In this document: positions 1-64,000 of the stretch, one piece after another
How the letters are laid out: each line of letters opens with the position of its first letter
How positions within the stretch are numbered: position 1 is the first letter of the stretch
IMG/VR virus record: IMGVR_UViG_3300021962_000021
Location: 174,220 to 238,219 of that record
Length of the DNA stretch: 64,000 nt
Direction: 5' to 3' (one strand)
Translations under genes and position numbers: made by a program
The notes under the pieces: model-generated
Databases searched by the model: none
The model's input: only the letters and a program-made list of their open reading frames with translations
What the model was told of the DNA's origin: nothing

Positions 1-584
1 ATCCAAATATTGAAGATGTAGTTAGATATGTTATTACAAACTACATTCATAAAATTGATAAATTAATAATTACAACCAACGGAACAATTTTACCAAAAGA
101 TAGCATGCTTAATTTATTAAAAGTAAATGATGTTATTTTGAGTGTAAGTGATTATACCGATAAGCTGGAAAATATAAAAAAGAAAGTCACAAAGGTATTA
201 GAAAAATATAAAGAAGTTGGAATCAATCATTATGTTAGAAATGAAATTGAATGGTATGATTTCGGAGATTTAAGAATAAAGGGTGGTAGAACAACGGAAC
301 AATTGATAAATCATTTTGATTCATGTACAGCACCATTTAGAGGATTAAATGATGGTAAGTTTTACTATTGTCACCTAAACACATCGGCAGTTAGAACAAA
401 CTTATTTCCATTAAACGATAATGATTATGTTGATATAAAAATAATTTCAAACGAAGAACTATTAAAGTTTGATTTGGGTTATACTGACTTAGGATATATT
501 ACATTTTGTGATAATTGCAATGGTTGCAACACCGGAATTAAAATACCTGTAAGTTACGAAAAGCAAGGAGTTAGAGATTTATGA
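1..584 (+). CDS. Radical SAM-family protein, 5'-truncated by window edge
   Basis: Frame is open from position 3 (PNIEDVVRYV...IITTNGTILP) into the 105..584 ORF; TTNGT motif typical of radical SAM cores; C-terminal Cys cluster (C..YYC..CDNCNGC) is SPASM/twitch-like. Confidence 0.65.
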   Translation, partial: PNIEDVVRYVITNYIHKIDKLIITTNGTILPKDSMLNLLKVNDVILSVSDYTDKLENIKKKVTKVLEKYKEVGINHYVRNEIEWYDFGDLRIKGGRTTEQLINHFDSCTAPFRGLNDGKFYYCHLNTSAVRTNLFPLNDNDYVDIKIISNEELLKFDLGYTDLGYITFCDNCNGCNTGIKIPVSYEKQGVRDL

Positions 585-1021
585 AAGTAATAATTGATAT
601 AGATAATACACTTTGTATTAGTAATGAAAGATTTAGATTAGCAACAAAACCTGATGGAAAAATAGATTGGGATATTGCACATAGAATAGACCTTATAGAA
701 AAAGATAAACCAAACTGGCCAATGATTGATTTGGCAAAAAAATATAAGAAAGATGGATTCGAAGTTATTGTTTTAACAGGAAGACCAGAATCGGTTGAAA
801 AGGTTACGGAAGAGTGGTTGGAAAAATATGGTGTAGAATATGACCAATTGATTATGAGAAATCGCAGTTCACATTTTTTAAAAGCTCCTGTTTATAAAGA
901 GAAAGCATATAAAACTCTAATAAAATCAGATGTATTTTGTGCATATGATGATGAGGAAGAAATAATACAAATGTGGAATAGTTTGGGAATACCGGCATTT
1001 AAAGTTTATGGAATTGATTGA
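581..1021 (+). CDS. HAD-superfamily phosphatase resembling the phosphatase domain of T4 PseT polynucleotide kinase
   Basis: DIDNT motif I, LTGR motif II, LIMR, K motif III, YDD motif IV. Confidence 0.8.
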   Translation: MKVIIDIDNTLCISNERFRLATKPDGKIDWDIAHRIDLIEKDKPNWPMIDLAKKYKKDGFEVIVLTGRPESVEKVTEEWLEKYGVEYDQLIMRNRSSHFLKAPVYKEKAYKTLIKSDVFCAYDDEEEIIQMWNSLGIPAFKVYGID

Positions 1022-1991
1022 TAAACATATAAAATTATTGTTACAACACAGAGATTTACAAAACCCAAACTCTTTTGAAGATTTGGGTTATAATTTTTTT
1101 GGACCAATCGTTTTTAATTTTTTTGATTGGTTGCGAAAAGAATTAGATGGTTGTGATTTGGTTTTATTTAATTCCAGAGAAGGATATTTTTTTATAAAAA
1201 TATATGAATTGTTTAAAGAAAAGTATAATTTACCAAAATACGAATATTTTAAAACATCAAGAAAATTATCAACTATTGCATCTTTAAAAACGGAACAAGA
1301 TATATACGATACATTTAAACTACACCGATATTCTGGCAATTTAAATGGTTTATTGAAGAATAGATTTGGAATAGATATTGAGGATAATTTTGATATTGAT
1401 ACATCTAAAGAAATTCCAAATTTAAGTAAATATGTTAATGATATTTTGAACAACGCGAAAAGAGTTAGAAGTGAGTATGGAAAGTATGTAAAGGATGTTA
1501 TAGGTAATTCTAAAAATGTAATTATGGTTGATAGTGGATTTCAGGGAACAACACAATACAATATTCAAAACACATTTGCAGTAGAGCTTAAAGGTAGATA
1601 TATAACATACAAAGGAAATTTACCATTAAAAGATACAAAAGGTTTTTGTGAATTTTATAAAGCGAATTTTAAAGATAACATAATATTTTTTGAAAGCGTT
1701 TTTACTGATAAAATTGGCACATATATTGATATTACTGATAATAAATTTGTAAATGAAAATATCGAAGTTTTATTTTTTGATGAAAAAGAAAAAATTGTAA
1801 ATGGAGTATTACAATTTATAAAAGATGTATTTGATTTACAAATGGATTACGAAATATCTTATGAATACCCTGATTATATTTTTGATTTAATGTGTAAGAC
1901 TGGTTATATAAAAAATGATATATTATTTGATATTTTTTTGCACGATAATTATTATGTAAGAGATAGTATTAAAAAAGTTAATAGAATATAA
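1008..1991 (+). CDS. Polysaccharide-locus protein resembling the C-terminal region of HAD-like hydrolases
   Basis: FGP...SREGY, SR and VDSGFQGTTQ motifs as in capsule/LPS-locus HAD-like proteins; glycan gene context. Confidence 0.5.
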   Translation: MELIDKHIKLLLQHRDLQNPNSFEDLGYNFFGPIVFNFFDWLRKELDGCDLVLFNSREGYFFIKIYELFKEKYNLPKYEYFKTSRKLSTIASLKTEQDIYDTFKLHRYSGNLNGLLKNRFGIDIEDNFDIDTSKEIPNLSKYVNDILNNAKRVRSEYGKYVKDVIGNSKNVIMVDSGFQGTTQYNIQNTFAVELKGRYITYKGNLPLKDTKGFCEFYKANFKDNIIFFESVFTDKIGTYIDITDNKFVNENIEVLFFDEKEKIVNGVLQFIKDVFDLQMDYEISYEYPDYIFDLMCKTGYIKNDILFDIFLHDNYYVRDSIKKVNRI

Positions 1992-1992
1992 T

Positions 1993-3420
1993 ATGGAACA
2001 TATGCATGGTTCTAAATTTAAATTAGTTTATACCGATTGGTATATACAGAGTGGTGAAAGAAAACCATTTGGTAATGGAATTCATCCTGCAATAAGACAA
2101 TTTATTCAATATGTTCATAGAAATAATTTGAATATAGATTATTATAGAATGTTACAATATGAACAAGAACAAAAAGGAATTCCATTTGACCATTCGGAAT
2201 TATTAAATTATTTTGCAAGAAATTTTGAAAATAATATTATCAACATTACACAGATAGAAGATGATGAATATACATACATTTATCCTTTAGAAATAAAAGC
2301 GACATTAAGTTATCTAACCGCAGAGAATAAATTTTTTTTAAATGATGTAAATTATGTTTGGAAACTAAAAGATATTATTCCAACGGAAATGATTGAATAT
2401 TTTAAATCGGGAAAAGTAAAAATTTTAGTAAACATAATACACGACCCATTATATGATGATTACAATATAAGGGAGTTTGAATTAGAAATGAACAAATTGG
2501 GTATAAATGGGTCTAATATTATTGTGTTAGGTGGTAGCGAATTTACAGAATATTATCAAAAACATCCACATAGTAAAGTAAAAATTTATAATGGCCATTT
2601 ATTTATAAAGGGATATGCGGATATGATGAAAAAATTTCCAGAAAAGGGAGATTTAGGATATATTTGTGATTTGGCAAGAATAGAAGATTTATCTGAAAAT
2701 GCGATAAGACCTTACAAATTTTTGTGTAATAATAAAACAATGTCTAAACCACATAGAGTTGCAATGGCCTATTTTTCAATAAAATATGATTTACTATCGG
2801 AAGGGTTATTTTCTTTTATACAAAAATTATCAAAGGATGAATTATTGAGAAATGTTACATCTTTAATAGATAATCCAAATAAAGAATATATTGATACGAT
2901 AGAATCAATGATACCATATGAATTGGATACACAAAATTTGGAAGAAAGACAAAAAGCACATTTCGGAGCAAAAAACAATATGAAAGAATGGTATACGGAT
3001 ACATATATAAATTTAGTTACCGAAACTTTTTTTGGTAGAAATGTATTCTTATCGGAAAAAATATTTAAACCATTATCTAATTTACAACCATTTATTGTAT
3101 TAGGTGATTATGGAACATTGGCAGAATTAAAAAGATTAGGATTCAAAACATTTGAACCATTTATTGATGAGAGTTATGATTTAGAAATTGAAAGAAAAAA
3201 GAGAATTAAAAAAATTGAAATTGAAATTGAAAAATTAAAAAATAAATCAATAGAAGAAATACACAATTGGTATTATTCTATAAAAGAAATACTTATACAT
3301 AATCAGAATCATTTGTATACATTTGATAAATACGAATGTTTTGAAGAAATATTTCAAAAAATAAAATTAGATTACGAAAAAGAAAAGTTATGGAATTCTC
3401 AGGAAAAAAAGTTATTGTAA
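1993..3420 (+). CDS. Putative glycosyltransferase-like phage protein
   Basis: C-terminal INLVTET...FLSEKIFKPL...QPFIVLG...LGFKTF...DESYD block; SEK motif is reminiscent of GT10. Confidence 0.5.
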   Translation: MEHMHGSKFKLVYTDWYIQSGERKPFGNGIHPAIRQFIQYVHRNNLNIDYYRMLQYEQEQKGIPFDHSELLNYFARNFENNIINITQIEDDEYTYIYPLEIKATLSYLTAENKFFLNDVNYVWKLKDIIPTEMIEYFKSGKVKILVNIIHDPLYDDYNIREFELEMNKLGINGSNIIVLGGSEFTEYYQKHPHSKVKIYNGHLFIKGYADMMKKFPEKGDLGYICDLARIEDLSENAIRPYKFLCNNKTMSKPHRVAMAYFSIKYDLLSEGLFSFIQKLSKDELLRNVTSLIDNPNKEYIDTIESMIPYELDTQNLEERQKAHFGAKNNMKEWYTDTYINLVTETFFGRNVFLSEKIFKPLSNLQPFIVLGDYGTLAELKRLGFKTFEPFIDESYDLEIERKKRIKKIEIEIEKLKNKSIEEIHNWYYSIKEILIHNQNHLYTFDKYECFEEIFQKIKLDYEKEKLWNSQEKKLL

Positions 3421-4388
3421 CCGGAGCAAACGGATTGGTCGGATTACCAGCAGTTAAAAAATGTTTAGAAGAAGGTGCTGCAAAAGTATACGCAGTTGAC
3501 CTTAGATTTAGTGAAAATTTAAACTTTCTAAAAGGACAGCATCCTGATAGATTGGTATTAATTAAAACGGATTTAACTTATCTTTCTCATTGTGAAGATT
3601 TATTCACTATGGATAAGATTGATATTGTATTACATATCGCGGGTGTAAAAGGTTCACCGGCTCGTTCATCAACGCAACCAGCAGATTACCTATTCCCAAT
3701 GTTGATGTTCAATACTAATATGATTAAAGCATCATTTGATGCAAAGGTAGATTGGTTTGTATATCTTTCATCGGTTGGTGTATATAAGCCGGCAGAAGTA
3801 ATGAATGAAGAAGATACTTGGAATCAGGAAGAAACTTGGGCATCAACTCCATCTCGTTTAGATTGGCATCCAGGTTGGACAAAAAGAATGGGTGAATTAA
3901 CATTGGATTCTTTAAGAGTTCAATATGGTTGGAAAAATTGGACAGTAATTAGACCTTCAAACATATATGGTATTAATGATAACTTTGCACAAGATGCAAC
4001 GGTGATTAGTTCTAATATTTGGAAATTATTTAATGTAGAGGGTGAGGAAATGGTATGTTGGGGTAATGGTTCTTCTCGTAGAGATTTCGTATTTGGTGAT
4101 GATGTTGCACAAGCTACAATTGATGTAGTTAAAAAGGAAGTTAGTGATATTATCAACTTTGGATGTGCAGAAGCAGTAACTATTAAAGAAACAATTGAAA
4201 CTATTGTAGAATGTTATAAAGAATTAACAGGAGAAACCAAAACTATTGTATGGGATGAAACCAAAACAAATGGTGACCCAATTAGATGTTTAGGTTCTAA
4301 AAAACAAAAACAATATAGTATTCTTCCACAAACATCATTAAAGGAAGGTATTATGAAATCTATTAAAGAATATAAGAGTAGATTATAA
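3390..4388 (+). CDS. NAD-dependent epimerase/dehydratase (GDP-L-fucose synthase/WcaG-like extended SDR)
   Basis: VTGANGLVG Rossmann motif, HIAG, LSSVGVY, RPSNIYG, WGNGSSRRDF. Confidence 0.9.
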   Translation: MEFSGKKVIVTGANGLVGLPAVKKCLEEGAAKVYAVDLRFSENLNFLKGQHPDRLVLIKTDLTYLSHCEDLFTMDKIDIVLHIAGVKGSPARSSTQPADYLFPMLMFNTNMIKASFDAKVDWFVYLSSVGVYKPAEVMNEEDTWNQEETWASTPSRLDWHPGWTKRMGELTLDSLRVQYGWKNWTVIRPSNIYGINDNFAQDATVISSNIWKLFNVEGEEMVCWGNGSSRRDFVFGDDVAQATIDVVKKEVSDIINFGCAEAVTIKETIETIVECYKELTGETKTIVWDETKTNGDPIRCLGSKKQKQYSILPQTSLKEGIMKSIKEYKSRL

Positions 4389-5071
4389 TGGAAATGTATG
4401 CATTTGGTTGCTCCTTTACGGATGGCGTTGGGTTGCAAAATAATAAAACAGAAGCATATCCCATATTATTGGGTAAAAAGTTGGGATTAAATGTTTATAA
4501 TATGGGGTCTGCGGGACAATCTAATGATTATATTTTTAGAAATGTTTTTGCACATTTAAAAACTCATATAAAAAAAGATGACATTATTTTAATTCAATGG
4601 ACACATTATATAAGAAAAGAAATTCCAATACAATATAATAATAGAAATTTATATTTAGTTGCACCCAATTGTTTCAATGCATTACAAACCGGAACAGCGG
4701 ATAGTTTATCAAAAAATTGTGTAGGCCAGTATGTTAATCAAAATTTAGAAAGTGATAATGAAGAAATAAAAAAAGAGTATAAGGATTTTTATAATGAATA
4801 TATTCTTAAAGCATTGCATGAGGAATATCAAATAACAACAACTGAAAATTATATAAATTCTTTATACACATATCTTGAACATAATGGATATAAACACATT
4901 CATTTTTTTGGTTGGGATTCTTGTAAAGAACCTTTTAATTTTTATTTTAATAAAATATTAGAAGATACTTTTGGTGGATACACAAATACAAAAAATAATG
5001 ACCATCCTGATAAAATTGGACATGAGAATTGGGCAAATTATTTAGAAGATAAAATAAAAAAAATGTTATGA
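4388..5071 (+). CDS. SGNH/GDSL-like hydrolase or acyltransferase
   Basis: FGCSFTDG block I, NMGSAGQSN block II, C-terminal DHPDKIGH. Confidence 0.7.
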   Translation: MEMYAFGCSFTDGVGLQNNKTEAYPILLGKKLGLNVYNMGSAGQSNDYIFRNVFAHLKTHIKKDDIILIQWTHYIRKEIPIQYNNRNLYLVAPNCFNALQTGTADSLSKNCVGQYVNQNLESDNEEIKKEYKDFYNEYILKALHEEYQITTTENYINSLYTYLEHNGYKHIHFFGWDSCKEPFNFYFNKILEDTFGGYTNTKNNDHPDKIGHENWANYLEDKIKKML

Positions 5072-6105
5072 AACATATAGTAGTATCGGGTTGTTCATTT
5101 ACAAATAATTTTAGAATTAATATAGGAGATGAAAGGAGATGGGAAAATGACCCAATAGAAGATTGGACATGGGCAAATTGGTTACAATATAATTTACAAA
5201 AGACTCATGTTTTACACAACTATGGTGCACTAACACATGATAATAAAAGTATTGTTCGTTCTATAATTTATAAAGTTACGGATTTATTAAAAGAAGGAAT
5301 TAATCCGGAAGATATATCAGTAATTGCACAATGGACAACATTGACAAGAAATTCTTTTTTTATTACTCCCGAAAAATACGATAGTGTAAATCCTGCATTA
5401 AGATATCAAAAGTATAATGAAAGTTGGGCTCACACCACAGATTATCTGATAAACGGTAAAGATAAAGTATCACCGTATCAGCAGGGGTATTTTCACCTAA
5501 CAGGTGGATTTAATCCTACAAATAATCCAATTAATATAGACCCGGTTACATTTGAATGGTTAGATAAAGTAATGACATATAACGAAAGATATTTTGAATG
5601 GTTTGAATATATGAACATGCTTTTAGATTTTCTTCACAATAAAGGAATTACAAAAATTAAGTTTTTTTGTATGAATAATAATTTTAGTAAAAAATATTTA
5701 GGTGAAGGAAGAACACCACCATATTATCATACACCAAAGGAAAAATCCGTATACGAATGTATTATAGAAAATAAAGATATTTGTAATACTTGGGAACAAA
5801 AAGAATTACAATTTGAAAATGCATATGTAAAATCATATGCCGATAAAATAGATTTCAAAAAATATTTTTGGTTTTTTGAAGAAAATTCCTTACATTTGTT
5901 TGGTGGTCTAATTGAATGGTCAATTAGAAATTTTGATTACAATATGGATAGTGATTTACCAAAAGTATTGTGGAGAGAAATGAATGGAATGGATTTAGAC
6001 GAACAAAAAAAATATTTAGAAAGAAGTTGGTATGGGCACACATCATCTATACTAACTAAAAAATTTGTTAATGATGTGGTATTAAATTGGGATATTTTAA
6101 AATAA
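5068..6105 (+). CDS. Divergent SGNH-like protein
   Basis: SGCSFT N-terminal motif, QWT..R, C-terminal GH; paralogous architecture to the upstream gene. Confidence 0.5.
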   Translation: MKHIVVSGCSFTNNFRINIGDERRWENDPIEDWTWANWLQYNLQKTHVLHNYGALTHDNKSIVRSIIYKVTDLLKEGINPEDISVIAQWTTLTRNSFFITPEKYDSVNPALRYQKYNESWAHTTDYLINGKDKVSPYQQGYFHLTGGFNPTNNPINIDPVTFEWLDKVMTYNERYFEWFEYMNMLLDFLHNKGITKIKFFCMNNNFSKKYLGEGRTPPYYHTPKEKSVYECIIENKDICNTWEQKELQFENAYVKSYADKIDFKKYFWFFEENSLHLFGGLIEWSIRNFDYNMDSDLPKVLWREMNGMDLDEQKKYLERSWYGHTSSILTKKFVNDVVLNWDILK

Positions 6106-6109
6106 ATTT

Positions 6110-7102
6110 ATGAATAAAACGGACAAGATTTTAGTTACAGGAGCAAGTGGTTTTATCGGCTCACACCTATTGAGATTATTATGGGAAAAAGGATATAGAA
6201 ACCTAAGAGCAACATCTTATAGTAGAGATTTAAAAAACGATTTCGAAGGAACATCGGAAGTTGAATTTTACAAAGGAAATTTACAAGATGCGGATTTTTG
6301 TAAAGAAGTTTCTAAAGATGTAAATGTAGTATTCCACTGCGCAGCAAACACATCAAACGCATTGGATACGAAAGAAAATCCACTATTACATGTTACTCCA
6401 AATGTGGAAATGAATGTAAATTTAATGGAACAAAGTTGGAGAAATAGTGTAAGTAAATTCTTATTCATTTCATCTAATACTTCTTATCCTGATATGGGTA
6501 GTGATTGGTGCACAGAAGATATAAATGTTCATGCAACACCTACATTTCCAATTTATGGAGCAGTTGGTAATATGAAAAGATATGGTGAATTACTTTGTCA
6601 TTTCTTCTCAAATCAAATTCATAACCCAATGCAATGTTTGATTGTTAGACCTTCAAATGCATTCGGACCAAACGACAAATTTGATTATGAAAAATGTCAT
6701 GTTACTCCTGCAAACATCAGAAAAGTAGCAGATGGCTTAAATCCAATTCCAGTGTGGGGTGATGGAACGGAAGTTAGAGATTTGTTGCATGTAGAAGATA
6801 TGGCAGATGGTTTTATCTTTGTTGCAGAAAATAATGACAAGTATGATATATTTAATGTTTGTTATGGAGAAGGATTTAGTGTAAACGAAGTATTAAGTTG
6901 GATTAAAGAAGCAGATAACAACAATAATCCAGTTGAATATGTGAATAACAAAGCACCTATGATTCCGGTTAGATTAATGTCATCTAAGAAAATAAACGCT
7001 GCAGGTTGGAAACCTAAGAGAGATTTAAAAACTGCTTTAAAAGAAACTATCGAATGGTATAAAGCAAATAAACATTTGTATAATCCAAATTCAAAACCAT
7101 AA
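6110..7102 (+). CDS. NAD-dependent epimerase/dehydratase (GDP-L-fucose synthase-like SDR)
   Basis: VTGASGFIGSHL, HCAA, FISS, RPSNAFGP, VWGDGTEVRDLLHVED. Confidence 0.9.
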   Translation: MNKTDKILVTGASGFIGSHLLRLLWEKGYRNLRATSYSRDLKNDFEGTSEVEFYKGNLQDADFCKEVSKDVNVVFHCAANTSNALDTKENPLLHVTPNVEMNVNLMEQSWRNSVSKFLFISSNTSYPDMGSDWCTEDINVHATPTFPIYGAVGNMKRYGELLCHFFSNQIHNPMQCLIVRPSNAFGPNDKFDYEKCHVTPANIRKVADGLNPIPVWGDGTEVRDLLHVEDMADGFIFVAENNDKYDIFNVCYGEGFSVNEVLSWIKEADNNNNPVEYVNNKAPMIPVRLMSSKKINAAGWKPKRDLKTALKETIEWYKANKHLYNPNSKP

Positions 7103-7644
7103 TGAGTAAGCCAGAATTTTCACCATATAAGGATGAATTGACAAAAGCAATGAATTTTCTTTCTGAAAAAGAGGATACGGTTTTCATTGGACAGCAAATA
7201 GTTTATGCCGGAAATCCAATGTCAACTACATTGAATGATGTTCCAAAGGAAAAAATGATTGAAGTTCCTGTTATGGAAGAAACACAAATGGGAATGAGTT
7301 TAGGACTTGCAATAACAGGTAAAACGGTAATATCATTTTATCCAAGATGGGATTTTTTAGTTTCCGCAGCAAATCAGTTAATTAATCATGCTGATAAATT
7401 TGAACATATGACCGGTAAAAAGGTCAATGTTATTGTTAGAGTCGGTGTTGGTAGTAAAGACCCATTGGATCCAGGTATTCAGCATAGAAACGATTATACC
7501 GATGAATTCCAATCAATTCTTCAATTTACAAAAGTTCATAAATTAAAAAAAATAGAAGATATTTATAAAATATATACTGAAGCATATGAGCAAGGTGGTA
7601 TTCATATAATAGTGGAATGGCCTGAATTATATTATAAAAACTAA
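7102..7644 (+). CDS. TPP-dependent enzyme beta subunit (transketolase/E1-beta pyrimidine-binding domain only)
   Basis: FIGQ, EVPVMEETQMGMSLGLA, AANQLIN, PGIQH motifs; 180 aa, no C-terminal domain. Confidence 0.8.
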   Translation: MSKPEFSPYKDELTKAMNFLSEKEDTVFIGQQIVYAGNPMSTTLNDVPKEKMIEVPVMEETQMGMSLGLAITGKTVISFYPRWDFLVSAANQLINHADKFEHMTGKKVNVIVRVGVGSKDPLDPGIQHRNDYTDEFQSILQFTKVHKLKKIEDIYKIYTEAYEQGGIHIIVEWPELYYKN

Positions 7645-7647
7645 ATT

Positions 7648-7776
7648 ATGTTTAAAAAATTACCTATCATCTCATTTTTCATTAAAAAATATGAAAATTA
7701 TAAGATGAAAAAGAAAATTCAGAAAAAATTAGAGGAACTCAAAAAGAGAGACCCATTCGTTTATAAGAATTTCTAA
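7648..7776 (+). CDS. Small basic hypothetical protein (42 aa), not in ORF track
   Basis: ATG at 7648, MFKKLPIISFFIKKYENYKMKKKIQKKLEELKKRDPFVYKNF, TAA at 7774-7776; fills the gap between neighbouring genes. Confidence 0.55.
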   Translation: MFKKLPIISFFIKKYENYKMKKKIQKKLEELKKRDPFVYKNF

Positions 7777-7786
7777 TATTTTAGGA

Positions 7787-7794
7787 TATTTATA
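7787..7794 (+). promoter_or_regulatory. Putative late promoter motif TATTTATA
   Basis: Exact motif 3 nt before the ATG at 7798; recurs before many structural genes. Confidence 0.55.
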
Positions 7795-7797
7795 TGT

Positions 7798-10700
7798 ATG
7801 AATTTAATAAACGAAGTAGATAAACCGGAAATTAAGAAAACTGTTGTAATATTTTCAGGCAGATTTCAACCCTTTCATAGAGGACATTATGCAACATATG
7901 AGCACTTAGTGTCAAAATTTGGTGCTGCAAATGTTTACATAGGAACATCAAATGACCAATCTGGTCCAAAATCTCCGTTTGGATTTAAAGAAAAAAAGGA
8001 AATTGCAACAAAGATGTTTGGTATTCCTTCAAATAGATTTATACAAATTCGTAATCCATATCAACCGATTGAAATACTTAAAAAATTCGATGGACAAACT
8101 ACGCAATATATTGCAGCAGTAGGAGAGAAAGATGCAACAAGATTGCAAGGTAAATACTTTAAACCATATAAAGGCAAAGCTGGATATGGTTATGATGAAA
8201 TTGGTTATGTTTATCCGGTACCAGCAGAACAAAATCCAATAAGCGGAACGGATGTTAGAAATGCATTAGGTAGTGGGAATGATGAAAAAGCTAAAAAGTT
8301 TTTTCTAAAAGCATATCCAAAATTTGATAAAGAAATATATAAAATGATAACAGGAAAGTTAAATGAGAATTTTATAAAAGGTTATCCATCAAAAGAAGAT
8401 GTTAAAAAAATCCAAAAGAAAAATGATGATATTCGTTCAGTAGCAACTACGGATGATTCATATGTATATGACCCAATTGCAGAATTAATTGGTAGAGTGG
8501 CAGCAGAAGAGATGTTTAATGAATTTATTTTAGAATATTTGGATGAAGCACCTAATAAAGCATTAGACCAAGACATCACTTATACAAATAGTAAAGGCCA
8601 GCAAAAGAAAATTAAAGCCAGGGATGCATTAAGATTACCAAAAGACCATCCAGCTCACGTACAAGCAGCTAAAATAGCAGGACCGGATGATGCACCTGTG
8701 AATGAACCAAAAGCAAAAAAAGAACCAGGAAAAGCAGCTCAAAAAGCAGCAGAACCATCTCAGCCTGGTCAACCAACCAAAAAAGACCAAACCCAACAAG
8801 GAAAAATAGATAAAGAAAAATCATCTACCAGTGCACAATCTGGAAAAGAACAAGGTCCACCACCTGAACAAAAATTAAGTGGAACTGAATTAAAATCTTC
8901 AGCAGAAACTACACCTAAAGACCAAAAAGCCGAAAAAGTAAAACAAGCATTGGATGGTGCAAGAAAAGAGTTATCAAAAGAAGATAACCAAACTATTGAT
9001 AAAGTAAACAACCCACAATCTCCGGAAAGAAAAGGAATGATGGGTAACATTAAAAATGGTTTAAAAAAGATTGGTGATGGATTAGGACATTGGGCAAAGC
9101 ATAAGGCAGAAATGGTCGGTGGAACGGTTGATGCAGTAAAAGCATTAGCAAATGGACAGAAAATTGGTTCTACTAAAAATAAAGAAACAGGCGAATGGGA
9201 ATACTCCGATGAAAAAAGAAAAGAACAGATAAAACATATAAAACACTTTGCATTGGATGCTGGATTGTTAATAGGTTCTATGGCATTGGGTGGAGCTGGA
9301 GTTGCAGGAGTAAAAGCAGTGATGGCAGGTAAAGGAGCGGCCGCAGCGGGTTCTGCAGCATTACACGGCGCCGCTGGTGCATTTACACATGGTGCCGTTG
9401 GATTTGGTGCACATTTGGGTAAAGATATTGCAAAACACGCCGCATTGGAAACATTAGGATTGGGAGGAGTTAGCGCAGCAGGTGGTGGAGCAGCGTTATC
9501 CATAGCAACGGGTGGGATATTGGAAATGATTAATGAAGAAATTGATGATAACAACAAATTTATATCAAACTTTATGAGAAAGGTTGTCGAAAAAATGGAA
9601 ACATATCAACTTTCCGATGAACAACTACTCAAATCTATTGAAAATTATAAGAAAAATAAACCAAAACAAGATGCAGCCGATTTGTTAAGAGAAAACCTTT
9701 CAGAAACAAAACAACAATCAATTCAACATTTTGTAGAGTTTGCAACTAAAAGATTAAAATTACAAGAAACACCAAAAGTTAATTTAGTAGGTGGTGGAGA
9801 ATTTGCAGAAATAAAAACCAGTTTAGGGGGATTTGACCCTGAAACAAAAGAAATATATGTTGCAACCGAAGGAAGATTAACGGCGGATATTTTAAGAACT
9901 CTTGCACATGAAATGGTTCACAGAAAGCAAGATGAAATGGGATTGGTTAGAAATCCTATGAAAGATGGTGCAGATGGTTCTCCAATAGAAAACCAGGCGC
10001 ATGCAGTTGCGGGTATTCTAATGAGGGAATATGGTAGAATTAACAAACAAATATATCAAGAAGGAAAAAACTCACCGGCATATAAAGGACCGGAAGGATA
10101 CGATGATAGTTGCGATTGTTATCCAAATGAAGATATTAACTTAGATGTTGATAAGGGTGATACTTTATTGATGGGAAAGTTTAAAAACAAAAAAGTTACA
10201 GTAAAAGATATTGGTGTAGATGACCACGGAATGCCAACAATCAATGGTAAGCAAGCAACTACATTTCGTAAAGTAGATGAAATGGGCAGTAAGGATATTC
10301 ATTTTAAAAATATTTTAGATAAACTAAAAAACGGAAACTATACAACAAGAAAGAAGATAGCAATGGCAATTGTCGGTAAGTATAATGCAAGTAGAGATAC
10401 CATTGTAAGAGCTTTGCGTAATATGGGATATGATGATATTACAAATGTTGAAAAGCAAGCCGGAATAGAATTAAATGAAAATTTATTATTAGAAGGTGGT
10501 GCATATGGACACATGTCGCATCCATTTGATGATATGGATTTAACATTTGGTGACCTTAAAAATATAATTACAGGAGCACTGAATGGTGATTTGGGTGTAG
10601 TAAGAGAGAAAACCGATGGACAAGCATTAGCTATCAGTTGGAAGAATGGTAGATTGATTGCAGCAAGAAACAAAGGACATTTAGCAAATGCTGGAGCAAA

Positions 10701-11682
10701 TGCTATGGGTATTGAAGATGTTGCATCAAAGTTTGCCGGAAGAGGTGGATTAACCGATGCATACAATTTCGCAATGAGAGATTTATCAGCTGCAATTAGT
10801 TCTCTATCAGAAGCACAAAGGAAAAAAATATTCAACGAAGGACAATGTTTTATGAATTTGGAAGTAATATGGCCAACTTCGGTAAATGTTATTCCTTATG
10901 GACAGGCTTTATTAGTATTCCACAATACAACATGTTATGATGAGAAAGGTGTTGCAATTGGAGCAGACCAAGGAGCATCATCTACATTAGCAGGAATGAT
11001 TAAGCAAGTAAATGCAGATGTTCAATCAAAATATACAATACAAGGCCCGCCTATTACTTCAATTCCAAAAGATGAAAACCTTTCTTCTAAACAAGGAAAG
11101 TATTTATCAAAATTAAGTAAACTACAATCTGAATTTAAATTATCCGATAGTGATACGGTTGCACTTTATCATCAGAGTTGGTGGGAAAATTTTATAGATA
11201 AAAAATCTCCAGTTAAAGTTGATAAATTAACAAAAGAAGCTTTAGTAAGAAGATGGGCATTTGGTGATAAATCGTTTAGATTAAATACAATATCAAATCC
11301 TAAGTTACAAGAGTGGGCAATAGAGAACGATAAAGTAAATGTAGAAAAACAACAAAAAGAAAATATAAAACCATTTGAAGAAATATTTTTAAGTGTTGGA
11401 GCAGATGTATTAGATTTTGTAAGTTCAGTATTGACAGTTCATCCGGAAAAAGCAATAAGAGCAATAAAGAATAAATTTAAATCAGTTGCATCTGAAGTTA
11501 GAGGGAGTGGAGATAAAACAAAAATACAAAAACTTAAATCGGAATTAAAAAGATTAAATGATTTAGGTGGAATTGATAGAATAGTTGCATCTGAAGGTTT
11601 GGTATTTTTCTATAACGGAAAAACATATAAATTGACAGGAACATTCGCACCGTTAAATCAAATATTAGGATTATTTTATTAA
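7798..11682 (+). CDS. Large modular protein: cytidylyltransferase/NMNAT-like N-terminus, Gly/Ala hydrophobic segment, HExxH module, C-terminal ligase-like nucleotidyltransferase domain
   Basis: GRFQPFHRGH and ISGTDVR (HIGH family); LAHEMVH; EKTDG...NLE...EGLVF...YK. Confidence 0.7.
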   Translation: MNLINEVDKPEIKKTVVIFSGRFQPFHRGHYATYEHLVSKFGAANVYIGTSNDQSGPKSPFGFKEKKEIATKMFGIPSNRFIQIRNPYQPIEILKKFDGQTTQYIAAVGEKDATRLQGKYFKPYKGKAGYGYDEIGYVYPVPAEQNPISGTDVRNALGSGNDEKAKKFFLKAYPKFDKEIYKMITGKLNENFIKGYPSKEDVKKIQKKNDDIRSVATTDDSYVYDPIAELIGRVAAEEMFNEFILEYLDEAPNKALDQDITYTNSKGQQKKIKARDALRLPKDHPAHVQAAKIAGPDDAPVNEPKAKKEPGKAAQKAAEPSQPGQPTKKDQTQQGKIDKEKSSTSAQSGKEQGPPPEQKLSGTELKSSAETTPKDQKAEKVKQALDGARKELSKEDNQTIDKVNNPQSPERKGMMGNIKNGLKKIGDGLGHWAKHKAEMVGGTVDAVKALANGQKIGSTKNKETGEWEYSDEKRKEQIKHIKHFALDAGLLIGSMALGGAGVAGVKAVMAGKGAAAAGSAALHGAAGAFTHGAVGFGAHLGKDIAKHAALETLGLGGVSAAGGGAALSIATGGILEMINEEIDDNNKFISNFMRKVVEKMETYQLSDEQLLKSIENYKKNKPKQDAADLLRENLSETKQQSIQHFVEFATKRLKLQETPKVNLVGGGEFAEIKTSLGGFDPETKEIYVATEGRLTADILRTLAHEMVHRKQDEMGLVRNPMKDGADGSPIENQAHAVAGILMREYGRINKQIYQEGKNSPAYKGPEGYDDSCDCYPNEDINLDVDKGDTLLMGKFKNKKVTVKDIGVDDHGMPTINGKQATTFRKVDEMGSKDIHFKNILDKLKNGNYTTRKKIAMAIVGKYNASRDTIVRALRNMGYDDITNVEKQAGIELNENLLLEGGAYGHMSHPFDDMDLTFGDLKNIITGALNGDLGVVREKTDGQALAISWKNGRLIAARNKGHLANAGANAMGIEDVASKFAGRGGLTDAYNFAMRDLSAAISSLSEAQRKKIFNEGQCFMNLEVIWPTSVNVIPYGQALLVFHNTTCYDEKGVAIGADQGASSTLAGMIKQVNADVQSKYTIQGPPITSIPKDENLSSKQGKYLSKLSKLQSEFKLSDSDTVALYHQSWWENFIDKKSPVKVDKLTKEALVRRWAFGDKSFRLNTISNPKLQEWAIENDKVNVEKQQKENIKPFEEIFLSVGADVLDFVSSVLTVHPEKAIRAIKNKFKSVASEVRGSGDKTKIQKLKSELKRLNDLGGIDRIVASEGLVFFYNGKTYKLTGTFAPLNQILGLFY

Positions 11683-11694
11683 AATTAAAAAGTT

Positions 11695-12366
11695 ATGCAA
11701 AAAAGAACCAGTTTTGACCAAAAAAACAAATACATTCACAAATCTCGTAAAAAGATTATTGATACCGTATTTGGTAGAGAAGATAATACACAAAGAGTCT
11801 TTGGTTATGAAAAAGTAGAAGATACTACAAAAAGAGAAGTTGGAGAAAAGTGGACTGATGCCGATGGTAAAGAGTGGGAGCAAAGAGAAGGATACAAAGT
11901 TGCCGTATCTCAAATGGATGATGTTAGAGATTATTTAAAAAAATTAACTACATGTAAAAATTCAGAATGTAAAACAACAACTTATACCAAAGCCGATAAA
12001 AAACTTATAGTAAGAGCCGGTTATTGTATTAATTGTAATATTGAATTTGAAGCAAAATTGAAAAAAGAAGGTGTTTATCCATTTTATGAAGATTACAAAA
12101 TAACTTCTAATAAAATTGGATGGTTAAGAGATTATAAACAAAAAATGGAAGATAGTTTAAAATATATTACAAAAGATTATCAAATGGTTTATGAAAATGG
12201 ACATGTTGAAAATTGGAATTGGGATATAGATATAGATAAGGTAAAAGCAGATTTAAAAAATGATATAGATAGTTCTTATGAAGCATTGGAATTATTAATA
12301 CATAGAAAAAGGTTATTGGAAGATAAGTTACGAGAATTAAATTATGAAGAACTAATAAAAAATTAA
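11695..12366 (+). CDS. Hypothetical phage protein with Zn-finger-like Cys cluster
   Basis: REVGEKWTDADGKEWEQREG module and CKNSEC...CINC. Confidence 0.6.
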   Translation: MQKRTSFDQKNKYIHKSRKKIIDTVFGREDNTQRVFGYEKVEDTTKREVGEKWTDADGKEWEQREGYKVAVSQMDDVRDYLKKLTTCKNSECKTTTYTKADKKLIVRAGYCINCNIEFEAKLKKEGVYPFYEDYKITSNKIGWLRDYKQKMEDSLKYITKDYQMVYENGHVENWNWDIDIDKVKADLKNDIDSSYEALELLIHRKRLLEDKLRELNYEELIKN

Positions 12367-12368
12367 TT

Positions 12369-13025
12369 ATGAAAAAATTATTGAATTTTAAAAACATTGC
12401 TATCGCAGCATTGATTATTTACATTTTATTACAATGGTTTAACCCAGGTGGAGTTATGCCAGGTGGAAGAACTATCAGAATTGATGGTAAAAAATATGAA
12501 GTATTAAAGCACACAATCGACACGGTTGAAGTAGAAAAATTAAAAGTAGTTACTAAAAAAGGAAAAGATATTGTACATGAAGTAATTGATGTGGATACTT
12601 TAGTTTTAAAAGAATTGGTAAATGTAGATTCTGCAGCAATTCTTAAAGATTATTTATCAAAAGTAATTTATAAAGATACATTATTCCTTCCTGATTCATT
12701 AGGAACTGTTTCATTAGTTGATACTATTACTAAAAACAGAATATTAGGTAGAACATTTGACGCAAAAGTAAAACAAAGAGAAATAAAAGAAACTCTTATT
12801 GTTAAAGAACCGGCTAAACACCAACTTTATTATGGTTTAAATGGTGGATTCAACAAAGCAGATGTGGTATCTCATGTAGGAGCAGGTTTAATGTTAAAAA
12901 CCAAAAAAGATAAATTATATCAATTTGGTGTAGGTGTTACAAATAGAACAGTTGATGGAACAAATGGTTCATTATCACCGTTTATAAATTTTGGAACATA
13001 TTGGAAAATTAAATTGAAAAAATAA
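12369..13025 (+). CDS. Membrane-anchored or exported hypothetical protein
   Basis: N-terminal hydrophobic helix IAIAALIIYILLQWF; beta-strand-like C-terminus. Confidence 0.6.
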   Translation: MKKLLNFKNIAIAALIIYILLQWFNPGGVMPGGRTIRIDGKKYEVLKHTIDTVEVEKLKVVTKKGKDIVHEVIDVDTLVLKELVNVDSAAILKDYLSKVIYKDTLFLPDSLGTVSLVDTITKNRILGRTFDAKVKQREIKETLIVKEPAKHQLYYGLNGGFNKADVVSHVGAGLMLKTKKDKLYQFGVGVTNRTVDGTNGSLSPFINFGTYWKIKLKK

Positions 13026-14635
13026 TGAGTGTTCAAGGGCAACCAAAGAAAACACTTAAAGAGATAATTGCTGATGAATATCGTAGATGTGCGGGAGACC
13101 CCATCTACTTTATGAAAAAATATTGTATGATTCAGCACCCGGTGAGAGGTAAAATACCCTTTCACCTTTATCCTTTCCAGGAATCTTGTTTGACAGATTT
13201 TAAAGATAATCGTTTTAACATAATTCTTAAAAGTAGACAATTGGGTTTATCTACACTTTCTGCCGGTTATATTCTTTGGAAAATGATATTCAATCAGGAT
13301 TTTAACGCCTTAGTAATTGCAACCAAAGTGACCGTTGCAAAAAACTTAGTAGAGAAAGTAAGAGTTATGCATGACCTCCTTCCTGTTTGGTTGAGAGATG
13401 GTGGAACAGCGGCAGCTGAAGATAATAAACTTTCTCTTAAATTAAAAAATGGTTCACAAGTAAAAGCAATCGCATCTTCTCCAGATGCCGGACGTTCGGA
13501 AGCCTTATCACTACTTGTTGTGGATGAGGCAGCTTTCATTAGAGATATTGATGAAATTTGGTTATCAGCACAATCAACCTTATCAACGGGTGGTTCTGCT
13601 ATTGTATTATCTACACCAAATGGTGTTGGTAACTGGTTTCATAAAATGTGGGTTGAAGGTGAAAATGGAACGAATGGATTTAATACGATAAAACTTCATT
13701 GGACAGTTCACCCAGAAAGAAATCAGGCTTGGAGAGATGAACAAACTCGTATCTTAGGAGTTAAGGGTGCAGCACAAGAATGTGATTGTGACTTTATTGG
13801 TTCTGGTGATAATGTAATTGACCCACAATTATTGATGTGGTATAAAGACACTTATGTTATGGACCCTGTTGAAAAAAGAGGATTCGATGGAAACTTGTGG
13901 GTATGGGAACATCCAAACTACAATAGGCAATATATGGTAGTAGCCGACGTTGCCAGAGGTGATGGTTCGGATTATTCTACCGCACAAGTCATAGATATTG
14001 AAGATTCATCACAGGTTGCAGAGTATAGAGGTAAAATTGATACAAAAGATTTTGGAAACTTCTTAACAGCATTAGCAACGGAATATAACAATGCATTATT
14101 AGTAATAGAAAACTCAAATGTGGGATGGGCATGTATTCAGCAAGTAATTGACAGAGCATATCCTAATTTATTCTATATGAGTAATGATTTGAAATATGTG
14201 GATGTTGAAAAACAAATGTCTAATAAATATTATAGAGATGAAAGACAAATGGTTGCAGGATTTTCAACTACAACCAAAACAAGACCTCTTATCATATCAG
14301 CATTGGATACCTATATGAATGATAAAGATATTCTCATTCGTTCCCAAAGATTGATAGATGAATTATTTACTTTTATTTGGAATAATGGTAGAGCCGAAGC
14401 AATGAAGGGATATAATGATGACCTTACAATGGCATTGGCAATCGGATTATGGGTTAGAAATACTGCATTAAGATTAAGACAAGAAGGTATAGATTTAACA
14501 AAAGCAATGTTGGGTTCTTCACAAATAAATAAATATGAAAGTGTGTATACCGCGCATTCGCATTTAAAGAAAAATCCATACGAAATGGATATGGGTAGAG
14601 GAGAAAAGGAGAATCTTCATTGGTTATTAGGATAA
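13025..14635 (+). CDS. terL: Terminase large subunit (T4 gp17-like)
   Basis: LYPFQ adenine-binding motif, KSRQLG, LLVVDEAAF Walker B, STPNG coupling motif, RNase H-like DVARG..DYS and DDL. Confidence 0.95.
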   Translation: MSVQGQPKKTLKEIIADEYRRCAGDPIYFMKKYCMIQHPVRGKIPFHLYPFQESCLTDFKDNRFNIILKSRQLGLSTLSAGYILWKMIFNQDFNALVIATKVTVAKNLVEKVRVMHDLLPVWLRDGGTAAAEDNKLSLKLKNGSQVKAIASSPDAGRSEALSLLVVDEAAFIRDIDEIWLSAQSTLSTGGSAIVLSTPNGVGNWFHKMWVEGENGTNGFNTIKLHWTVHPERNQAWRDEQTRILGVKGAAQECDCDFIGSGDNVIDPQLLMWYKDTYVMDPVEKRGFDGNLWVWEHPNYNRQYMVVADVARGDGSDYSTAQVIDIEDSSQVAEYRGKIDTKDFGNFLTALATEYNNALLVIENSNVGWACIQQVIDRAYPNLFYMSNDLKYVDVEKQMSNKYYRDERQMVAGFSTTTKTRPLIISALDTYMNDKDILIRSQRLIDELFTFIWNNGRAEAMKGYNDDLTMALAIGLWVRNTALRLRQEGIDLTKAMLGSSQINKYESVYTAHSHLKKNPYEMDMGRGEKENLHWLLG

Positions 14636-14640
14636 TCTTA

Positions 14641-14648
14641 TATTTATA
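14641..14648 (+). promoter_or_regulatory. Putative late promoter motif TATTTATA
   Basis: Exact motif in the short gap before 14666. Confidence 0.6.
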
Positions 14649-14665
14649 GATTGAAACTATTATAA

Positions 14666-15742
14666 ATGAACGAAGATTTAAATAAGTGGTTTAAAGAAAA
14701 GTGGGTAAACATCGGCAAAAAAGTTGATGGTAAACACCCACCATGTGGAACTTCGGGAGATAAAAGTGGATATGCAAAATGTGTTCCCGCTGCAAAAGCT
14801 GCTGGAATGAGTAAAAAAGAAAAAGAGTCTGCAACTCGTAGAAAAAGAGCTGCACAAAATGATGCAGGTAGAGGTGGTAAACGTAGTAGTGGACAGGGTA
14901 AAACCCCCATATATGTTTCTACTAAACCAAAAAACGAAGATTGGAGCCAAAAATATAAAAATAGTATAGATTGTAATAATCCAAAAGGTTTTTCTCAAAA
15001 AGCACATTGTGCAGGAAAGAAAAAAAATGAAACTATGAAAATAGAAGAAAAAATAAATCTTTTTTTAGAAAAGAATTGCCCGACAGACCCTGGTAAATGG
15101 GCAGCATCTAAAGCAGCAGCAAAATCTAAGTTTGATGTATATCCATCAGCTTACGCAAACGGATGGGCTGCAAAAAACTACAAATCAAAAGGTGGTGGTT
15201 GGAGAACTTGTAATGAAAGTTTAGGAGAATTAAACGCATTGCATGAATGTTGGGATGGATATAGAGAGATTGGTGGTAAAATCAAAAATGGTAAAATGGT
15301 TCCTAATTGTGTACCTGTAAAAGAAAATATTAAAGATATGAGATTAGTAAATTTAATGCCAGTAAATGGTAAAAACATCAATGAACAAATAGATGAGGTA
15401 GAAGAATATGATGTAGATAACGAACAAGATATGAAAGAGTTCGTTCAGTTTATGAGAGAATATGTTACACAATTAAATGAAGCAGGATGTCCATGTGTAT
15501 TTGAGGCAGAATATCAAGGTAGAAAAGTTCAACTTGGTAAACCAATGCAAGGAGATGTTAAGAAATTCAAAGTTTATGTAAAAAATGCAAGTGGTAATGT
15601 TGTTAAGGTAAACTTTGGTGACCCTAATATGAGAATTAAAAAATCAAACCCAGATAGAAGAAGAAGTTTTAGAGCTAGACATAATTGCGATAATCCAGGA
15701 CCAAGATGGAAAGCAAGATATTGGAGTTGTAGAAAATGGTAA
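14666..15742 (+). CDS. Basic modular protein between terminase and portal (DUF5872/DUF6321-like modules)
   Basis: WFKEKWV, SAYANGWAAKNYKSKGGGW and KVNFGDPNMRIK...SFRARHNC...ARYWSC modules known from T4-like phages. Confidence 0.65.
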   Translation: MNEDLNKWFKEKWVNIGKKVDGKHPPCGTSGDKSGYAKCVPAAKAAGMSKKEKESATRRKRAAQNDAGRGGKRSSGQGKTPIYVSTKPKNEDWSQKYKNSIDCNNPKGFSQKAHCAGKKKNETMKIEEKINLFLEKNCPTDPGKWAASKAAAKSKFDVYPSAYANGWAAKNYKSKGGGWRTCNESLGELNALHECWDGYREIGGKIKNGKMVPNCVPVKENIKDMRLVNLMPVNGKNINEQIDEVEEYDVDNEQDMKEFVQFMREYVTQLNEAGCPCVFEAEYQGRKVQLGKPMQGDVKKFKVYVKNASGNVVKVNFGDPNMRIKKSNPDRRRSFRARHNCDNPGPRWKARYWSCRKW

Positions 15743-15774
15743 TTTGGTAAACCCAAAAAAAATTCGTATATTAT
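15743..15774 (+). promoter_or_regulatory. Putative Bacteroidota-type sigma-A promoter (-33 TTTG, -7 TATATTAT)
   Basis: TTTG at 15743, 20-nt spacer, TATATTAT at 15767, upstream of the portal gene. Confidence 0.55.
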
Positions 15775-15791
15775 AAAAAATTATATCATAG

Positions 15792-17528
15792 ATGGCAGAT
15801 AAATCAATATTTGGTAGGTTACAAAAATTATTTTCAACAAATACCATAATTCGTAAAACACCTGATGGGGTGAAAGTTGTTGATACAGATGAGTATCAAT
15901 CAATGACCACTAACCTCGTTGACCGTTTTATGAAATTAAAGGTAAGTAATTATGCAGGTGGAGTAGAATCGGGATTAGCATATCAACAAGTTCGTATTGA
16001 CCTTTTTAGGGATTACGATTCAATGGATATGGACCCAATTATTTCATCAGCATTGAATGTATATGCGGATGAGTGCACTGCCAGAAATGAATTTGGAAAT
16101 GTTCTTAAAATTCATCACGAAGATGATAACATAAAGCAAATATTAGAAAATCTTTTTTATGATATTCTAAATATAGAACATACCTTATGGATGTGGACAA
16201 GAAATTTAGTTAAATATGGTGATTTCTATTTACAATTAGAAATGGCCGAAGGATTGGGTATTGTAAATGCACTTCCAATGTCTACTTACGAAATGAGTAG
16301 AATTGAAGGTTTCGATCCTGAAAATCCTCAAAGAGTTAAATTTGTATACGCCCCATACCAAAATCCATATAATGCGGTAGGACAAACTGCAAAGAAAGAA
16401 TACGAAAACTATGAAATAGCACACTTTAGATTAAATGGTGATGCAAACTTTTTACCTTACGGAAAATCTATGATTGAAGGTGGTAGAAGAGTTTGGAAAC
16501 AATTATCTTTAATGGAAGATGCTATGTTAATTCATAGAGTAATGAGAGCTCCTGAAAAAAGAATTTTTAAAGTTGATGTTGGTAATATTCCACCAAACGA
16601 AGTGGATAACTATATGCAAAAAATTATCAACGCATCTAAAAAAGTTCCATTTTTGGATGAAAGAACAGGAGAATATAACTTAAAATATAATATCCAAAAC
16701 TTAATCGAAGATTATTATATGCCAGTTCGTGGTAGTGATAATGGAACATCAATAGATACTTTGAAAGGGTTGGAATATAATATGACAGACGATATTAATT
16801 ATCTAAAAGGAAAATTATTAGCCGCATTACAAATTCCAAAGGCTTTCTTAGGATACGAAGAAGATACAAATGGTAAAGCAACTTTGGCCGGCATGGATGT
16901 TCGTTTTGCAAAAACAATTGAAAGAATACAAAGAGTTATTGTTTCGGAATTGACAAAGATTGCAATTGTTCACTTATATGCACAGGGTATAGATGATGAG
17001 AGATTGACAAACTTCAGTTTAGAATTAACCATTCCATCTAAAATATATGAACAAGAAAAAGTTGAGTTATACACTTCAAAAGTAGCATTAATTACTCAAA
17101 TGCAACAAACAAAAATGGTTTCTAAAAAGTGGATGTATGAAACTATTTTAGGAATGGCAAAAGATGAACAAGATGAACAAACTTTAGCTGTATTAGAAGA
17201 TACTAAACAGGCATTTCGTTTAACTTCAATTGAATCACAAGGTGTTGACCCTGCTAAAGAAACTGGTACTGATGGACCAACAAATGTAGAAGAAGAATTA
17301 AATAAATTAAAATCAGAATTAGAGGAAGATGGTGTTGGTAGACCAAAAGACCCTGTTAGATATGGACATGATGACCATCCAGAGGGAAGAGACCCGTTGG
17401 GAATAAAAACTTTAAAAACAAAAGAAGGCTCTGTAAAATACAAACCAAGAAATTCATATTTAGAGATATTTAAAGATATGAATGGTAATAAAAAGACTAT
17501 TTTGACAGAGAATTTGGATAAAAAGTAA
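15792..17528 (+). CDS. gp20: Portal protein (T4 gp20-like)
   Basis: LMEDAMLIHRVMRAPEKRIFKVDVGNIP, EDYYMPVRG, IDTLKG motifs. Confidence 0.95.
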   Translation: MADKSIFGRLQKLFSTNTIIRKTPDGVKVVDTDEYQSMTTNLVDRFMKLKVSNYAGGVESGLAYQQVRIDLFRDYDSMDMDPIISSALNVYADECTARNEFGNVLKIHHEDDNIKQILENLFYDILNIEHTLWMWTRNLVKYGDFYLQLEMAEGLGIVNALPMSTYEMSRIEGFDPENPQRVKFVYAPYQNPYNAVGQTAKKEYENYEIAHFRLNGDANFLPYGKSMIEGGRRVWKQLSLMEDAMLIHRVMRAPEKRIFKVDVGNIPPNEVDNYMQKIINASKKVPFLDERTGEYNLKYNIQNLIEDYYMPVRGSDNGTSIDTLKGLEYNMTDDINYLKGKLLAALQIPKAFLGYEEDTNGKATLAGMDVRFAKTIERIQRVIVSELTKIAIVHLYAQGIDDERLTNFSLELTIPSKIYEQEKVELYTSKVALITQMQQTKMVSKKWMYETILGMAKDEQDEQTLAVLEDTKQAFRLTSIESQGVDPAKETGTDGPTNVEEELNKLKSELEEDGVGRPKDPVRYGHDDHPEGRDPLGIKTLKTKEGSVKYKPRNSYLEIFKDMNGNKKTILTENLDKK

Positions 17529-17546
17529 TAAACGAACAGAAAAGTA

Positions 17547-17554
17547 TATTTATA
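17547..17554 (+). promoter_or_regulatory. Putative late promoter motif TATTTATA
   Basis: Exact motif in the gap after the portal gene. Confidence 0.6.
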
Positions 17555-17575
17555 TCTGATAAATAATATCAATTG

Positions 17576-18445
17576 ATGAAAAAAATTAAACATTCGAAAT
17601 TTAAAAATACTGGATTTATTTTTGAATTATTAGTTAGACAAATTACATCAGAAATAATGTCTGCTAATAAATCCGTAGCTGAAAAAATTTTAAAAGAAAA
17701 TTTTAATTCTAAAAAAGAATTATCTAAAGAATTAAAACTATATCAGTATTTAGTTAATGAAAAATATAATTCAGAAACAAAAGCTGAGCAATTTATTAAT
17801 ACAATTTTAGAAGCTAGAAAAAGACTAGATGAAAAAAAGCTTACAAAAGAAAAATACAATTTAATTAAAACAATTAAAGAAACTTATAATTTGGATGAAT
17901 TTATAAAATCACCAATATCAAATTATAAAACATTAGCATCTATATATAAAATTTTTGAAGTAACTATATCAAACGAACAATACGACCCAACTGATATAGT
18001 ATCTGCTAAATTTACAATTGCAGAAAATATCATCAACACTTCAATTCAAAACAAAGATTCTAAAATCAAAGATGCGGTTTTAGAGGAATATAGAAAACAA
18101 GATGAAGATTTAAGAGCAGTATCTTATAAATTATTGGTAGAATCCTTTAATAATAAATACAAAAATCTATCAGCTGACCAAAAGGGTTTATTAAGAGAGT
18201 ATATTAATAACATTAACAATACAGGAAAATTAAATGAATATGTTTCAATTGAAATTTCTAAATTAGTTGATGGTTTAAAAGAGGTAGGTTCTAAAATTTC
18301 AGACAAAGTTACAAAAATTAAATTAGCAGAAACAATTGCAAATGTAAAAAAAGTAAAATCTGTTAAAAAGATAAAAGAACAACATCTATCCGCTTTAATG
18401 ATGACTTACGAACTATTGAATGAATTAAAAGATAAATTAAAATAA
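17576..18445 (+). CDS. Hypothetical head-region protein (helical, Lys/Glu-rich)
   Basis: ATG at 17576 (the track starts at TTG 17573); KHSKFKNTGFIFELL N-terminus; directly follows portal. Confidence 0.7.
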   Translation: MKKIKHSKFKNTGFIFELLVRQITSEIMSANKSVAEKILKENFNSKKELSKELKLYQYLVNEKYNSETKAEQFINTILEARKRLDEKKLTKEKYNLIKTIKETYNLDEFIKSPISNYKTLASIYKIFEVTISNEQYDPTDIVSAKFTIAENIINTSIQNKDSKIKDAVLEEYRKQDEDLRAVSYKLLVESFNNKYKNLSADQKGLLREYINNINNTGKLNEYVSIEISKLVDGLKEVGSKISDKVTKIKLAETIANVKKVKSVKKIKEQHLSALMMTYELLNELKDKLK

Positions 18446-18447
18446 AA

Positions 18448-18708
18448 ATGACAAATTATAGAATATATAAAGTAAGTAATTTTACTTCTTCTAGTGTTTG
18501 GACTAAATTGGGTAACGAAGCATCTGCAAGTTTGCCTGTAGCTACTGCTTGGGGTATTATGACTCCGGTTGGAATGGCAACATCGGGTAGTGTAACAGTT
18601 GAAGGTGGTGGAGATTTGGTTTTACAATCACTTATTCCTGGTCAAATATATCCATGTTACCCAACGGCTATTAGAGTATCTATGGGAACAGGTTCTGTAT
18701 TATCATAA
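18448..18708 (+). CDS. Small hypothetical protein, possibly virion-associated
   Basis: 86-aa ORF tightly packed in the operon; carries TSSS, SAS, SGS and TGS motifs. Confidence 0.6.
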   Translation: MTNYRIYKVSNFTSSSVWTKLGNEASASLPVATAWGIMTPVGMATSGSVTVEGGGDLVLQSLIPGQIYPCYPTAIRVSMGTGSVLS

Positions 18709-18726
18709 ATTTAAACGGAGAATAAA

Positions 18727-19320
18727 ATGCCAGCAGTAAGTAAAGCACAACAAAGATTTATGGGAATGGTTCACGCCGCACAAAAGGGTGAAGAACCTGC
18801 ATCACCTGAAGTTGCAAAAGTAGCAGCAGATATGGATAAAAAATCTGCTAAAGACTTCGCATCAACATCTCATAAAGGATTGCCTGATAAAAAATCAGAA
18901 CAATTAAATAAAATTAAAGAAATCATTCGTAAGATAGTTAGAGAAAGAATGATTGATGAAATGAATGTTACCGGAAATGTTCAAGGATATAATACACCCA
19001 ATGCATTTTCAAAAGGTGATGATAATAAAAAGAAAGCTAAGAAAGCAGCTGATATGGTGGGTTATAGTGTAGTTAATGAAAACCGTTGGTTAGAATTAAA
19101 AAGAGATGAATCAACTGCACAGGCAAAAATTGGTAGAGGCATATCCAACATCAATAGACAATTAAAAGAAATGGAAAGATTTCTTAATTGGTATGGAAAA
19201 ATTAAAAATGAGAGTGGTGTAGATAACAAAAGTTATTGGAAAAGAACTAATAACAATATTTATGCTATAAAGGAAAGATTAATCAAATTAGACCAAAAAA
19301 TCAGACAAATATCAGAATAA
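18727..19320 (+). CDS. Hypothetical head-core protein (DUF3008-like N-terminal module)
   Basis: MPAVSKAQQRFMGMV...AKDFAST.HKGLP; GGAG SD upstream. Confidence 0.65.
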   Translation: MPAVSKAQQRFMGMVHAAQKGEEPASPEVAKVAADMDKKSAKDFASTSHKGLPDKKSEQLNKIKEIIRKIVRERMIDEMNVTGNVQGYNTPNAFSKGDDNKKKAKKAADMVGYSVVNENRWLELKRDESTAQAKIGRGISNINRQLKEMERFLNWYGKIKNESGVDNKSYWKRTNNNIYAIKERLIKLDQKIRQISE

Positions 19321-19321
19321 G

Positions 19322-19627
19322 ATGAATATAAATCAATTAAAAGAACTTATTAAGCAAGTTGTTAAAGAAGAAAGTGATTACCAACAATTGTTCAAACATA
19401 TGTTGGATAAAACTGGTAAATCTATTCCTGATATGAGTGATGCAGAAAAAGTTAAATTTTTCCAAGCTGTTGATAAAGCAGCAAAAGCAAAATCAGAAGG
19501 TAGATTGACAGGTTTGCCTGAAGAATTGAGTGACAAGCAAAAGCAAATTGATGTTGATAAAGATGGAGAAATAGAAGGTTCGGATTTAGCAGCATTAAGA
19601 GCAAAGAACGAAGAAAAAAAAAAGTAA
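19322..19627 (+). CDS. Small head-region protein with EF-hand-like loop, ending at a slippery A10G site
   Basis: DVDKDGEIEGSD matches a DxDxDG Ca-binding loop; ends GAA AAA AAA AAG TAA. Confidence 0.7.
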   Translation: MNINQLKELIKQVVKEESDYQQLFKHMLDKTGKSIPDMSDAEKVKFFQAVDKAAKAKSEGRLTGLPEELSDKQKQIDVDKDGEIEGSDLAALRAKNEEKKK

Positions 19628-19641
19628 ATGAGAACCTTGCT

Positions 19642-20034
19642 TTGGGTATTATAACTACTTTGAGTAGTATAATCATAGGTAAGGTTATATTTTATTATCT
19701 TTATGATTTGACAAAAAAGGGAATAAATTATTTCTCTGGAAAGAAAAATTATAAAGAAGCGGTTAAGAAAATTTTAGATTCAATGTCAAACAACAAAAGT
19801 TTGATATCAGATATATCTAAAATGATAGAAATGAACGGTGAGATTGATAATACAACTGCTAATAAAATTATAAATTTACCATATGTTAGAACACAAATAA
19901 TAAAAATGAGTGATTCTACAAATGGTGAATTAACCGAAACCGAATTAGAAAACGAATTAAAAACAATTCTAATTAAATCGTGGAGTGATTTGGGAAACAA
20001 AGCAGTAGATAAAATAAAAAAAGATTTGAAATAA
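19642..20034 (+). CDS. Hypothetical protein, probably a -1 frameshift extension of 19322..19627
   Basis: TTG start only; the frame is open back through the A-run (K V N E N L A L G I I); hydrophobic N-terminal segment. Confidence 0.55.
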   Translation: MGIITTLSSIIIGKVIFYYLYDLTKKGINYFSGKKNYKEAVKKILDSMSNNKSLISDISKMIEMNGEIDNTTANKIINLPYVRTQIIKMSDSTNGELTETELENELKTILIKSWSDLGNKAVDKIKKDLK

Positions 20035-20625
20035 ATGAATAAGGGATTATTAATAGAAACACACTTATTTGAAGCAAAAATTGTTCAAGAAGAAAATGGA
20101 ACTTATTTAGTTCAAGGTATTCTTCAAAGAGCTGGTGCACCAAATCAAAACCACAGAAGATATCCAAAAGAAATCTTAATGAGAGAGTGTCAAAAATATG
20201 AACAACTCATTAAAGAAAGAAGAGCATTGGGTGAGTTAGACCATCCGGATTCTCCTGTAATCAACCTTAAAAATGTATCACATAACATCAGAGAAATTTG
20301 GTGGGATGGTGATGATGTGATGGGTAAAGTGGAAATTCTTTCAACTCCTTCTGGTAATATTTTAAGAGAATTATTAAAAAACAATATTCGTTTGGGTATA
20401 TCTTCAAGAGGTTTAGGTTCTGTTAAAGAATTGAAAGATGGAACTGTAATGGTTCAGGAAGACTTTGAATTAGTTGGTTGGGATTTTGTTTCTAACCCAT
20501 CTACACATGGAGCATTTATGGCACCAATCAATGAATCCAAACAATGGAAACAAATGGCAGAAGAATGTGGTAAGTGGTGTAAAGCACAAGATTTAATGAG
20601 AGAAATTATAATTGAATTAAATTAA
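20035..20625 (+). CDS. gp21: Prohead core protease (T4 gp21-like)
   Basis: NHRRYP, ALGELDHP, VSHNI, GISSRGLGS, DFVSNPS motifs. Confidence 0.95.
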   Translation: MNKGLLIETHLFEAKIVQEENGTYLVQGILQRAGAPNQNHRRYPKEILMRECQKYEQLIKERRALGELDHPDSPVINLKNVSHNIREIWWDGDDVMGKVEILSTPSGNILRELLKNNIRLGISSRGLGSVKELKDGTVMVQEDFELVGWDFVSNPSTHGAFMAPINESKQWKQMAEECGKWCKAQDLMREIIIELN

Positions 20626-20626
20626 T

Positions 20627-20878
20627 ATGGCAAAGTTAGTAAATTTAATACCTGGTAGAGAAGTAGTAAAAGAAGAATTAGATGATATGGATGTATCACT
20701 ACCGGCTTCTGCAGAAAGATTTTTAGATAGAGCAATTAAAGCATTAAAAGGATATAATCTTAATAGAAGAAAAGAACAATATGTAATTGCAAAATTAATT
20801 GATGCATTAGATATGACACCTTCAGAATTAATGCAAGCGGTTCAAAAATTAAAAAGAAATAAAATTGTAAAGAAATAA
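20627..20878 (+). CDS. Small hypothetical head-region protein
   Basis: Tightly packed ORF; N-terminus MAKLVNLI...VVKEE. Confidence 0.6.
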   Translation: MAKLVNLIPGREVVKEELDDMDVSLPASAERFLDRAIKALKGYNLNRRKEQYVIAKLIDALDMTPSELMQAVQKLKRNKIVKK

Positions 20879-20880
20879 TT

Positions 20881-21315
20881 ATGATAAAGTTAAAAAATAT
20901 ATTAAGAGAAACAGAAGAGTTTCAACAACTTCCATCTGAAATAAAAAAACATTTTTTAGAAATTATTTCTACATTTGGACAGCATAGAGAATCTATGACT
21001 AGAAAATCAGATATCAGACAAGTTGCAGAAACATTGGGTGGTATTGCAGATGCTGCACAAGAATATACTTTGAGAGAAGGTGGTGATTGGTTTGATAGAG
21101 TGACTATTAAGAGAAATATGAACGAACTTAAAAAGTTACAAACTGCATTTGAAAAAGAAGCAGTAGAAGCAAAATCACAAGAACAAAGATTAGAAGCTCT
21201 TTACGAAGATATGGGTCATGTATTGGGTAGATATTTTGAAATTGCAGAAATCACCGAAGAACAAATGAAACAAAGATTAGGATTACAAGAAACTAAAAAA
21301 TCTAAAAAGAAATAA
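20881..21315 (+). CDS. Hypothetical coiled-coil head-region protein
   Basis: N-terminus MIKLKNILRE; DWFD.VTIKRNM...LYEDMGHVLGRYFEI. Confidence 0.65.
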   Translation: MIKLKNILRETEEFQQLPSEIKKHFLEIISTFGQHRESMTRKSDIRQVAETLGGIADAAQEYTLREGGDWFDRVTIKRNMNELKKLQTAFEKEAVEAKSQEQRLEALYEDMGHVLGRYFEIAEITEEQMKQRLGLQETKKSKKK

Positions 21316-21686
21316 TGGAACAATTAGCATCTTTATTATTACATAGTAGAACACAGGCACACGTATTTCATGTAGGACAGAGTGGTGTGGGTTCTGATGC
21401 AAGACATAGAGCATTGGGTGATTATTATGATGCAATTGGTGGAATCGTTGATGGTTTGGTTGAAGTATATCAAGGACAATATGGTTTGATTAAATTACAA
21501 CCTGTTAGTGGTTTGGATACAAATAGTGAAATGAAAAATGTAATTGCATATTTTGTTAAATTAATTGCAGCGGTAGAAAAGTTGAGAAAAGATGATAAAT
21601 TACAAATGAGTTGGTTACAAAATGATATTGATACGGTTGTATCGTTATTATATAAAACAAAATATAGATTAGAAAATCTACAATAA
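21315..21686 (+). CDS. Ferritin/Dps-like four-helix protein (DUF5856-like)
   Basis: QAHVFH...HRALGDYYD...DGLVEVYQGQYG...LQNDID...YRL. Confidence 0.7.
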   Translation: MEQLASLLLHSRTQAHVFHVGQSGVGSDARHRALGDYYDAIGGIVDGLVEVYQGQYGLIKLQPVSGLDTNSEMKNVIAYFVKLIAAVEKLRKDDKLQMSWLQNDIDTVVSLLYKTKYRLENLQ

Positions 21687-21689
21687 GTT

Positions 21690-21869
21690 ATGTTGATTGT
21701 AAGTGTAAAAGGTGGTAACATAGAAGGTGCATTAAAAGAATATAAAAAGAAAGTTCAATCCGTAAAACAAATTGAACAATTAAGAGAAAGAAAAAATTAC
21801 ACCAAACCATCTGTAAAAAATAGGTTACAAAAAGAAGAAGCTAAAAGGAAAAATAAATTATTTTTTTAA
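21690..21869 (+). CDS. rpsU: Ribosomal protein bS21 (phage-encoded), 59 aa, not in ORF track
   Basis: MLIVSVKGGNIEGALKEYKKKVQSVKQIEQLRERKNYTKPSVKNRLQKEEAKRKNKLFF: NI..ALK.YK.K, LR.R and KPS motifs; MLI start as in Bacteroidota bS21. Confidence 0.9.
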   Translation: MLIVSVKGGNIEGALKEYKKKVQSVKQIEQLRERKNYTKPSVKNRLQKEEAKRKNKLFF

Positions 21870-21891
21870 TTTTCTTTAGTTTTCTATAAAA

Positions 21892-21899
21892 TATTTATA
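21892..21899 (+). promoter_or_regulatory. Putative late promoter motif TATTTATA
   Basis: Exact motif about 160 nt upstream of the scaffold gene. Confidence 0.6.
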
Positions 21900-22058
21900 T
21901 ATATTATCAAATATCCCATTATTATATGGGATTTATTATTACGACATAGTTGGTTAATGAATACCCTTCTCTTATAAGGTGTGACCGAACAACCAACATT
22001 ATTCTATTGGAGTTTCCTTTCGAAATAACTTCACGAACAAATTTAAGGAGAAAAACAA

Positions 22059-23288
22059 ATGGCAAATTCAAAATTATTGAAAGAAGCAATTGCTGATGCT
22101 AAGGCTGTTAAAGAAACTGCTCTTGCAAACGCAAAACTCGCTCTTGAAGAAGCATTTACTCCAAGACTTCAATCTATCTTATCTCAAAAGTTAAGAGCAG
22201 AAGCTGAAGCAGAAGAGAAAGATGCAGAAAAAGTAGACGAGGAATTGGATTCTACAGGCATTGGTTCTTCTACCTCTAATCCTAAATTAGACGCGCATAC
22301 TGAATTCGAAGCGGGTTCTACTAAAACAACATCAGGTGAGCCAGGTGCTCAAGTTGATGATTACAAAAAAGTAGCAGATATCAACGAAGAAGAAGGTATG
22401 GAAATGGGTGATGATGAAGCTGAAAAGCAAAATGAAATCGCTCAATTAAAAGCTAGATTAGCAGAATTAGAAGCAGGTGATGACCAAATGGCTGATGAAG
22501 AACCAAAAATGGAAGCTGATGATGAAATGGGTTCAGATGATGAATTCAATTTTGATTCAGAAGAAGGTGATGGTGAAGAATACGATGTTACCGGTAACGA
22601 AGAAGAAGATACCGAAGATGACATGGATTTAGAAGCTATCATCAGAGAATTAGAAGCACAATTAGGTGAAGAAGAAGATTCAGAAGAAGAAATGCCTGCA
22701 GATGATTCAGCAATGGCTGAAAATTTAGCAGACGGTTCAGAAGCTGGAACTGACAAAGGTGAAGACCCTAAAGTGGTTGTAACTAACGAAGAAGAAGAAA
22801 AAGAAGATGAAAAAGATGAAAAGAATGAAGTAATCGACTTAGAAGAAATTCTTCGTGAAATGGAAGCTGATATGAAAGGTGATGAAGATGAGAAAAAAGA
22901 CGAATCTTTAAAATCTGAATTAAACGAAGCTTACAAGACTATCAAATCTTTACAAAAAACTATTAACGAAGTAAACTTATTAAACGCTAAGTTATTATTC
23001 GCTAATAAATTATTCAGAGCACACAACATGACTAACGAACAAAAAGTTAAAGTGATTGAAACTTTGGATAGAACAAAATCAGTTAGAGAAGTTAAATTGG
23101 TTTACTCTACATTAGTAGAAAACTTCAAATATTCTTCAACTAACAAAGTTGCTAAAAAAGCAATCTCAGAAGGAATCGCTTCTAAAGCAGTTAAATCAAC
23201 TGCACCAAAAGCAGCAGCTAAGCAAGTAATTGCAGAATCTGCAGATTTCGCTGATAGATTTAAAAAATTAGCAGGAATTATTAAGTAA
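22059..23288 (+). CDS. Prohead scaffolding protein (gp22-like)
   Basis: Very acidic coiled-coil protein directly before the major capsid gene; C-terminal RFKKLAGI; strong AAGGAG SD. Confidence 0.85.
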   Translation: MANSKLLKEAIADAKAVKETALANAKLALEEAFTPRLQSILSQKLRAEAEAEEKDAEKVDEELDSTGIGSSTSNPKLDAHTEFEAGSTKTTSGEPGAQVDDYKKVADINEEEGMEMGDDEAEKQNEIAQLKARLAELEAGDDQMADEEPKMEADDEMGSDDEFNFDSEEGDGEEYDVTGNEEEDTEDDMDLEAIIRELEAQLGEEEDSEEEMPADDSAMAENLADGSEAGTDKGEDPKVVVTNEEEEKEDEKDEKNEVIDLEEILREMEADMKGDEDEKKDESLKSELNEAYKTIKSLQKTINEVNLLNAKLLFANKLFRAHNMTNEQKVKVIETLDRTKSVREVKLVYSTLVENFKYSSTNKVAKKAISEGIASKAVKSTAPKAAAKQVIAESADFADRFKKLAGIIK

Positions 23289-23318
23289 TTAACAAAAAAT
23301 AATTAAAAATTAATTAAA

Positions 23319-24935
23319 ATGGATTTAAAACAAATTATGTCAGGCAAAAACCCACAAAACGTAATGCTTGAGCAAACTAGAGGTTTGAAAGCAAAGTGGG
23401 AAAAAACCGGCTTATTAGAAGGAGTAGGTTCTGAAACTTCTAAGCACGGTATGGCTGTAATGCTTGAAAACCAAGCAAAGCAATTACTTGATGAAGCTAC
23501 TAGAACTGGTACTTCAGCAGGTTCAGAAGAGTGGGCAGGTGTAGCTCTTCCATTGGTAAGAAGAATCTTCGGTAGCATCGCTGCAAAAGAATTCGTTTCT
23601 GTTCAACCAATGAACTTACCTTCAGGTCTTATTTTCTATATGGATTTCAAATACGGTACAGCTACATCGGTAGGTAGACCAGCTTCTGGTTCTTCTATGT
23701 TCGGTAACGGTGGTACATTCGGTAAAGATTCTTTATCTCCAGCAGGTAACAAATTGGGTTCTACTCAAACTACTGAAGGCGGTCTTTACGGAGCAGGTAG
23801 ATTTGGATATACAATCAACGATGTAACTTCTGACGCTTTAACAGCAACAGTAACTACAGCTTCTTGGGCTGATGTTAATTTCGATGCTGATTACTCAGCT
23901 TCAGCAGCTGCAGGTGTTATCAGAAAAGTAAAAATTGGTTTACCATCTGATGCTGATTTCAACGCAGTAAGAGCTTTCTCTTTAACTGGTTCAGTTGACC
24001 AATTACCACAATTTACTTCAATTGATTCTTTAGGTTCTGCATCTTTCTTCGTATCAGCTTCTGTAGCAACAGTAGTACATGGTGCAGGTGGATACGGTAA
24101 TCCAAAAGTAAACTATTCTAAGCAACCAACTGATATCACAAGAGGTGATTTCGAAGATAGAGGTTCTGATTTAGCGATTCCTGAAATCGAATTAGAATTG
24201 AAGTCTGAACCAATCGTTGCTAAGACTAGAAAGTTAAAAGCAATCTGGACTCCAGAATTGGCACAAGACTTAAACGCTTACCATTCAGTAGATGCTGAAG
24301 CTGAATTAACTCAAATGTTATCTGAGTATATTTCTTTGGAAATCGACTTAGAAATCTTAGAGATGTTACAGCAAAACGCATTCACAACTGATTATTGGTC
24401 AGCAAGAGTTGGATACGATTACAATGCAGCAGCAGGTGCATTCCAAATCGACTCTAACGCAGCAGCAGCTTCTGCTTACACAAAGAGCACTTGGTATCAA
24501 ACTTTAGGTATTAAATTACAAAAAGTTTCTAACAAGATTCACCAATTAACTATGAGAGGTGGTGCAAACTTCTTAGTTGTATCTCCAAACGTAGCTACAA
24601 TTTTAGAATCTATGAACGGATTCTCTGCAAACCCAGGTAAAGATGCTTTACAATTTGCAGCAGGTGTTACTAATATCGGTTCAATCTCTAACAGATATGA
24701 TGTTTACAAAAACCCATACATGACTGAGAATGTAATCTTATTAGGTTTCAAAGGTTCTAACTTCTTCGAAACAGGTGCTGTATACGCTCCATATGTTCCG
24801 TTGATTATGACTCCATTGGTTTATGACCCAACTAACTTCACTCCAAGAAGAGGTGTTATGACTAGATACGCTAAGAAAATCGTAAGACCAGAGTTCTACG
24901 GTAAGATTGTCGTTGATGGTTTAAACACTTTATAA
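23319..24935 (+). CDS. gp23: Major capsid protein (T4 gp23-like)
   Basis: MLENQ, SVQPMNLPSGLIF, AKTRKLKA.WT.ELAQDL.A.H..DAEAEL, YAPYVPL, GVMTRY. Confidence 0.97.
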   Translation: MDLKQIMSGKNPQNVMLEQTRGLKAKWEKTGLLEGVGSETSKHGMAVMLENQAKQLLDEATRTGTSAGSEEWAGVALPLVRRIFGSIAAKEFVSVQPMNLPSGLIFYMDFKYGTATSVGRPASGSSMFGNGGTFGKDSLSPAGNKLGSTQTTEGGLYGAGRFGYTINDVTSDALTATVTTASWADVNFDADYSASAAAGVIRKVKIGLPSDADFNAVRAFSLTGSVDQLPQFTSIDSLGSASFFVSASVATVVHGAGGYGNPKVNYSKQPTDITRGDFEDRGSDLAIPEIELELKSEPIVAKTRKLKAIWTPELAQDLNAYHSVDAEAELTQMLSEYISLEIDLEILEMLQQNAFTTDYWSARVGYDYNAAAGAFQIDSNAAAASAYTKSTWYQTLGIKLQKVSNKIHQLTMRGGANFLVVSPNVATILESMNGFSANPGKDALQFAAGVTNIGSISNRYDVYKNPYMTENVILLGFKGSNFFETGAVYAPYVPLIMTPLVYDPTNFTPRRGVMTRYAKKIVRPEFYGKIVVDGLNTL

Positions 24936-24976
24936 TCTTTGAGTAGATTAGATAAGTAATAAACTTAACATAAAAG

Positions 24977-25010
24977 AAAAAGGGGAAGTAGAAATACTTT
25001 CCCTTTTTTT
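24977..25010 (+). terminator. Rho-independent terminator after the major capsid gene
   Basis: Stem AAGGGGAAGTA, GAAA loop, TACTTTCCCTT, then a T-tract. Confidence 0.85.
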
Positions 25011-25044
25011 ATTTAATATGGTAAATTCTCCATATATATGTGTA

Positions 25045-25917
25045 ATGGAAAAGCAAATTATATTTAAAGCGTATGAACTATACGAACATTCTATTGATGA
25101 ATCAAATCGTAGGTCAGATTCATATGTAATGGCAAAACAACCAGATGGTGAATTTGGTTATTTTAATATAAATCAATTTGCTTTAACTGGTTCAAATGTT
25201 TTTGTTGGAAACCAAACTATTACTGGTTCATTTTTAGTAAGTGGTTCAACAACCCAAATTGGTAACAATAGTTTATTAGGTAATACATTTTTAAGTGGTA
25301 ATATTGATGTAAGTGGTTCAACAAATTTCCATAATCATACAATTACAATGACAGGTTCGATGTATACGAGTGGTTCACAAACTATCACTGGTTCATTGGA
25401 TATTAAAGGAAATGTAAATGTAGCAAGTGGCTCTGAATTTTATTTAGCAGGAAACAAATTATTTAATTACGGGCAATTTAGTGATACAACTACACAAAGT
25501 GGTTCGGCAAATACTGCATATGCAAAAAAATTAAATACAATTGATTTTTCACACAATGTTGTAATAGAAAATGGTACAAGAATTAAAGTATTAAATACCG
25601 GAATATATAATTTACAATTTTCATCTCAATTATCAAATACGGCAAACACAAACATTACATTTGATATATGGTTAGCATATACTGGAAGTAATGTTGCAAA
25701 CTCAAATACACAAGTTGATGTAAATAAATCAGCAGGACAATTGGGTCGTTCAGTTGCAGCTTGGAATTTTATGTTACCAATTCAAGCAAATGATTATTTA
25801 GAGTTAATGTGGAGTTGTAATGCAGATACAGGTCAATTGGCATCGATGGGAACTCAAACAAATCCAATAAGACCGGCAATTCCATCGGTTATTGCAACAT
25901 TAACTCAAATAGGCTAA
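25045..25917 (+). CDS. Putative virion structural or decoration protein with TGS/SGS repeats
   Basis: Likely ATG at 25045 (the track starts at 25018); repeated xTGS/xSGS beta units; C-terminal TGIYNLQFSSQL...AAWNF...DYLELMW domain. Confidence 0.6.
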   Translation: MEKQIIFKAYELYEHSIDESNRRSDSYVMAKQPDGEFGYFNINQFALTGSNVFVGNQTITGSFLVSGSTTQIGNNSLLGNTFLSGNIDVSGSTNFHNHTITMTGSMYTSGSQTITGSLDIKGNVNVASGSEFYLAGNKLFNYGQFSDTTTQSGSANTAYAKKLNTIDFSHNVVIENGTRIKVLNTGIYNLQFSSQLSNTANTNITFDIWLAYTGSNVANSNTQVDVNKSAGQLGRSVAAWNFMLPIQANDYLELMWSCNADTGQLASMGTQTNPIRPAIPSVIATLTQIG

Positions 25918-25936
25918 CATTCTTTTTTTATTTGTA

Positions 25937-25944
25937 TATTTATA
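25937..25944 (+). promoter_or_regulatory. Putative late promoter motif TATTTATA
   Basis: Exact motif before 25974. Confidence 0.6.
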
Positions 25945-25973
25945 GTAGTAAAACTCTATAAATTTAATAAATA

Positions 25974-27170
25974 ATGTCATATAACAATTATTGGTCACCA
26001 TCCGTTTCAAGTTCATTTATATCTGGTAGTTCAACTCCATTTGGAATTTATGATGGTGATGCTCAATTTAGAAGTGATGCACCAAAAACAGCAACTTGGG
26101 TAGCAAAAAGATTGGGATATCCTATTGTTAATATAGAATTGGATAATGAGCAAATTTGGGCATGTTTTGAAGAAGCAACATCGGAATATTCTGCACAAGT
26201 AAATCAATTCAATTTAAGAAATAACTTAGATATCTTAAAAGGACAACCGAAGACGGCAAGAGATAATTATTCACAAACTCTTGTTGATGGTTCTTTCTTA
26301 CCTACTGTGGTTAGAATGTCACAACAATACGGAACATTAGCAGGTGTAGGCGGAAATACTTCAATCAAAAAAGCATATATAAATTTAACATCATCCGTTC
26401 AAATATACGATTTGATGACAACCGCATTTGATGCATCCACATCACAATCGTTTTCGACATTATTTACAGGAAGTTCTACAATTGATGTAACAAAAGTATT
26501 TCATGAAGCAGTTCCTGCGATTACTCGTTTTTTTGACCCATATTCGGTTGGTGCACAAGGAACTTTAAATTTAATTTCTGAATTAGGATTTGGTAATTAT
26601 TCACCTGCAGCACAATTCTTAATGATGCCTCTTTACGAAGATGTATTGAGAATGCAGCATATTGAATTCAATGACCATATAAGAAAATCGGCACATACAT
26701 TTAATATAGTTGATAATAAATTAGAAATATTTCCTGTTCCAACACAAGATTCTCCTGGAAAAATCTATTTTGAATATATGAGTAGAGATGAGTTTGAACA
26801 TAATTCGCAAACTGTTCAAGCGGATTCACTTTCTGATTATTCGGATGTTCCATATGATTTTATTCAATATTCAAATATAAATGATGTTGGTAAGCAATGG
26901 ATTAGAAAATATACACTAGCGTTATCTAAGGAATTATTAGGAGCAATTAGAGAAAAATATAATTCAGTTCCAATTCCAGATGGTGAAGTTAGTTTAGATG
27001 GTGCAGCATTGAGGTCAGAAGCACAGGTTGAAAAAGATGCGTTAATCACACAATTGAGAGAAAACTTAGAAGAATTGAGTAGAAAGAATGTGATGGAAAA
27101 CAAAGCACATGAAGCAGACCATCAGCAAGAAATGTTAAGAAAAGTTCCATTAAAATTATATGTAGGATAA
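25974..27170 (+). CDS. Neck protein (gp13-like head-tail adaptor)
   Basis: RLGYPIVNIELDNEQI, WIRKYTLALSKELLG.IR.KY, V.LDG..L..EA. Confidence 0.8.
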   Translation: MSYNNYWSPSVSSSFISGSSTPFGIYDGDAQFRSDAPKTATWVAKRLGYPIVNIELDNEQIWACFEEATSEYSAQVNQFNLRNNLDILKGQPKTARDNYSQTLVDGSFLPTVVRMSQQYGTLAGVGGNTSIKKAYINLTSSVQIYDLMTTAFDASTSQSFSTLFTGSSTIDVTKVFHEAVPAITRFFDPYSVGAQGTLNLISELGFGNYSPAAQFLMMPLYEDVLRMQHIEFNDHIRKSAHTFNIVDNKLEIFPVPTQDSPGKIYFEYMSRDEFEHNSQTVQADSLSDYSDVPYDFIQYSNINDVGKQWIRKYTLALSKELLGAIREKYNSVPIPDGEVSLDGAALRSEAQVEKDALITQLRENLEELSRKNVMENKAHEADHQQEMLRKVPLKLYVG

Positions 27171-27171
27171 T

Positions 27172-27642
27172 ATGCCAAAATTTTTAGTAGGTAGAGATAT
27201 AGATTTTTTTAGAAATGTAGCTAGGGAATTAGTAGAAACCGTAGTTCAAAACACTTGCGTTTTATATAAAATAAATTTAAATGAAACAAAAGTAAACATA
27301 TATGGAGAAGCTATGAACAAAACTTGGCACAGAGGTATTGAATTATATTGTTTAATCAATAAAGAACCAGAAACTGTATCATACGAAGGTTTTGGTCCTG
27401 AAACAAATCAAAATATAGAATTTCGTTTTGATAGAGAACAATGTAGAGATGCAAATGCATATCCTGAAATTGGTGATGTTATTTACTTTAATGATTCTTA
27501 TTTTGAAATAGATAATACAAATGAAATTCAATTTGTGGGTGGATTACCAGGAACAGATAACGAAAGAAGAAACTGGAGTATTATTTGTTCTACATTTATG
27601 GTATCTAAATCTAATCTTAATATAGAAGAAAGAATAAATTAA
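27172..27642 (+). CDS. Neck/head-closure protein (gp14-like)
   Basis: Follows the gp13-like gene; NIYGEA, PEIGDVI, FEI motifs. Confidence 0.65.
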   Translation: MPKFLVGRDIDFFRNVARELVETVVQNTCVLYKINLNETKVNIYGEAMNKTWHRGIELYCLINKEPETVSYEGFGPETNQNIEFRFDREQCRDANAYPEIGDVIYFNDSYFEIDNTNEIQFVGGLPGTDNERRNWSIICSTFMVSKSNLNIEERIN

Positions 27643-27647
27643 AAGAA

Positions 27648-28769
27648 ATGTCAGTAAATCCATTAAGACCCGATTTTAATAGAGGCAAAGAAATAAAATC
27701 TACAAAAAGCGACCTTAAACAAAGTGTTACTCTTTTTGATATAGATTATGCCATGATGTCTTATTTAGAGGATACGGTTTTACCAACTCTAAAAGATGGA
27801 CAAGGAACTTTAGTAAAAATTCCAGTTATATATGGTAATTCGGAAAGATGGAATGGTTCTCGTAGACAAGGTGTTTATAGAGATAATAAAGGTAAAATAC
27901 AATTACCATTATTAATGATTAGAAGAACATCAATTGCAAAAGATGATACAATGCCTATGCTAAATAGACATGTTTCATATGCCGGAATTACAAAATATTC
28001 AAAAGATAACAGATATGATAGATTTACAGCATTGGGCGGTGGAGTTCAACCTAAAAAAGAAATTTATAGAATTACAATGCCAGATTATGTGGAAGTGAAC
28101 TATGATTGTATGTGTTGGACATCTTATACGGAACAATTAAACGAAGTAATTGAACATCTTAATTTTACATCAACATATTGGGGAGATAAAGATAAATTTA
28201 AATTTAGAACATCGGTTTCTGATTTTAATGTTGTAAATGAAGTTGGAGAAGGAACGGAAAGAATTAATAGAGTTGAATTTTCTTTAAATGTAAAGGCTTA
28301 TTTATTACCAGAAAAATTTGATGGTGAATTGACTACTAAAAAATCAATGTCAATTAAAAAATTAGTTGTTGCAACCGAAGTAGATTTAACTAGTGGTAAT
28401 GGTAGATTGGAAGGATTATTAACAACACCATCTCCATATTATGATAATAAAGATTTGATTGATTTTCTTTCATTAAATAATAGTAAAGCACAAAATCCAA
28501 TAGCAAATAATACAATAACATTTTCTAATATTAAATGTATAAAAACACCAGCTACATTATCATCATATGTTACGGGTGGAATTGTCATAGGAAGTGATAC
28601 ATATGATATAAAAGTTTACATAAACAGTACAAGATATTATGTGGGAACGCATTTTTCGGTTACTTTATCATCCAACGCATTAACTTTAAATTTTAATTCT
28701 ACAAACTTAGGATTTACAGTTACATCTACGGATGAAATTATTATAACAGGAAAATTTATTGATGTTTAA
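27648..28769 (+). CDS. Tail completion/sheath terminator protein (gp15-like) with C-terminal extension
   Basis: KIPVIYGNSERW, LPLLMIRRTSI, Q.NEVIE motifs; position after the neck genes. Confidence 0.65.
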   Translation: MSVNPLRPDFNRGKEIKSTKSDLKQSVTLFDIDYAMMSYLEDTVLPTLKDGQGTLVKIPVIYGNSERWNGSRRQGVYRDNKGKIQLPLLMIRRTSIAKDDTMPMLNRHVSYAGITKYSKDNRYDRFTALGGGVQPKKEIYRITMPDYVEVNYDCMCWTSYTEQLNEVIEHLNFTSTYWGDKDKFKFRTSVSDFNVVNEVGEGTERINRVEFSLNVKAYLLPEKFDGELTTKKSMSIKKLVVATEVDLTSGNGRLEGLLTTPSPYYDNKDLIDFLSLNNSKAQNPIANNTITFSNIKCIKTPATLSSYVTGGIVIGSDTYDIKVYINSTRYYVGTHFSVTLSSNALTLNFNSTNLGFTVTSTDEIIITGKFIDV

Positions 28770-29098
28770 TGAAACGAAGTTTATTAGATATTACTCAAAA
28801 ATTAAGTAGAAAACCTGGAAAAACTGTATTAACCCCATATAATTTAACAGATTCTACTTATTACATTTATGAAGCCAAAGGTTGGAGATTTGTTTCTTTA
28901 TTAAGAGAGATTGAATATAGAAGCACGCAAGATAGCGTGACAGTTTATATAAATACGCTTTCTATAAGTAATGTGGATTTTGTTATAGAACAAACGGCAT
29001 CTGGATTATTATTTAAATTTATAAAAAATAATTTTGAATATCAACTAGATGATGATGATTATATTGAAGTAAAAGGAGATATAGAAAGATATGCTTAA
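28769..29098 (+). CDS. Hypothetical structural-region protein
   Basis: Overlapping start/stop coupling; C-terminal LDDDDYIEVKG resembles the VTSTDEIIITGK end of the upstream gene. Confidence 0.55.
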   Translation: MKRSLLDITQKLSRKPGKTVLTPYNLTDSTYYIYEAKGWRFVSLLREIEYRSTQDSVTVYINTLSISNVDFVIEQTASGLLFKFIKNNFEYQLDDDDYIEVKGDIERYA

Positions 29099-29603
29099 TC
29101 AATTTAATTCAAATACTAGAAAGTTAAATAGAGTAATCAAAAAAATAAATTTAAATAATTTATCTGGTTCTCTAAACGATATTAATCTAAATTTGGATTT
29201 ATCGGGTAGTTTATTGAATATTAAATTACCCACAACTTCATCATATCAATCCAATACAAAATCTAATCCAAATCCAACAAAATTAGTAAATAATAAAAAT
29301 ACTATATCTAATTTTCATAATGAAATTTTAATTCATAGTGCAAGATATGTTAGAATGGGTGTTGATACATTTGATAATACGGCAAACACTTTAACAATAT
29401 ATAATGCACAGACAGATTACGGAACGGAAGGAGCATCGCCTGATAATTTTGAAATAATGGTATATGGTTTACATATTCCTGGAAATTTTAAAGTTGAAGA
29501 TATTGGAAATAATGTTGTGATAACATTGGGAGATAGATATATTGATTTTGATAATGTTACCCTAAGTGATATTTATGTTTTTGGAAAATTAATAAGTATC
29601 TAA
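29091..29603 (+). CDS. Hypothetical structural-region protein
   Basis: Coupled ORF; LSGSL repeats; ends DIYVFGK, similar to its neighbours. Confidence 0.55.
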   Translation: MLNQFNSNTRKLNRVIKKINLNNLSGSLNDINLNLDLSGSLLNIKLPTTSSYQSNTKSNPNPTKLVNNKNTISNFHNEILIHSARYVRMGVDTFDNTANTLTIYNAQTDYGTEGASPDNFEIMVYGLHIPGNFKVEDIGNNVVITLGDRYIDFDNVTLSDIYVFGKLISI

Positions 29604-29619
29604 ATGTTAGATAAAAAGA

Positions 29620-29627
29620 TATTTATA
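29620..29627 (+). promoter_or_regulatory. Putative late promoter motif TATTTATA
   Basis: Exact motif 4 nt before the ATG at 29632. Confidence 0.55.
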
Positions 29628-29631
29628 AAAT

Positions 29632-29955
29632 ATGGCAAACTTAATTAGATTAAAACAAATAGAAAGTGGTTCGCAATTAAATACGGCAGCAAGTGTTGGA
29701 GCAGATTTTAGTGCATCTGTAAATAATATCGTATCACAATCAATTGAAACAACTTTTTCCGCATCAATTGTTCAAATAATTACAAATAATGTAGGAGCAG
29801 TTTTACCTGACGGTGTGGTAAGTGGTTCACAACAAGTAATTGATATATTAATACCTTTAAATCAATTCACAGCATCATTAAACGATACCTACGCAACCGA
29901 TGCAGAATTGGCAACATCACAATCCAATTTGAATGTAGATATGGGTGAATGGTAA
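29632..29955 (+). CDS. Small fibre-associated protein
   Basis: LPDGVVSGSQQV motif shared with the fibre genes; ends DMGEW. Confidence 0.6.
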   Translation: MANLIRLKQIESGSQLNTAASVGADFSASVNNIVSQSIETTFSASIVQIITNNVGAVLPDGVVSGSQQVIDILIPLNQFTASLNDTYATDAELATSQSNLNVDMGEW

Positions 29956-29993
29956 TATATTTTAATTTTTAATATTGTTAGTTAAAAAAATGA

Positions 29994-30001
29994 TATTTAT
30001 A
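29994..30001 (+). promoter_or_regulatory. Putative late promoter motif TATTTATA
   Basis: Exact motif before 30039. Confidence 0.6.
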
Positions 30002-30038
30002 GATTGAATAACTATACTTAAACGGAGAATAAGAAAAT

Positions 30039-32072
30039 ATGGCACAAATTATTAAACATAGACGTGGTTCGTTAGAAAACCTTAGTCAAGTAACATCATC
30101 AATACAAAAAGGTGAATTAGTAATAGCATCGGGTTCATCAAATCTGAGTGTAACAAACGGTTCATCAATTGTATTTGCAGCTGCTGCAGATGGACAACTA
30201 CAAGCAGTAAACAGAATACTTGTAGGAGCATCGGCACCGGCATCATTCCCAAATGTAACATACAATGGATTAGTAGCAGGTGTTCCATATTATGAAAGCA
30301 CTAGTGGTTCTTTGTGGATTTTAGGAACTGATTCAAATACCAAACTTAATTTAATTGGTAACATAAATTCATTCTCTCAATCCGTAGATAGTAGATTGGA
30401 TTCAGTTGAAGCATCTTTAGGTGGTGGTGGTGATATCGGTAGTTCGGTAACATTCTTAAACCAATTTACAGCAAGTGCAACAATTAGATTAAATAACTTA
30501 GAATCTACATCAGCAAGTGTAAATGGGCACATAGCAGATATAAACTCATATACATCATCTGCAAATACTTTAAATAGTTTACAAACTACTAGAATTGACC
30601 AATTAGCAGCAGCAACTTCATCTGTTAATAACTTTACATCATCTGCAACAAATAGATTAAATAATTTAGAATCTACATCTGCAAGTGTAAACGGCCATAT
30701 AGTAGATATAAATTCGTATACATCATCTTTAAAAGCAGCATTAACTGCAAGTGGTGCAAATGTAATATTTAGTGGTAATGTAACAATTCCTGGTAATTTA
30801 ACAGTTGCTGGAACACAAACCATTGTTAATTCTACAACTGTCCAAATCGGTGATAATATCATTGAATTGAATGGTAGTGGTGCAGCAAATGGTGGTATTA
30901 TGGTAAAGGATGCAACCAATCCTAATACTGCAACTGGTTCTTTATTGTGGGATACTACAAACGATTATTGGAAAGCAGGTATAAGTGGTTCAGAAGTTAA
31001 AATATTAAGAGCAGGTGGTGATGATGTTGTAAGTGGTTCATCTCAAATTACAATCTCATCAACAACAGGATATTCTGCATTTAGTTCTTCTATCTCAACA
31101 AATATAGTAGAATTATTTGGAACGGCATCAAATCACGAAGGAAGATTAGATACAATTGAAGCATCTATTGCAGGTGGAGCAGTTTCTACAAGAATTGACC
31201 AATTAGCAGCAGCAACTGCATCGGTTAATAGTTTTACTCAATCTACATTAGGACATATTGCTGATATAAATTCATATACGGCATCAAATGATACCCTAAA
31301 TACTTTACAATCTACAAGAATTAACCAATTAGCAGCATTGACTGCATCGGTTAGCAGTAGATTAGACCAACTTTCTACCGATAGTGGTTCTCAAAATACA
31401 AGAATTACTACATTAGAAAGTAAAGCAACTACATTACAAACTTATACGGCAAGTGTTGATGGACACATTGCAGATATAAATGCATATACTTCTTCTAACA
31501 ATACTACAAATACTGCACAAAATAATAGATTATCAAATATTGAAGCATTTACTTCATCATTTGGAACATCTTTCTCAACATCAGTAGATAGTAGATTAGA
31601 TACTTTAGAAGGGACAGGAACGATACAAGGTGTTGGAACTGGAAATCAAGTAACATTTGCAAAAGTAACAACTTCCGGAGATGTAGTGGTGGGTGGTGAT
31701 TTGGTGGTGCAAGGTAATACTGTAACATTAAATACAGCAACATTAGTAGTTGAAGATAAAACAATTCAATTAGCTAGTGGTTCTACAAACGCAGCTACAG
31801 CAAACGGAGCAGGTATTGAAGTAATCGGTGCAAGTGCAACATTTACTTATGATTCTACACCAAATGCATGGACTGCTAATATTCCAATTTCAGCATCAGC
31901 AGTGACAGCATCTGTTAATGTTCCTGGTTTTGGTTCTTCAAAAAGATTAGCATTTAGAGCAGCAACTGGTAATTTGGATTTCATTGCAGCAGCAACGACT
32001 ACAGGAGATATTGCTCAATGGGATGGAACAAATTTTGTGATGAGTAATGTTATAGATGGTGGAACATTCTAA
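30039..32072 (+). CDS. Fibre-like virion protein (Ser/Thr-rich coiled coil with beta repeats)
   Basis: IIKHRRG...GEL N-terminal anchor, SVDSRL heptads, GNLTVAGTQT...IGDNIIELN modules, ends IDGGTF. Confidence 0.75.
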   Translation: MAQIIKHRRGSLENLSQVTSSIQKGELVIASGSSNLSVTNGSSIVFAAAADGQLQAVNRILVGASAPASFPNVTYNGLVAGVPYYESTSGSLWILGTDSNTKLNLIGNINSFSQSVDSRLDSVEASLGGGGDIGSSVTFLNQFTASATIRLNNLESTSASVNGHIADINSYTSSANTLNSLQTTRIDQLAAATSSVNNFTSSATNRLNNLESTSASVNGHIVDINSYTSSLKAALTASGANVIFSGNVTIPGNLTVAGTQTIVNSTTVQIGDNIIELNGSGAANGGIMVKDATNPNTATGSLLWDTTNDYWKAGISGSEVKILRAGGDDVVSGSSQITISSTTGYSAFSSSISTNIVELFGTASNHEGRLDTIEASIAGGAVSTRIDQLAAATASVNSFTQSTLGHIADINSYTASNDTLNTLQSTRINQLAALTASVSSRLDQLSTDSGSQNTRITTLESKATTLQTYTASVDGHIADINAYTSSNNTTNTAQNNRLSNIEAFTSSFGTSFSTSVDSRLDTLEGTGTIQGVGTGNQVTFAKVTTSGDVVVGGDLVVQGNTVTLNTATLVVEDKTIQLASGSTNAATANGAGIEVIGASATFTYDSTPNAWTANIPISASAVTASVNVPGFGSSKRLAFRAATGNLDFIAAATTTGDIAQWDGTNFVMSNVIDGGTF

Positions 32073-32093
32073 AATTTTTAATTATATTTAAAG

Positions 32094-32117
32094 ACCCTTC
32101 TTCGGAAGGGTTTTTTA
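32094..32117 (+). terminator. Rho-independent terminator with C(UUCG)G tetraloop
   Basis: ACCCTTC-TTCG-GAAGGGT followed by a T-tract. Confidence 0.9.
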
Positions 32118-32188
32118 TTTTCAAAAAGTATATTTATTGAAGTAGTATATACTACCTTTTTGTTATATAACCACAGAATAGACTATAT

Positions 32189-32707
32189 ATGTCACAATCA
32201 ATTATACTGAAGCGCTCTGCGCTACCCGGTAAAGTGCCTGATACGGGTTCTCTTAACTTAGGTGAAATTGCAATAAACACCTATGATGGCAAAGTATTCC
32301 TAAAACGTTCAGGAAGTATTGAGTCTATTCAAAGTATTATAACCACCGATTCAATAACCACAGGTTCAATTACACTTACTCAAACCGGTTCATTTGGTGA
32401 ATTGGTTATTACACAAGATGTAAACATCAGTAGAGATTTGTATGTATCTAGAGATATTGTTACAAACGGTGATATTGATGCTATTGGTGATATAACAGGA
32501 TCAAATTTATTAATTAACGGAACTATTACCGGAAATTCCTTTATTGGTGATGGTAGTGGTTTAACAAATTTACCACAACAACAGGCTGATTTATCTTCTG
32601 CAACACTAGAAACGGTGGATGGTAATAACATACCCAATCGTTCAATTGCGGATGTATTTACACAATTAGCAGTTGCGGGTATTATAGATTTGGATTTTAA
32701 TGATTAA
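32189..32707 (+). CDS. Short fibre-related protein
   Basis: IILKRS...P....L.LGEIAINTYDGKVF anchor domain; F.GDGSGLTNL motif. Confidence 0.7.
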   Translation: MSQSIILKRSALPGKVPDTGSLNLGEIAINTYDGKVFLKRSGSIESIQSIITTDSITTGSITLTQTGSFGELVITQDVNISRDLYVSRDIVTNGDIDAIGDITGSNLLINGTITGNSFIGDGSGLTNLPQQQADLSSATLETVDGNNIPNRSIADVFTQLAVAGIIDLDFND

Positions 32708-32710
32708 CGA

Positions 32711-32718
32711 TATTTATA
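32711..32718 (+). promoter_or_regulatory. Putative late promoter motif TATTTATA
   Basis: Exact motif before 32739. Confidence 0.6.
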
Positions 32719-32738
32719 CAAAACAGAAATAATATTAG

Positions 32739-35700
32739 ATGGCAGCTATATTTACATTAAGAAAAGGTTCTACAAACGCAAGTCCTTCACTAACAGAAGC
32801 AGAATTATATTTACATTTAGGTAGTGGTTCTATTCAATTTGGTAGTGGTTCTACAAAATATAACCTATTACCATTGGATGCACCTGTTAAGGGAGATGTG
32901 ATTCTTACAGGAAATATAACAGCATCTAATGCATATTTTTCAGGAGATGTTGCAATTTCTGGAAACTTATTTTTGGGTAATAATACATCTGATAATATAA
33001 GTGCACTGGGTGTATTTACATCGGATTTAAAACCAGGAACTTCAAATACATATAATATAGGAAGCACAACCGCAGTTTGGGCAAATGTATATGCAAATAA
33101 CATTTCGGCATCTTCATTCACAGGTTCATTTAGTGGTTCAATTGGTGGAATAGATTTCAATCAATTCAGTTCTTCAGTAGATAGTAGATTAGACCAATTA
33201 GAAACCGATTCGGGTTCACAAAACACAAGAATAACAAGTTTAGAATCTAAAGCAACTACTTTACAAACATATACTGCAAGTATCAATACAAGAATTGACC
33301 AACTTGCAACGGATACAGGTTCTCAAAATACAAGAATAACAAATTTAGAAACAAAAGCAACTACACTTCAAACATATACTGCAAGTGTGGATAATAGATT
33401 GAGTAGTTTAGAAACAGATACTGGTTCTCAAAATACAAGAATAACAACTTTAGAAACAAAAGCTACAACTTTACAAACTTATACTGCAAGTGTTGATTCT
33501 AAATTCAATACAATTCAAAGTTTAACCGCATCTTTAAATTTACAAACAGCATCGTTTAATACATGGACGGGTTCGGTTTATAATAATTTTTCAGAATCAG
33601 TTGATAGTAGATTGGATAATGTTGAAAGTTATACATCATCATTAAAAAATGCAATATCTGCAAGTGGACAAGATTTGATTGTATATGGTAACTTAACTGT
33701 GCAAGGAACACAAACAACTCTTAACACTTCGGAAGTAACTATTGAAGATAAAACATTAACATTAGCAAGTGGTTCAACAAATGGTGCAGATGCGGATAAA
33801 GCTGGATTATATATAGCAGGTGCAGATGTTAGTATGAGTTGGAATAACTCAAACCAAAGAGTAGAATTAAATAAAGATTTTGCAGTAATTGGTAGTATAA
33901 GCGCATCGAGTTTCATTGGATTAAATGGTGTAAGTTTATCAAACTATTCTACATCCGTTGATAGTAGACTTGTAAGTATACAAACTAATTTACTTGCAAC
34001 TTCTGCAAGTGTAAATGGGCATATAGTAGATATTAACTCTAAAACGGGTTCATATGCAACAACCGGCTCTAATACATTCAATGGTACACAAAGAATAGTT
34101 GGTAATACATCCATAACGGGTGGATTGGATATATACTCTGCAAGTTGGGCAGAAATTCGTTTAAGAAATGGTGATATTGGAATTGATTATCATATCCAAA
34201 ATACCGCAGGTGGTAATTTTTCAATTCATAATAAAGATTTAAACGCATCAACATTCAGAATTGATTCTGGATCAACATTAAATGAAGCACATGTTCATAT
34301 TTTTGCAGATTTGTATGTAACGACGGGTAGTGTTTATGCTCAAAAATTAGTGTCAGCGGCAACTGCTTCTTTTGGAAAAATATACGCAATAGGGCCAGCA
34401 GGTGAAATTAGTGGTAGTATTAGTGGTATAGGAAATGTTTCACAATACTCTCAATCGGTAGATAGTAGATTAGATAGTTTAGAACTTTCAACTTCTTCTT
34501 TATACCAATACACTTCTTCAAATGATACAACTAATACAAATCAAAATAATAGATTAAGTATATTAGAAGAATCAACAGCAAGTTTAAATACTTTTAGTGC
34601 ATCTATAAATGGACATGTTTCGGATATTAATACCTATACGGCATCTATAAATGTACATGTTTCTGATATTAATGCATGGACTGGTTCTCAAAAACAAAAA
34701 GATACAACTTTAGAATCGGTAACCGCATCTTTAAATTTACAAACAGCATCGTTTAATATATGGACGGGTTCTATATTCCAACCATTCTCAACTTCAGTAG
34801 ATACTAGATTGGATTCTTTAGAATATACGGTAACTATATTAAGCCCTGGTGGATTGGAAGCATCTTTGTTATCCATAAACTCAGCAACACAATCATTACA
34901 ATGGTTTAGTCAATCTATTCATTTATATACCGCTAGTTTAAATGATACAATTGCAAGATTAAAAGAATCAACTGCAAGTATAAATTTAACAACTGCATCT
35001 ATAAATGGACACATTTCCGATATAAATGTTTGGAGTGGTTCTGCAAAAACTTCTATTACTAATTTAGAAACCAAAGCAACTACTCTTGAAACTTATACCG
35101 CATCTGTTAATGGACATATTGCAGATATAAATGCATATACTTCTTCCAATAATACTACTAACACAAATCAAAATAATAGATTAAGTAGATTAGAAGAATC
35201 AACTGCATCATTAAATTCTTATACGGCATCATTAAAAACTGCAATTGCTCTAAATGGAACAAATGTAACAATCAATGGTGACCTTTCAGTTTTAGGAACA
35301 ACTACACAAATTAATTCAACACAAGTTAATATTGGTGAAAATATATTAGAATTAAACTTTGGTGGTTCAGCAACAACAGCTGGTATTTACACGAGAGATG
35401 TAACAGGTGGTTCAACAACTTCGGGTTCATTACTTTGGAACGCAACTGATGATATTTGGATTGCGGGTAAAAAAGGTAGTGAAGCTAAAGTATTGACAGA
35501 TGGAATGGGAGTAATATCCGGTTCGGGTCAATTGGGAAGTTATGAAACAACGGGTAGAGGAATTATTTCATCTTCTGCTCAAATTGATACATTATTTAAT
35601 TTAGATGGAATTGTATCAAGTTCAGCACAAATAACACCATTATTACCTAATGGAGTTGTTAGTGGTTCATCGCAAGTTTCTTATTTGGGATTAACCAACA

Positions 35701-36653
35701 TACCTGCAGGAATTATTTCATCATCTGCTCAAATAGATACATTATTCAATATTGATGGTTTAGTTTCGGGTTCATCTCAAATTGATGCAACCTTAACTAC
35801 AAATTGGACAACTGGTGTTAAAACTCAATTAGACAATAATACAGTTGTATCGGGTTCATCACAAGTTTCTTATTTGGGATTAAGTAATATACCATCTGGA
35901 ATTATTTCATCATCTGCTCAAATTGATAGTATATTTAATATTGATGGATTAGTTTCAGGTTCATCTCAAATTAACTTTACAGGATTAAGTGGAATATCCG
36001 CAAATATAATTTCGGCATCTTCTGATACGGCACAAGTTGATATGATTATAACCGGGGGTTCAATATCCGCTAACTTAAAAGGTGGTGTTGTATCGGGTTC
36101 GGGTCAAATAGATGTATCTTCAACAACCGGTGATATTACATTGGGAACTAGAACATCTGGTAATTATGTTGCAACTATAACAGGAACAGCAAATCAAATA
36201 ACAGTCGCTGGTTCCGGTGTTGAAACTGCAGCAATTACACTTTCGACTCCACAAGATATCGCAACAACATCAAATGTTCAATTCGGTTCAATCGGTGTGG
36301 GAACTACTGCAAGTGGGGTAAGTGGTGAGATTAGAGCAACAGGAGATATTGTGGCATTCTATTCTTCGGATGAAAGATTAAAAGAAAACATACAACCAAT
36401 CCAAAACGCTTTATCAAAAGTTGAATCAATTAGTGGTAATACATACGATTGGAAAGAAGGATTTGAAACAATACATTCTCACACAGGAAATGACTTAGGA
36501 GTAATTGCACAAGAAGTTCAATCAGTATTACCTGAAGTAGTAACTGAAAGAGAAAGTGGATATTTAGCAGTTGATTATGTGAAATTAGTTCCTGTATTAA
36601 TTGAAGCAATTAAAGAATTATCTGCAAGAGTTAAAGAATTGGAAAATAAATAA
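32739..36653 (+). CDS. Long fibre protein with C-terminal intramolecular chaperone (peptidase S74)
   Basis: YSSDERLKENI...W...GVIAQEVQSVLPEVV...VDYVKLVPVLIEAIKEL; coiled-coil repeats. Confidence 0.85.
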   Translation: MAAIFTLRKGSTNASPSLTEAELYLHLGSGSIQFGSGSTKYNLLPLDAPVKGDVILTGNITASNAYFSGDVAISGNLFLGNNTSDNISALGVFTSDLKPGTSNTYNIGSTTAVWANVYANNISASSFTGSFSGSIGGIDFNQFSSSVDSRLDQLETDSGSQNTRITSLESKATTLQTYTASINTRIDQLATDTGSQNTRITNLETKATTLQTYTASVDNRLSSLETDTGSQNTRITTLETKATTLQTYTASVDSKFNTIQSLTASLNLQTASFNTWTGSVYNNFSESVDSRLDNVESYTSSLKNAISASGQDLIVYGNLTVQGTQTTLNTSEVTIEDKTLTLASGSTNGADADKAGLYIAGADVSMSWNNSNQRVELNKDFAVIGSISASSFIGLNGVSLSNYSTSVDSRLVSIQTNLLATSASVNGHIVDINSKTGSYATTGSNTFNGTQRIVGNTSITGGLDIYSASWAEIRLRNGDIGIDYHIQNTAGGNFSIHNKDLNASTFRIDSGSTLNEAHVHIFADLYVTTGSVYAQKLVSAATASFGKIYAIGPAGEISGSISGIGNVSQYSQSVDSRLDSLELSTSSLYQYTSSNDTTNTNQNNRLSILEESTASLNTFSASINGHVSDINTYTASINVHVSDINAWTGSQKQKDTTLESVTASLNLQTASFNIWTGSIFQPFSTSVDTRLDSLEYTVTILSPGGLEASLLSINSATQSLQWFSQSIHLYTASLNDTIARLKESTASINLTTASINGHISDINVWSGSAKTSITNLETKATTLETYTASVNGHIADINAYTSSNNTTNTNQNNRLSRLEESTASLNSYTASLKTAIALNGTNVTINGDLSVLGTTTQINSTQVNIGENILELNFGGSATTAGIYTRDVTGGSTTSGSLLWNATDDIWIAGKKGSEAKVLTDGMGVISGSGQLGSYETTGRGIISSSAQIDTLFNLDGIVSSSAQITPLLPNGVVSGSSQVSYLGLTNIPAGIISSSAQIDTLFNIDGLVSGSSQIDATLTTNWTTGVKTQLDNNTVVSGSSQVSYLGLSNIPSGIISSSAQIDSIFNIDGLVSGSSQINFTGLSGISANIISASSDTAQVDMIITGGSISANLKGGVVSGSGQIDVSSTTGDITLGTRTSGNYVATITGTANQITVAGSGVETAAITLSTPQDIATTSNVQFGSIGVGTTASGVSGEIRATGDIVAFYSSDERLKENIQPIQNALSKVESISGNTYDWKEGFETIHSHTGNDLGVIAQEVQSVLPEVVTERESGYLAVDYVKLVPVLIEAIKELSARVKELENK
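33180..33500 (+). repeat. Three tandem 105-nt (35-aa) coding repeats
   Basis: Unit L(E/A)TD(S/T)GSQNTRITxLE(S/T)KATTLQTYTAS occurs three times. Confidence 0.85.
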
Positions 36654-36654
36654 A

Positions 36655-36662
36655 TATTTATA
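36655..36662 (+). promoter_or_regulatory. Putative late promoter motif TATTTATA
   Basis: Exact motif before 36710. Confidence 0.6.
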
Positions 36663-36709
36663 GATTAACAACAATATATTAATAACGGACTAAAAAGAAG
36701 GTAAACTAA

Positions 36710-39700
36710 ATGGCACTTAAATTTAGACGTGGGACAACCGCACAAAAATCAGGTTCACTAGCATACGGAGAACCATATGTAAATACTACATTAGGGACTC
36801 TACAAATTGGAGGAGAAGCAGGTGATATAACACTTTTAATAAACTCATCCTCAGCTGGAATTTCTGGTTCATCATTGGATATTACAGGAAATGCAAAAAT
36901 AGATGGTAACCTAAGATTGGGTGGTAATATTACAATTGGTGACCAAACAACCGATACTGTTAATGTTGTAGCAAATTTAAGTTCATCTCTTATACCATCT
37001 GTAAATAACGCATTTGATTTAGGTAGTTCTACGAAAATTTGGAGAGACCTTTATTTATCAACAGGTTCAATAAAATTGGTTGATGGAAGTGGTGTGGTTG
37101 TTAATACTATTACAAACGCAAATATTGTAACAACCGATACTATTGCAAGTGGTAGTGTTACTTTAACAAATTCATTACCAACTGGAGTTGTATCAAGTTC
37201 GGCACAAGTTGTAAATATACTGAATTCTCTTAATTCATATACTGCAAGTAATGATACAACCAACTCTACTCAAAATAGTAGATTAGACCAACTTTCTACC
37301 GATAGTGGTTCTCAAAATACAAGAATAACAAATTTAGAAACAAAAGCAACTACACTTCAAACATATACTGCAAGTGTAAATGGGCATATAACCGATATAA
37401 ACACTTATACTTCTTCAAACGATACTACAAATACAACACAAAATACAAGATTAACGGCATTAGAAGCATCAGCATCTACGGCGTTATCTACAAATAATTT
37501 ACAAAGCACAAGAGTTGACCAATTGGCAGCAGCAACTGCATCGGTTAATTCATTTACATCTTCAATCAACACAACTATTAAGAGTAAATTAGATACAGAT
37601 GGTGTTGTGAGTGGTTCATCTCAAATAACTTTATCATCAACAACTGGATTTACTTCTTATAGTTCATCCGTTGATAGTAGAATATTAACTGAAAAAGGTA
37701 GAGTGGATGCAATTTTATTAGCAGCAGATGCGGATAAAGATTCATTTGCAGAAATTGTAACTTTAATCAATTCGGTAGATACTACAAATGATAACACTTT
37801 TGCATCATTTTATACAGCAAGTAATGGTAGATTAAATAATTTAGAATCTACATCAGCAAGTGTAAATGGACATGTTTCTGATATTAATACAAAAACAGGT
37901 TCTTTTGAAACTAAATTTTCAACATTACAAACCTACACTGCAAGTGTAAATGGTCACATCGCAGATATAAATGCATACACTGCATCAAACAATACAACTA
38001 ATAGTTCTCAAACTACAAGAATTGACCAATTAGCAGCAGCAACTGCATCTGTTAATTCATTTACATCTTCAATTGATACAACAATTAAAACTAAATTGAA
38101 TGTAGAAGGTGTAATTAGTGGTTCTTCACAATTAAGTGGAACTACGATATCAAATTTATCAGGTTCATTTACCGGTTCATTCAAAGGAAATGTTGCAGGT
38201 GTTGCTGATTACGCACAAACAACTGCAGTTGTAACAACAGGAGCAACAACGGATAACACCTTATATCCTATATTTTCTTCCAATCCATCACCAAATTCAT
38301 ATATAACACCTATAACTCACCCATCGGGTTCGTTTTATTATAATGGTGCGAGTAGAAAAGTTTATGCTGATACATTTGTAGGTGGAATTGAAGCGACAAA
38401 TGGTATAGTAAGTGGTTCTGCACAAATAGTGGATGTATTATCATCATTGAATTCATATACAAGTTCAAACGATACAACTAATACTTTACAATCTACAAGA
38501 ATTGACCAATTAGCAGCAGCAACTGCATCGGTTAATAGTTTCACATCATCGGAAAATACAAAAGCAGCAACATTAGCTTTATATACCGCATCCGTTGAAA
38601 CTAAATTTTCAACATTGCAAACCTATACTGCAAGTGTAAATGGTCATATTGTGGATATAAATGCATACACTGCATCAAACAATACAACCAACACAACGCA
38701 AAATGGTAGATTAAATAATTTAGAATCTACATCTGCAAGTGTAAATAGTTCAATAAATAATATTAACTCATTCACAGCTAGTAATGGTAATACTTCATTA
38801 AATTCATATACGGGTTCATTAAACGCAGCATTATCAGTAACGGGTTCTAAAATTAACTTTTTAGGAGATATAGTAGTTTGGGGAACACAATCGGTAATCA
38901 GTTCGCAAAATTTGGCAGTAGCTGATAATATGATTTATCTAAATGATGGTTCAACCGTAACTGATCCTGATTTGGGTATAGCAGGTAACTACAATGATGG
39001 TGTATATAGACATACTGGTATATTTAGTGATGCAAGTGATGGACATGCATGGAAAGTGTTTAAGGCATATACTCCTGAACCATCTGGAACAATAGATACT
39101 ACACATGGTTCATTCGCATTGGCAGATTTTAAAGCAGGAGCATTTACAGGTACATCATTTAGTGGACAAATATTGGCAACCAATGGTGTAGTGAGTGGTT
39201 CATCTCAAGTAGATGCAACAGCAACTACTAACTGGTCTACTGGTATTAAAACCCAATTAAATACTAATACCGTTGTATCGGGTTCATCTCAAATAAATTT
39301 AGGTTCCGCAGCAGGAAACATCGCATTATCAACCCAAACAACAGGTGATTATGTTGCAAGTTTAGTTGCAGGAACAAATATTACTCTTTCCAATAATAGT
39401 GGAGAGGGAGCAACCCCAACAATTGGTTTAACAAATAATTCCATTACAATTGCAGGACAATCTACCGCTTTAGGTAGTTCAGTAACGGCAGAAACTATTA
39501 GAACTGCAATAGGAACAGTTGTAACGGGTTCAGGACAAATATCAATTACTGGAGTAAGTGGATATGATGCAAATAAATATGTTGACCACACAACGGTAAC
39601 AATGACTGCCGGAAGTGGTTTAATTGGTGGTGGAACAATCGCAGAAACTAGAACATTCTCAGTTGATTCTGGCTCAATGTTACCATATTACTCTTCTTCT

Positions 39701-40645
39701 GTATTTAGCAGAATTAGTGGTGATTTAGCAATAAACTCAGTTGGTTTTGCAACAATACAACCAAATTCAGTTGCATTGGGTTCGGATACAACGGGTGATT
39801 ATGTTGCAAGTTTAGTTGCAGGAACAAACATTACATTATCAAATAATGCCGGTGAAGGAGCAACTCCTACAATTGGATTGACTAATAACGCAATTACGAT
39901 TGCAGGACAATCTACTTCATTAGGAGGAACTATAACTGCTGAAACTATTAGAACCGCAATTGGCACTGTTGTAACAGGTTCATCACAAATTAATTTCACA
40001 CAATTAAGTGGAATTAGTAATGGTATAATTTCATCTTCTGCACAAATTGATGCATTATTTAATTTGGATGGTATTGTTTCGGGTTCATCTCAAATTGATG
40101 TATCATCTACTACGGGTGATATTGCATTAGGAACTAGAACATCTGGTAACTATGTAGCAACAATAACTGCAGGAACGGGCGTATCAACAACGGGCGCAAC
40201 AACAGGTGAAGGAATTGCACATACAATTTCTATCGGACAATCGGTAGCAACATCGGCATCTCCAACTTTCGCAGGTTTAACAATCAACGGTGCTATCACA
40301 GCAACGGGCGATATTACAGCATATTACTCTTCGGATAAAAGATATAAGAACAATATTCAACCAATTACAGATGCGTTAGCAAAAGTAAGAACATTGAATG
40401 GTGTAACTTGGGAATGGAATGATGATGTGAGTGATGTAACCAAAGCAGCACCTCAAACGGGTTTAATAGCACAAGAAGTTCAAGCGATATTACCTGAAGT
40501 TGTTAAAGAGAAAGAAGATGGATACTTAGGTTTGGATTACGCTAAGATGATGGGTCTAATGGTAGAGGCAATCAAAGAACAACAATTACAAATAGAAAAA
40601 CTACAATTAGAAGTAGTAGATTTAAAAAGACAAAAAGGGTTATAA
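36710..40645 (+). CDS. Second long fibre protein with S74 intramolecular chaperone
   Basis: MALKFRRG...LAYGEP anchor; YSSDKRYKNNI...GLIAQEVQAILPEVV...LDYAKMMGLMVEAIKEQQ. Confidence 0.85.
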   Translation: MALKFRRGTTAQKSGSLAYGEPYVNTTLGTLQIGGEAGDITLLINSSSAGISGSSLDITGNAKIDGNLRLGGNITIGDQTTDTVNVVANLSSSLIPSVNNAFDLGSSTKIWRDLYLSTGSIKLVDGSGVVVNTITNANIVTTDTIASGSVTLTNSLPTGVVSSSAQVVNILNSLNSYTASNDTTNSTQNSRLDQLSTDSGSQNTRITNLETKATTLQTYTASVNGHITDINTYTSSNDTTNTTQNTRLTALEASASTALSTNNLQSTRVDQLAAATASVNSFTSSINTTIKSKLDTDGVVSGSSQITLSSTTGFTSYSSSVDSRILTEKGRVDAILLAADADKDSFAEIVTLINSVDTTNDNTFASFYTASNGRLNNLESTSASVNGHVSDINTKTGSFETKFSTLQTYTASVNGHIADINAYTASNNTTNSSQTTRIDQLAAATASVNSFTSSIDTTIKTKLNVEGVISGSSQLSGTTISNLSGSFTGSFKGNVAGVADYAQTTAVVTTGATTDNTLYPIFSSNPSPNSYITPITHPSGSFYYNGASRKVYADTFVGGIEATNGIVSGSAQIVDVLSSLNSYTSSNDTTNTLQSTRIDQLAAATASVNSFTSSENTKAATLALYTASVETKFSTLQTYTASVNGHIVDINAYTASNNTTNTTQNGRLNNLESTSASVNSSINNINSFTASNGNTSLNSYTGSLNAALSVTGSKINFLGDIVVWGTQSVISSQNLAVADNMIYLNDGSTVTDPDLGIAGNYNDGVYRHTGIFSDASDGHAWKVFKAYTPEPSGTIDTTHGSFALADFKAGAFTGTSFSGQILATNGVVSGSSQVDATATTNWSTGIKTQLNTNTVVSGSSQINLGSAAGNIALSTQTTGDYVASLVAGTNITLSNNSGEGATPTIGLTNNSITIAGQSTALGSSVTAETIRTAIGTVVTGSGQISITGVSGYDANKYVDHTTVTMTAGSGLIGGGTIAETRTFSVDSGSMLPYYSSSVFSRISGDLAINSVGFATIQPNSVALGSDTTGDYVASLVAGTNITLSNNAGEGATPTIGLTNNAITIAGQSTSLGGTITAETIRTAIGTVVTGSSQINFTQLSGISNGIISSSAQIDALFNLDGIVSGSSQIDVSSTTGDIALGTRTSGNYVATITAGTGVSTTGATTGEGIAHTISIGQSVATSASPTFAGLTINGAITATGDITAYYSSDKRYKNNIQPITDALAKVRTLNGVTWEWNDDVSDVTKAAPQTGLIAQEVQAILPEVVKEKEDGYLGLDYAKMMGLMVEAIKEQQLQIEKLQLEVVDLKRQKGL
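39342..39990 (+). repeat. Internal duplication of a ~65-aa module, copies starting near 39342 and 39792
   Basis: TTGDYVASLVAGTNITLSNN.GEGATPTIGLTNN.ITIAGQST.LG...TAETIRTAIGTVVTGS occurs twice. Confidence 0.85.
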
Positions 40646-40649
40646 TTTA

Positions 40650-41648
40650 ATGTATGATGTTTATTACACCACCGCTGGAGGCCCTTGGTTCAACAGCGGT
40701 GCTGATATATGGGTAACGAAATGGATAGAAGAAGTGGCACCACATTTAGAGGTTAAACCACTTCTACTTTTCCATAGAAAGAAACCTGATAATTACGAAG
40801 AATTTCCAATCAACATTGACCATATTTGGGAAACAAATGAATTGGAAATTGATAAAATATTAAAGAGTGCAAGAAAAATTCACATACTGCACGGACATTA
40901 TACACCAACTACCGCAATTCATAATAATTTAGATAAAATAGATTCAATTGTTTTCCATAATTTGACAAAAGTATCAATGGTGGGTCAAATGAATAAAGAT
41001 GAATATTTGCATTGGTATGGTAATTGGGAATGGGAAACGGAATTAATAAATAAAATAAAAAATAAAATTTGGGTAGGATTATATAATTTTCCATATAAAA
41101 CGGATAATTTACATCAAATACCAAATTATTATGAATTTATTGAAAACAAAGAACTATTAAATTCTAACAAAATAGGATTTGCAGCAAGAGCAGAAGGTAG
41201 AAAAAATGTAGAATATTTGGATGAATTAGAATCTATTATTTTTACAAATTCAGAAACCTTTAACAAATATTATAGAAAAAAATATGGATACGGATTCGGA
41301 AAATCAAAAATTTATAAATTTGATTACAAACATAAGGAAAGGTTCTACGGACTTGATTGGGGAATATCTCATTCTTGCTTTGAATTTGAACCATTTGGAT
41401 ACGGAATTTTTGAAGCAGTGGATTGGGGAAAGCTTCCGATATTACATGAAAAGTGGCACGTTCCACTTGATTATAAATACAAAGCGACTGACAAGGAATC
41501 ATTTAAGCAGACCTACCAAACGATTTGTGAGGATGATTACGAAACCCGTAAAAAAGAATTTGAAAAACTTAAAAGTTGGATGATACAACACTTTTCAAAT
41601 AAAGAAGTGTGGAAAGAAAAACTTTTAGATATTTATAATGGATTATAA
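40650..41648 (+). CDS. Glycosyltransferase (GT-B fold, GT4-like)
   Basis: SGADIW N-terminal loop, FAARAEGRKN, EPFGYGIFEAVDWGKLPI (E-x7-E signature). Confidence 0.75.
   Translation: MYDVYYTTAGGPWFNSGADIWVTKWIEEVAPHLEVKPLLLFHRKKPDNYEEFPINIDHIWETNELEIDKILKSARKIHILHGHYTPTTAIHNNLDKIDSIVFHNLTKVSMVGQMNKDEYLHWYGNWEWETELINKIKNKIWVGLYNFPYKTDNLHQIPNYYEFIENKELLNSNKIGFAARAEGRKNVEYLDELESIIFTNSETFNKYYRKKYGYGFGKSKIYKFDYKHKERFYGLDWGISHSCFEFEPFGYGIFEAVDWGKLPILHEKWHVPLDYKYKATDKESFKQTYQTICEDDYETRKKEFEKLKSWMIQHFSNKEVWKEKLLDIYNGL
41630..41637 (+). promoter_or_regulatory. Putative late promoter motif TATTTATA
   Basis: Exact motif in the 3' end of the glycosyltransferase gene, before 41659. Confidence 0.5.
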
Positions 41649-41658
41649 TCATTAATAG

Positions 41659-43419
41659 ATGGCAAGAACAAACTTATCATTAGGTAACTTATATAGAGCA
41701 GTGAGTGGTTCGGCTAGACCGGGAGCAGTTTCATTAGGTGGACTTGCTGGTGGTAGTGCGGGTAGTAATGTAAATTTACTATCTTTTGCAACAAATGAAA
41801 TAACGGTGACTCCACCAACTTATACTTATATAGTAGAAAGTACAACGGAAAATGCACAATTTTCATTTACACAAACCGGTTCTTATTTTTACAATAAAGT
41901 TCAACAACAATTAGCAAACTTTACTTGTTCATTTAATAACGCAAATTTCTCAACAGGTTCAAATACATTCGGAACAGGTCCAACGATAGTTCCAATTACT
42001 CCTGCAGGTATAAATCAATCATCATACTCGGAGGCTTCAGCTGTTTTAACAATGAAGTATCAAGATGGTTATAATATAAATGCAGCTAATTATGGAACTG
42101 TAACAACCAAAACTTTATATGCGGTTGATGTCTATAATACGATTAACCAACCTGATTTCTGTTTGTTATTTGGAACCAAAGTAACAAAAGCAAACGGAAC
42201 GGAAGTTAATGTTGAAGATTTATCTGTTGGTGATACAATTAAAGCATGGGTTCCTATGGGATTACCTGATGAATCATTACCAACGGAAACGGAAGAAGTT
42301 GAATGGAGATTTCATATGTTAGAAACAGCAACGGGTTCATATGAAGAAGTGGTGATATCTGATATTGTATTTAACTTTGCAAGTGGATATTATCAAATTA
42401 ACGATGGATTAATAAAAGCAACAGGAACTCACCCAATTTATGTTTGGGATGCTGAAATTGAAAAATATAGATTTAAAAATATGGAAGATGTTCTACCTGG
42501 AGATTTGGTAGTAACATTTGATGAGATATCAGGATTGACAGAGGTGGAAGTTTATGATATTGATACTATAATAGAAGATGTTGAAATTGTAACAATTAAT
42601 GTTGAAAACGCCGATGTTTATTTGGCAAATAAAACAATTTCTCATAATAAAGGAACAATTACTCAACCATTTATTCCATCATCTGGATTAAGAATGTATA
42701 TGGACCCATCAAAAGCATATTCATTCCCATCACAAACACTTCCATCAACAGGCACACCAACAACGGATTGGTTAGATTTGAGTGGATATAATACCGGTGT
42801 AAGACCTTCTGGAGTTGCAAACTCGGCAGGATATAGTGGAACTTCACCAGCATATAATGCCGGAGCAACTAGAATTGATAAATATTTTACATTGGATGGT
42901 AGTGGAACTTTTTGGTTTAAAGATAGAAACTCAAATATCAATGGTGGTATTACTCAATTTGATGTTACGGCGATGACATTTGTTGCATGGGTTAGACAAA
43001 CTGCAAACCAAGGTGCAACTTATGGTGGATTGTTCTCAAAAGAAGGTGCGGATAGAGATTACAATTTTTATTTATATAGTAGTGGTGCATCTGCATGGGA
43101 TGGTTTCCATTTTGCAACTGCAAGAGGAACGGTTTCAAATTCAGTTCAAACATTTTCTGCACCAGCATTGAATACATGGCATATGGTGGCAGTTACAATA
43201 TCAGCAGCAGCTGGTATAACATATTATTTAAATGGTAGTAGTGTAGGAACGGGCACAGTTTCGGCATTTAACGCAACATCTACTTATGATATTAAATTGG
43301 GTAGAGCTGATAATTATGCAAAATGTCAATTAGGACCTACTTTATTTTATAATAGAGTATTATCCGCAAGTGAGATTTCACAAGTATACAATTATTTCCA
43401 ACCAACATATAGACCGTAA
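41659..43419 (+). CDS. Virion-associated protein with central Hint (intein-like) domain and C-terminal LamG/ConA-like domain
   Basis: CLLFGTKV...VEDLSVGD...ATGTHP...ISHN Hint motifs; T..AWV...WHMVAVT...YLNG...YNRVLSASEI LamG motifs. Confidence 0.8.
   Translation: MARTNLSLGNLYRAVSGSARPGAVSLGGLAGGSAGSNVNLLSFATNEITVTPPTYTYIVESTTENAQFSFTQTGSYFYNKVQQQLANFTCSFNNANFSTGSNTFGTGPTIVPITPAGINQSSYSEASAVLTMKYQDGYNINAANYGTVTTKTLYAVDVYNTINQPDFCLLFGTKVTKANGTEVNVEDLSVGDTIKAWVPMGLPDESLPTETEEVEWRFHMLETATGSYEEVVISDIVFNFASGYYQINDGLIKATGTHPIYVWDAEIEKYRFKNMEDVLPGDLVVTFDEISGLTEVEVYDIDTIIEDVEIVTINVENADVYLANKTISHNKGTITQPFIPSSGLRMYMDPSKAYSFPSQTLPSTGTPTTDWLDLSGYNTGVRPSGVANSAGYSGTSPAYNAGATRIDKYFTLDGSGTFWFKDRNSNINGGITQFDVTAMTFVAWVRQTANQGATYGGLFSKEGADRDYNFYLYSSGASAWDGFHFATARGTVSNSVQTFSAPALNTWHMVAVTISAAAGITYYLNGSSVGTGTVSAFNATSTYDIKLGRADNYAKCQLGPTLFYNRVLSASEISQVYNYFQPTYRP
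42160..42648 (+). other. Hint domain (163 aa, no endonuclease), BIL-like
   Basis: Cys1 at 42160, block B TGTH, terminal His-Asn at 42643-42648 followed by Lys. Confidence 0.8.
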
Positions 43420-43443
43420 TTGTTGTTTTGAAATAAAAAATTA

Positions 43444-43451
43444 TATTTATA
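43444..43451 (+). promoter_or_regulatory. Putative late promoter motif TATTTATA
   Basis: Exact motif before the sheath gene. Confidence 0.65.
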
Positions 43452-43488
43452 TTGAGAATTATAAATTTTTAAAAATTAATTATATAAA

Positions 43489-45732
43489 ATGGCAGAGAAA
43501 TTAGTATCACCAGGCGTATTTACTAAAGAAAACGACCTTTCGTTCTTACAACAAGGTATTGCTGATATTGGTGCAGCATTCATCGGACCTTTCAAAGAAG
43601 GACCATTAGTTCCGACAATTGTAAACTCACAAGCTGAATTCCAAACTCTTTTTGGAGCAGCTGATGACACATATTATACACCATTAGCGGTTCAAAACTA
43701 TTTAAGAGAAGCGGGGGTTGCAACTATTTGTAGAACTGCAGGAGTTGATGGATATACAGGATATAATCCATTATTGATAACTATTACATCTGGTTCATCT
43801 GGACAAACTACAGGTTTAGTATCATCATCAGTAGCGATACTTTTCCCAACTGATAAAAATACTTTAACAAGTGGTTTAAGTGGTTCGGCAGCAACAACAG
43901 CTGGAAATAATAATTTAGGAAGTGGTAATATCATTATGTTTGTAACGGGTTCGAGTAATTTTACAGGAACTGCATCAGTTGATTATAGCAACACAAACGA
44001 TGTTGAATCTGTATTTGGAACAAATCCATTGGGTGCAAAGGGTGGATATGTATACGGATTTTTTAAAAACCACGGAATTGCATTTGGTGCAACTGTATCA
44101 TCTTCGGTTTCTGTTTTAGATGACCAAGATTTTACATTTGAAGCACAAGAAGCTTTAACACCAATGATTGTATCACAATTAATAAGTGGTGAAAGACATA
44201 ACCTTTTCCAATTTGAAACAATCGGTGCAGGTAATGCAGCAAATACAAAAATAAAAGTAGGTATTTCAAATATAAAAGCAGCTGGTTCGGTAAACGGAAC
44301 AGATTACGGAACATTCACAGTAACTATTAGAGATTTCGCAGATACTAATAAGAAAAAGACAGTATTAGAAACATTTGCAAATGTAAATTTAGACCCTAAC
44401 TCTCCAAATTTTATTAGTAGAGTAATCGGTGATAGAAAAAGAACAATTGCATCAAGTGGAAAAGTAACAGAAACAGGTGATTGGGTAAACAATTCAAAAT
44501 ATGTTAGAATTGCAAATCTAAATACAGTATCTCCTATTCAAGCAGTTCCATTCGGACATGCTAAATACAAATTACCAGTTGTAGCAGGAGCATATAATAA
44601 TTTAATACCAACTGCATCATTTGTAACATCATCAGCAACACAGTTTGGTGGTATTGATTTGGATAACAATACTGATAATAAAATTTATTTAAAACCAATT
44701 CCAGCAGGAGCAGGTAATGGTTCAAACGCAATCTTTGGTTTGGATTCAGCTGCAACAAACGGAGTAGCATTGGCAGTAGGTTCAACTTCAGCACAATATA
44801 TCGTAGCATTCCAAGAAGGATTTGATGGATATTCACCAGCAACTGCAGCAGCGGATGTTGTTGACCCAGCATCTACTGAAGGTATTGCATCTTATGGTAA
44901 GCATATCGCAGCATTATCTAACGCTGACGAATATGATATCAATATGGTAGTAGCACCACACGTAAACAGAAGATTACATTCATCTGTATTTACTTCAATA
45001 CTTGATATGGTTGAAGGAAGAGCAGACGCATTCTTCATCGCAGAAGCAGGTGATTCAGCAACAACTTTAGCACAAACTGTAACACAAGCAGGTGAAGTAG
45101 ATACTAACTACGCAGCATTCTACTATCCATATATCAAAACAATTGATACAAACACAAACAAACTTATCACAGTTCCACCATCAGTATTATTACCAGGTGT
45201 ATTCGCAGCAAACGATAGAGTAGCAGCTGAATGGTTCGCACCAGCAGGTTTAAATAGAGGTGGTTTAGTAGGAGCAGTAAGTGTATTAGATAAAGTAACT
45301 CAATCAGAAAGAGATACATTATATGAAGGTAAAGTAAACCCAATCTGCCAGTTCCCTGGACAAGGTATCGTAGTATGGGGTCAAAAAACTTTACAAGATA
45401 AACCATCAGCATTAGATAGAATCAATGTAAGAAGATTATTATTGACTGTTAGAAAGTATATCGCTTCAACTTCAAAATATTTAGTATTCGAACAAAACTC
45501 TTCTGAAACAAGAAATAGATTCTTAAATATTGTTAATCCTTATTTAGAATCAATCCAACAAAGACAAGGTCTTTACGCTTTCAGAGTGGTAATGGATGAA
45601 ACAAACAACACACCGGATGTAATTGATAGAAACATTTTAAAAGGAGCTATCTACTTACAACCAACTAAGACAGCTGAATTCATTCAAATTGATTTCAATA
45701 TCTTACCAACTGGTGCAAGTTTTAACGGATAA
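43489..45732 (+). CDS. gp18: Tail sheath protein (gp18-like)
   Basis: SPGVFTKEND, WFAPAGLNRG, WGQKTL...ALDRINVRRL, FEQN, PTKTAEFI. Confidence 0.95.
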   Translation: MAEKLVSPGVFTKENDLSFLQQGIADIGAAFIGPFKEGPLVPTIVNSQAEFQTLFGAADDTYYTPLAVQNYLREAGVATICRTAGVDGYTGYNPLLITITSGSSGQTTGLVSSSVAILFPTDKNTLTSGLSGSAATTAGNNNLGSGNIIMFVTGSSNFTGTASVDYSNTNDVESVFGTNPLGAKGGYVYGFFKNHGIAFGATVSSSVSVLDDQDFTFEAQEALTPMIVSQLISGERHNLFQFETIGAGNAANTKIKVGISNIKAAGSVNGTDYGTFTVTIRDFADTNKKKTVLETFANVNLDPNSPNFISRVIGDRKRTIASSGKVTETGDWVNNSKYVRIANLNTVSPIQAVPFGHAKYKLPVVAGAYNNLIPTASFVTSSATQFGGIDLDNNTDNKIYLKPIPAGAGNGSNAIFGLDSAATNGVALAVGSTSAQYIVAFQEGFDGYSPATAAADVVDPASTEGIASYGKHIAALSNADEYDINMVVAPHVNRRLHSSVFTSILDMVEGRADAFFIAEAGDSATTLAQTVTQAGEVDTNYAAFYYPYIKTIDTNTNKLITVPPSVLLPGVFAANDRVAAEWFAPAGLNRGGLVGAVSVLDKVTQSERDTLYEGKVNPICQFPGQGIVVWGQKTLQDKPSALDRINVRRLLLTVRKYIASTSKYLVFEQNSSETRNRFLNIVNPYLESIQQRQGLYAFRVVMDETNNTPDVIDRNILKGAIYLQPTKTAEFIQIDFNILPTGASFNG

Positions 45733-45745
45733 TTTGAAAAGTAAA

Positions 45746-45753
45746 TATTTATA
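45746..45753 (+). promoter_or_regulatory. Putative late promoter motif TATTTATA
   Basis: Exact motif before the tube gene. Confidence 0.65.
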
Positions 45754-45779
45754 TAAGAATAACATAAAAATAAAGTAAA

Positions 45780-46268
45780 ATGCCAGAAATATTAGAGTTT
45801 GATAAAATGTTCTATAAGAATTTTGAACCAAAGTTAGGTAACAGATTCATTATGGAAATCAATGGTATCGAATCATACATCATCAAAACTGCAAGTAGAC
45901 CAACTTTCACTTCAGAGGTAGTAGAATTAGACCACATCAATGTAAAGAGAAAGATTAAAGGTAAATCAACATGGGATGATGTGAATATTACCCTTTATGA
46001 CCCAATTGTTCCTTCTGGAGCACAGCAAGTTATGGAGTGGATTAGAACTTCACATGAGTCATTAACAGGTAGAGATGGATACGCAGCTTTCTATAAGAAA
46101 GATATTACATTCTATCTATTAGGACCAGTTGGTGATAAAGTTGAACAATGGACTTTAAAAGGTGCATTCATCACTTCAGCAAACTTCGGTGAGTTGGATT
46201 GGGCATCAAATGATCCTGTTTCAATTGAATTAACATTGGCATACGATTACGCAGTATTAGAATACTAA
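45780..46268 (+). CDS. gp19: Tail tube protein (gp19-like)
   Basis: Follows the sheath gene; GKSTWDDVNITLYD, YKKDI, WTLKGAF...GELDW, LTLAYDY. Confidence 0.9.
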   Translation: MPEILEFDKMFYKNFEPKLGNRFIMEINGIESYIIKTASRPTFTSEVVELDHINVKRKIKGKSTWDDVNITLYDPIVPSGAQQVMEWIRTSHESLTGRDGYAAFYKKDITFYLLGPVGDKVEQWTLKGAFITSANFGELDWASNDPVSIELTLAYDYAVLEY

Positions 46269-46290
46269 TCTATAAAAAACAAATAAAAAG

Positions 46291-46324
46291 AAGGGAGAAT
46301 CAAAAGTTCTCCCTTTTATTTTTT
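46291..46324 (+). terminator. Rho-independent terminator after the tube gene
   Basis: AAGGGAGAA-TCAAAAG-TTCTCCCTT followed by a T-rich tail. Confidence 0.85.
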
Positions 46325-46365
46325 CAAAAAGAGAATATATATAATAAACAAAGTTATATATTAAT

Positions 46366-47181
46366 ATGGAACAAAACATTGAACAACAAGTTACAAGAGG
46401 ATTGGGACAACCGGTTACAACACAAACTAAAACTTACGATTTCCCAACAGAAATTATAGCATTACCATCAAAAGGACTTTGCTACCCTGAAAATTCACCA
46501 TTAGCAAAAGGTGAAGTAACAATTAAGTTATTAACTGCAAAAGAAGAAGATATTCTTACTTCTCCAAATTTAATTAAAAGAAACCAAGTAATTGAAAAAT
46601 TATTAGAATCTGTTTTAATTGAGCCAGGAGTAAGAGTTGATGACCTTTTATTGGGAGATAAGAATGCAATTCTTATTGCAACTAGATTGTTGGCATATGG
46701 TCCAGAATATAAAATTAAAGTAACGGATAAAGAATACGGAGAAGAAGTAGAGTGGTCAGTAGACCTTTCAAAAATTCAAATTAAAGAAGTTGATTATTCT
46801 TTATTGAATAGAAGAAATGAATTTACTTATACATTACCACATAGTAAAACTCAAATAAAATTTAGGTTATTAACACATGGTGATGAAGCAGCAATTACTA
46901 AAGATGTAGAAGCAGCTGAAAAAATTACTAAGCAAAGTAATGAAATCACAGCAAGATATAGACGAGTTATCACCGAAGTAGATGGTAACAGAGATATGGG
47001 ATATATTAGTAATTTTGTAACTAATAAATTGCAAGCTAGAGATTCAAAAGAATTAAGAAAATATATCGCATCTGTAACACCTGATTTGGATTTTAAATTT
47101 GAATACACATCACCTTACACGGGCGAAACGGAGGCGCTTCCTATACCATTTGGGAGTGACTTTTTTTATCCTACCGAGTAA
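46366..47181 (+). CDS. Tail/baseplate-hub assembly chaperone (gp26-like)
   Basis: LPSKG..Y, TAKEEDIL, L..GD.NAIL...R...YG, ends FF; lies between tube and tape measure. Confidence 0.75.
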   Translation: MEQNIEQQVTRGLGQPVTTQTKTYDFPTEIIALPSKGLCYPENSPLAKGEVTIKLLTAKEEDILTSPNLIKRNQVIEKLLESVLIEPGVRVDDLLLGDKNAILIATRLLAYGPEYKIKVTDKEYGEEVEWSVDLSKIQIKEVDYSLLNRRNEFTYTLPHSKTQIKFRLLTHGDEAAITKDVEAAEKITKQSNEITARYRRVITEVDGNRDMGYISNFVTNKLQARDSKELRKYIASVTPDLDFKFEYTSPYTGETEALPIPFGSDFFYPTE

Positions 47182-47392
47182 TTATTCTATAATTTTACAT
47201 GATAAGATTTTTCAAATGCTATACTACTCCAATGGTAGTTTTACATGGCATGATGTTTACTTTATGCCAATTCGTTTGAGAGAATTTTATTGGAATAAAT
47301 TAATAGAAGCAAAAGAAAAAGAAAAAGAGGCCAACGATAAAGTATTGGCTAAATCAAAAACAACAACATCTTCTAGAACAAGGAGAAGATAA
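47162..47392 (+). CDS. Probable frameshift-expressed C-terminal extension of the tail chaperone (GT-like)
   Basis: The +1 frame from the T7 run reads FFILPSNYSIILHDKIFQMLYYSNGSFTWHDVYFMPIRLREFY; first in-frame ATG only at 47216. Confidence 0.6.
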   Translation, partial: FFILPSNYSIILHDKIFQMLYYSNGSFTWHDVYFMPIRLREFYWNKLIEAKEKEKEANDKVLAKSKTTTSSRTRRR

Positions 47393-47415
47393 TTTCCATT
47401 TTATATTATAAGTTA

Positions 47416-47423
47416 TATTTATA
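47416..47423 (+). promoter_or_regulatory. Putative late promoter motif TATTTATA
   Basis: Exact motif before 47439. Confidence 0.6.
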
Positions 47424-47438
47424 GTAAACAACCTAGCT

Positions 47439-47738
47439 ATGTCTAATAGAAAATATTTGTATGAAGTATCATTTGTTAAAAGATTAATAAATGGATTCTT
47501 AGGAGCAAAATCACAAGAAAAAGAAGATAGTTTTTTAGATGTTCTAAAAAAGCATGATGATGAATTGGCGGCAGTATTTGGTGACTTTAATGATAGATTA
47601 GACAGATATAATAAAGATGTTAGTTCTAGACTTGGGAAGAATGTAAAAGCTATGGATGTAAAAGATACACAAATATACAAAGCTTTAAATCGTTACATGG
47701 AAGAATCTATTAATAGAAGAATTAATAAGAAGAAATAA
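47439..47738 (+). CDS. Hypothetical protein
   Basis: 99-aa ORF after a late motif, directly before the tape measure gene. Confidence 0.6.
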   Translation: MSNRKYLYEVSFVKRLINGFLGAKSQEKEDSFLDVLKKHDDELAAVFGDFNDRLDRYNKDVSSRLGKNVKAMDVKDTQIYKALNRYMEESINRRINKKK

Positions 47739-47751
47739 TTTTTCCTAAATA

Positions 47752-50700
47752 ATGGCATCAGCAGAAGAAAAAAAACTACAAGCATTACAGAAGTCCAGAC
47801 AGTTAATGTTGGATAATTTATCTTTAATGAAGCAGACACAAGCTGCTCATAAAGCTGAATATGATGCTGCTGTCGAATATACAAAACAATGGGAATCATA
47901 TTACTCTATAATGAGTGATAATGAAAAGAAAGCATTTGATGCTAGAAAGAAAATGATAGCGGATTATGATAAAGCCGCAAAAGGTATTCAATCAGTAAAT
48001 AAAGGACTTGAAGAAAACGCAAAACAATCCAAAAGAGCAACTCAAGAAGTTCAAAAACAAAAGAAAGCAATTGAGGAATTAAGAAAAGAAACCAAAGCAA
48101 TGGTTAGTGACCAATCTCAGTTAGTTAAGGGATTGGAAAAAATGAACGACGCTTTTAAGGGTACTAGTAAAACGCAGCGTGTAATAAATACCGGATTTGC
48201 TCAACTTGAAGTTTCATTATCAAATGTAAATAAAGCAATTGGTGATGGAAAAAAATTACATCAAGATGAATTAAAAGAAATTCAAAAATACAAACAAGCT
48301 TATAATGATTATTCTACATCAATAGCAGATGTGCAAAGACAAGTTGCAGAAAAAAACATATCAGAAGAACAAGCTATTGAATTGATAAAAAAGCAAAGAG
48401 AAGCATTCAATGATGTATCTAAGGGATTAAAATTAACAACTGAAGAAGGTAAAAAAGTTGCAGCAGAAATTCAGGGAATGGTTTCACATGCCGATGAATT
48501 TGGAAAAAAATTAGAAGGGGTAAATAAAAAGGCTGCAAACATAAAATCAGGTTTTGAAGAAATAAAAGGACAAATTGGAGGAATGCTACCAATGGGTAAG
48601 GAACTATTGGATGTATTTAGTAAATTTGGTAAAGTTGGATTTGCAGGAGCACTTGCAGCATTAGGCGCAGCAGCTGGTAAATTTTTAAACGAAAGTGGTT
48701 TACTTAAAAAAGCATTACCTGGTATTAAAGACCGTTTGGATATTGAACAAGAGGGTAAGAGAGCAACATTTAATGAAGTTACTCAACCTTTACAAAGACT
48801 AGAATTTCAAACTGATGAAAAGTTTAAGAAAAAGTCATTTGCATTAGACCAACAATATGAAGCCAAAAGACATGGCATAACAATGGCTAATAAACAAAAA
48901 GAGTCAGCAATGACCTTTAAGAGTGAGGCTAGTATGGCATATTTTGGTAAAGCACTTCCTAATCTTGGATTTGCAGCAAATGAATTACAAAATGCAGGAA
49001 TTAGTGCGGATAATATTGCAGGAGCATCGGTGACCATTGCATCTCAAATGGGTGTGGGTGGAAAACAATCAGCAATATTGGGTGCTGAAATGGCAACATT
49101 TGCTAAATTTGCAGGAATAGGTGCAGAAGAAGCAACCGGTATATCCGAATCATTCAAATTAATGGATGGTGTGACTGCAGATACGGCAGCAAATATGATG
49201 CAAGGTGTTAAGGCAATGGCAGAACAATTAGACCTTAACCCAGGAGCAGTAATGAAAGAAATGGCTAATGCAAGTGAAATTGCATTAGAAATGAATATAA
49301 ATAGTGGAAAGGCATTAGCAAAGCAGGTATCATACGCATCTTCATTGGGCGTATCGTTCTCAAAGATAGCTAAAGCAGGACAAAGTATGGTATTGAACTA
49401 TAAGGATAGTATCAAAAAAGAAATGCAACTATCCGCTTTATTGGGTAAGCAAGTTGACCTTTCCGAAGTAAGAGCTAAATTTGCAGAAGGTGATACAACC
49501 GGTGCAATGCAGGCATTACAAGCACAAGGTTTAGACCCGGCTCAAATGGATATGTTCCAAAAGCAAGCATTGCAAGAGGCAACGGGTATGGATTTAGGTG
49601 AACTAACAAAGATTGGTAAAGGAGGTGGAAAATCAGCCGAAGCTTTGGATTCTGCTGCAAATAAAATAGATAAAGCAAGTATACATGCTGCAAATAAACA
49701 CCTTTTAGCAGCAGAAACTGCAAGACAGATATCTTTGGAAAATCAACAATTTGCATTACAACAGGCGGCAGCAGCAGCAAATTTCCAATTGCAATTAGAA
49801 CAAGATAAAGAACAATTTGAATTAGACCAGCAAAAAGCAAAGGAACAATTTGAAAACGATTTATCATTCGATAGAAAAAGACAAGAAATCGAATTACAAC
49901 AAGAGTTAGCCACTTTAGGAAATACTATACTTACACAACTTATCCCTGCATTATTAGCATTTGGTGCCGGTGGTGGATTTAGTGCATTGGGAGATTTGGT
50001 TGATATGATACCAGGCAAAAAAGGTAAAAAAGGTGGAAGAAGTAGGAGTAGAACAAATACAAATAAACAAAGTTCGGCTCAAAGAAGAAACACTGCAATG
50101 CAATCAAGACCGGCGCCTGCAACAGGTGGACCTGCATCAGCAACACCTGCGGCACCACCAACAAGAGCACAACAAGTTGCACAGATGAAGGCTCAGAATC
50201 CTGGTATGACATCGCAGCAAGCATTACAACAAGTTAAAGCTGCACCCGCAGGTGGTGCACCAAGCGGACCTGCGGCAGCTGCACCAAAACCAACCGGTGG
50301 AGGTGGAGGAGGGGCAGTTCCAAAACCAGCTGCAGCACCTGCGCCAAAATTAGCAGCACCTGCGGCACCATCTGTTCCACCTGCACCAAAAATCCCTGCA
50401 GCCGCACCTATTTCAACTCCTAAAATGAGTTTTTGGGATAAATTAAATCCTAAAAAATTCTTAGGTAATGTTATAGGTAAATCTGGTGGTGTATTAAAAG
50501 TATTGGGTTCGGTGGCCGGAAAAGTAGCAGGACCATTAGGAACTGCATTGGCAGGATTTAGTATGTATAAAGACCTTTCAGCATTGGTAACAATGAATGA
50601 AGGACCTTTGCCAGATTTATATAAAAATGTGGGTGGTAGTGTTATGGGATTGGTTGGTTCAATATTGGGTGGTGCACTTGGCGGAACATTTTTAGGACCT

Positions 50701-51438
50701 ATTGGAGCAATGTTAGGTAGTACACTTGGTTCGACCGTTTTTGGTTGGTTGGGTGATTTATTTCCGGGAGTTCCAACATTTTTAGGAGAATTTTTAGTTG
50801 ATACTTTGGGGTTATTTGGTAAACCGGGTTCAGCAGTTCCACAAACTACAGCCGGTGGCGGTGGCGGAGCTGCATCTGCACCATCAGCAGCAGGAACAAC
50901 ATCAAAAGCAACGGCAATTGTGGGAACTAGTCAAGCAGTTAAAGCAGCTGCAGCACCAACCGCAGCACCTGCAGGCGGTGGTACACCTGCATCTACACCG
51001 GCGCCAGCTGGCGGCGGAGCAAAAGTAGCTAGTCCTGGAGCAACAGGTACATCAACAAAGGGTTCTGCATTAGCAGGGGGAATGACCGGTATGTTAATGG
51101 GTGTTCAACTTCAAAAAATATTCGGACCAACAAATACTAAGACAGAAGGATTTATAGACCAAGCAAAAGTTGATTCTGCAAAACAAACTGCAGCAATTAT
51201 GCTACAGACGAAAACTATTACAAATTCTAAAGGATTACCAACGCAAAATACGGCAATGCAAGAACAACTCAATGATTTGATAAAAATAATGGCTACAGCA
51301 TATGGTAATCAAAGTGGAGAAGTAACAATTATGTTAGATGGTAGAAAAGTATCTAGAACGATAAATAAAGTAAATTCGAACAATAATCTAACGGGTGGTG
51401 ATAAGGGTGATAATGGTGGTAAAGGTGGTCCTGTATAA
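47752..51438 (+). CDS. Tape measure protein
   Basis: Long Ala/Gln/Lys helical protein after tube and chaperone; Gly-rich hydrophobic segments; C-terminal IMLDGRKV. Confidence 0.85.
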   Translation: MASAEEKKLQALQKSRQLMLDNLSLMKQTQAAHKAEYDAAVEYTKQWESYYSIMSDNEKKAFDARKKMIADYDKAAKGIQSVNKGLEENAKQSKRATQEVQKQKKAIEELRKETKAMVSDQSQLVKGLEKMNDAFKGTSKTQRVINTGFAQLEVSLSNVNKAIGDGKKLHQDELKEIQKYKQAYNDYSTSIADVQRQVAEKNISEEQAIELIKKQREAFNDVSKGLKLTTEEGKKVAAEIQGMVSHADEFGKKLEGVNKKAANIKSGFEEIKGQIGGMLPMGKELLDVFSKFGKVGFAGALAALGAAAGKFLNESGLLKKALPGIKDRLDIEQEGKRATFNEVTQPLQRLEFQTDEKFKKKSFALDQQYEAKRHGITMANKQKESAMTFKSEASMAYFGKALPNLGFAANELQNAGISADNIAGASVTIASQMGVGGKQSAILGAEMATFAKFAGIGAEEATGISESFKLMDGVTADTAANMMQGVKAMAEQLDLNPGAVMKEMANASEIALEMNINSGKALAKQVSYASSLGVSFSKIAKAGQSMVLNYKDSIKKEMQLSALLGKQVDLSEVRAKFAEGDTTGAMQALQAQGLDPAQMDMFQKQALQEATGMDLGELTKIGKGGGKSAEALDSAANKIDKASIHAANKHLLAAETARQISLENQQFALQQAAAAANFQLQLEQDKEQFELDQQKAKEQFENDLSFDRKRQEIELQQELATLGNTILTQLIPALLAFGAGGGFSALGDLVDMIPGKKGKKGGRSRSRTNTNKQSSAQRRNTAMQSRPAPATGGPASATPAAPPTRAQQVAQMKAQNPGMTSQQALQQVKAAPAGGAPSGPAAAAPKPTGGGGGGAVPKPAAAPAPKLAAPAAPSVPPAPKIPAAAPISTPKMSFWDKLNPKKFLGNVIGKSGGVLKVLGSVAGKVAGPLGTALAGFSMYKDLSALVTMNEGPLPDLYKNVGGSVMGLVGSILGGALGGTFLGPIGAMLGSTLGSTVFGWLGDLFPGVPTFLGEFLVDTLGLFGKPGSAVPQTTAGGGGGAASAPSAAGTTSKATAIVGTSQAVKAAAAPTAAPAGGGTPASTPAPAGGGAKVASPGATGTSTKGSALAGGMTGMLMGVQLQKIFGPTNTKTEGFIDQAKVDSAKQTAAIMLQTKTITNSKGLPTQNTAMQEQLNDLIKIMATAYGNQSGEVTIMLDGRKVSRTINKVNSNNNLTGGDKGDNGGKGGPV

Positions 51439-51463
51439 TATTATCACAATTTTTCTATTAGAA

Positions 51464-51471
51464 TATTTATA
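51464..51471 (+). promoter_or_regulatory. Putative late promoter motif TATTTATA inside an inverted repeat
   Basis: Exact motif flanked by TTTTCTATT (51451) and AATAGAAAA (51475). Confidence 0.6.
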
Positions 51472-51488
51472 GTAAATAGAAAACAATA

Positions 51489-52877
51489 ATGGCCACAATC
51501 CAAGACTTATTTAAAGAGCAAAAAAAAGACTTATACGGTTTAGCCGGAACGGTTTTGATTGAAAGTAGAGGTATAATCAATGCACCAAGAGGTGCTGCTT
51601 TACTTACTTCTTCACCGGATGCGTTGGCCGACCTTATCGGTAATCAAATAGGTGGAGCATTTGGTGGAAATCCTAATAGAGTTTCTGATACTATTTTTAG
51701 AAAACCAAAAGGTGTAAGAACAAAACCAGTAACCTTACCCGCAGTAACACAGGCATTGTTAAGGGATTCCGTTGAAGCAAATACCAAATATTATATAAAA
51801 CAATCTCCTGCACCCGATTCTATAATTGGAAAAATAAAACAAGGAGGTAGTAACCCATTAGGAGCAGCTGCAGCATTGGCAGCGGGGGCATTAAATACAT
51901 TTGGTAGTAAAAAAGGAATTAACAGATTAAAAGAAAAATTAAAATTTAAAAAAGCGGATGCAGGTAAATCTTATGGTCCACAATGGACTGCAGAAGATTT
52001 AGGAAGTTCTAAATTAAGAAACGAAGATTATATTTTTAGTAAATATGAACCCGTATATGGAACAGATTCGGTACCCAATACAGGTAAAACCAGACCAGAA
52101 GAATTAGCACAGGTAGGAATAACGGAAAGAGATATAACTAGAACATATGATACAGCAAATGATGCCATAAATTCAACTGTTATTGTTTATGATGATAAGT
52201 TGGATAATTGGAAAAAAGATAATAATAAAGCTGGAATCGTAAGTGTTACCATCAAACCATATGGTAAAGATTATAATATACTTTTACCAGGAAGTATTAG
52301 TGGGATATCAGAAGATTTTGCTAACGAAGTAAATAGTTTTAAATATGTGGGGTCACCATTCAATACATACAGATATTCGGGAATAGAAAGAAATATAAAA
52401 TTTGAATTAAAATTATATTACACAAACGAAACGGAAAAAATAACAATGATTACAAAAATTAATTCTTTAAAAGAATTAATGTTTCCATATGATGAACTTT
52501 CAACAATGACTTATGCGGATAGCAAAACTTCTCAAATTGCATTTAGTCCAAACCTTATTTATTTAACAATAGATGGTTATTATAAAAATGTATTTGGTAT
52601 TATGGATACTTTATCCGTTAATATAGATGATAATGCATCTTGGGCATTGAATGATTTCGAAGAAGATTCTAAAGACAAAGCATATCCTACGGTCGTTAAT
52701 ATTAGTTTTGGTATGAAAGTTATCGAAAATCCAACGGTTGAAACAAAAGGAAAGATAAGTAGATTTAAATATAATTTTGACGGTAACGAAATAAAAACAG
52801 CTTCAACTCTTGATTTTGAAAAAAAGAAAGAAGCAGCAAAACAATTATTGGATAATTTAAAATTATTTTATACATAA
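51489..52877 (+). CDS. Baseplate/tail-tube initiator-like protein
   Basis: Tube-fold-like C-terminal half (ISEDF...YVG....YRYSGIERNIKFEL...PNLIYLTID...W); follows the tape measure gene. Confidence 0.6.
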   Translation: MATIQDLFKEQKKDLYGLAGTVLIESRGIINAPRGAALLTSSPDALADLIGNQIGGAFGGNPNRVSDTIFRKPKGVRTKPVTLPAVTQALLRDSVEANTKYYIKQSPAPDSIIGKIKQGGSNPLGAAAALAAGALNTFGSKKGINRLKEKLKFKKADAGKSYGPQWTAEDLGSSKLRNEDYIFSKYEPVYGTDSVPNTGKTRPEELAQVGITERDITRTYDTANDAINSTVIVYDDKLDNWKKDNNKAGIVSVTIKPYGKDYNILLPGSISGISEDFANEVNSFKYVGSPFNTYRYSGIERNIKFELKLYYTNETEKITMITKINSLKELMFPYDELSTMTYADSKTSQIAFSPNLIYLTIDGYYKNVFGIMDTLSVNIDDNASWALNDFEEDSKDKAYPTVVNISFGMKVIENPTVETKGKISRFKYNFDGNEIKTASTLDFEKKKEAAKQLLDNLKLFYT

Positions 52878-52886
52878 TAAAATTAA

Positions 52887-53186
52887 ATGGCAAATAGATA
52901 CATTTATACAAATATAAAAGAAACTAAAGGTAAAAAAAGATATATGGAATCTACTATATATCCAAAAGTTTTTCCTGATGATAACGATATATACATAATT
53001 ACCGAACAAGGTGATAGATTGGATTTATTGGCGGACAAATATTATAAAAACCCATCTATGTGGTGGATTATAGCAACTGCTAATAATATAAATGATGCAA
53101 ATTTTTATGTTGAGGCCGGCATACAATTGAGAATACCGTCAAATGTTGCAAAGATTTTAAACGATTTACAAAAAATAAATAAATAA
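52887..53186 (+). CDS. LysM-like baseplate protein (gp53/tail X-like)
   Basis: GDRLDLLADKYYKNPSMWWIIATANN...GIQLRIP. Confidence 0.85.
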   Translation: MANRYIYTNIKETKGKKRYMESTIYPKVFPDDNDIYIITEQGDRLDLLADKYYKNPSMWWIIATANNINDANFYVEAGIQLRIPSNVAKILNDLQKINK

Positions 53187-53191
53187 GTTAT

Positions 53192-55546
53192 ATGGGATTT
53201 CCGTATTTAGCACCACTAAAACCTTGGATAAAGGATATTTTAGAAGAAAGAGAATTAAATAAAAATTTAAAACATATTTCTTCACCGTTTATTGTTTTAA
53301 CAAGTGGTGCAAAAGTAGTAAAATCAAAACCCTATAAAAGTGCCGAAGAAAAAGAGAATGCACTTAAAGAAATACTACAAACCGATACGGCAGCAATGTA
53401 TCATGGGTGTATTATAACAAACCAATCTGACCCAAAAATGTTATATGAAACGAATGAAACATCAATAGGATATGATTTTAAAGGTAAAAAAATTATCGTA
53501 GAAGGTGAAACAAATAGAAGAGTTTCACCACCAATTATAGAGGGATTGGATATAGATACCGATGGTTCGAATAATACTTTAAAATCGGCAAAACTTACTA
53601 TCAAATGTTTTACTTTGAAACAACTTGAAATGTTTGAAGTATTTTTTCTAAAAGCAGGAATGAATTTATTGGTAGAATATGGTGATAATTCGTTAGATAG
53701 AAGAACGGATATAAAACAAAAAAATGAATCTGAAAAAATTCCTGTGTTTGATAGAATACAAAGAAGTGGAAAAATTTCAGATGGAGATTATTTTAATAGA
53801 ATCCAAGATGCATTAATTGATAAAAAAGATTATAAGAGTTTTACAGAAGGATTTTCTGATTATTTTAGAGCAACAACGGATTCTTTATCTGTATATTTAG
53901 GTAAACTTCGTAGAACTTTGGGAACATATGATTTGGTGGCGGGGAAAGTTACGGATTTTAACTTTGAAGTAGATGAATCCGGAATATACACCGTTAATTT
54001 AACCATATCACAGGGAAATCAAATGACATTGGCAATACCGCTTAACCAAAAAAGTGGACAAAATTCAAATACATATTCACCACCACCGCCTGGTACAACG
54101 GTATATGAACAATATTTGGAAACCATATCAGTTGATTTAAACTTACCAGAATTAAAACCAACAATGGCGCCAGAAGCTAAATGGAAAAATCATCTTTTTA
54201 ATTTTGGTAAACTTAATGAAAAACAATCTGACACGGCAACATCAAATAAACCATATATTTCATTGCATTTTATAATTGAAATATTGATGAATTATATTAT
54301 CAATACCAATGGAAATATTGATACAAAAACATTTAGATTTGATATACCCGAGTATTACAAAGATGAAACTCTAAAACAACCAATACAATGTATTCCTATA
54401 TTTTATCACAAAAATATAATTTCTTCGAATGAAGATGTTGTATTTCCGAACAAAACAATGGCTAGCATTTCCGTTGTTAAATCGGATAAAACGCAAATTT
54501 CATTTATTACAGATACTACAATAGATGGAAGTATTGGTAGTGGCAACAGTAAAATAGAATTGAGGTTAATGGATGGAACAACTCCTGTAAATGATTTATG
54601 GACACCTGATGGAATAAAAATACCAAAAGTGGATAAAAATAATACGGATATGGTTTTTGGTAATGCTGCAAATATTTTTCTAAACTATATTAGAGTTGTA
54701 GAAATGTGGCAAAAATCAGGAACAAGAAAAGAATTTTTGTTTAAGGTATTAAATATGATAAATGATGCGGGATATGGATTTTATACTTTAATTTATGGAA
54801 ATATAAAAGATGGTTCATTGGGAGATAATGCAACTATATTAGATGCAAGGGGTGGAACATTTGGTGCAGTTGCAAAGAGCGATATTTATAGATTTAAACC
54901 GGGTACAATTAAATCAAATGTAAGAAACTTTTCTTTTAATTTTGAATTAAGTGATTTGGTGGCAGGAAGGACGGTTTTTAATGCACAAACAACTCTGATG
55001 GCCGCAGCAAAGAAAAAAACAAAAGAAGAAGTTAAAAAATTAGAACTTCCCGTAGAAGCTTATAAAAGTATAGATTTTTCTTTATATACAAACGCAGATG
55101 GATATTATTCTATAAATCAAATTGATTATTTATCTATTAATAAAACTTGGAAAGAGATAACGGCAAAACCAACAGGCCAAGTAGACCCTAACGCTGAAAA
55201 GCAAGATAATGAGGCTCAAAACTTATCTGAAATTATAAAATCAAAATCAACAAAATTCAAAAAAGAAAATGGTAATATAACTTTGGTATATAAGGATAAT
55301 GATTTTTTAAGAGCTAAAATGAATGCTAGTATTAAACCAAAAAGCACATTGGCACCAATTGATATTACATTGGAAATAGATGGGTTATCTGGATTAAGTT
55401 GTGGTGAATATTTTGAAGTAGATGGTGTTCCAGAAATTTATAATCAAACGGGGGTATTTCAAATAACAAATACAAAACACAATATTTCATCTGAAGGTTG
55501 GAAAACAACAATAGAAGCTGGATATAGAATTGTAAAAAAAGAGTAA
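53192..55546 (+). CDS. Putative baseplate hub protein
   Basis: C-terminal LEIDGLSGL..GEYF.VDGVP..Y...GVFQITN.KHNI...GWKTTIEA typical of hub proteins; baseplate context. Confidence 0.6.
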   Translation: MGFPYLAPLKPWIKDILEERELNKNLKHISSPFIVLTSGAKVVKSKPYKSAEEKENALKEILQTDTAAMYHGCIITNQSDPKMLYETNETSIGYDFKGKKIIVEGETNRRVSPPIIEGLDIDTDGSNNTLKSAKLTIKCFTLKQLEMFEVFFLKAGMNLLVEYGDNSLDRRTDIKQKNESEKIPVFDRIQRSGKISDGDYFNRIQDALIDKKDYKSFTEGFSDYFRATTDSLSVYLGKLRRTLGTYDLVAGKVTDFNFEVDESGIYTVNLTISQGNQMTLAIPLNQKSGQNSNTYSPPPPGTTVYEQYLETISVDLNLPELKPTMAPEAKWKNHLFNFGKLNEKQSDTATSNKPYISLHFIIEILMNYIINTNGNIDTKTFRFDIPEYYKDETLKQPIQCIPIFYHKNIISSNEDVVFPNKTMASISVVKSDKTQISFITDTTIDGSIGSGNSKIELRLMDGTTPVNDLWTPDGIKIPKVDKNNTDMVFGNAANIFLNYIRVVEMWQKSGTRKEFLFKVLNMINDAGYGFYTLIYGNIKDGSLGDNATILDARGGTFGAVAKSDIYRFKPGTIKSNVRNFSFNFELSDLVAGRTVFNAQTTLMAAAKKKTKEEVKKLELPVEAYKSIDFSLYTNADGYYSINQIDYLSINKTWKEITAKPTGQVDPNAEKQDNEAQNLSEIIKSKSTKFKKENGNITLVYKDNDFLRAKMNASIKPKSTLAPIDITLEIDGLSGLSCGEYFEVDGVPEIYNQTGVFQITNTKHNISSEGWKTTIEAGYRIVKKE

Positions 55547-55547
55547 T

Positions 55548-55922
55548 ATGTATTCTAAATTAAAAGACATAGAAAAATTTAATATTAAGAATCCTAAAAA
55601 CTTCATACCAACTCCATCGGATGCCGATTATCAAATAGGATTCATAAGGAGATATTTTGTCACAAAAACATCCGATATGGCTGGATTTGTATACGAAGTA
55701 AACTTTAATGATTATGAGAATTATTTAGAAAGTCCACATTTCATATGTGTTGATTTAAAATGGAGAATTAGAGGACCACTAACTATTACATATAAACCAA
55801 ATGGTGAAATTAATGATAGGGGTGTATCAAATTCAAATAAAGCAGCAATATCGTTGGCATCGCAAAAATTAAAAAACATTGGTTTGTATTTACCAAATCT
55901 TTTACAATTTTACAAAGGGTGA
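55548..55922 (+). CDS. Hypothetical phage protein
   Basis: PTPSDADYQIGFIRRYF...LKWRIRGP...L.QFY; ends the baseplate operon. Confidence 0.6.
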   Translation: MYSKLKDIEKFNIKNPKNFIPTPSDADYQIGFIRRYFVTKTSDMAGFVYEVNFNDYENYLESPHFICVDLKWRIRGPLTITYKPNGEINDRGVSNSNKAAISLASQKLKNIGLYLPNLLQFYKG

Positions 55923-55938
55923 TAAAAATCATATAGAA

Positions 55939-55970
55939 TTTGGAAAAATAAAAATAAAATCGTATATTTA
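55939..55970 (+). promoter_or_regulatory. Putative Bacteroidota-type sigma-A promoter
   Basis: TTTG at 55939, 20-nt spacer, TATATTTA at 55963. Confidence 0.65.
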
Positions 55971-55986
55971 ATTATAAACAGTTATT

Positions 55987-56763
55987 ATGAGCAAATACAA
56001 ACATCTTACGGATTTAGAAATCCAACAAATGACATTTGATTGGAGATACAGAGGATTTACAACTTTAGAATTACTTACCGAAGCAGAATGTGATGAACTT
56101 AATGCAGAATTGGACAGAATCAGACGTGAAAGAAATGAAGCTGAGGCTGGAAAATGGCAAGAGTTCGAACCATTGATGCACCCACATAAAGTATCGGATT
56201 TATGTGAAAAAGTTTGGGCACATCCAAAATTGATTGAAGCATGTGAGTTTTTAATGGAAGGTGATATTGTGGGTATGCAAACATGGGCATATTTTAAACC
56301 AAAAGGCGAATTGGGTAGAGACCAGCACCAAAATGGATTCTACACAGGTTGTGGACATAATGAAATTATTAATACAGCATTGGCATTGGATAATCACGAC
56401 CCTGAAAATGGTTCGGTATGGAACTATGAAGGTTCGCATAGATTACCAGTTTTACCAATTGAAGATAATGAAGAAAGAAAAGCAACTAACACATTAAATT
56501 GGAGAAGTGAGAGAGGTAAGAGTTGTGTAATGCCAGAAGGACATGATTTCCGTAAAATTCCTGGTGTTTTAAAGAAAGGACAAGTTGCATTATTGCATTC
56601 ACATGTTGTGCATGGTTCCGACCCTAATAAAGATACAACTAGAATGAGAAGAAATTTCTTAGGTGGGTATTTAAAGAAGGGTGCATATTTTAATCCAGGT
56701 AATCAAATGAAAAGAGAACCGGTTGACCTTTATGAAATGAGAAAAAAACATTGGGGAGAATAA
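55987..56763 (+). CDS. PhyH-family Fe(II)/2-oxoglutarate dioxygenase
   Basis: YFKPKG, HQN (HxD variant), ALD...ENG....GSH, VHGS..N...R. Confidence 0.85.
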   Translation: MSKYKHLTDLEIQQMTFDWRYRGFTTLELLTEAECDELNAELDRIRRERNEAEAGKWQEFEPLMHPHKVSDLCEKVWAHPKLIEACEFLMEGDIVGMQTWAYFKPKGELGRDQHQNGFYTGCGHNEIINTALALDNHDPENGSVWNYEGSHRLPVLPIEDNEERKATNTLNWRSERGKSCVMPEGHDFRKIPGVLKKGQVALLHSHVVHGSDPNKDTTRMRRNFLGGYLKKGAYFNPGNQMKREPVDLYEMRKKHWGE

Positions 56764-56764
56764 T

Positions 56765-56795
56765 TTTGTAATCCCAAATATTTTTAGTATATTGG
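56765..56795 (+). promoter_or_regulatory. Putative Bacteroidota-type sigma-A promoter
   Basis: TTTG at 56765, 19-nt spacer, TATATTGG at 56788. Confidence 0.55.
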
Positions 56796-56801
56796 TAGGG
56801 T

Positions 56802-58079
56802 ATGATGAATCTGATAGAAGATAAATCTACCCTACTTTCTTTTTTAAAGGGTGGAACAAAATTAAAATTATTTATACCCGTATGGAGTTCTCACAAAGCA
56901 CATCCAATGGGTACTCGTATATCGTTTGTATATTACCGAACTGAAGAAGGTGATGGTATTATTAATTTTAATCATATAGATGCAAATAAAGTTAAAAACT
57001 TTTTTATTCCAGAATTGATTAGTGCTGATACTGTTGTTTTGGATAGTAGGTATGTAAGCAAATGTGGATACGATTTTGAGTGGTTATATTTTGAGGAATA
57101 CGGAAAACCATTCCTATTCAATGAGTTCGCACAATCGCTTTATAAGGGGTATAGAAATGATTTTAAAGAGTTAAATGATTGTATACCCTTAATGAAGTGG
57201 TATGAGTTGTTAAAAACCTTACCAAATCTGACACTTAAAACGGAAGTTAATAAAAGATATTCATCAGCAATCCAAACATTGGGAAGGTTGGAAGGGGCTG
57301 GGGTAAAAGTCGATAGAGAAAAATTTATTGATAGTTTTAATTATCCCGAGCAATACCTCCACAAAAACGATAGGGTATACACACAATACAATCCATACAC
57401 AATAACGGGTAGACCTTCCAATAGACATATGGGTATAAACTACTCTGCCCTTAACAAATCCGATGGTAGTAGAGAGTGTTTCACAAGTAGACATCCCGAA
57501 GGAACTTTATTACAATTCGATTACGAATCATATCACATTAGATTGATTGCCGGATTGATTGGATATAAGTTTCCGGAGGATATCACCGCTCACCAACACC
57601 TTGCAAACCTTTACGGTCTACCATATGAGGAAGCAAAGTTATTGACTTTCCGATATCTTTATGGGGGATTAGATGATGAAGCAAGAAAGATTGATTTCTT
57701 TCAAAAAGTAGATGAATACATCAAATCGGTTTACCAAAAGTTCATAATCACCGGCCGGCTAACGACACCTCTCTATAAGAGGGAAATTCATTTCGGAAGA
57801 ATCGAAGGTGCAACTGAACAAAAGGTATTTTCTTACCTATTACAAGCGTTGGAAACTGAAGTGAATTACATCAAAATTAAAGAGGTATTAGATTATTTAG
57901 ACCAAACAGGTAAAATGAGTAAGATGGTTTTATACACTTATGATGCGTTTTTAATTGATACTCACCCCGTCGAAAGAGAAAAAGTAATGGAGAATGTGAA
58001 AAATATAATGGAGAAGGGTGGGTTCCCTGTCCGAAGTTACGAAGGAACTAATTACAACAATTTAGAGGTTATTAGTTAA
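56802..58079 (+). CDS. Small family A DNA polymerase-like protein
   Basis: TGRPS, motif A FDYESYHIRL, motif B AKLLTFRYLYG, LQ, motif C YTYDAFL. Confidence 0.85.
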   Translation: MMNLIEDKSTLLSFLKGGTKLKLFIPVWSSHKAHPMGTRISFVYYRTEEGDGIINFNHIDANKVKNFFIPELISADTVVLDSRYVSKCGYDFEWLYFEEYGKPFLFNEFAQSLYKGYRNDFKELNDCIPLMKWYELLKTLPNLTLKTEVNKRYSSAIQTLGRLEGAGVKVDREKFIDSFNYPEQYLHKNDRVYTQYNPYTITGRPSNRHMGINYSALNKSDGSRECFTSRHPEGTLLQFDYESYHIRLIAGLIGYKFPEDITAHQHLANLYGLPYEEAKLLTFRYLYGGLDDEARKIDFFQKVDEYIKSVYQKFIITGRLTTPLYKREIHFGRIEGATEQKVFSYLLQALETEVNYIKIKEVLDYLDQTGKMSKMVLYTYDAFLIDTHPVEREKVMENVKNIMEKGGFPVRSYEGTNYNNLEVIS

Positions 58080-58086
58080 AAAATTA

Positions 58087-58094
58087 TATTTATA
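58087..58094 (+). promoter_or_regulatory. Putative late promoter motif TATTTATA
   Basis: Exact motif before 58130. Confidence 0.55.
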
Positions 58095-58129
58095 TCATAT
58101 AATTATACTTAAGTTAATATAGAATAGAT

Positions 58130-60265
58130 ATGTCAATAAATTTCCAAGAAATCCTAAAAGAGTTAGAATATCGTGTAGATAAAGGTATTATCGACTTAAC
58201 AAATGAGGAACAAGTTACAAAATTAGCACAAATTTTAAAAGAAAATGGAGTTTCTAATCCAATTAAACTTGCAAATGAAGCAAGAGTATATTTCTCATAT
58301 TTAAAAGAAATTGAGGAAGCAAAACCAAAAAAGAAATCTGTAAAAGTTCCTATTGAAAAAATAATGAACCAAACAGTTACAAATACGGATACAAAAAAGA
58401 AAATTAAAGTTAGTTCAGCACTACAATATAAAAATTCAGATAGTGCTGGCCAACAAGCCGCTTATCAACAAGCACAAGCTATGTTTCAACAAGCCGGCTA
58501 TAATGATAATGAGATTGATAAATTAAGCACATCAACAAAACCAGAACCACAACCTGCAACAAAACCAAACGAACCAAACGCATTTGGCGTAAGTGGTGGC
58601 GGACAGCAAGTGTTTGCCGGTGGTAAAGGTAGAAAACCAGAAGAAATTAAACCTGAAATAGATAGAATTAGTATTGAAGCAGGACAGAGTAGACAAGGAT
58701 TTTATAAAAAAGGATATCACAAAGCCGAAGGAGATGATGATTCAGGAGCAGCTCCAGGTAATGCCGGTTCAATGTTAAATGAAAATGGTTCATGTGATGT
58801 GTGTGAATGGGCATTGGAAAATGATAATCAGAATTTAGTAGATGCGGTTGCACATTTATATGGAAATTTAAAAGGTGGGGCATTATTAGAAGCAAGTGAT
58901 AAAACAGGTATAGCTGGACAAGAAAACGCTGTTCCAAGTGTAAACGCTAAACAATTAAGAGAATTTAGAGCGGCGGGCAAAGGTAAGTTTGATAAATTAT
59001 CAGATGGTCAATTATCTAGATTGATGATGGCAGCAAATGGTGGATTGATTAAAGCTAGAAAAATAAAAGAAGGAATAAAGGCAAATAAGTGGAAAGAAGA
59101 AGATTGTGTTGTTAATGGATTTTTTGGTGATGCCGGCGGAAAGGCACAGCAAATGGATATGGTTAGACAATCTAATAGAATATTTGCACCCGATGGTAGA
59201 GAAATACCAAAAGAAATAGCACTTAAATTAGTAGCTGCAGGTGGTGGTGGAGCAAATCCATCGGATACATCTCAATTTGTATATAATCAAAAGACGGGTG
59301 ATTTGATGATTAAATTCACATCCGATAAAGATTCATTTGATGCAATCGTTGCACAATCATCATTTCAAAAAGAAGGTTCTATTAAAAAAGAACAAATAGA
59401 TGAATTGGTGAAAAACGGTAAAATGAAACAAAAAGATGGTGAGGCTTTAAAATCTTTAATAGATAAACAAACTCAAAAATTAAATGCCATCGAATCGGAA
59501 TTGAAAACCGTTGTTGCAGAACCTGCTAAAAAAATGATGACAAAAAATCCTAAAGAATTATATAAACTTGCATTGGAATTTAATACATCATCAAGTGGTA
59601 AAGGTAGATTGGCAGCGATAGCAAAAAAATACGGACAAGGTGGTGACGGAATTAAAAATTTATTAAAAGTTGCCGCAACCGATCCAGAATCATTATCATC
59701 GGGAGATAGAAGAGTTGTTGATGATTTGAAAAAACATTATGGTTTAGATTATTTAGTTGCTGAAAAAATAGATAATATAAGAAAACGTTCAGTTGCGGTA
59801 GAAAGAAAAATGTTGGATGAAATGAATAAAATCAAAATTCCAATATCAGGAGGAAAAGTTGGATTGGGTGATTATATGGATGCTACAAACTTTATTGAAA
59901 AATTCCATATGGCAGGTGCGATGGGTGATAAACATGGTGTATTTGCATATGGTGGTTTATTTGAAGTAGTTTGTGGTGTTGGTGTAATTAATAATGATAT
60001 TATAGCTAGTTGTATGAATACAAACAATATGGATGATTTTATTAGAAAGTTTGGTTCTACAAAAGAAGAATTTCAATTATCAAAAGAAAATCAAATTACA
60101 GGTTCGGTTAGAATTGCATACTTCTTAAACGATAAGGGTGAAAAGATTCGTATTGGAGAAAAAAGACAAAGAAGTAAAACAGGTGCAACTGGAAGATTCA
60201 ATACAGTTTATAAGTGGGATAAAGATACCATAAACTGTTTCAAAAGAAAAAATGGAGTAGCTTAA
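58130..60265 (+). CDS. Large hypothetical protein, possibly capsid-internal
   Basis: 711-aa ORF with a late motif upstream; shares a KKIK...AL module with the 7798 ORF. Confidence 0.6.
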   Translation: MSINFQEILKELEYRVDKGIIDLTNEEQVTKLAQILKENGVSNPIKLANEARVYFSYLKEIEEAKPKKKSVKVPIEKIMNQTVTNTDTKKKIKVSSALQYKNSDSAGQQAAYQQAQAMFQQAGYNDNEIDKLSTSTKPEPQPATKPNEPNAFGVSGGGQQVFAGGKGRKPEEIKPEIDRISIEAGQSRQGFYKKGYHKAEGDDDSGAAPGNAGSMLNENGSCDVCEWALENDNQNLVDAVAHLYGNLKGGALLEASDKTGIAGQENAVPSVNAKQLREFRAAGKGKFDKLSDGQLSRLMMAANGGLIKARKIKEGIKANKWKEEDCVVNGFFGDAGGKAQQMDMVRQSNRIFAPDGREIPKEIALKLVAAGGGGANPSDTSQFVYNQKTGDLMIKFTSDKDSFDAIVAQSSFQKEGSIKKEQIDELVKNGKMKQKDGEALKSLIDKQTQKLNAIESELKTVVAEPAKKMMTKNPKELYKLALEFNTSSSGKGRLAAIAKKYGQGGDGIKNLLKVAATDPESLSSGDRRVVDDLKKHYGLDYLVAEKIDNIRKRSVAVERKMLDEMNKIKIPISGGKVGLGDYMDATNFIEKFHMAGAMGDKHGVFAYGGLFEVVCGVGVINNDIIASCMNTNNMDDFIRKFGSTKEEFQLSKENQITGSVRIAYFLNDKGEKIRIGEKRQRSKTGATGRFNTVYKWDKDTINCFKRKNGVA

Positions 60266-60266
60266 G

Positions 60267-60686
60267 ATGAACACACAATTACTTTGCCTATTTACAACAA
60301 AGGAAGAGTTAGATAAATCATATAATTTTATAATAACTAACTATACTTTTACTAATCCAAATGTTTTTGTTTTACAAAGTAAACTAAAACCTGAAGAGGT
60401 CTTTATTACATTCAATGTAGAAAAAGGGTCTGCGGCAATTCCTTCTGAATGGAAAACTATTTTAGTTCATAGAAAGAAGCAATCAAATACAATATATACA
60501 ATTAACGCTTTAAATGAGGTAGTTAAATCCAAAACAGGTGGGCAATTGGATAATTCTTATATGATTGATTGGGAAGAATTTAGAAATTGTATATTGACAA
60601 CATCCAATGTAGGATATAAAAAAATCCCAACTAAAGTTTTTAAATCTATCCAAATACATACAACAGAAGAAAATTTGGAATATTAA
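60267..60686 (+). CDS. Hypothetical phage protein
   Basis: MNTQLLCLFT...TILVHRKKQSNTIYTINALN...W. Confidence 0.65.
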   Translation: MNTQLLCLFTTKEELDKSYNFIITNYTFTNPNVFVLQSKLKPEEVFITFNVEKGSAAIPSEWKTILVHRKKQSNTIYTINALNEVVKSKTGGQLDNSYMIDWEEFRNCILTTSNVGYKKIPTKVFKSIQIHTTEENLEY

Positions 60687-60705
60687 AATATTTTTCCTAT
60701 ATTAG
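60674..60705 (+). promoter_or_regulatory. Putative Bacteroidota-type sigma-A promoter
   Basis: TTTG at 60674, 20-nt spacer, TATATTAG at 60698. Confidence 0.55.
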
Positions 60706-60709
60706 ACAT

Positions 60710-61018
60710 ATGGGAAAAAGAAAAAAGTTTGAACCAATAGAAATACACGCAGAAGAACCTTCTGATATATTCCAAACACATCGCAGGGAAATATCAAAGG
60801 CCATAGTTGAAGGAATTGATTATGGTATAAAATATAAAAAGAAGCGTGTTGATTTTGCACAGGTTATTATAAAAAACATATTGGTTATTACACTTTCAAT
60901 TGATAGCAGAGAATTTACTGATTTATTAGATGAAAATCTTCAAACCCTCATTGATTTTGAAGAGTATGAAACATGCTCTTTGGTTATGAAATTAAAAGAT
61001 AAATTGAATGAAAAATAA
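60710..61018 (+). CDS. Hypothetical protein with UVR-like C-terminal motif
   Basis: L...EEYE.C..V.KLKD. Confidence 0.55.
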   Translation: MGKRKKFEPIEIHAEEPSDIFQTHRREISKAIVEGIDYGIKYKKKRVDFAQVIIKNILVITLSIDSREFTDLLDENLQTLIDFEEYETCSLVMKLKDKLNEK

Positions 61019-61628
61019 AGTAGAATTACTAGGTTACTATGGTAGTGATTTAACTCATGCACAATCGGCGTGGACATCTACCAGTAGAGATTTAACGGAA
61101 GAAAAGATAAATAGAGTTCCAAAGTTATTAAATATGTTGGCAAGTGAAGGACATGAAACGCCCTTTGAAAAAAGTTCGTTTCATTTTTTAGTGACAGTTG
61201 ACCAAGCCACTCACATACATTTGTTGAAACATAGAATAGGAGTTAGTATCAATGGTGAAAGTGCAAGATACAAAGAGTTAAAGGAAGATAAGATGTATAG
61301 ACCTACTGATTGGCCAGAGGAATGGAGAGGACGTTTGGATGTTTATGCCGAAATGGGAAATGCTTTATATCATAAAGCTTTAGAAGATTTAACTCCGATA
61401 TTGGGTAGAAAGAGAGCAAAAGAAAGTGCTCGTTTCTTCAAATCATTTAATTCTCAAATAGATATGGATGTTATGTTTAATTTCAGGTCTTTTGTTCATT
61501 TTCAAAGATTAAGAAATTCCGAACATGCACAATTAGAAGTTAGAGAGTTAGCACAAATGATGTTAGATTTGGTAAAAGGAATCGAAGGTAATCCATTTGA
61601 ACACACATTAAAAGCATTTAATTTATAG
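61008..61628 (+). CDS. thyX: Flavin-dependent thymidylate synthase
   Basis: GHETPFE, KHR-x7-SARY, KESAR, NFRS..HF..LR...HAQLEVR. Confidence 0.92.
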   Translation: MKNKVELLGYYGSDLTHAQSAWTSTSRDLTEEKINRVPKLLNMLASEGHETPFEKSSFHFLVTVDQATHIHLLKHRIGVSINGESARYKELKEDKMYRPTDWPEEWRGRLDVYAEMGNALYHKALEDLTPILGRKRAKESARFFKSFNSQIDMDVMFNFRSFVHFQRLRNSEHAQLEVRELAQMMLDLVKGIEGNPFEHTLKAFNL

Positions 61629-61631
61629 GTT

Positions 61632-61940
61632 ATGGCACCAAAAGTAAAAACAAAACCAGGAGAGTTTCACATTGGTGATGGGAGTCACTTAATGATAAAA
61701 AGTTCTACAATTGTAGAAATGCATGATTATTTAAAATTAATGACAGGTGATACTAAGAGTTTAGTATTAGATGTTGAAATAAAAGCAGATTTTGAAAAAA
61801 TACCACCTGAATATCATCAGTTATTTTGTCAGATGATGCAAGTAAGATATGGTGGTATTGTAAATATTTGGGATAGTAGACAACCATTTGCAAAGCCTGA
61901 AGTGAAGAAAAAGAAATGGTATCAATTCTGGAAAAAATAA
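61632..61940 (+). CDS. Hypothetical protein
   Basis: 102-aa ORF ending KKKWYQFWK. Confidence 0.6.
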   Translation: MAPKVKTKPGEFHIGDGSHLMIKSSTIVEMHDYLKLMTGDTKSLVLDVEIKADFEKIPPEYHQLFCQMMQVRYGGIVNIWDSRQPFAKPEVKKKKWYQFWKK

Positions 61941-61951
61941 AATTATAAATT

Positions 61952-62326
61952 ATGTTATACGCACCAAGAATACCAACTCCACCACCTATATCAGATATAA
62001 GAAAAGTAAAAAAAGAAAATATGCCAGCAAAACCAAAAATAAGTAAAGACCAATTATTTCCAGAAAAAGTAGAAAGAGCAAAACAAATAGTAGAAAATTC
62101 TAATATAAAAGAAATGGTAAATGGGCCTCAACACTATGGGGGTGCGGATAATCCATATGAGGTTATTAAGGTATGTGAAGCATGGGGATTAGACAAAGAT
62201 GCGTATTTATTCAATGTGGTGAAATATGTTGCCAGAGCAGGTAAAAAAGACCCCCAAAAGGAGCTTGAGGACCTCAAAAAAGCGGTATTTTACCTCGAAA
62301 GAAAGGTAAAAAACCTTCAAAAATAA
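61952..62326 (+). CDS. DUF3310 (SaV-like) protein
   Basis: VNGPQHYG, NVVKYVARAGKK...EDLKKAVFYL. Confidence 0.85.
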   Translation: MLYAPRIPTPPPISDIRKVKKENMPAKPKISKDQLFPEKVERAKQIVENSNIKEMVNGPQHYGGADNPYEVIKVCEAWGLDKDAYLFNVVKYVARAGKKDPQKELEDLKKAVFYLERKVKNLQK

Positions 62327-62327
62327 G

Positions 62328-62359
62328 TTTGGTAATTCGGGAAATTTTCCTTATATTTA
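62328..62359 (+). promoter_or_regulatory. Putative Bacteroidota-type sigma-A promoter
   Basis: TTTG at 62328, 20-nt spacer, TATATTTA at 62352. Confidence 0.65.
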
Positions 62360-62457
62360 CATAGTAAAAGTTACAAAAGGTTATATATATCTATATAGGA
62401 TATAGCTATAAAACCTTAAACTTAAAACAAATTTTTAAACTTTAAAACTTAACAAAA

Positions 62458-63306
62458 ATGGACATTAAATTGGCCTTGTCGAGATTTAATTCTCTACAAA
62501 ACAACACAAAGAAGTCTGACTCAATTTGGAAGCCAGCAAACGGAAAATCTCAAATCAGAATCGTTCCGTATAAGTTCAACAAAGATTTACCTTTCATTGA
62601 ACTTTATTTTCACTACAACATTAACAACAAAACTTACTTATCTCCGATGTCATTCGGTAGACCTGACCCTATCGTAGAGTTTGCAGAAAAACTTAAAAGA
62701 ACAGGCGATACCGATGATTGGAAAGCAGGTAAGAAAATGGAACCAAAATTAAGAACATTCGTTCCAGTTATCGTAAGAGGTAAAGAAAACGAAGGTGTTA
62801 AATTCTGGGGATTTGGTAAGACAGTTTACCAAGACATCTTGGGTTATATTGCTGATCCTGATTACGGAGATATTACAGACCCAATGCAAGGTAGAGATAT
62901 CGTATTGGATGTAACTTCTGCAGAAGAATCAAACGCAGCATATCCAACAACAGCAATCAGAATCAAACCAGCAACATCTAAATTACACGATGACCCTGCA
63001 ACGGTTCAATCTCTTTTGGAAAATCAAAAGAACATTACCGAATTATATTCTGAATTATCTTACGCTGAACTAAAGACAGTGTTGGAAAATTGGTTGAATC
63101 CAGGTTCAGCGATAGCAGATGATGAGATTGTTGAAGAATTAGAAGCACCAAAACCAAAGGCACAACCTGCTGCACAAAAACAATCTTCAGTTTCGACTGA
63201 TATGGGTGGAACGCAGGAATATGGTGACCTTCCTTGGGAAAAAGAAGCACCTGCTAAAAAAGCAGATGATGTAGCATCAGCATTTGATGATTTATTTAAC
63301 AATTAA
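62458..63306 (+). CDS. Single-stranded DNA-binding protein (gp32-like)
   Basis: WKP....IRIVP, FHY, WGFGKTVY, DITD...GRD; acidic tail AFDDLFN; next to the recombinase. Confidence 0.85.
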   Translation: MDIKLALSRFNSLQNNTKKSDSIWKPANGKSQIRIVPYKFNKDLPFIELYFHYNINNKTYLSPMSFGRPDPIVEFAEKLKRTGDTDDWKAGKKMEPKLRTFVPVIVRGKENEGVKFWGFGKTVYQDILGYIADPDYGDITDPMQGRDIVLDVTSAEESNAAYPTTAIRIKPATSKLHDDPATVQSLLENQKNITELYSELSYAELKTVLENWLNPGSAIADDEIVEELEAPKPKAQPAAQKQSSVSTDMGGTQEYGDLPWEKEAPAKKADDVASAFDDLFNN

Positions 63307-63318
63307 TAGGTTACAATT

Positions 63319-64000
63319 ATGGCCAAAGTACAAGAGGATTTAGCAAGTATTCTTGCAGATTCATTAAACAAACAAAATAAGGATGGTAGAATTGCATACT
63401 TCCTGACAGATGGTGGTGGTGATGCCCCTACTAATGTAAAAGATTGGTTATCTACGGGTAACGCTCTTTTGGATGTAGCAGTTTCAAACAGACCTTATGG
63501 TGGTTTGCCTGTTGGCCGTATAGCAGAGATTACGGGTTTAGAGCAAAGTGGAAAATCTTTGCTCTCCGCCCATCTCCTTGCTGAAACACAAAAGAAAGGT
63601 GGAGTAGCCGTATTGATTGATACCGAAACTGCTGTTAATAGGGAGTTTTTGGAAGCAATCGGTGTTGATATTTCTAAATTATTATATGTTTCAGTAGATA
63701 CGGTTGAAGGTATTTTTGAGGCTTGTGAAACTATCATTGAGAAAATCAGAACTTCCGATAAGAATAGATTAGTTACGATTGTAGTTGACTCAGTTGCAGC
63801 TGCATCTACTAAGAAAGAATTGGAAGCTGATTACGATAAAGATGGTTATGCTACTGATAAAGCAATCATCATTTCCAAAGCGATGAGAAAGATTACGAAT
63901 ATGATTGGTAGACAAAACATTTGTTTAGTGTTTACTAACCAACTTCGTCAAAAGATGAACGCAATGGCATTTAGTGACCCTTGGACAACATCAGGCGGTA
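63319..64000 (+). CDS. uvsX: UvsX/RecA recombinase, 3'-truncated by window edge, not in ORF track
   Basis: ATG at 63319; STGNALLDVA, GGLPVGRIAEITGLEQSGKS Walker A, IDTE, VVDSVAA, FTNQLR. Confidence 0.93.
   Translation, partial: MAKVQEDLASILADSLNKQNKDGRIAYFLTDGGGDAPTNVKDWLSTGNALLDVAVSNRPYGGLPVGRIAEITGLEQSGKSLLSAHLLAETQKKGGVAVLIDTETAVNREFLEAIGVDISKLLYVSVDTVEGIFEACETIIEKIRTSDKNRLVTIVVDSVAAASTKKELEADYDKDGYATDKAIIISKAMRKITNMIGRQNICLVFTNQLRQKMNAMAFSDPWTTSGG

What the first reader, a model, noticed from the sequence alone, without database searches (positions are those of the whole stretch)
7787..58094. Late-gene motif TATTTATA is the reverse complement of the T4 late promoter TATAAATA
Exact ATATTTATA on the sense strand precedes genes at 7787, 14641, 17547, 21892, 25937, 29620, 29994, 32711, 36655, 41630, 43444, 45746, 47416, 51464 and 58087, with variants at 32131 and 46336. 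Almost all of these are structural genes. T4 gp55 reads TATAAATA on the sense strand. Inference: a late sigma factor with changed specificity. Some copies lie only 3-4 nt from the ATG, implying near-leaderless mRNAs.
Basis: partly seen in the sequence, partly recalled or inferred. Interest (0 to 1): 0.65.

Follow-up and report, generated by a model that had tools for sequence, protein, structure and literature searches.

The report
Late-gene promoter motif of Bacteroidota jumbo phage
A strictly conserved 9-base signal (ATATTTATA) sits just upstream of the virion genes of a 238-kb phage of Bacteroidota. It is most likely the late promoter, read by a distant relative of the T4 late sigma factor gp55 that the same phage encodes; its being the reverse complement of the T4 late promoter is probably a coincidence.

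Summary
ATATTTATA occurs 17 times in the window, always on the gene strand. In the whole 238-kb phage genome it occurs 30 times on that strand and 3 on the other. Twenty-five copies lie in the 8.7% of DNA that is intergenic, against about 2 expected. It is the top intergenic 9-mer and usually lies 15-40 nt before an ATG, mostly of virion genes. It is invariant before the sheath gene in 53 of 53 distinct relatives and recurs in Flavobacterium phage immuto and phage Mel-JY01.

A second, mutually exclusive class (TTTG-N20-TATATTT[A/G]) matches the Bacteroidota sigma-A -33/-7 promoter. In the window it precedes replication genes. So the late motif is best read as a host-type -7 core with a TA extension and no -33 box, a parallel to T4 TATAAATA versus E. 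coli TATAAT rather than its reverse complement.

The genome encodes a 230-aa protein whose N-terminal domain is a remote gp55 homologue (hhalign 90.7%; structure Z 10.3 to 7d7c_F). No gp33, gp45 or phage RNA polymerase was detected.

Conserved 3-4 nt spacing to some ATGs implies leaderless mRNAs and a start site closer to the motif than in T4. Start sites and the sigma-motif link remain untested. I rate it a new variant of a known kind.

The parts
7786..7794 (+). ATATTTATA, 3 nt before the ATG at 7798 (1294 aa, N-terminal cytidylyltransferase-like domain). This implies a leaderless or nearly leaderless mRNA.
   Evidence: The HxGH-type motif starts at residue 17 and the next Met is residue 73, so the ATG at 7798 is the real start.
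14640..14648 (+). ATATTTATA, 17 nt before the ATG at 14666 (358 aa). The portal gene follows at 15792.
17546..17554 (+). ATATTTATA, about 20 nt before the 290-aa gene that opens the head module (prohead protease at 20035).
21891..21899 (+). ATATTTATA, 159 nt before the ATG at 22059 (409 aa), which is followed by the major capsid gene 23319-24935. It lies just after the S21 gene.
   Evidence: RNA-library contigs cover 21884-25011 only.
24975..25010 (+). Intrinsic terminator (16-pair stem plus T run) behind the capsid gene. It coincides with the end of RNA-library coverage.
25936..25944 (+). ATATTTATA, 29 nt before the ATG at 25974 (398 aa, head-tail adaptor-like).
29619..29627 (+). ATATTTATA, 4 nt before the ATG at 29632 (107 aa, conserved MAN... 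N-terminus). The same 3-4 nt spacing is seen in 11 of 24 distinct relatives.
29993..30001 (+). ATATTTATA, 37 nt before the ATG at 30039 (677 aa).
32090..32138 (+). Intrinsic terminator (32090-32115) followed by the variant ATATTTATT (32130-32138), 50 nt before gene 32189 (fibre-like N-terminus).
32710..32718 (+). ATATTTATA, 20 nt before the tail-fibre gene 32739 (1304 aa).
36654..36662 (+). ATATTTATA, 47 nt before the tail-fibre gene 36710 (1311 aa).
41629..41637 (+). ATATTTATA, 21 nt before the ATG at 41659 (586 aa virion protein). It overlaps the last codons of ORF 40650-41648.
43443..43451 (+). ATATTTATA, 37 nt before the tail-sheath gene 43489. TATATTTATA is invariant in 53 of 53 distinct relatives, and a GTTTTG block 11 nt upstream is also invariant (52 sequences).
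45745..45753 (+). ATATTTATA, 26 nt before the tail-tube gene 45780.
46289..46343 (+). Intrinsic terminator (46289-46317) followed by the variant ATATATATA (46335-46343), 22 nt before the baseplate-hub gene 46366. Relatives hold ATATATATA, ATACTTATA, ATATTAATA or ATATTTATA at this spot.
47415..47423 (+). ATATTTATA, 15 nt before the ATG at 47439 (99 aa), followed by a 1228-aa gene.
51463..51471 (+). ATATTTATA, 17 nt before the ATG at 51489 (462 aa). A baseplate-wedge-like gene follows at 52887.
58086..58094 (+). ATATTTATA, 35 nt before the ATG at 58130 (711 aa, function unknown).
7559..7567 (+). Intragenic copy of ATATTTATA inside ORF 7102-7644.
54882..54890 (+). Intragenic copy of ATATTTATA inside ORF 53192-55546.
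55939..55970 (+). Host-type promoter TTTG-N20-TATATTTA (Bacteroidota sigma-A -33/-7), 16 nt before gene 55987. A DNA-polymerase-like gene follows at 56802. This is the contrast class, not the late motif.
62328..62359 (+). Host-type promoter TTTG-N20-TATATTTA, upstream of the ssDNA-binding protein gene 62458-63306. This is the contrast class.

Best explanation
ATATTTATA is the core of this phage's late promoters. It acts on the sense strand in the -10/-7 region. It needs no -33 box. Transcription starts within about 3-5 nt downstream, giving short A-rich leaders and, for a few genes, leaderless mRNAs. The most likely reader is host core RNA polymerase carrying the phage's own 230-aa gp55-like sigma (G000:C1:128403-129095). 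That gene sits behind a host-type promoter. The cascade would then be: host sigma-A promoters (TTTG-N20-TATATTT[A/G]) drive early and replication genes and the sigma gene, and the sigma then drives the virion genes. Shown: enrichment, strand bias, position before genes, conservation in relatives, two exclusive promoter classes, and a gp55-like fold. Inferred: promoter activity, late timing, start-site position, and the pairing of this sigma with this motif.
For: Enrichment and orientation.
Position: most copies lie 15-40 nt before an ATG, in 172 distinct sites of relatives.
Conservation: the motif is invariant before the sheath gene in 53 of 53 relatives while the flanks vary. Strand counts are 298 to 12 in 80 related loci, with 230 copies in the 3.6% of DNA that is intergenic. 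Five near-complete relatives show 29:3, 36:4, 31:2, 29:5 and 17:3. The same core precedes terminase, portal and sheath genes in Flavobacterium phage immuto and phage Mel-JY01.
Two classes: 23 intergenic sites fit TTTG-N17-21-TAnnTTT, 19 of them with a spacer of exactly 20, and none is followed by TA. None of the 25 late sites has TTTG at that spacing. In the window the host-type class precedes an ssDNA-binding protein gene and a DNA-polymerase-like gene, and the late motif precedes head, tail and fibre genes.
Transcription units: terminators lie just before motif copies or at unit ends. Contigs from four river RNA libraries cover 21884-25011, from the motif to the terminator. There is no coverage at 21700-21883 and next to none at 25012-27200.
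Sigma: weak Sigma70_r2 hit. The family profile's best PDB hit is T4 gp55. hhalign against a gp55 alignment gives 90.7% and E 1.3e-6 over 104 columns. The AF2 model has pLDDT 93.5. Its top structural match is gp55 chain 7d7c_F (Z 10.3, rmsd 2.8 A over 110 residues), and nearly all other rows are sigma factors. The sigma gene lies in an operon behind a TTGGTA...TATATTA promoter. The sigma is present in immuto, Mel-JY01 and 4 of 5 near-complete relatives.
No T7-like or multisubunit phage RNA polymerase was detected.
Against: No start site, timing or strand-specific RNA data exist. The RNA evidence comes from assembled contigs of related strains at 90% identity or more, so gaps may reflect divergence rather than silence.
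The sigma-motif pairing is untested. One 95%-complete relative has the motif (31:2) but no detectable sigma. The 484-kb relative LR756508 has a 44%-identical sigma but no enrichment of the motif.
About half the sites carry a full host-like TATATTTA, so modified host sigma-A remains possible.
gp55 HMMs (phrog_234, phrog_12791) and Pfam do not recognise the protein at their thresholds.
Some sites precede non-structural genes.
Confidence: 0.6

Rival explanations
1. The motif is a late promoter, but host sigma-A holoenzyme reads it as a strong or extended -7 box. A phage activator or sigma-appropriating factor replaces the missing -33 contact, as MotA/AsiA do at T4 middle promoters or Mu C and P2 Ogr do at late ones. 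The gp55-like protein would then have another target.
For: The late core overlaps the host-type -7 box: TATATTTA is present in 14 of the 25 intergenic sites and in 52 of 52 sheath promoters. The A and T that canonical sigma-70-type factors flip out (-11 and -7) are both present if the core is placed at -12..-5, the position reported for Flavobacterium (PMC9723704). One relative has the motif without a detectable sigma.
Against: The 3' TA and the near-absence of single-mismatch variants show that more than the host box is specified: 25 exact intergenic copies against a handful of true one-mismatch sites. Host-type boxes in this genome are never followed by TA. A conserved gp55-like sigma is encoded and has no other obvious role. 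No activator candidate was identified.
Confidence: 0.2
2. The motif works at the RNA level, as a 5'-UTR stability, processing or translation signal, or it binds a DNA protein unrelated to initiation.
For: It lies in A-rich leaders of a host group that lacks Shine-Dalgarno pairing (PMC9723704). The distance to the ATG peaks at 15-40 nt.
Against: Spacing to the ATG ranges from 3 to 159 nt. Copies sit directly behind intrinsic terminators. RNA-library coverage begins in the bin that holds the motif and is absent upstream. The sequence is a -10/-7-like box that shares its core with the evident promoters.
Confidence: 0.06
3. The functional element is the T4-type TATAAATA on the minus strand, read by a T4-like gp55 and driving antisense or leftward transcription.
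For: A gp55 homologue is present.
Against: Essentially all genes lie on the + strand. The motif lies a short, fixed-sense distance before + strand ATGs in every relative. There is no RNA-library coverage to the left of the 21891 copy but there is coverage to its right. The gp55 residues that form the -9 pocket (N13, H95) are replaced in this family.
Confidence: 0.02

Closest known systems
T4 late promoter TATAAATA, read by gp55 with gp33 and the gp45 clamp (Geiduschek and Kassavetis, PMC2988020; Shi et al., PMC7892883)
   Same: It is a short, almost invariant AT-rich box in the -10 region with no upstream -35/-33 box. It lies before virion genes of a phage with T4-like head and tail genes. It resembles the host's own -10/-7 box. 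A gp55-like sigma-2 domain is encoded (hhalign 90.7%; Z 10.3 to 7d7c_F). The equivalents of gp55 Y97 and T99 are kept.
   Different: The sequence is ATATTTATA, not TATAAATA (6 of 8 positions match in either of two registers). The start site must lie 5 nt or less after the motif, against 6 nt after T4's last A. No gp33 or gp45 homologue was detected by HMM. The sigma is 230 aa with an extra C-terminal helical domain. The host polymerase is the Bacteroidota type. The gp55 -9 pocket residues N13 and H95 are replaced.
Bacteroidota sigma-A promoter, -33 TTTG / -7 TAnnTTTG (Flavobacterium psychrophilum start-site map, PMC9723704)
   Same: The core TATATTTA fits TAnnTTT. The leaders are A-rich and short, matching the reported median of 24 nt. 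The phage's own early promoters fit this consensus with a 20-nt spacer.
   Different: No late site has TTTG at the -33 spacing (0 of 25). The T of the TA dinucleotide is not required (T in 14 of the 25 intergenic sites, and C at the adjoining position in immuto). The final G is replaced by A. An invariant TA is added at the 3' side.
Phage-encoded sigma cascades such as Bacillus phage SPO1 gp28 and gp33/34 (from my own knowledge; SPO1 sigma use is mentioned in PMC13401047)
   Same: Host-sigma promoters express a phage sigma that redirects host core polymerase to a distinct promoter class.
   Different: SPO1 sigmas recognise two-part (-35 and -10) promoters. Here only one box is conserved across sites.

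Membership tests
T4-type late promoter system | 8-bp TATAAATA on the non-template strand | tested here: not met
   The sense-strand motif is (A)TATTTATA. TATAAATAT occurs on + only 3 times genome-wide. The same-orientation match is 6 of 8.
T4-type late promoter system | No -35/-33 element | tested here: met
   None of the 25 sites has TTTG at the host spacing, and the matrix shows no conserved block shared by all sites.
T4-type late promoter system | Located before late (virion) genes | tested here: met
   The motif precedes portal-region, capsid, adaptor, fibre, sheath, tube and baseplate genes. Timing itself was not measured.
T4-type late promoter system | gp55 homologue encoded | tested here: met
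   The homology is remote: profile hit to 7d7c_F at E 0.097, hhalign 90.7% and E 1.3e-6, VIA Z 10.3 with rmsd 2.8 A over 110 residues. The gp55 PHROG HMMs miss it.
T4-type late promoter system | gp33 co-activator and gp45 sliding-clamp activator | tested here: inconclusive
   phrog_254 (gp33) and phrog_223 (gp45) find nothing in the genome at E up to 10. Only sequence HMMs were used, so divergent or bacterial-type clamps were not excluded.
T4-type late promoter system | Start site 6 nt after the last A (motif at -13..-6; PMC7892883) | tested here: inconclusive
   There are no start-site data. Conserved 3-4 nt spacing to true ATGs argues for a start 5 nt or less after the motif, which is not T4 geometry.
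Bacteroidota sigma-A promoter | -33 TTTG about 19-20 nt upstream of the -7 box | tested here: not met
   None of the 25 late sites has it, while 19 other intergenic sites have it with exactly 20 nt.
Bacteroidota sigma-A promoter | -7 box TAnnTTTG | tested here: inconclusive
   The core ATATTTA is invariant. The leading T is present in 14 of the 25 intergenic sites. The final G is always A.
Sigma-70 family (the 230-aa protein) | Sigma region-2 fold and sequence signature | tested here: met
   Nearly all of the top structural matches are sigma factors. The Pfam Sigma70_r2 hit scores only 12.5 bits against a 24-bit cut-off.
Sigma-70 family (the 230-aa protein) | Region-4 helix-turn-helix domain | tested here: inconclusive
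   The C-terminal domain modelled alone (pLDDT 90) matches sigma region 4 chains only at Z 4.9-5.9, among unrelated helical domains. The profile hits TrpR-like helix-turn-helix proteins at E 0.15.

The most novel reading that the evidence does not exclude
A very large, unannotated family of gp55-related phage sigma factors, with more than 1,300 clusters at 50% identity, carries an extra C-terminal DNA-binding-like domain. On Bacteroidota RNA polymerase it drives late transcription without a T4-type gp33/clamp activator. It does so from a 9-bp element that evolved from the host -7 box, and it produces leaderless late mRNAs. This would be a second, independent solution to 'late promoter = host -10 box without an upstream box' in the wider T4-like lineage.
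Probability: 0.35. Interest if true: 0.65.

Novelty: new variant of a known kind. Interest (0 to 1): 0.5.

Why it matters
Phages of this clade are abundant in fresh, estuarine and marine waters. The sigma alone has more than 5,000 clusters at 90% identity, and DNA from 14 runs (10 studies) holds the window's capsid region. Yet their gene regulation is undescribed: full-text searches found no paper on this motif or on late promoters of Flavobacterium phages.

A defined late promoter and a candidate sigma give three things:
- a rule for annotating late transcription units in hundreds of metagenomic genomes;
- a testable case of how the gp55 lineage adapted to the unusual Bacteroidota polymerase and its -7/-33 promoters;
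- compact orthogonal promoter and sigma parts for genetic work in Bacteroidota, where standard tools fail.

Tried and rejected
- Literature searches for the motif, for Mel-JY01 and for Flavobacterium phage late promoters found nothing relevant.
- Direct detection of gp55, gp33 and gp45 failed: the PHROG HMMs and a T4 gp55 protein search gave no hits, and BLASTP of the candidate against gp55 was not significant. Homology appeared only with profiles and structure.
- Pfam and PHROGs do not annotate the sigma.
PF00940 gave one sub-threshold 12.8-bit hit in a 1693-aa protein that has no other support. I judged this unlikely.
- A shared upstream element for the late sites was not found at a fixed position. 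The invariant GTTTTG before the sheath gene is specific to that gene.
- Motif avoidance inside genes is weak. Against synonymous-codon shuffles the motif is at 5 against 7.9 (p about 0.14) and its reverse complement at 2 against 5.7 (p about 0.03).
- The C-terminal domain fold search was inconclusive.
- In the distant relative LR756508 the motif is not enriched and its gene calls look poor. An AACTTAAA word is over-represented there, but I did not pursue it.
- RNA evidence comes only from Logan contigs, which cannot give start sites, strand or expression level (5,501 letters laid, within the operators' limit).
- No complex prediction was run.
Full report
**What the window is.** The window is the last 64 kb of a single-contig 238,219-bp virus record (31% G+C). 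Nearly every gene lies on the + strand. The window carries the following genes:
- large terminase at 13025
- portal at 15792
- prohead protease at 20035
- major capsid protein at 23319
- adaptor-like gene at 25974
- tail fibres at 32739 and 36710
- sheath at 43489
- tube at 45780
- baseplate hub at 46366
- baseplate wedge-like gene at 52887

The nearest cultured relatives are Flavobacterium phage vB_FspM_immuto, phage Mel-JY01 (recorded host Microcystis) and a 484-kb uncultured phage. Their head genes are annotated as T4-like gp20 and gp23.

- ATATTTATA occurs 17 times in the window, all on + (5.2 expected). Two intragenic copies, at 7559 and 54882, were missed.
- Genome-wide there are 30 copies on + and 3 on -.
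- Twenty-five of the 30 lie in the 8.7% of DNA that is not + strand coding. Markov models of order 1 to 4 trained on that same intergenic DNA expect 1-4 (Poisson P about 2e-18 at order 3).
- An unbiased count ranks it first among intergenic 9-mers, while its reverse complement occurs once there.
- The flanks are merely A/T-rich; the information sits in the nine bases.
- True one-mismatch variants are few.

**Conservation.**
- In 53 of 53 distinct upstream regions of sheath orthologues (66-100% protein identity), TATTTATA is exact about 37 nt before the ATG while the flanks drift. All but one read TATATTTATA.
- In the anchored alignment of 52 of these, TATATTTATA is nearly invariant (one sequence differs at its first base), and a GTTTTG block 11 nt upstream is fully invariant at this one promoter.
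- Over 80 related loci (872 kb) the 9-mer is 298 on the gene strand against 12 on the other. Of these, 230 lie in the 3.6% of DNA that is intergenic, mostly 15-40 nt before the next ATG.
- Five near-complete relatives give strand ratios of 29:3, 36:4, 31:2, 29:5 and 17:3.
- In immuto the form [A/C]TATTTATA precedes the terminase, portal and sheath genes.
- In Mel-JY01, ATATTTATA precedes the gene after the terminase (portal position), the gene after the capsid gene, and the sheath and tube genes.
- The 484-kb relative shows no enrichment.
- At the hub promoter, relatives carry ATATATATA, ATACTTATA, ATATTAATA or ATATTTATA. The outer ATA...ATA is therefore fixed and the middle T's tolerate single changes.

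**A second promoter class explains the core.** Listing all intergenic ATATTTA showed a different family: TTTG(G), 20 nt, then TATATTT[A/G].
- Of 23 intergenic matches, 19 have a spacer of exactly 20, and none is followed by TA.
- This is the Bacteroidota sigma-A promoter (-33 TTTG, -7 TAnnTTTG). In Flavobacterium psychrophilum the -7 box lies at -12 to -5 (PMC9723704).
- It fixes the host phylum. E. coli-type promoters are not enriched.
- None of the 25 late sites has TTTG at that spacing.
- In the window the two host-type promoters precede an ssDNA-binding protein gene (62458) and a unit with a DNA-polymerase-like gene (56802). The 9-mer precedes virion genes.

The late motif therefore looks like the host-type -7 core, extended by TA and stripped of its -33 partner. 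This is the relation that T4's TATAAATA has to the E. coli TATAAT box. That TATTTATA is the reverse complement of TATAAATA seems incidental. The two words match at 6 of 8 positions in the same orientation in two registers, and ATATTTATA reads the same backwards.

**A gp55-like sigma is encoded.**
- A weak Sigma70_r2 hit led to a 230-aa ORF at G000:C1:128403-129095.
- It belongs to a very large unannotated family: 5,146 clusters at 90% identity and 1,332 representatives at 50%.
- A profile of 69 members has T4 gp55 (7d7c_F) as its best hit in the PDB, at E 0.097 over nearly all of gp55.
- hhalign against an alignment of 34 gp55 homologues gives 90.7% probability and E 1.3e-6 over 104 columns.
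- The AF2 model (pLDDT 93.5) matches sigma factors almost exclusively. The top hit is gp55 at Z 10.3, rmsd 2.8 A over 110 residues.
- In the T4 complex, gp55 inserts A-12, A-9 and A-8 into pockets lined by residues N13, L54, R57, F86, H95, Y97 and T99 (PMC7892883). In this family Y97 and T99 are kept as Y92 and S/T94, while N13 and H95 are replaced by T/G and F/Y. This fits a retained adenine pocket and an altered one, but the meaning depends on a register that is not known.
- The C-terminal 105 residues form a separate helical domain. Its resemblance to sigma region 4 is within noise.
- The gene lies in an operon behind a TTGGTA...TATATTA promoter, as expected for a factor made before late genes.
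- It is present in immuto, Mel-JY01 and LR756508 and in 4 of 5 near-complete relatives.
- No gp33, gp45, T7-like or multisubunit polymerase was detected.

**Geometry and leaderless mRNAs.**
- The ATG at 7798 is 3 nt after the motif. It must be the true start, because the nucleotidyltransferase motif begins at residue 17.
- The ATG at 29632 is 4 nt after the motif and opens a conserved MAN... N-terminus.
- In 11 of 24 distinct relatives of that gene the motif again lies 3-4 nt before the ATG, with different spacer bases.
- If the motif is their promoter, transcription starts 5 nt or less after it, at or next to the A of the ATG. That excludes T4 geometry, where the start is 6 nt after the last A. 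It fits the closer-set Bacteroidota box.
- Leaderless mRNAs exist in flavobacteria, at 5.5% of mRNAs.

**RNA evidence.** Only assembled contigs were available. In four river metatranscriptomes from four studies, contigs at 90% identity or more cover 21884-25011. That is the stretch from the bin holding the 21891 motif to the strong terminator at 24975-25010. There is none at 21700-21883 and next to none at 25012-27200. This fits a rightward unit from motif to terminator and argues against leftward transcription. However, contigs show no ends or strand, and the silent flanks may simply be more divergent in those strains.

**Verdict.** The motif is a real, conserved, sense-strand promoter-like element of late genes (confidence about 0.85). 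The gp55-like sigma reading it is the best hypothesis (about 0.6). Host sigma-A plus an unknown phage factor is the main rival (about 0.2). I class it as a new variant of a known kind of system.

Noticed in passing
window 21690-21869 (+): A 59-aa ORF encodes ribosomal protein S21 (Pfam PF01165, E 2.4e-13). It lies just before the late motif and the scaffold and capsid genes. Mel-JY01 has an annotated RpsU at the matching place.
   Followed up: partly
window 43424-43436 (about 11 nt upstream of the sheath motif): A GTTTTG block is invariant in 52 of 52 distinct relatives at the sheath promoter only. Its 11-nt spacing does not fit a host -33 box. It might be a gene-specific upstream contact or regulator site.
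   Followed up: partly
G000:C1:126007-126042, 123445-123508 and 124151-124227 (outside the window): There are host-like promoters with a weaker -7 box (TTTGGTA ... TATATTA/G) ahead of the operon that holds a peptide-deformylase-like gene and the sigma gene. They may form a distinct middle class.
   Followed up: no
window 21913-21932 (+): A 7-pair hairpin lies 14 nt after the 21891 motif, inside an unusually long 159-nt leader that ends in an AAGGAG-like stretch before the ATG at 22059. That is odd for a host group that lacks Shine-Dalgarno use.
   Followed up: no
L004 (LR756508.1 150170-193504): The 484-kb relative keeps a 44%-identical sigma but shows no TATTTATA enrichment. The word AACTTAAA is over-represented between its genes (8 intergenic against 3 coding). 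Many long gaps between ORFs suggest poor gene calls or another genetic code.
   Followed up: partly
G000:C1:154741-159822 and 140407-145767 (outside the window): Two giant ORFs (1693 and 1786 aa) have no family assignment. The first gives a sub-threshold 12.8-bit hit to the T7-type RNA polymerase Pfam model. The second lies 10 nt behind a late motif.
   Followed up: partly
whole genome, intergenic DNA (outside the window; none in the window): The words GGTTCGAATCC and TTCGAATCC recur about 10 times between genes. That is the signature of a tRNA gene cluster elsewhere in the genome (around 59-66 kb, where ORFs are sparse).
   Followed up: no
G003 (IMG/VR record behind L061): This 180-kb relative, estimated 95% complete, has the motif at 31:2 but no detectable homologue of the 230-aa sigma.
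   Followed up: no

What the first reader, a model, noticed from the sequence alone, without database searches (positions are those of the whole stretch)
18448..45732. Virion-wide (S/T)-(G/A/S)-S motif: a possible glycosylation sequon for a glycan-coated particle
SGS, TGS, SAS, TAS and SSS tripeptides saturate the fibres and the 25045 gene. They also cluster in variable parts of the major capsid (ASGSS, YSASA, LTGSV, GSASFFVSAS), neck (VSSSFISGSS, FTGSS) and sheath (TSGSS, LSGSA, VTGSS, GTAS). They are scarce in portal, terminase, protease and replication proteins. A GT-B enzyme sits inside the fibre cluster and an NDP-sugar cluster is nearby. Inference: a phage-encoded system that O-glycosylates exposed virion surfaces.
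Basis: inference. Interest (0 to 1): 0.72.

Follow-up and report, generated by a model that had tools for sequence, protein, structure and literature searches.

The report
Serine-small-serine motif on phage virion
The outer virion proteins of this 238-kb freshwater T4-like phage really are packed with a sharply defined Ser/Thr-Gly/Ala-Ser motif, but sequence cannot show that it is a sugar-attachment site, and the nearby glycosyltransferase is not tied to it.

Summary
The motif is [ST]-[GA]-S, usually flanked by hydrophobic residues. It is about 5-fold enriched over local-composition shuffles in 12 virion proteins (171 observed, 34 expected). With both hydrophobic flanks required, enrichment is about 13-fold. 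The other 288 proteins sit at expectation (74 vs 74), so there is no depletion.

Order matters. SGS, TGS, TAS and SAS are enriched, but SGT, TGT, AGS, NGS and SGN are not. The signal is at the protein level (77 different 9-mers at 209 sites). It is specific to this lineage: T4, RM378 and a cyanophage lack it.

The supporting genes are also real. Gene 40650-41648 has a GT-B fold with an EX7E motif, and NDP-sugar genes and a second glycosyltransferase cluster exist.

However, that GT-B belongs to a two-gene cassette with the next tail gene (together in 21/21 loci, jointly absent in 11/11). Relatives without the cassette keep the motif, in one case at the highest enrichment seen. In the one protein modelled, the motif lies at strand-to-turn junctions of near-invariant repeats.

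My best reading (about 0.5) is a structural corner or capping motif of outward-facing fibre and add-on domains. An O-glycosylation sequon served by other conserved glycosyltransferases stays open (about 0.25) and needs glycoproteomics.

The parts
18448..18708 (+). 86-aa motif-rich ORF in the prohead-core gene block (5 [ST][GAS]S)
   Evidence: No family hit. Its position between portal and protease suggests it may be internal, which fits an 'exposed surface' rule poorly.
23319..24935 (+). Major capsid protein (gp23-like). Six motifs, all within residues 123-248, the variable region
   Evidence: phrog_138. T4 gp23 structures align only outside or weakly over this region. Sites 123, 180 and 193 are kept as a class (SAS/TAS/SGS/TGS) in 74-98% of 82 homologues.
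25018..25917 (+). Short trimeric-fibre-like protein (likely start 25045) with a beta-repeat stalk carrying 8-9 TGS/SGS and a TNF/C1q/BclA-like head
   Evidence: G and S of the motifs invariant or nearly so; repeat units gained and lost among homologues. (AF2: [ST] is the last strand residue and G-S forms the turn; stalk pLDDT only about 50-55). (Foldseek hits to BclA, C1q and TNF-family heads).
25974..27170 (+). Neck / head-tail adaptor (gp13-like), 4 motifs
   Evidence: phrog_211..
29091..29955 (+). Two small motif-rich ORFs (170 aa and 107 aa) ahead of the fibres
30039..32072 (+). Fibre with segmented coiled coil (DUF7310). 26 motifs, mostly at segment boundaries (YTAS, YTSS, TDSGS)
32189..32707 (+). 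172-aa fibre N-terminal-like protein, 5 TGS/SGS
   Evidence: phrog_17885..
32739..36653 (+). Long fibre, 1304 aa: coiled-coil region, GVVSGSSQI-type repeats, C-terminal Peptidase_S74 chaperone. 58 motifs
   Evidence: Coiled-coil part aligns with reovirus sigma-1 and P22 gp26.
36710..40645 (+). Second long fibre, 1311 aa, same architecture. 47 motifs
40650..41648 (+). GT-B fold glycosyltransferase (GT4-like, EX7E motif), no motifs of its own. First gene of a two-gene cassette
   Evidence: No Pfam, PHROG or NCBIfam hit. AF2 pLDDT 86. Foldseek to GT4 enzymes, T4 AGT, GtfC and SPY. E247-x7-E255 conserved. Synteny.
41659..43419 (+). 586-aa virion/tail protein with LamG-like C-terminus. Second gene of the cassette
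   Evidence: phrog_8510 and phrog_38766. Laminin_G_3 (weak) on homologues. Co-occurs with the GT in 21/21 loci and is co-absent in 11/11. Complex score 0.47 against best control 0.00, verdict 'weak support'.
43489..45732 (+). Tail sheath. 8 motifs, all in the N-terminal/middle part outside the conserved gp18-like C-terminal core
   Evidence: Sites 161, 380 and 464 are class-conserved in 63-72% of 76 homologues, including clades without the GT.
3390..7644 (+). NDP-sugar modification genes: two SDR epimerase/dehydratase/reductase genes (best hits GDP-fucose-synthase-like, below cut-off), an SGNH-like gene and a transketolase-like fragment
   Evidence: The upstream 475-aa ORF 1993-3420 has only a weak lead to GT10 fucosyltransferases.

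Best explanation
[ST]-[GA]-S, typically in the form hydrophobic-[ST]-[GA]-S-hydrophobic, is a genuine, selected, protein-level signature. It marks the outward-facing modules of this phage lineage: trimeric fibre shafts, beta-repeat stalks, baseplate-periphery proteins, and the lineage-specific add-on domains of capsid, neck and sheath.

**Most likely mechanism (inferred): structural.**
- The first hydroxyl residue ends a strand, or sits at a core-flanking position of a coiled-coil segment.
- The small Gly/Ala permits a tight two-residue corner or close packing.
- The invariant third Ser caps the corner.
- This gives a compact polar junction that can recur every 6-13 residues in stalks and at each segment boundary in the segmented coiled coils.
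- The motif spreads by duplication of repeat units and is kept by purifying selection.

**The glycosyltransferase.** The motif does not depend on the GT-B in the fibre cluster. That enzyme is part of a two-gene cassette with the adjacent LamG-like tail protein and most likely acts on or with that protein.

**Shown:** the enrichment, its specificity, its conservation, its lineage distribution, the GT fold, and the cassette linkage.

**Inferred:** the corner/capping role, and the target of the GT.
For: - **Order-specific enrichment survives local shuffles**.
- **Flanks.** Hydrophobic residues at -4, -1 and +1 after the motif.
- **Protein-level signal.** 77 different 9-mers at 209 sites, and Ser codon usage matches background.
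- **Repeat context.** In the 25018 family the G and S of the motifs are invariant or nearly so, and they sit inside repeat units that are gained and lost as blocks.
- **Model.** AF2 places [ST] as the last strand residue and G-S in the turn at 8 of 10 sites.
- **Structural precedent (weak).** A profile match (E about 0.09) to a lactococcal phage baseplate protein aligns the stalk start to a TGD...G..TF fibre element. TGD is also enriched 2.7x.
- **Module association.** In relatives' giant fibres the motif is confined to particular shaft modules and is absent from homologous fibres that lack them.
- **Independence from the GT cassette.** Strict motif density is 4.6 per 1000 aa (0.5 expected) with the cassette and 2.9 (0.38 expected) without it. 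L104 has no GT and shows the highest ratio, 18.8x.
- **GT tied to its neighbour**.
Against: - **The specificity is sharper than generic turn propensity predicts.** Asn, Asp or Gly at position 3 are not enriched, and Thr is accepted at position 1 but not at position 3.
- **The same triplet appears in unrelated folds:** coiled coil, beta repeats, MCP insertion region, sheath outer region.
- **Outgroups lack it.** Homologous virion proteins of T4, RM378, LR756511 and a Synechococcus phage show no enrichment.
- **Class conservation.** Sites in MCP and sheath keep the motif class while individual residues change, for example SAS/TAS/SGS. An enzyme recognition site would behave this way.
- **Model quality.** The stalk part of the AF2 model is low confidence (pLDDT about 50-55, modelled as a monomer).
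- **Untested.** No trimer model or solvent accessibility could be computed.
Confidence: 0.5

Rival explanations
1. The motif is an O-glycosylation sequon. Cytoplasmic phage glycosyltransferases recognise [ST]-[GA]-S presented at exposed corners and coat the outer virion with glycans. The likely enzymes are the conserved GT4-like pair and the GT2 / Glyco_trans_1_2 enzymes of the genome's 19-28 kb sugar cluster, rather than the fibre-cluster GT. They would be supplied by phage NDP-sugar genes.
For: - **Motif shape.** Sharp, directional three-residue specificity, with the third Ser most conserved.
- **Distribution.** Present on unrelated outer proteins, and at expectation in the rest of the proteome. 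Among virion-module proteins, portal and scaffold have none, the hub and a 1228-aa unannotated protein downstream of it have none (3.2 expected for the last), and the tube has one against 0.24 expected.
- **Location.** In variable regions of MCP and sheath that lie outside the conserved cores.
- **Enzyme capacity.** At least six GT-like genes plus sugar-nucleotide genes in the genome.
- **Lineage match.** The GT4-like pair is conserved at 46-52% identity in exactly the cultured relatives that also show enriched sheath, neck and MCP (immuto, Mel-JY01). The second GT of the pair is absent from RM378 and LR756511 and gives only a marginal hit (E 5.9e-4) in LR756508; these lack MCP enrichment.
- **Precedents (my own knowledge).** SRRP S-A-S repeats glycosylated by GT4-type GtfA/B; BclA with a C1q-like head on an O-glycosylated repeat stalk; AIDA-I beta-helix heptosylation; mycobacteriophage capsid and tail-tube glycosylation (cited in PMC12619734).
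Against: - No direct evidence of any glycan.
- The only GT in the structural operon is uncoupled from the motif.
- The lineage-level GT correlation is a single clade, with no independent contrasts.
- Hydrophobic flanks and near-invariance inside folded repeats suit a structural role.
- The first residue would be buried if it occupies a coiled-coil core position.
- There is no depletion of the motif from non-virion phage proteins (74 vs 73.7).
- The 86-aa motif-rich ORF lies among prohead-core genes.
- Phage GT clusters may instead modify DNA or host envelope glycans.
Confidence: 0.25
2. The motif serves a non-glycan surface function or a different modification. Examples: arrays of paired hydroxyls that bind host polysaccharide or organise water on fibre surfaces (analogous to T-x-T faces of beta-helical proteins), or a site for phosphorylation, acylation or another Ser modification.
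For: - Paired hydroxyls separated by a small residue, outward-facing if in a strand.
- Restricted to outer virion proteins.
- An SGNH/GDSL-like gene lies among the sugar genes.
Against: - No candidate enzyme or binding partner was identified.
- T is excluded at position 3, unlike T-x-T ice- or glycan-binding faces.
- Purely speculative.
Confidence: 0.1
3. The pattern is an artefact of Ser/Thr/Gly/Ala-rich composition and of internal repeat duplication in fibres, with no independent selection on the triplet.
For: - Fibres are S/T/G/A-rich and highly repetitive; YTASVNGHI.DIN and GVVSGSSQI units recur.
- One genome protein (55247-56662) is fully explained by local composition.
- Collagen-like G-S/T-S/T runs inflate SGS counts in relatives.
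Against: - Enrichment persists in 15-aa block shuffles.
- It persists after collapsing similar 15-mers: 162 of 207 contexts are non-redundant.
- It is present in non-repetitive MCP, sheath and neck proteins.
- Permuted orders of the same residue classes are much less enriched.
- Neighbouring tripeptides such as SGT, GGS and AGS are at or below expectation.
Confidence: 0.03

Closest known systems
Mycobacteriophage virion glycosylation (Freeman et al. 2023, as cited in PMC12619734)
   Same: Phage-encoded glycosyltransferases and Ser/Thr-bearing capsid and tail proteins. The proposed role is a glycan coat on the particle.
   Different: There the glycans were observed, and they sit on C-terminal extensions of capsid and tail-tube subunits. 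Here nothing has been observed. The candidate sites are internal, dispersed triplets with hydrophobic flanks, and the tail tube is not enriched.
Serine-rich-repeat adhesin glycosylation by GtfA/GtfB/GtfC (GT-B, GT4-like; my own knowledge)
   Same: S-A-S / S-x-S type triplets as cytoplasmic O-glycosylation targets of GT-B enzymes. GtfC (9htx) is among the Foldseek matches of the window's GT.
   Different: SRRP repeats are long, disordered, low-complexity tracts. Here the triplets are embedded in folded repeats. The structural match to GtfC is no better than to dozens of other GT4 enzymes.
BclA exosporium fibre (collagen-like stalk plus C1q-like head)
   Same: The 25018 protein has a TNF/C1q/BclA-like C-terminal head on a repeat stalk rich in Ser/Thr-Gly. 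BclA's stalk is O-glycosylated (my own knowledge).
   Different: The stalk here is not G-X-Y collagen. It is built of hexad-like beta repeats (TGSxxx/SGSxxx). No sequence homology to BclA was shown.
Segmented trimeric coiled-coil fibres (T4 fibritin, reovirus sigma-1 tail, P22 gp26) and S74-chaperone tail fibres
   Same: The coiled-coil part of fibre 32739-36653 matches sigma-1 and gp26. Both long fibres end in Peptidase_S74 intramolecular chaperone domains.
   Different: T4 fibritin and the T4 long and short fibres show no [ST][GAS]S enrichment. The regular triplet at segment boundaries is specific to this lineage.
GT4-family retaining glycosyltransferases (WaaG, PimA, MshA, BshA) and T4 alpha-glucosyltransferase
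   Same: Two-Rossmann GT-B fold (TM 0.55-0.71) and an E-x7-E motif in the C-terminal domain.
   Different: About 10-14% identity and no Pfam, NCBIfam or PHROG model match. It is encoded in the late structural operon, as a cassette with a tail protein. Donor and acceptor are unknown.

Membership tests
GT-B fold, GT4-like retaining glycosyltransferase (gene 40650-41648) | Two Rossmann-like domains with an inter-domain cleft | tested here: met
   AF2 model with pLDDT 85.8 and pTM 0.84. Foldseek probability 1.0 and TM 0.55-0.71 to many GT4 structures.
GT-B fold, GT4-like retaining glycosyltransferase (gene 40650-41648) | E-x7-E motif in the C-terminal domain | tested here: met
   E247 is invariant and E255 at least 90% conserved in 31 homologues (EPFGYGIFE).
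GT-B fold, GT4-like retaining glycosyltransferase (gene 40650-41648) | Match to a curated sequence model (Pfam Glycos_transf_1 and relatives) | tested here: not met
   No Pfam, PHROG or NCBIfam family at the thresholds used. The PDB profile search found nothing relevant.
GT-B fold, GT4-like retaining glycosyltransferase (gene 40650-41648) | Sugar-nucleotide-dependent transferase activity on a defined acceptor | not testable with these tools
   Needs enzyme assays.
Protein O-glycosylation sequon | Motif enriched beyond composition on target proteins | tested here: met
Protein O-glycosylation sequon | Motif residues solvent-exposed on the assembled particle | tested here: inconclusive
   Sites lie in MCP and sheath regions outside the conserved cores and at turns in a low-confidence model. 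No accessibility could be computed, and hydrophobic flanks suggest partial burial.
Protein O-glycosylation sequon | Phylogenetic co-occurrence of motif and transferase | tested here: not met
   This applies to the fibre-cluster GT. Two of three independent GT losses keep full enrichment. The other GTs vary too little within the lineage to test.
Protein O-glycosylation sequon | Glycan mass detected on motif peptides | not testable with these tools
   Needs virion glycoproteomics.
Tail fibres with C-terminal intramolecular chaperone (Peptidase_S74) | S74 domain at the C-terminus | tested here: met
   PF13884 at E 1e-17 and 5e-19 for 32739-36653 and 36710-40645. PDB matches 8jov and 6f45.
T4-like (gp23/gp20/gp18) myovirus structural module | gp23-like MCP, gp20-like portal, S77 prohead protease, gp18-like sheath, gp19-like tube | tested here: met

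The most novel reading that the evidence does not exclude
A T4-like jumbo phage lineage of fresh waters uses its own multi-enzyme sugar machinery to O-glycosylate a short, directional sequon ([ST]-[GA]-S displayed at hydrophobically anchored corners). The sequon occurs on capsid, neck, sheath, baseplate periphery and all fibres. This would be the first sequon-directed, particle-wide glycan coat in a tailed phage. A separate GT-plus-tail-protein cassette would add a second, protein-specific modification.
Probability: 0.2. Interest if true: 0.85.

Novelty: new variant of a known kind. Interest (0 to 1): 0.5.

Why it matters
- **If glycosylated.** Phage particles in lakes could carry programmable glycan coats that affect adsorption, aggregation, grazing and recognition. 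A three-residue sequon would make such coats predictable from sequence across thousands of metagenomic phages.
- **If structural.** The motif is a compact, reusable corner or capping element. It marks surface modules of fibres and add-on domains, which is useful for annotating the many unassignable virion proteins of this abundant lineage and for fibre engineering.
- **Either way.**
  - The strict GT-plus-tail-protein cassette is a concrete, testable case of a glycosyltransferase embedded in tail morphogenesis.
  - The cultured relative Flavobacterium phage immuto offers an experimental entry point.

Tried and rejected
- **Depletion outside the virion.** I expected the motif to be depleted in non-virion proteins. 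It is not: 75 observed against 83.6 expected, and 74 against 73.7.
- **DNA-level cause.** Rejected. There are 77 different 9-mers. The only codon skew (GGT over GGA) is explained by genome-wide GATC avoidance.
- **Generic property of T4-like fibres.** Rejected using T4, RM378, LR756511 and a Synechococcus phage.
- **Raw GT-versus-motif association.** Mann-Whitney p = 0.004 looked supportive. The tree showed only three state changes, with two contrary contrasts. Part of the signal in clades without the GT came from collagen-like runs, so I recounted with the strict flanked motif.
- **'Relatives without any GT'.** This could not be established. Immuto and Mel-JY01 have other GTs. The near-complete contig G001 lacks detectable GT2, Glyco_trans_1_2 and A1-family GTs, but its ends fall where the reference genome has its GT cluster, so absence is unproven.
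- **PDB sequence searches.** No solved homologue was found for the motif-bearing stalk or shaft regions.
- **Small phages carrying the C1q-like head.** Limnohabitans phage DC33 has the head but no stalk, so it was uninformative.
- **Freeman et al. 2023.** The paper could not be read. Literature searches found no description of this motif.


Full report
**Context.**
- The window is the last 64 kb of a 238,219-bp, single-contig phage genome (31% G+C, CheckV 100%) in which nearly all genes are on one strand.
- It encodes a T4-type morphogenetic module:

| Coordinates | Product |
|---|---|
| 13025-14635 | terminase |
| 15792-17528 | gp20-like portal |
| 20035-20625 | S77 prohead protease |
| 23319-24935 | gp23-like major capsid protein (MCP) |
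| 25974-27170 | gp13-like neck protein |
| 30039-32072, 32739-36653, 36710-40645 | three fibres; the last two end in Peptidase_S74 chaperone domains |
| 43489-45732 | sheath |
| 45780-46268 | tube |
| 46366-47181 | baseplate hub |

- The closest named relatives by MCP are Microcystis phage Mel-JY01 (55%), Flavobacterium phage immuto (51%) and Rhodothermus phage RM378 (40%). Hundreds of metagenomic contigs are 77-95% identical.

- Against whole-protein shuffles, [ST][GAS]S is enriched at z = 6-10 in the fibres and the 25018 protein. It is enriched at p of about 0.003-0.05 in MCP, neck and sheath.
- Enrichment survives shuffling within 15-, 30- and 60-residue blocks, so local composition does not explain it. 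The one exception is a low-complexity protein elsewhere in the genome.
- Genome-wide, 12 proteins hold 171 [ST][GA]S against 34.4 expected. The other 288 hold 74 against 73.7. The 'scarcity' in portal, terminase and replication proteins is therefore expectation, not avoidance.
- The rich set extends outside the given interval. It includes proteins immediately after a gp6-like baseplate wedge gene (genome 136788-148921) and a 1693-aa protein.

**The motif is sharper than described.**
- With a 20-residue block-shuffle null, SGS is 5.1x, TGS 4.0x, TAS 4.2x and SAS 2.6x. TSS is 1.8x and SSS 1.3x.
- Every other X-G-S, S-G-X, T-G-X or [ST][GA]T is at most about 1.5x, apart from TGD at 2.7x.
- The motif is directional. 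Thr is accepted first but not third, and Asn, Asp or Gly are not accepted third.
- Hydrophobic residues flank it at -1 (56%) and just after it (54%), against 31% background, and also at -4.
- The five-residue form, hydrophobic-[ST]-[GA]-S-hydrophobic, occurs 46 times against 3.4 expected in the rich set.
- 77 different nucleotide 9-mers encode 209 sites, and Ser codons match background. The one skew, GGT over GGA, follows from extreme GATC avoidance (33 observed, 720 expected). Selection therefore acts on the protein.

**Conservation and distribution.**
- In 82 MCP homologues, sites 123, 180 and 193 keep the motif class in 74%, 98% and 93% of sequences. Meanwhile residues interchange: site 180 reads SAS 44, TAS 21, SGS 14. 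These sites lie in the least conserved part of the protein.
- Sheath sites 161, 380 and 464 behave the same way in 76 homologues. The third Ser is the most constant residue.
- All MCP sites lie in residues 123-248. T4 gp23 aligns with this stretch only weakly, or across an extra insertion of about 60 residues.
- All sheath sites lie outside the conserved gp18-like C-terminal core. By homology these are the outer parts; this is an inference.
- T4 virion proteins (gp23, gp18, gp12, wac, gp34-37 and others) show no enrichment. Neither do the MCP and sheath regions of RM378, LR756511 and a Synechococcus phage.
- Immuto and Mel-JY01 show enrichment in sheath, neck and some other proteins. The trait is therefore lineage-specific.

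**Structural context.**
- The 25018 family has more than 3000 homologues. In it, TGS/SGS sit in repeat units (TGSxxxSGSxx...) that are inserted and deleted as blocks. Their G and S are invariant or nearly so.
- An AF2 model has a confident C-terminal jelly roll matching BclA, C1q and TNF-family heads. Its beta-repeat stalk is low confidence (pLDDT about 50-55).
- In that stalk, 8 of 10 motifs have [ST] as the last strand residue with G-S in the following two-residue turn.
- In the fibres, the motif recurs at the boundaries of short coiled-coil segments that match reovirus sigma-1 and P22 gp26.
- A weak profile match aligns the stalk start with a TGD...G..TF element of a lactococcal phage baseplate protein.
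- In relatives' giant fibres the motif is confined to particular shaft modules. Some counts are inflated by collagen-like G-S/T-S/T runs.

**The glycosyltransferase and sugar genes.**
- Gene 40650-41648 matches no sequence family. It folds confidently as a GT-B enzyme, resembles many GT4 enzymes as well as T4 AGT, GtfC and SPY, and carries a conserved E-x7-E motif.
- The window's 3390-7644 region holds two SDR sugar-nucleotide enzymes and accessory genes.
- The genome has a further cluster at about 19-28 kb. It contains two GT4-like enzymes, an SDR enzyme, a GT2, a Glyco_trans_1_2 and a HAD-nucleotidyltransferase fusion. Another GT2 lies at 52.5 kb.
- The GT4-like pair is conserved at 46-52% identity in immuto and Mel-JY01.

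**Co-occurrence test.**
- I fetched 80 sheath-centred loci from viral contigs. In 21 of the 32 loci with at least 4 kb upstream of the sheath (the window included), a homologue of the GT sits about 2.7-3.5 kb upstream of the sheath, directly after an S74 fibre.
- Fibre motif ratios are higher in GT-positive loci (median 4.1 vs 2.1, p = 0.004). However, the sheath tree requires only three changes of GT state.
  - One change separates an eight-member GT-negative clade, which has lower ratios, from its GT-positive sister clade.
  - The other two changes are recent losses, L104 and L124. Both keep 4-5x core enrichment.
- With the strict flanked motif, L104 has the highest ratio of all (18.8x). Pooled densities are 4.6 per 1000 aa (0.5 expected) with the GT and 2.9 (0.38 expected) without it.
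- L104 lies in a 176-kb, 92%-complete contig with no homologue of this GT anywhere.
- The GT co-occurs with the next gene (41659-43419, a LamG-like virion protein) in 21/21 loci. Both are absent in 11/11.
- A complex prediction scored 0.47 against a best control of 0.00. The tool grades this as weak support: the mark was reached by 58 of 80 solved complexes and 2 of 110 mismatches, but a score of 0.60 or under was seen in only 7 of those 80 and in both mismatches that passed. Contacts involve residues 59-64, 189-190 and 235-240 of the tail protein.
- The fibre-cluster GT is thus a cassette partner of that protein, not the keeper of the virion-wide motif.

**Interpretation.**
- I rate a structural corner/capping role as most likely (about 0.5). 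The supporting points are the flanks, the repeat context, the near-invariance, the module association and the independence from the cassette.
- I keep a glycosylation sequon at about 0.25.
  - The specificity is sharper than turn propensity explains.
  - The same triplet marks unrelated outer proteins of one lineage.
  - Sites are conserved as a class.
  - The lineage carries a conserved set of other GTs.
- Another surface function or modification gets about 0.1. A composition or repeat artefact is essentially excluded.

**Limits.**
- Gene calls outside the window are simple longest-ORF calls.
- The stalk model is low confidence and monomeric.
- Exposure is inferred from homology, not computed.
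- Absence of GTs in fragmentary contigs is not proof.
- The lineage-level association with the GT4-like pair has no independent contrasts.

Noticed in passing
whole genome (window included): Extreme avoidance of short palindromes: GATC 33 observed vs 720 expected (0.05), GTAC 0.13, CGCG 0.27, CTAG 0.38, ACGT 0.40, CATG 0.42. This suggests heavy restriction pressure on unprotected DNA. It also explains why Gly in the motif is GGT rather than GGA before TCN serine codons.
   Followed up: partly
window 40650-43419: The GT-B gene and the following 586-aa LamG-like tail protein form a strict two-gene cassette: 21/21 present together and 11/11 absent together, across three independent changes on the sheath tree. 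A predicted complex scores 0.47 against a best control of 0.00, graded 'weak support'. The cassette is not conserved beside the 36%-identical GT of LR756508.
   Followed up: yes
window 25018-25917: Gene directly after the MCP. It encodes a short fibre-like protein with a beta-repeat stalk of variable repeat number and a TNF/C1q/BclA-like head. It has more than 3000 homologues, and some small freshwater phages carry the head alone. The likely true start is 25045.
   Followed up: partly
genome 19400-28100 (locus L088 5420-14104): Second sugar cluster outside the window: two GT4-like enzymes, an SDR epimerase/dehydratase, a GT2, a Glyco_trans_1_2 and a HAD-sugar-nucleotidyltransferase fusion. The GT4-like pair is conserved in Flavobacterium phage immuto and Microcystis phage Mel-JY01. 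Its target (DNA, host envelope or virion) is unknown.
   Followed up: partly
L141 294-8684 and similar giant fibres (L138, L145, L154): Relatives' 2200-2800-aa fibres contain hundreds of residues of collagen-like G-S/T-S/T triplets (GTSGTSGSSGS...). These inflate simple SGS counts and must be masked in any motif survey.
   Followed up: partly
window 18448-18708: An 86-aa ORF with 5 motifs lies between the portal and the prohead protease, where T4 has internal prohead-core genes. If it is an internal protein, it is an exception to an 'exposed surface' rule. It has no family match.
   Followed up: no
window 7798-11682: A 1294-aa protein whose N-terminus matches cytidylyltransferase-like nucleotidyltransferases. 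The immuto counterpart is annotated as NadR-type NMN adenylyltransferase. It is therefore probably NAD-related rather than part of a CMP-sugar pathway.
   Followed up: no
window 1993-3420: A 475-aa ORF upstream of the SDR genes has only a weak language-model lead (score 0.79) to GT10 fucosyltransferases. The adjacent SDR enzymes score best, though below cut-off, against GDP-L-fucose synthase. This hints at a 6-deoxyhexose pathway.
   Followed up: partly

What the first reader, a model, noticed from the sequence alone, without database searches (positions are those of the whole stretch)
18711..30032. Shine-Dalgarno sequences confined to a few late genes
Most leaders are A/T-only (e.g. major capsid AAAAATTAATTAAAATG), as in Bacteroidota. 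The scaffold gene has TAAGGAG, and the 18727 and 30039 genes share an identical 15-mer TTAAACGGAGAATAA (18711 and 30018). Flavobacterial ribosomes keep the anti-SD occluded, so these leaders may respond only after ribosome remodelling, or the 15-mer may be a protein-binding operator.
Basis: partly seen in the sequence, partly recalled or inferred. Interest (0 to 1): 0.6.

Follow-up and report, generated by a model that had tools for sequence, protein, structure and literature searches.

The report
Rare SD-like words in phage leaders
In this T4-like jumbo phage of a probably Bacteroidota host, the three ribosome-binding-like words are real but the shared 15-mer is not conserved, and the scaffold-gene one lies at the end of a newly recognised, conserved folded mRNA leader next to a phage copy of ribosomal protein bS21.

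Summary
The literal observation holds. The 15-mer is exact at 18711 and 30018, and TAAGGAG lies 8 nt before the scaffold-like gene at 22059. Leaders are A/T-rich with no general SD signal.

GGAG occurs in 5 of 99 fully intergenic leaders, against 0.4 expected from leader composition but about 2.5 from the genome-wide density. It is not confined to late genes.

In related phages the GGAG of the 15-mer is kept in 1 of 17 leaders of the 18727 gene and 28% of the 30039 leaders. A shared operator is therefore not supported. The 30039 copy lies behind an invariant ATATTTATA promoter-like box.

The scaffold word is semi-conserved: AAGGA(G/A) in about 70% of 87 unique leaders, lost in several lineages. 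It lies in the unpaired tail of a four-helix leader RNA with strong covariation and no Rfam match.

Immediately upstream is a phage bS21 gene. Its product has Arg where Bacteroidia bS21 has Tyr54, the residue that helps occlude the anti-SD.

Pairing energies (-8.2 and -6.6 kcal/mol) are far weaker than the below -13 kcal/mol reported for bS21-responsive SDs. bS21 presence and SD-like presence co-occur only loosely. The ribosome-remodelling idea stays possible for the scaffold gene only, and untested.

The parts
18711..18725 (+). 15-mer copy 1 (TTAAACGGAGAATAA) in the 18-nt spacer before the DUF3008-like gene. GGAG is 6 nt before the ATG.
   Evidence: GGAG kept in 1 of 17 unique orthologous leaders. 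Relatives differ by an 8-nt indel covering GGAGAATA.
18727..19320 (+). 197-aa gene with a DUF3008-like N-terminus, in the head module.
   Evidence: PF11450 at 22.2 bits, below the cut-off of 24. Several PHROGs of unknown function at E 1e-20 to 1e-23.
21690..21869 (+). Phage-encoded ribosomal protein bS21 (59 aa), same strand as the head genes, with an SD-less leader.
   Evidence: PF01165 at 48.8-50 bits against a cut-off of 27. Best solved match is F. johnsoniae bS21, 7JIL. Arg at the Tyr54-equivalent position, counted as 12 residues after the invariant KPS motif.
21871..21908 (+). Promoter-like block: a conserved T-rich/A-rich stretch followed by an ATAT(A/T)TATTATC box. The window also has ATATTTATA at 21891-21899.
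   Evidence: Nearly invariant in 87 unique relatives. In relatives without bS21 it is preceded by a terminator-like hairpin. Motif statistics.
21913..22033 (+). Four-helix leader RNA. H1 is 21913-21919 with 21926-21932. H2 outer is 21949-21955 with 21991-21997. H2 inner is 21962-21968 with 21976-21983. H3 is 22008-22014 with 22027-22033.
   Evidence: Covariation: 97.1% of cells paired, 13 of 28 pairs changed on both sides, 0 of 500 shuffles as high, and slid controls 34-49% paired. H1 variants. RNAalifold. Coordinates. No Rfam match.
22044..22050 (+). TAAGGAG, an SD-like word in the unpaired A-rich tail of the leader, 8 nt before the ATG.
   Evidence: At least 4 nt of SD core in 81% of 26 leaders, at least 6 nt in 35%. 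Tail classes in 87 leaders. Duplex -8.2 kcal/mol. Paired with UUUCCU of the H3 loop in the centroid fold.
22059..23288 (+). 409-aa acidic scaffold-like (T4 gp22-like) gene between the prohead protease and the major capsid gene.
   Evidence: Position and composition. No Pfam or PHROG hit. N-terminus shared with the genes preceding the capsid gene in phages immuto and Mel-JY01.
23319..24935 (+). Major capsid protein gene with a leader made only of A and T.
   Evidence: phrog_138 at E 1e-73. No SD core in 45 unique orthologous leaders.
29993..30001 (+). ATATTTATA promoter-like box for the 30039 gene.
   Evidence: The core ATATTTAT is invariant in all 21 unique orthologous upstream regions. 17 copies in the window, all on the + strand, against 5.2 expected.
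30006..30012 (+). GAATAAC box 1, 4 nt after the promoter-like box.
   Evidence: Present in most orthologous leaders, and also after the promoter-like box at window 45747 and genome 45760.
30018..30032 (+). 15-mer copy 2. It overlaps GAATAA box 2. GGAG is 11 nt before the ATG.
   Evidence: The conserved core in relatives is (G)AGAATAAC. GGAG is kept in 28%.
30039..32072 (+). 677-aa coiled-coil protein at the head of the tail-fibre gene block.
   Evidence: DUF7310 at 36.9 bits, below cut-off. The next genes downstream hit tail-fibre PHROGs.

Best explanation
The window is the structural arm of a 238-kb T4-like phage whose host, probably a member of Bacteroidota, starts translation without SD pairing. 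Nearly all leaders are A/U-rich and SD-free. The three flagged words are not one system.

(1) The 15-mer is a lineage-specific resemblance between two purine-rich translation-initiation regions. At 30018 it lies in the 5' UTR made from a conserved ATATTTATA promoter-like box and overlaps the second of two GAATAAC boxes. That box, not GGAG, is the part that relatives keep. At 18711 it sits in an 18-nt spacer that varies by indels among relatives.

(2) TAAGGAG before the scaffold-like gene is the last conserved block of a leader of about 150 nt. The leader appears to be transcribed from a promoter-like block just after the phage bS21 gene, and it folds into four covarying helices. The folded part is the deeply conserved, presumably functional element; its role is inferred to be mRNA stability or control of scaffold and capsid expression. 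The AAGGA(G/A) word is an accessory, moderately strong SD-like element that several lineages have lost.

Shown: the sequences, the statistics, the conservation patterns, the covariation and the bS21 identity. Inferred: the host phylum, promoter function, the transcript 5' end, and any effect on translation.
For: - Genome and gene identities: (T4 gp20-type portal, protease, capsid, bS21).
- SD depletion and flat G profile.
- Poor conservation of GGAG in the 15-mer (1 of 17 and 28%), with GAGAATAAC and ATATTTAT conserved instead.
- Promoter-like motif: 24 of 40 genomic TATTTATA copies lie within 60 nt upstream of a start, against 2.9 expected. 17 of 17 ATATTTATA copies in the window are on the + strand, against 5.2 expected.
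- Leader conservation and structure.
- The folded leader persists where the SD-like word is absent: clade L331/L340/L415, class C, and L087/L107.
- It also persists in Microcystis phage Mel-JY01, with compensatory changes in H2 and H3.
- Flavobacterium phage immuto has the same promoter-plus-hairpin layout, no SD and no bS21 in this module.
Against: - GGAG in intergenic leaders exceeds the leader-composition expectation about twelve-fold (5 against 0.39). Three of the five are the flagged late genes, so pure accident is not a comfortable account.
- AAGGA is retained in about 70% of 87 unique scaffold leaders, while every other late leader has lost any SD.
- The bS21 gene is adjacent, and its product lacks Tyr54.
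- bS21-positive loci carry the word more often: 61 of 70 against 5 of 12 once mispositioned cases are removed.
- A Chitinophagaceae MAG has AAAGGAG (-9.2 kcal/mol) before its own rpsU, so an SD of this strength occurs in the known bS21-sensing context.
- No RNA data could be obtained, so promoter use and the leader's 5' end are unverified.
Confidence: 0.55

Rival explanations
1. Ribosome remodelling, the reader's first idea, narrowed to the scaffold gene. Phage bS21 carries Arg in place of the Bacteroidia-specific Tyr54. It replaces host bS21 late in infection and releases the 3' tail of 16S rRNA. SD-bearing late mRNAs, the scaffold gene above all, are then translated preferentially.
For: - The bS21 gene lies directly upstream of the SD-bearing leader.
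- All 59 unique phage bS21 sequences have Arg 12 residues after the KPS motif, where Fluviicola and Chitinophagaceae MAG bS21 have Tyr54.
- Y54A ribosomes translate strong-SD reporters 1.7- to 3-fold better (PMC9976891).
- Loose co-occurrence of bS21 and the SD-like word.
- Spacing of 8 nt, and a duplex of -8.2 kcal/mol close to the -9.2 kcal/mol of a natural Chitinophagaceae rpsU leader.
Against: - PMC9976891 reports that only extended SDs (below -13 kcal/mol) respond, and that a weak-SD mRNA does not.
- The commonest variant is the weaker AAGGAA.
- Loci L136, L158 and L154 keep TAAGGAG or CAAGGAG with no bS21 upstream.
- L087, L107, L130, L148 and class B have bS21 but no SD at the right place.
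- The capsid gene and about 95% of genes have no SD, so bS21 cannot mainly serve SD reading.
- Phe or Tyr at positions 57-59 might replace Tyr54; Chen et al. (PMC9723584) scored an aromatic residue in all their phage bS21.
Confidence: 0.17
2. RNA switch. The AAGGAG word pairs with the pyrimidine stretch UUCCUU in the H3 loop, which resembles the anti-SD. This forms a pseudoknot or an alternative helix that masks or presents the initiation region. On this view the word is conserved for RNA structure, not for the ribosome.
For: - The centroid fold pairs the two stretches.
- There is 5-6 bp of complementarity in the window and about 12 relatives.
- In class B the AAGGA word is lost, but an inserted GGAAC is complementary to GUUCC at the same loop.
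- Clades without CC in the loop also lack GG in the tail.
- L106 shows a register shift: CUUAU in the loop with AUAAG in the tail.
Against: - The largest class has only 3-4 bp of complementarity.
- L130, L186, L147, L148 and L124 keep the CC loop but have lost GG.
- The L331 clade has a CCUC loop and no GG in the tail.
- The pattern may simply follow phylogeny.
- The single-sequence fold is not better than shuffles (z -0.64).
Confidence: 0.1
3. Operator. The 15-mer, or its GAATAA(C) core, is the binding site of a phage regulator, such as a translational repressor or late activator, that co-regulates the 18727 and 30039 genes.
For: - A shared 15-mer with four G/C is expected about 0.01 times (my calculation, as background).
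- Two GAATAAC boxes 19-32 nt apart recur in most orthologous 30039 leaders.
- AAUAAC is invariant in the H3 loop and arm of the scaffold leader, even in Mel-JY01 and the L331 clade.
Against: - There are no further copies in the genome with up to 2 mismatches in a leader context.
- The 18711 copy is absent from 15 of 17 orthologous leaders, including the closest relative L007.
- The offset to the ATG differs by 5 nt between the two copies.
- Much of the GAATAA enrichment near starts comes from stop codons of upstream genes.
- No candidate binding protein was identified.
Confidence: 0.08
4. Relics or chance. The SD-like words are decaying remnants from SD-using T4-like ancestors, or random purine-rich words, with no present function.
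For: - The GGAG count in leaders is compatible with the genome-wide density.
- The related phage Mel-JY01 uses GGAG before its scaffold-like, capsid and following genes, including a leader very like the 15-mer. SD-bearing ancestry is therefore plausible.
- There are repeated independent losses by point mutation: AACGA, AAGTA, AAGAA.
Against: - The twelve-fold excess over leader composition.
- AAGGA is retained across relatives whose capsid proteins have diverged about 20%, while all neighbouring leaders are SD-free.
Confidence: 0.1

Closest known systems
Freshwater bS21-encoding myoviruses of Bacteroidetes (Chen et al. 2022, PMC9723584)
   Same: Large T4-like phages with about 31% GC and many tRNA genes. 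bS21 is embedded among portal, protease, scaffold and capsid genes. Bacteroidetes hosts are predicted. The idea that phage bS21 redirects late translation was proposed there.
   Different: In the published clades bS21 is consistently on the opposite strand to the head genes; here it is on the same strand. The published proteins are reported to keep an aromatic residue at Tyr54; this family has Arg there by ungapped alignment. That paper does not analyse SD content or leader RNAs.
rpsU autoregulatory extended SD of Flavobacteriia (McNutt et al. 2023, PMC9976891; PMC13000453)
   Same: An SD-like word on one exceptional gene in an otherwise SD-less system, functionally tied to bS21 occupancy of the ribosome.
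   Different: rpsU SDs pair at below -13 kcal/mol and precede the bS21 gene itself. Here pairing is -8.2 kcal/mol, the phage bS21 gene has no SD, and the word precedes the next gene.
T4 late promoters (TATAAATA) and the T4 head gene cluster 20-21-22-23
   Same: T4-type portal, protease, scaffold-like and capsid gene order. A short A/T-only box lies 20-45 nt upstream of late genes, strictly on the coding strand.
   Different: The box reads ATATTTATA rather than TATAAATA (the T4 consensus is from my own knowledge). No gp55/gp33 homologue was searched for. T4 late genes have ordinary SDs.
Structured phage mRNA leaders such as the T4 gene 32 pseudoknot operator, or 5' stabiliser hairpins
   Same: A conserved folded 5' UTR in front of an abundantly expressed gene, with a 5'-proximal hairpin and a possible loop-tail pairing next to the initiation region.
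   Different: No sequence or Rfam relationship. The ligand or partner is unknown. It has four helices with invariant internal-loop sequences.

Membership tests
Canonical Shine-Dalgarno element | At least 4-6 nt complementary to the 3' tail of 16S rRNA | tested here: met
   AAGGAG gives 6 bp at -8.2 kcal/mol. GGAG gives 4 bp at -6.6 kcal/mol. Both were measured against CACCUCCUUUCU. The host 16S sequence is assumed, not known.
Canonical Shine-Dalgarno element | Spacing of about 5-10 nt to the start codon | tested here: met
   8 nt at 22059 and 6 nt at 18727. 11 nt at 30039 is borderline. In scaffold leaders of relatives the spacing varies from about 3 to 10 nt.
Canonical Shine-Dalgarno element | Conservation of the word in orthologous leaders | tested here: inconclusive
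   Scaffold leader: 81% with at least 4 nt, 35% with at least 6 nt. 18727 leader: 6%. 30039 leader: 28%.
Canonical Shine-Dalgarno element | The host ribosome uses SD-anti-SD pairing | not testable with these tools
   The host is unknown. Bacteroidia ribosomes occlude the anti-SD (PMC7797042, PMC9976891).
bS21-responsive extended SD (rpsU type) | Predicted pairing below -13 kcal/mol | tested here: not met
   -8.2 and -6.6 kcal/mol, against the threshold stated in PMC9976891. The energy models may differ.
bS21-responsive extended SD (rpsU type) | Higher translation on ribosomes lacking bS21 or carrying mutant bS21 | not testable with these tools
   Needs reporter or in vitro assays.
Ribosomal protein bS21 (PF01165) | Score above the Pfam gathering threshold | tested here: met
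   50 bits against a cut-off of 27; 48.8 bits by genome search.
Bacteroidia-type bS21 | Tyr54, which stacks on A1534 | tested here: not met
   Arg at the position 12 residues after KPS in all 59 unique family members. Tyr is there in two Bacteroidota MAG bS21. This rests on an ungapped alignment only.
Shared protein-binding operator | The same word kept at both sites in relatives, or further copies in the genome | tested here: not met
Known RNA family (Rfam 15) | Covariance-model match for the leader | tested here: not met
   No match at E up to 1 in window 14000-34000.
Conserved structured cis-RNA | Compensatory base changes supporting the helices | tested here: met
   13 of 28 pairs changed on both sides, 97.1% of cells paired, 0 of 500 shuffles as high, slid controls at most 49% paired. 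H1 variants.

The most novel reading that the evidence does not exclude
A lineage of phage bS21 proteins replaced the Bacteroidia-specific Tyr54 with Arg. When incorporated into host ribosomes it unlocks the normally occluded anti-SD. The phage exploits this through an SD-like word at the end of a dedicated folded leader, switching on scaffold, and possibly capsid, synthesis only after bS21 has been made. This would be a virus-driven specialised ribosome with a matched mRNA signal.
Probability: 0.12. Interest if true: 0.85.

Novelty: new member of a known kind. Interest (0 to 1): 0.42.

Why it matters
Why so many aquatic phages carry bS21 is an open question. The only mechanistic model for bS21 in Bacteroidia is anti-SD occlusion and rpsU autoregulation.

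This locus offers a compact natural test case. It holds a bS21 variant lacking Tyr54, next to the one late gene that keeps an SD-like word, in a genome that otherwise has none. Reporter and reconstitution experiments in Flavobacterium johnsoniae could test the link directly.

Independently, the four-helix leader is a well-supported new phage RNA motif. It occurs in hundreds of freshwater phage contigs and in at least one cultured phage. It controls, or at least precedes, the most abundantly made virion proteins.

The negative results also matter. The identical 15-mer, the most eye-catching feature, is not a conserved signal.

Tried and rejected
No reads were laid, and no transcript ends or expression levels are known.
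- Rfam scan of 14000-34000 at E up to 1: nothing.
- Scan of bacterial genomes for the leader 17-mer: 120 listed hits are chance matches without the rest of the element.
- AGAATAA enrichment near starts looked like a motif (17 against 3.8) but is mostly GAA-TAA stop codons of upstream genes.
- Loop-tail pseudoknot: complementarity is too short in the main class to claim.
- A mini-ORF in the leader starting at the ATG of AATGAATAC: rejected, because relatives differ by 1-2-nt indels inside it.
- bS21 against SD-like association: the raw table is skewed but collapses to about six concordant and five discordant lineages when clades are counted by eye. No formal tree test was run.
- AAAGGAG before 29091 (91% conserved) lies inside the upstream coding sequence, 12 nt from the ATG, with an ATGA overlap. 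I attribute it to coding constraint.
- The single-sequence fold of the leader is not better than shuffles. Support for the structure comes from covariation only.
- One genome search failed on a wrong handle type and was repeated correctly.

Full report
**What the window is.** The window is the last 64 kb of a 238,219-bp IMG/VR virus record with 31% GC. About 90% of ORFs lie on the + strand, and 26 tRNA genes lie at 59-69 kb.

The flagged region is a T4-type head and tail module:
- portal, PF07230, 231 bits
- prohead protease, phrog_207
- an acidic 409-aa scaffold-like gene at 22059
- major capsid protein, phrog_138
- tail-fibre genes from about 32 kb

The closest cultured relatives by capsid protein are Microcystis phage Mel-JY01 (55%), Flavobacterium phage immuto (51%) and Rhodothermus phage RM378 (40%).

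A 59-aa bS21 gene (PF01165, 50 bits) lies at 21690-21869, directly upstream of the scaffold-like gene. Its best solved match is F. johnsoniae bS21. It matches bS21 of a Fluviicola MAG (49% identity) and a Chitinophagaceae MAG (46%). It found nothing in an Oscillatoria genome. With the SD-free leaders, this points to a Bacteroidota host, but that is an inference.

**Checking the observation.** The 15-mer is exact at 18711-18725 and 30018-30032. These are its only exact copies in the genome. TAAGGAG is at 22044-22050.

Leaders are A/T-rich with no positional G peak. They pair less well with the anti-SD than random positions do.

GGAG at -18..-4 occurs in 5 of 99 fully intergenic leaders. Leader composition predicts 0.39 (P<0.0005). 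The purine-rich coding strand has GGAG in 2.5% of all 15-nt windows, so the genome-wide rate predicts about 2.5. The refutation criterion 'chance frequency' is met or not depending on the null.

The words are not confined to late genes. GGAGG precedes a 77-aa ORF at genome position 1425, and GGGAG precedes a 104-aa ORF at 34714. Two more lie inside upstream coding sequence, before 581 and 29091.

**The 15-mer.** I fetched 80 related loci with the capsid protein (77-97% identity) and read the orthologous leaders.

For the 18727 gene, only 1 of 17 unique relatives keeps GGAG. The closest relative, L007, has an unrelated A/T leader, and L012 lacks the eight letters GGAGAATA altogether.

For the 30039 gene, GGAG is kept in 28% of relatives. 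What is conserved there is:
- the core ATATTTAT of an ATATTTATA box about 35-45 nt upstream of the ATG, invariant in all relatives
- a GAATAAC box just after it
- a second (G)AGAATAAC box that overlaps the 15-mer

ATATTTATA occurs 17 times in the window, always on the + strand, against 5.2 expected on both strands. Across the genome, 24 of 40 TATTTATA copies lie within 60 nt upstream of a start, against 2.9 expected. The same box precedes late genes of the cultured Flavobacterium phage immuto. I read it as the phage's promoter core, probably late, but no transcript data were obtainable.

The two 15-mer copies also sit 1 and 6 nt from their start codons. A shared operator or a conserved SD is therefore not supported. 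The identity is statistically unusual (about 0.01 expected for a 15-mer with four G/C). It is best seen as a lineage-specific resemblance, perhaps produced by a small templated insertion.

**The scaffold leader.** The 189-nt spacer between bS21 and the scaffold-like gene has a nearly constant length and is highly conserved. A 17-nt core pattern retrieved more copies, and 87 unique versions were aligned.

The spacer contains, in order:
- a promoter-like block
- a 7-bp hairpin H1 with at least five fully compensated variants
- a two-tier helix H2 with invariant internal loops
- a hairpin H3
- an A-rich tail carrying the SD-like word

I tested the structure on 18 diverse sequences, including Mel-JY01 and a distant clade (L331, L340, L415). 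97.1% of cells pair, and 13 of 28 pairs show changes on both sides. No shuffle of 500 reaches these values. Sliding the partners drops pairing to 34-49%.

There is no Rfam match. A possible mini-ORF is broken by indels in relatives. This is a new, well-supported cis-RNA motif of unknown function.

**Is TAAGGAG a Shine-Dalgarno sequence?**

For:
- It has 6 nt of complementarity, 8-nt spacing and an unpaired context in the consensus structure.
- AAGGA(G/A) is retained in about 70% of unique leaders, while the capsid leader has no SD core in 45 of 45 relatives.

Against:
- The commonest form is the weaker AAGGAA.
- The word has been lost by point mutation or replacement in several lineages that keep the folded leader.
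- The pairing energy is -8.2 kcal/mol. SDs that respond to bS21-deficient F. johnsoniae ribosomes are reported at below -13 kcal/mol, and a weak-SD mRNA did not respond (PMC9976891).

One comparison tempers the energy argument. The Chitinophagaceae MAG has AAAGGAG (-9.2 kcal/mol) before its own rpsU.

**The bS21 link.** All 59 unique bS21 proteins of this phage family have Arg 12 residues after the invariant KPS motif. Two Bacteroidota bS21 sequences have Tyr54 at that position. An aromatic residue follows 4-5 positions later.

Tyr54 stacks on A1534 and helps sequester the anti-SD. Y54A ribosomes translate strong-SD reporters better (PMC9976891). Chen et al. (PMC9723584) reported an aromatic residue at this position in all their phage bS21, and an opposite-strand gene orientation. 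This family therefore differs from the published clades.

Among the 87 leaders, loci with bS21 upstream carry a correctly placed SD-like word in about 61 of 70 cases. Loci without bS21 do so in 5 of 12. The distant bS21-less clade and phage immuto also lack the word.

Exceptions run both ways. L136, L158 and L154 keep the word without bS21. L087, L107, L130, L148 and class B have bS21 without the word. The counts are also not phylogenetically independent. The remodelling hypothesis remains possible for this one gene and unsupported for the 15-mer genes.

**An alternative for the word.** In the thermodynamic centroid, AAGGAG pairs with UUUCCU in the H3 loop, which is an anti-SD look-alike. Several clade-level patterns fit such pairing. 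However, complementarity is only 3-4 bp in the largest class, and there are counter-examples.

**Comparative context.** Mel-JY01 carries a homologous leader and a different type of bS21 in the same module. It uses GGAG words before its scaffold-like, capsid and next genes, one of them very like the 15-mer. SD-bearing leaders are thus the ancestral or alternative state in this phage group. The present phage has lost them almost everywhere.

**Verdict.** The operator reading of the 15-mer is not supported. The ribosome-remodelling reading is untested, and plausible only for the scaffold gene.

The most solid new results are:
- the conserved four-helix leader RNA
- the ATATTTATA promoter-like motif
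- the Tyr54-to-Arg phage bS21 lineage

No alternative genetic code was used.

Noticed in passing
window 21913-22033 (leader), also L314:3262-3374, L331:6251-6404: A four-helix structured leader RNA lies between bS21 and the scaffold-like gene. It is present in at least 87 unique versions in IMG/VR, in cultured Microcystis phage Mel-JY01 and in a bS21-less clade. Covariation is strong and there is no Rfam match.
   Followed up: yes
window, 17 sites, e.g. 14640, 17546, 25936, 29993, 32710, 36654, 45745, 51463, 58086: ATATTTATA occurs 17 times, all on the + strand, against 5.2 expected. Most copies lie 20-45 nt upstream of structural genes. It is probably the phage late-promoter core, close to but not identical with T4's TATAAATA.
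   Followed up: partly
window 21690-21869: The phage bS21 has a Bacteroidota-like N-terminal half but a basic C-terminus (..RKNKLF), with Arg at the Tyr54 position. It lies on the same strand as the head genes, unlike the published bS21 phage clades.
   Followed up: partly
window 30006-30012 and 30026-30032; relatives: Two GAATAA(C) boxes 19-32 nt apart recur in the 30039 leaders of most relatives. AAUAAC is also invariant in the H3 loop and arm of the scaffold leader. This may be a recognition motif.
   Followed up: partly
window 18711-18725 compared with L012, L007, L063 leaders: The 18727 leader varies among close relatives by an 8-nt indel (GGAGAATA present or absent). The upstream gene differs in many relatives, so this may be a recombination junction.
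   Followed up: no
window 29070-29090: AAAGGAG lies 12 nt before ATG 29091 and is kept in 91% of relatives. It sits inside the upstream gene, which overlaps the start by ATGA. This is likely coding constraint or translational coupling.
   Followed up: partly
L314 (Mel-JY01) 1685-1912 and its leaders: Mel-JY01 has rpsU in the same head module and uses GGAG words on most leaders sampled. It is reported as a Microcystis phage although its capsid is closest to this Bacteroidota-type group.
   Followed up: partly
L436 (Chitinophagaceae MAG) and L435 (Fluviicola MAG) rpsU leaders: The Chitinophagaceae rpsU has AAAGGAG (-9.2 kcal/mol) in its leader. The Fluviicola rpsU has none (-2.4 kcal/mol).
   Followed up: no
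relatives L021, L085, L088, L123, L154, L155, L176, L181 (5' part of alignment A1): Where bS21 is absent, a terminator-like hairpin (CCCAAAGAAATTTGGG plus a T run) sits immediately before the conserved promoter-like block.
   Followed up: no
genome 59322-68700 (outside the window): A cluster of 26 tRNA genes. Several short ORFs called there, including one with a GGGGGAG leader, are probably spurious.
   Followed up: no
window 21315-21686: The gene just upstream of bS21 is DUF5856 (45 bits), with a PHROG label of starvation-inducible regulator (Dps-like). It is conserved next to bS21 in relatives.
   Followed up: no

Follow-up and report, generated by a model that had tools for sequence, protein, structure and literature searches.

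A conserved slippery A-run, stop codon and RNA hairpin predict a -1 frameshift in a gene of the T4 head-core slot in a large freshwater phage and its relatives

The window that we analyzed is a 64,000-nt stretch, the last 64 kb of a 238,219-bp viral record (IMGVR_UViG_3300021962_000021) that is rated complete, has 31.2% GC and belongs to a large freshwater T4-like phage. It contains a T4-type head module in which a gp20-family portal gene (15792-17528; PF07230, E 2e-68) is followed by four ORFs, two small genes that we call A and B, an S77 prohead protease gene of the T4 gp21 family (20035-20625; PF03420, E 3e-32; phrog_207, E 6e-56), an acidic scaffold-like ORF (22059-23288) and a gp23-family capsid protein gene (23319-24935; PF07068, E 2e-76). 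The features around the junction between A and B, all on the plus strand, are as follows.

19322-19627, plus strand: gene A, zero frame, 101 aa, predicted to be a helical hairpin (residues 3-58) with a flexible tail; the short product.
19550-19600, plus strand: nearly invariant D-V-D-K-D-G-E-I-E-G-S-D-L-A-x-L-R loop in A (residues 77-93), resembling a dockerin/EF-hand Ca-binding loop.
19614-19623, plus strand: run of ten A's.
19618-19624, plus strand: slippery heptamer A_AAA_AAG in the zero frame.
19625-19627, plus strand: zero-frame stop TAA directly after the heptamer, probably a pause element.
19625-19632, plus strand: 8-nt spacer between the heptamer and the hairpin.
19633-19686, plus strand: putative stimulatory RNA hairpin of ~54 nt, with an outer stem pairing 19633-19642 with 19677-19686 and an apical loop at about 19660-19662.
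19624-20034, plus strand: B, the -1-frame continuation, 136 codons plus stop, predicted to form a hydrophobic N-terminal helix followed by a five-helix bundle.
19624-19632, plus strand: junction motif V-N-E in the -1 frame, fitting the hydrophobic-x-Glu pattern cut by T4-type prohead proteases.
19642-19644, plus strand: TTG, the only canonical start available to B in the window, within the 5' arm of the hairpin.
20035-20625, plus strand: S77 prohead protease gene, the presumed processing enzyme, immediately downstream of B.

A first-pass annotation made from the sequence alone had noted that A ends in an A10 run followed by a stop, with the -1 frame open to 20034 and only a TTG start, and all of these sequence statements hold. 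ORF A ends AAC GAA GAA AAA AAA AAG TAA, and the -1 frame is open from 19561 to the stop at 20032-20034, reading V-N-E-N-L-A-L-G-I-I after the run. A slip on the heptamer, or one extra A in the mRNA, would therefore give a 237-aa protein (101 + 136 aa). We first determined whether this arrangement might be due to chance. The genome contains 160 A7 runs, 28 A8 runs, no A9 run and exactly one homopolymer of 10 or more bases, which is this one, whereas Markov models of order 1-6 expect 22 down to 3.4 such runs. Moreover, in ORFs of 150 aa or more, Lys triplets are never written AAA AAA AAR (0 of 24), although AAA represents 82% of Lys codons. The genome therefore avoids slippery runs except here, and the same kind of avoidance is known in E. 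coli (PMC5009743).

Since homopolymers are error-prone, we next tested whether the run might be a sequencing or assembly error. Logan contigs from three independent DNA runs of different samples (run X3, record 10; run X6, record 13; run X2, records 8 and 9) cross it with no gap, and no indel is listed there, although these are contigs rather than raw reads, in which rare length variants would not be seen. In addition, the out-of-frame arrangement is kept in 36-37 diverged loci and about 90 protein clusters (see below), and a selected hairpin makes no sense for switching at the DNA level. The only sign to the contrary is a 1.4-kb contig (locus L101) that has A9, which puts B in the +1 frame, but which keeps the full hairpin (-17.0 kcal/mol) and has an incidental ATG for B; this is either an error or a recent change. 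We therefore consider it very unlikely that the junction is an error, a pseudogene or a phase-variable homopolymer switching the fusion on and off between genomes.

We then asked how widespread this organization might be. A has 281 relatives in IMG/VR, of which 80 were fetched, and is related to 576 protein clusters, while B has 18 loci and 91 clusters; in the databases these relatives are all unnamed or carry spurious names. In contrast, tblastn searches of deposited phage genomes returned nothing for B and only spurious Vibrio phage hits for A. A scripted comparison of all the loci showed that the 36-37 distinct frameshift-type loci, in which B is only 46-90% identical, share a run of 10-12 A's, a TAA or TAG stop 0-1 codon after it and B in the -1 frame, whereas all 23 distinct loci in which A is followed directly by the protease have at most A7. 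Of 36 distinct loci, 29 have A_AAA_AAG plus stop, 5 have A_AAA_AAA AGG plus stop and 2 have A_AAA_AAA plus stop. Runs of 10, 11 and 12 A's preserve the same frame relation because the extra A's belong to the preceding codon, which is always GAA, CAA or AAA, so that the amino acid changes while the two A's are kept. On a tree of the first 93 codons of A, presence of B requires 11 changes, of which at least 5-6 are on well-supported branches, and the long run follows B in 5 of 5 independent pairs. Run X2 even holds a variant lacking B (a joint from 19600 to 20034) beside the form that has B, and in locus L104 the same cassette sits behind a different 70-aa insert in A. The run, the hairpin and B thus behave as one cassette that is gained and lost together.

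Next, we tested whether B might be translated on its own, either from the TTG at 19642 or by coupling or reinitiation after the stop of A. There is no ATG, GTG or TTG in the -1 frame between its upstream stop and the run, and in relatives the first start lies anywhere from +11 to +83 nt after the zero-frame stop, often inside or beyond the conserved hydrophobic helix. The TTG of the window lies within the hairpin stem and is TTA (19644 G>A) in the near-identical strains of runs X3, X6 and X19, which differ at only 7 of about 800 positions. The ATG just after the stop (19628) is in the zero frame and opens only an 8-codon ORF. The peptide K-V-N/D-E-N-L-A-I-G is conserved from the run onward, and the codon-position pattern of substitutions of the -1 frame is already present at +3 to +17. 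Gene callers have given B lengths of 88-154 aa. Although rare relatives do give B its own ATG (L099 with a separate leader, and incidentally L101), independent translation explains neither the unique A-run nor the hairpin, and we consider it very unlikely.

Inspection of the RNA downstream of the run, which the first-pass annotation had not covered, revealed a long imperfect hairpin starting 8 nt after the heptamer (minimum free energy of -21.8 kcal/mol for 19614-19720, z -3.2). In 36 distinct loci, the 66 nt after the stop fold at a mean of -16.6 kcal/mol, when compared to -6.0 for control windows inside B, with a mean z of -3.5 and 29 of 36 below -2. Against synonymous recodings of the same peptide drawn from the genome's codon usage, the native mean is -16.7 versus -7.6 kcal/mol, and 34 of 36 loci have p <= 0.05, showing that the hairpin is selected at the RNA level. 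The outer helix is paired in 91% of cells, against 24-56% when the partner is slid, and has 13 compensatory cells against 5.9 in shuffles, with changes that involve Asn, Leu and Lys synonymous sites and Val/Ile. The inner stems differ in sequence and register between lineages but stay paired, which is why RNAalifold on the MAFFT alignment recovers only the outer helix, with a weak consensus (-2.0 kcal/mol); we therefore relied on per-sequence folding, synonymous-recoding controls and the test of the outer helix. No Rfam family matches at the junction, and the hairpin is not scored as a terminator.

Several relatives provide natural controls. L017, L018 and P0211 encode a single 205-aa ORF in which residues 1-69 of A are joined in frame to B. 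These fusions have no A-run, and the equivalent 66 nt, which encode a similar hydrophobic peptide, do not fold (-6.0 and -6.6 kcal/mol, z +0.8, in L017 and L018). In L099, where B is a separate gene with its own short leader (M-I-K-L-K-S-L-L-I-E-V-M-K-K-K-S) before V-N-E, the run is in frame and the hairpin is weak (-9.8 kcal/mol, z -1.1). No repaired A-B fusion of about 237 aa was found among the 91 B relatives, although the search admitted proteins of up to 275 aa. The hairpin therefore tracks the need to change frame, not the protein sequence, and the fusion protein is evidently a viable and selected product. Hence, the two outcomes named beforehand as contradicting a frameshift were looked for and not found, since contigs from independent runs show A10 and relatives show neither a corrected full-length fusion nor a conserved independent start.

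These comparative findings strongly support the core interpretation of the first-pass annotation, which had proposed a programmed -1 frameshift giving a short protein plus a longer form with a hydrophobic extension, with transcriptional slippage as an alternative. A slippery heptamer, a spacer of 5-9 nt and a downstream structure is the canonical layout of bacterial -1 ribosomal frameshifting, and A_AAA_AAG, the dnaX site, is the most shift-prone heptamer in E. coli (PMC5009743). Among its own tRNAs, the phage encodes tRNA-Lys(UUU) and no tRNA-Lys(CUU), and it is the weak pairing of tRNA-Lys(UUU) with AAG that underlies slippage on A_AAA_AAG (PMC5009743). In our best reading, to which we assign a probability of about 0.85, most ribosomes translating A would stop at TAA (19625) and release the 101-aa protein, while a fraction would slip back one base on the heptamer, promoted by the hairpin and, as we infer, by pausing at the adjacent stop, and would continue to 20034 to make a minor 237-aa A-B fusion. 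RNA polymerase slippage on the run, adding one A, may contribute to the same product.

How much each route contributes is less certain. In favor of transcriptional slippage as the main or only mechanism, the run is at least 10 A's in all 37 loci, longer than a heptamer needs; the codon before the Lys codons keeps its two A's while the amino acid varies between E, Q and K, which points to selection on run length; the variants ending AAA-AGG or AAA-TAA (7 of 36) lack the optimal AAG but keep the run length; the genome purges such runs elsewhere; and bacterial RNA polymerase slips on runs of 9 or more A/T (PMC5009743). The only RNA contig found, from run X19, covers 19636-19836 and thus starts after the run. 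Moreover, no conserved purine-rich Shine-Dalgarno-like stimulator, which is present in dnaX and IS911 but is not universal, was seen by inspection of the 20 nt upstream in the alignment. On the other hand, a downstream hairpin has no known role in polymerase slippage because it is not yet transcribed when the polymerase is on the run, yet it is strongly selected and is lost exactly where no frameshift is needed, which favors a ribosomal component, and 29 of 36 loci keep the optimal A_AAA_AAG followed directly by a stop. A transcriptional contribution is therefore likely, but slippage of the polymerase as the main or only mechanism is a doubtful alternative; within programmed -1 recoding, we put about two-thirds on the ribosomal route being the main one.

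To gain insight into what the proteins might be, we combined sequence searches and structural prediction. Pfam and PHROGs searches returned nothing for B and only a sub-threshold Pfam Dockerin_1 match for A (E 0.0022, 18.6 bits against a cutoff of 22.9), so the EF-hand label of the first-pass annotation amounts to no more than a dockerin/EF-hand-like loop, in which the D-x-D-x-D-G-x-I-x-x-x-D pattern is nearly invariant but AF2 confidence is below 50. The AF2 model of A has a pLDDT of 63, with helices 3-31 and 40-58 at 70-81. B is confidently predicted as all-helical (pLDDT 84.3, pTM 0.78), with a long N-terminal helix as hydrophobic as a membrane span (maximum 19-residue Kyte-Doolittle hydropathy of 2.08). 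It has no known fold relatives, since a PDB profile search, Foldseek against PDB and an ESM Atlas search were uninformative, and the only real BFVD match is a 204-aa uncharacterized phage protein, probably of the fusion type. Some relatives of A carry other in-frame C-terminal extensions of 136-198 aa, so A looks like a carrier for varied cargo.

The position of A and B offers a possible functional context. In T4, where the gene order is 20, 67, 68, 21, the two genes just upstream of protease gene 21 encode the prohead core proteins gp67 (80 aa) and gp68 (141 aa) (PMC9958956), which are separately translated. A and B occupy this slot and have similar sizes, but BLASTP gave no alignment between A and gp67 and only E 1.4 between B and gp68. 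A homologous relationship was therefore rejected, and a head-core role rests on position only. T4-type prohead proteases cut after Glu in hydrophobic-x-Glu motifs and remove N-terminal targeting peptides from internal head proteins. Giant phages such as SPN3US use long cleavable propeptides, of more than 100 residues, in this way (PMC9958956, PMC5694885). The candidate protease site at the junction proposed by the first-pass annotation is V-N-E, V-D-E or I-N-E in all 36 loci, and it also follows the separate leader of L099, although cleavage is only inferred. We propose that A is an abundant core or scaffold-associated protein, to which the frameshift would attach a set minority of B, so that B is carried into the assembling prohead, where the S77 protease would probably release it at V-N/D-E. 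Taken together, our analyses establish the cassette, its conservation, the lack of a start for B, selection on the hairpin and the existence of natural fusions, whereas the production of two proteins and their ratio and the shares of ribosomal and polymerase slippage are inferred, as are prohead targeting and processing by the protease, which rest on position, motif and analogy only.

Comparison with characterized systems highlights what is new. As in the -1 cassettes of E. coli dnaX and the IS3 family (e.g., IS911), there is an A_AAA_AAG heptamer, a short spacer and a downstream stem-loop, and one mRNA would give two products sharing an N terminus (PMC5009743). However, the frameshift would lengthen the protein, whereas in dnaX it shortens it, the zero-frame stop abuts the heptamer, the tract is 10-12 A's, no conserved upstream Shine-Dalgarno-like stimulator was seen and the hairpin lies inside the coding sequence of a hydrophobic helix. 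In the lambda-like tail chaperone G/GT, T7 capsid 10A/10B and the Lactobacillus phage A2 major head protein, a -1 frameshift near the end of an abundant structural or assembly gene yields a minor, C-terminally extended form at a set ratio, and in G/GT the shared part delivers the extension to the assembling structure (PMC10885494). Here, the proteins are unrelated, the slot is that of the prohead core, between the portal region and the protease, and the extension is a complete 136-aa domain that exists elsewhere as a separate gene or in-frame fusion. Transcriptional slippage sites (Thermus dnaX A9, Shigella mxiE, Citrobacter tssM poly-A and endosymbiont poly-A tracts) share a run of 9 or more A's at the junction of two frames (PMC5009743, PMC4256274) but do not depend on a downstream hairpin, which is here the best-supported accessory element. 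In retroviral Gag/Gag-Pol, a -1 frameshift at the end of a structural protein sets the ratio of a fusion that is co-assembled into the particle and cut by the viral protease; with unrelated proteins, this is an analogy of logic only. The mechanism itself is thus known, but in the literature searched we found no report of a frameshift in T4-like head-core genes, which is not proof of absence.

A more speculative possibility, which we regard as tentative, is that the frameshift is a dosing device for loading cargo into a phage head. A would be a general carrier module of the prohead core, to which different C-terminal cargoes are attached; in different relatives the attachment would be in frame, by frameshift or replaced by a short leader. 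The slippage rate would set how many copies of the membrane-like helical protein B enter each prohead before the S77 protease frees it at V-N-E, and B could then be an internal or ejected protein or could anchor the assembling core to the membrane, which would make this a bacterial-virus counterpart of Gag/Gag-Pol.

These findings indicate that the gene should be annotated as a joined frameshift product, since current gene calls in about 90 protein clusters truncate B at arbitrary starts. They also provide a well-controlled recoding site, with an invariant slippery run in a genome that otherwise purges such runs, an RNA hairpin embedded in coding sequence, and sister lineages that solved the same problem by in-frame fusion or by a separate leader and then lost the hairpin. 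On the positional evidence for A and B, they extend the structural slots where phages use frameshifting to the prohead core of T4-like phages, where core proteins may act as carriers that load defined amounts of cargo into heads.

We next looked at the wider context of the proposed frameshift site, starting with the translation genes that the phage carries elsewhere. Outside the window, at genome positions 58753-68700, the phage encodes a tmRNA (58753-59123), the tag of which ends in ...AVAA, and 26 tRNAs, which include tRNA-Lys(UUU) but no tRNA-Lys(CUU). The only other homopolymer of 9 or more bases in the genome, a T9 at 59607, lies just beside them.

Comparison with related sequences revealed several variants of the arrangement in which gene A (the zero-frame ORF) ends in the A-run and is followed by the hairpin and B (the -1-frame continuation). 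In X2, one of the sequencing runs examined, a contig in the same metagenome joins window position 19600 to 20034 with 13 other letters in between, which corresponds to a co-occurring relative that lacks the run, the hairpin, and B. In the related locus L101 (positions 90-230), which is a 1.4-kb JGI contig, an A9 run followed by GG puts B in the +1 frame, while an incidental ATG lies 7 codons upstream of V-N-E-N in B's frame and the hairpin is intact (-17.0 kcal/mol). This is either a homopolymer error or a natural length variant. Finally, some relatives of A carry other in-frame C-terminal extensions (172-198 aa open frames in all), as seen in the related loci L037 (3986-4504), L099 (1908-2504), and L104 (1501-2025). 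In L104, the extension is followed by the same frameshift cassette and B.

Closer inspection of the neighboring genes in the window showed that the 197-aa ORF just upstream of A (18727-19320) has a DUF3008-like N terminus (residues 1-60), with several PHROGs matching at E 1e-20 or better. This part is about 70-74% identical in DNA to genes of many marine cyanomyophages that are annotated as "virion protein" or hypothetical. Further upstream, the ORF at 17573-18445 is listed with a TTG start that is followed at once by ATG (M-M-K-K-I-K...), and the real start is probably the ATG at 17576. Apart from this ORF and B, the conserved genes of the head module on the + strand that were listed in our ORF search start with ATG, which makes a TTG start for B atypical.

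Several small ORFs of the head module, at window positions 19322 (gene A), 20627, and 20881, start with similar amphipathic leaders that end in hydrophobic-x-Glu (M-N-I-N-Q-L-K-E-L-I..., M-A-K-L-V-N-L-I-P-G-R-E..., and M-I-K-L-K-N-I-L-R-E...). The leader of B in L099 (2501-2550), where B is separately encoded, is similar (M-I-K-L-K-S-L-L-I-E). These leaders may be capsid-targeting sequences.
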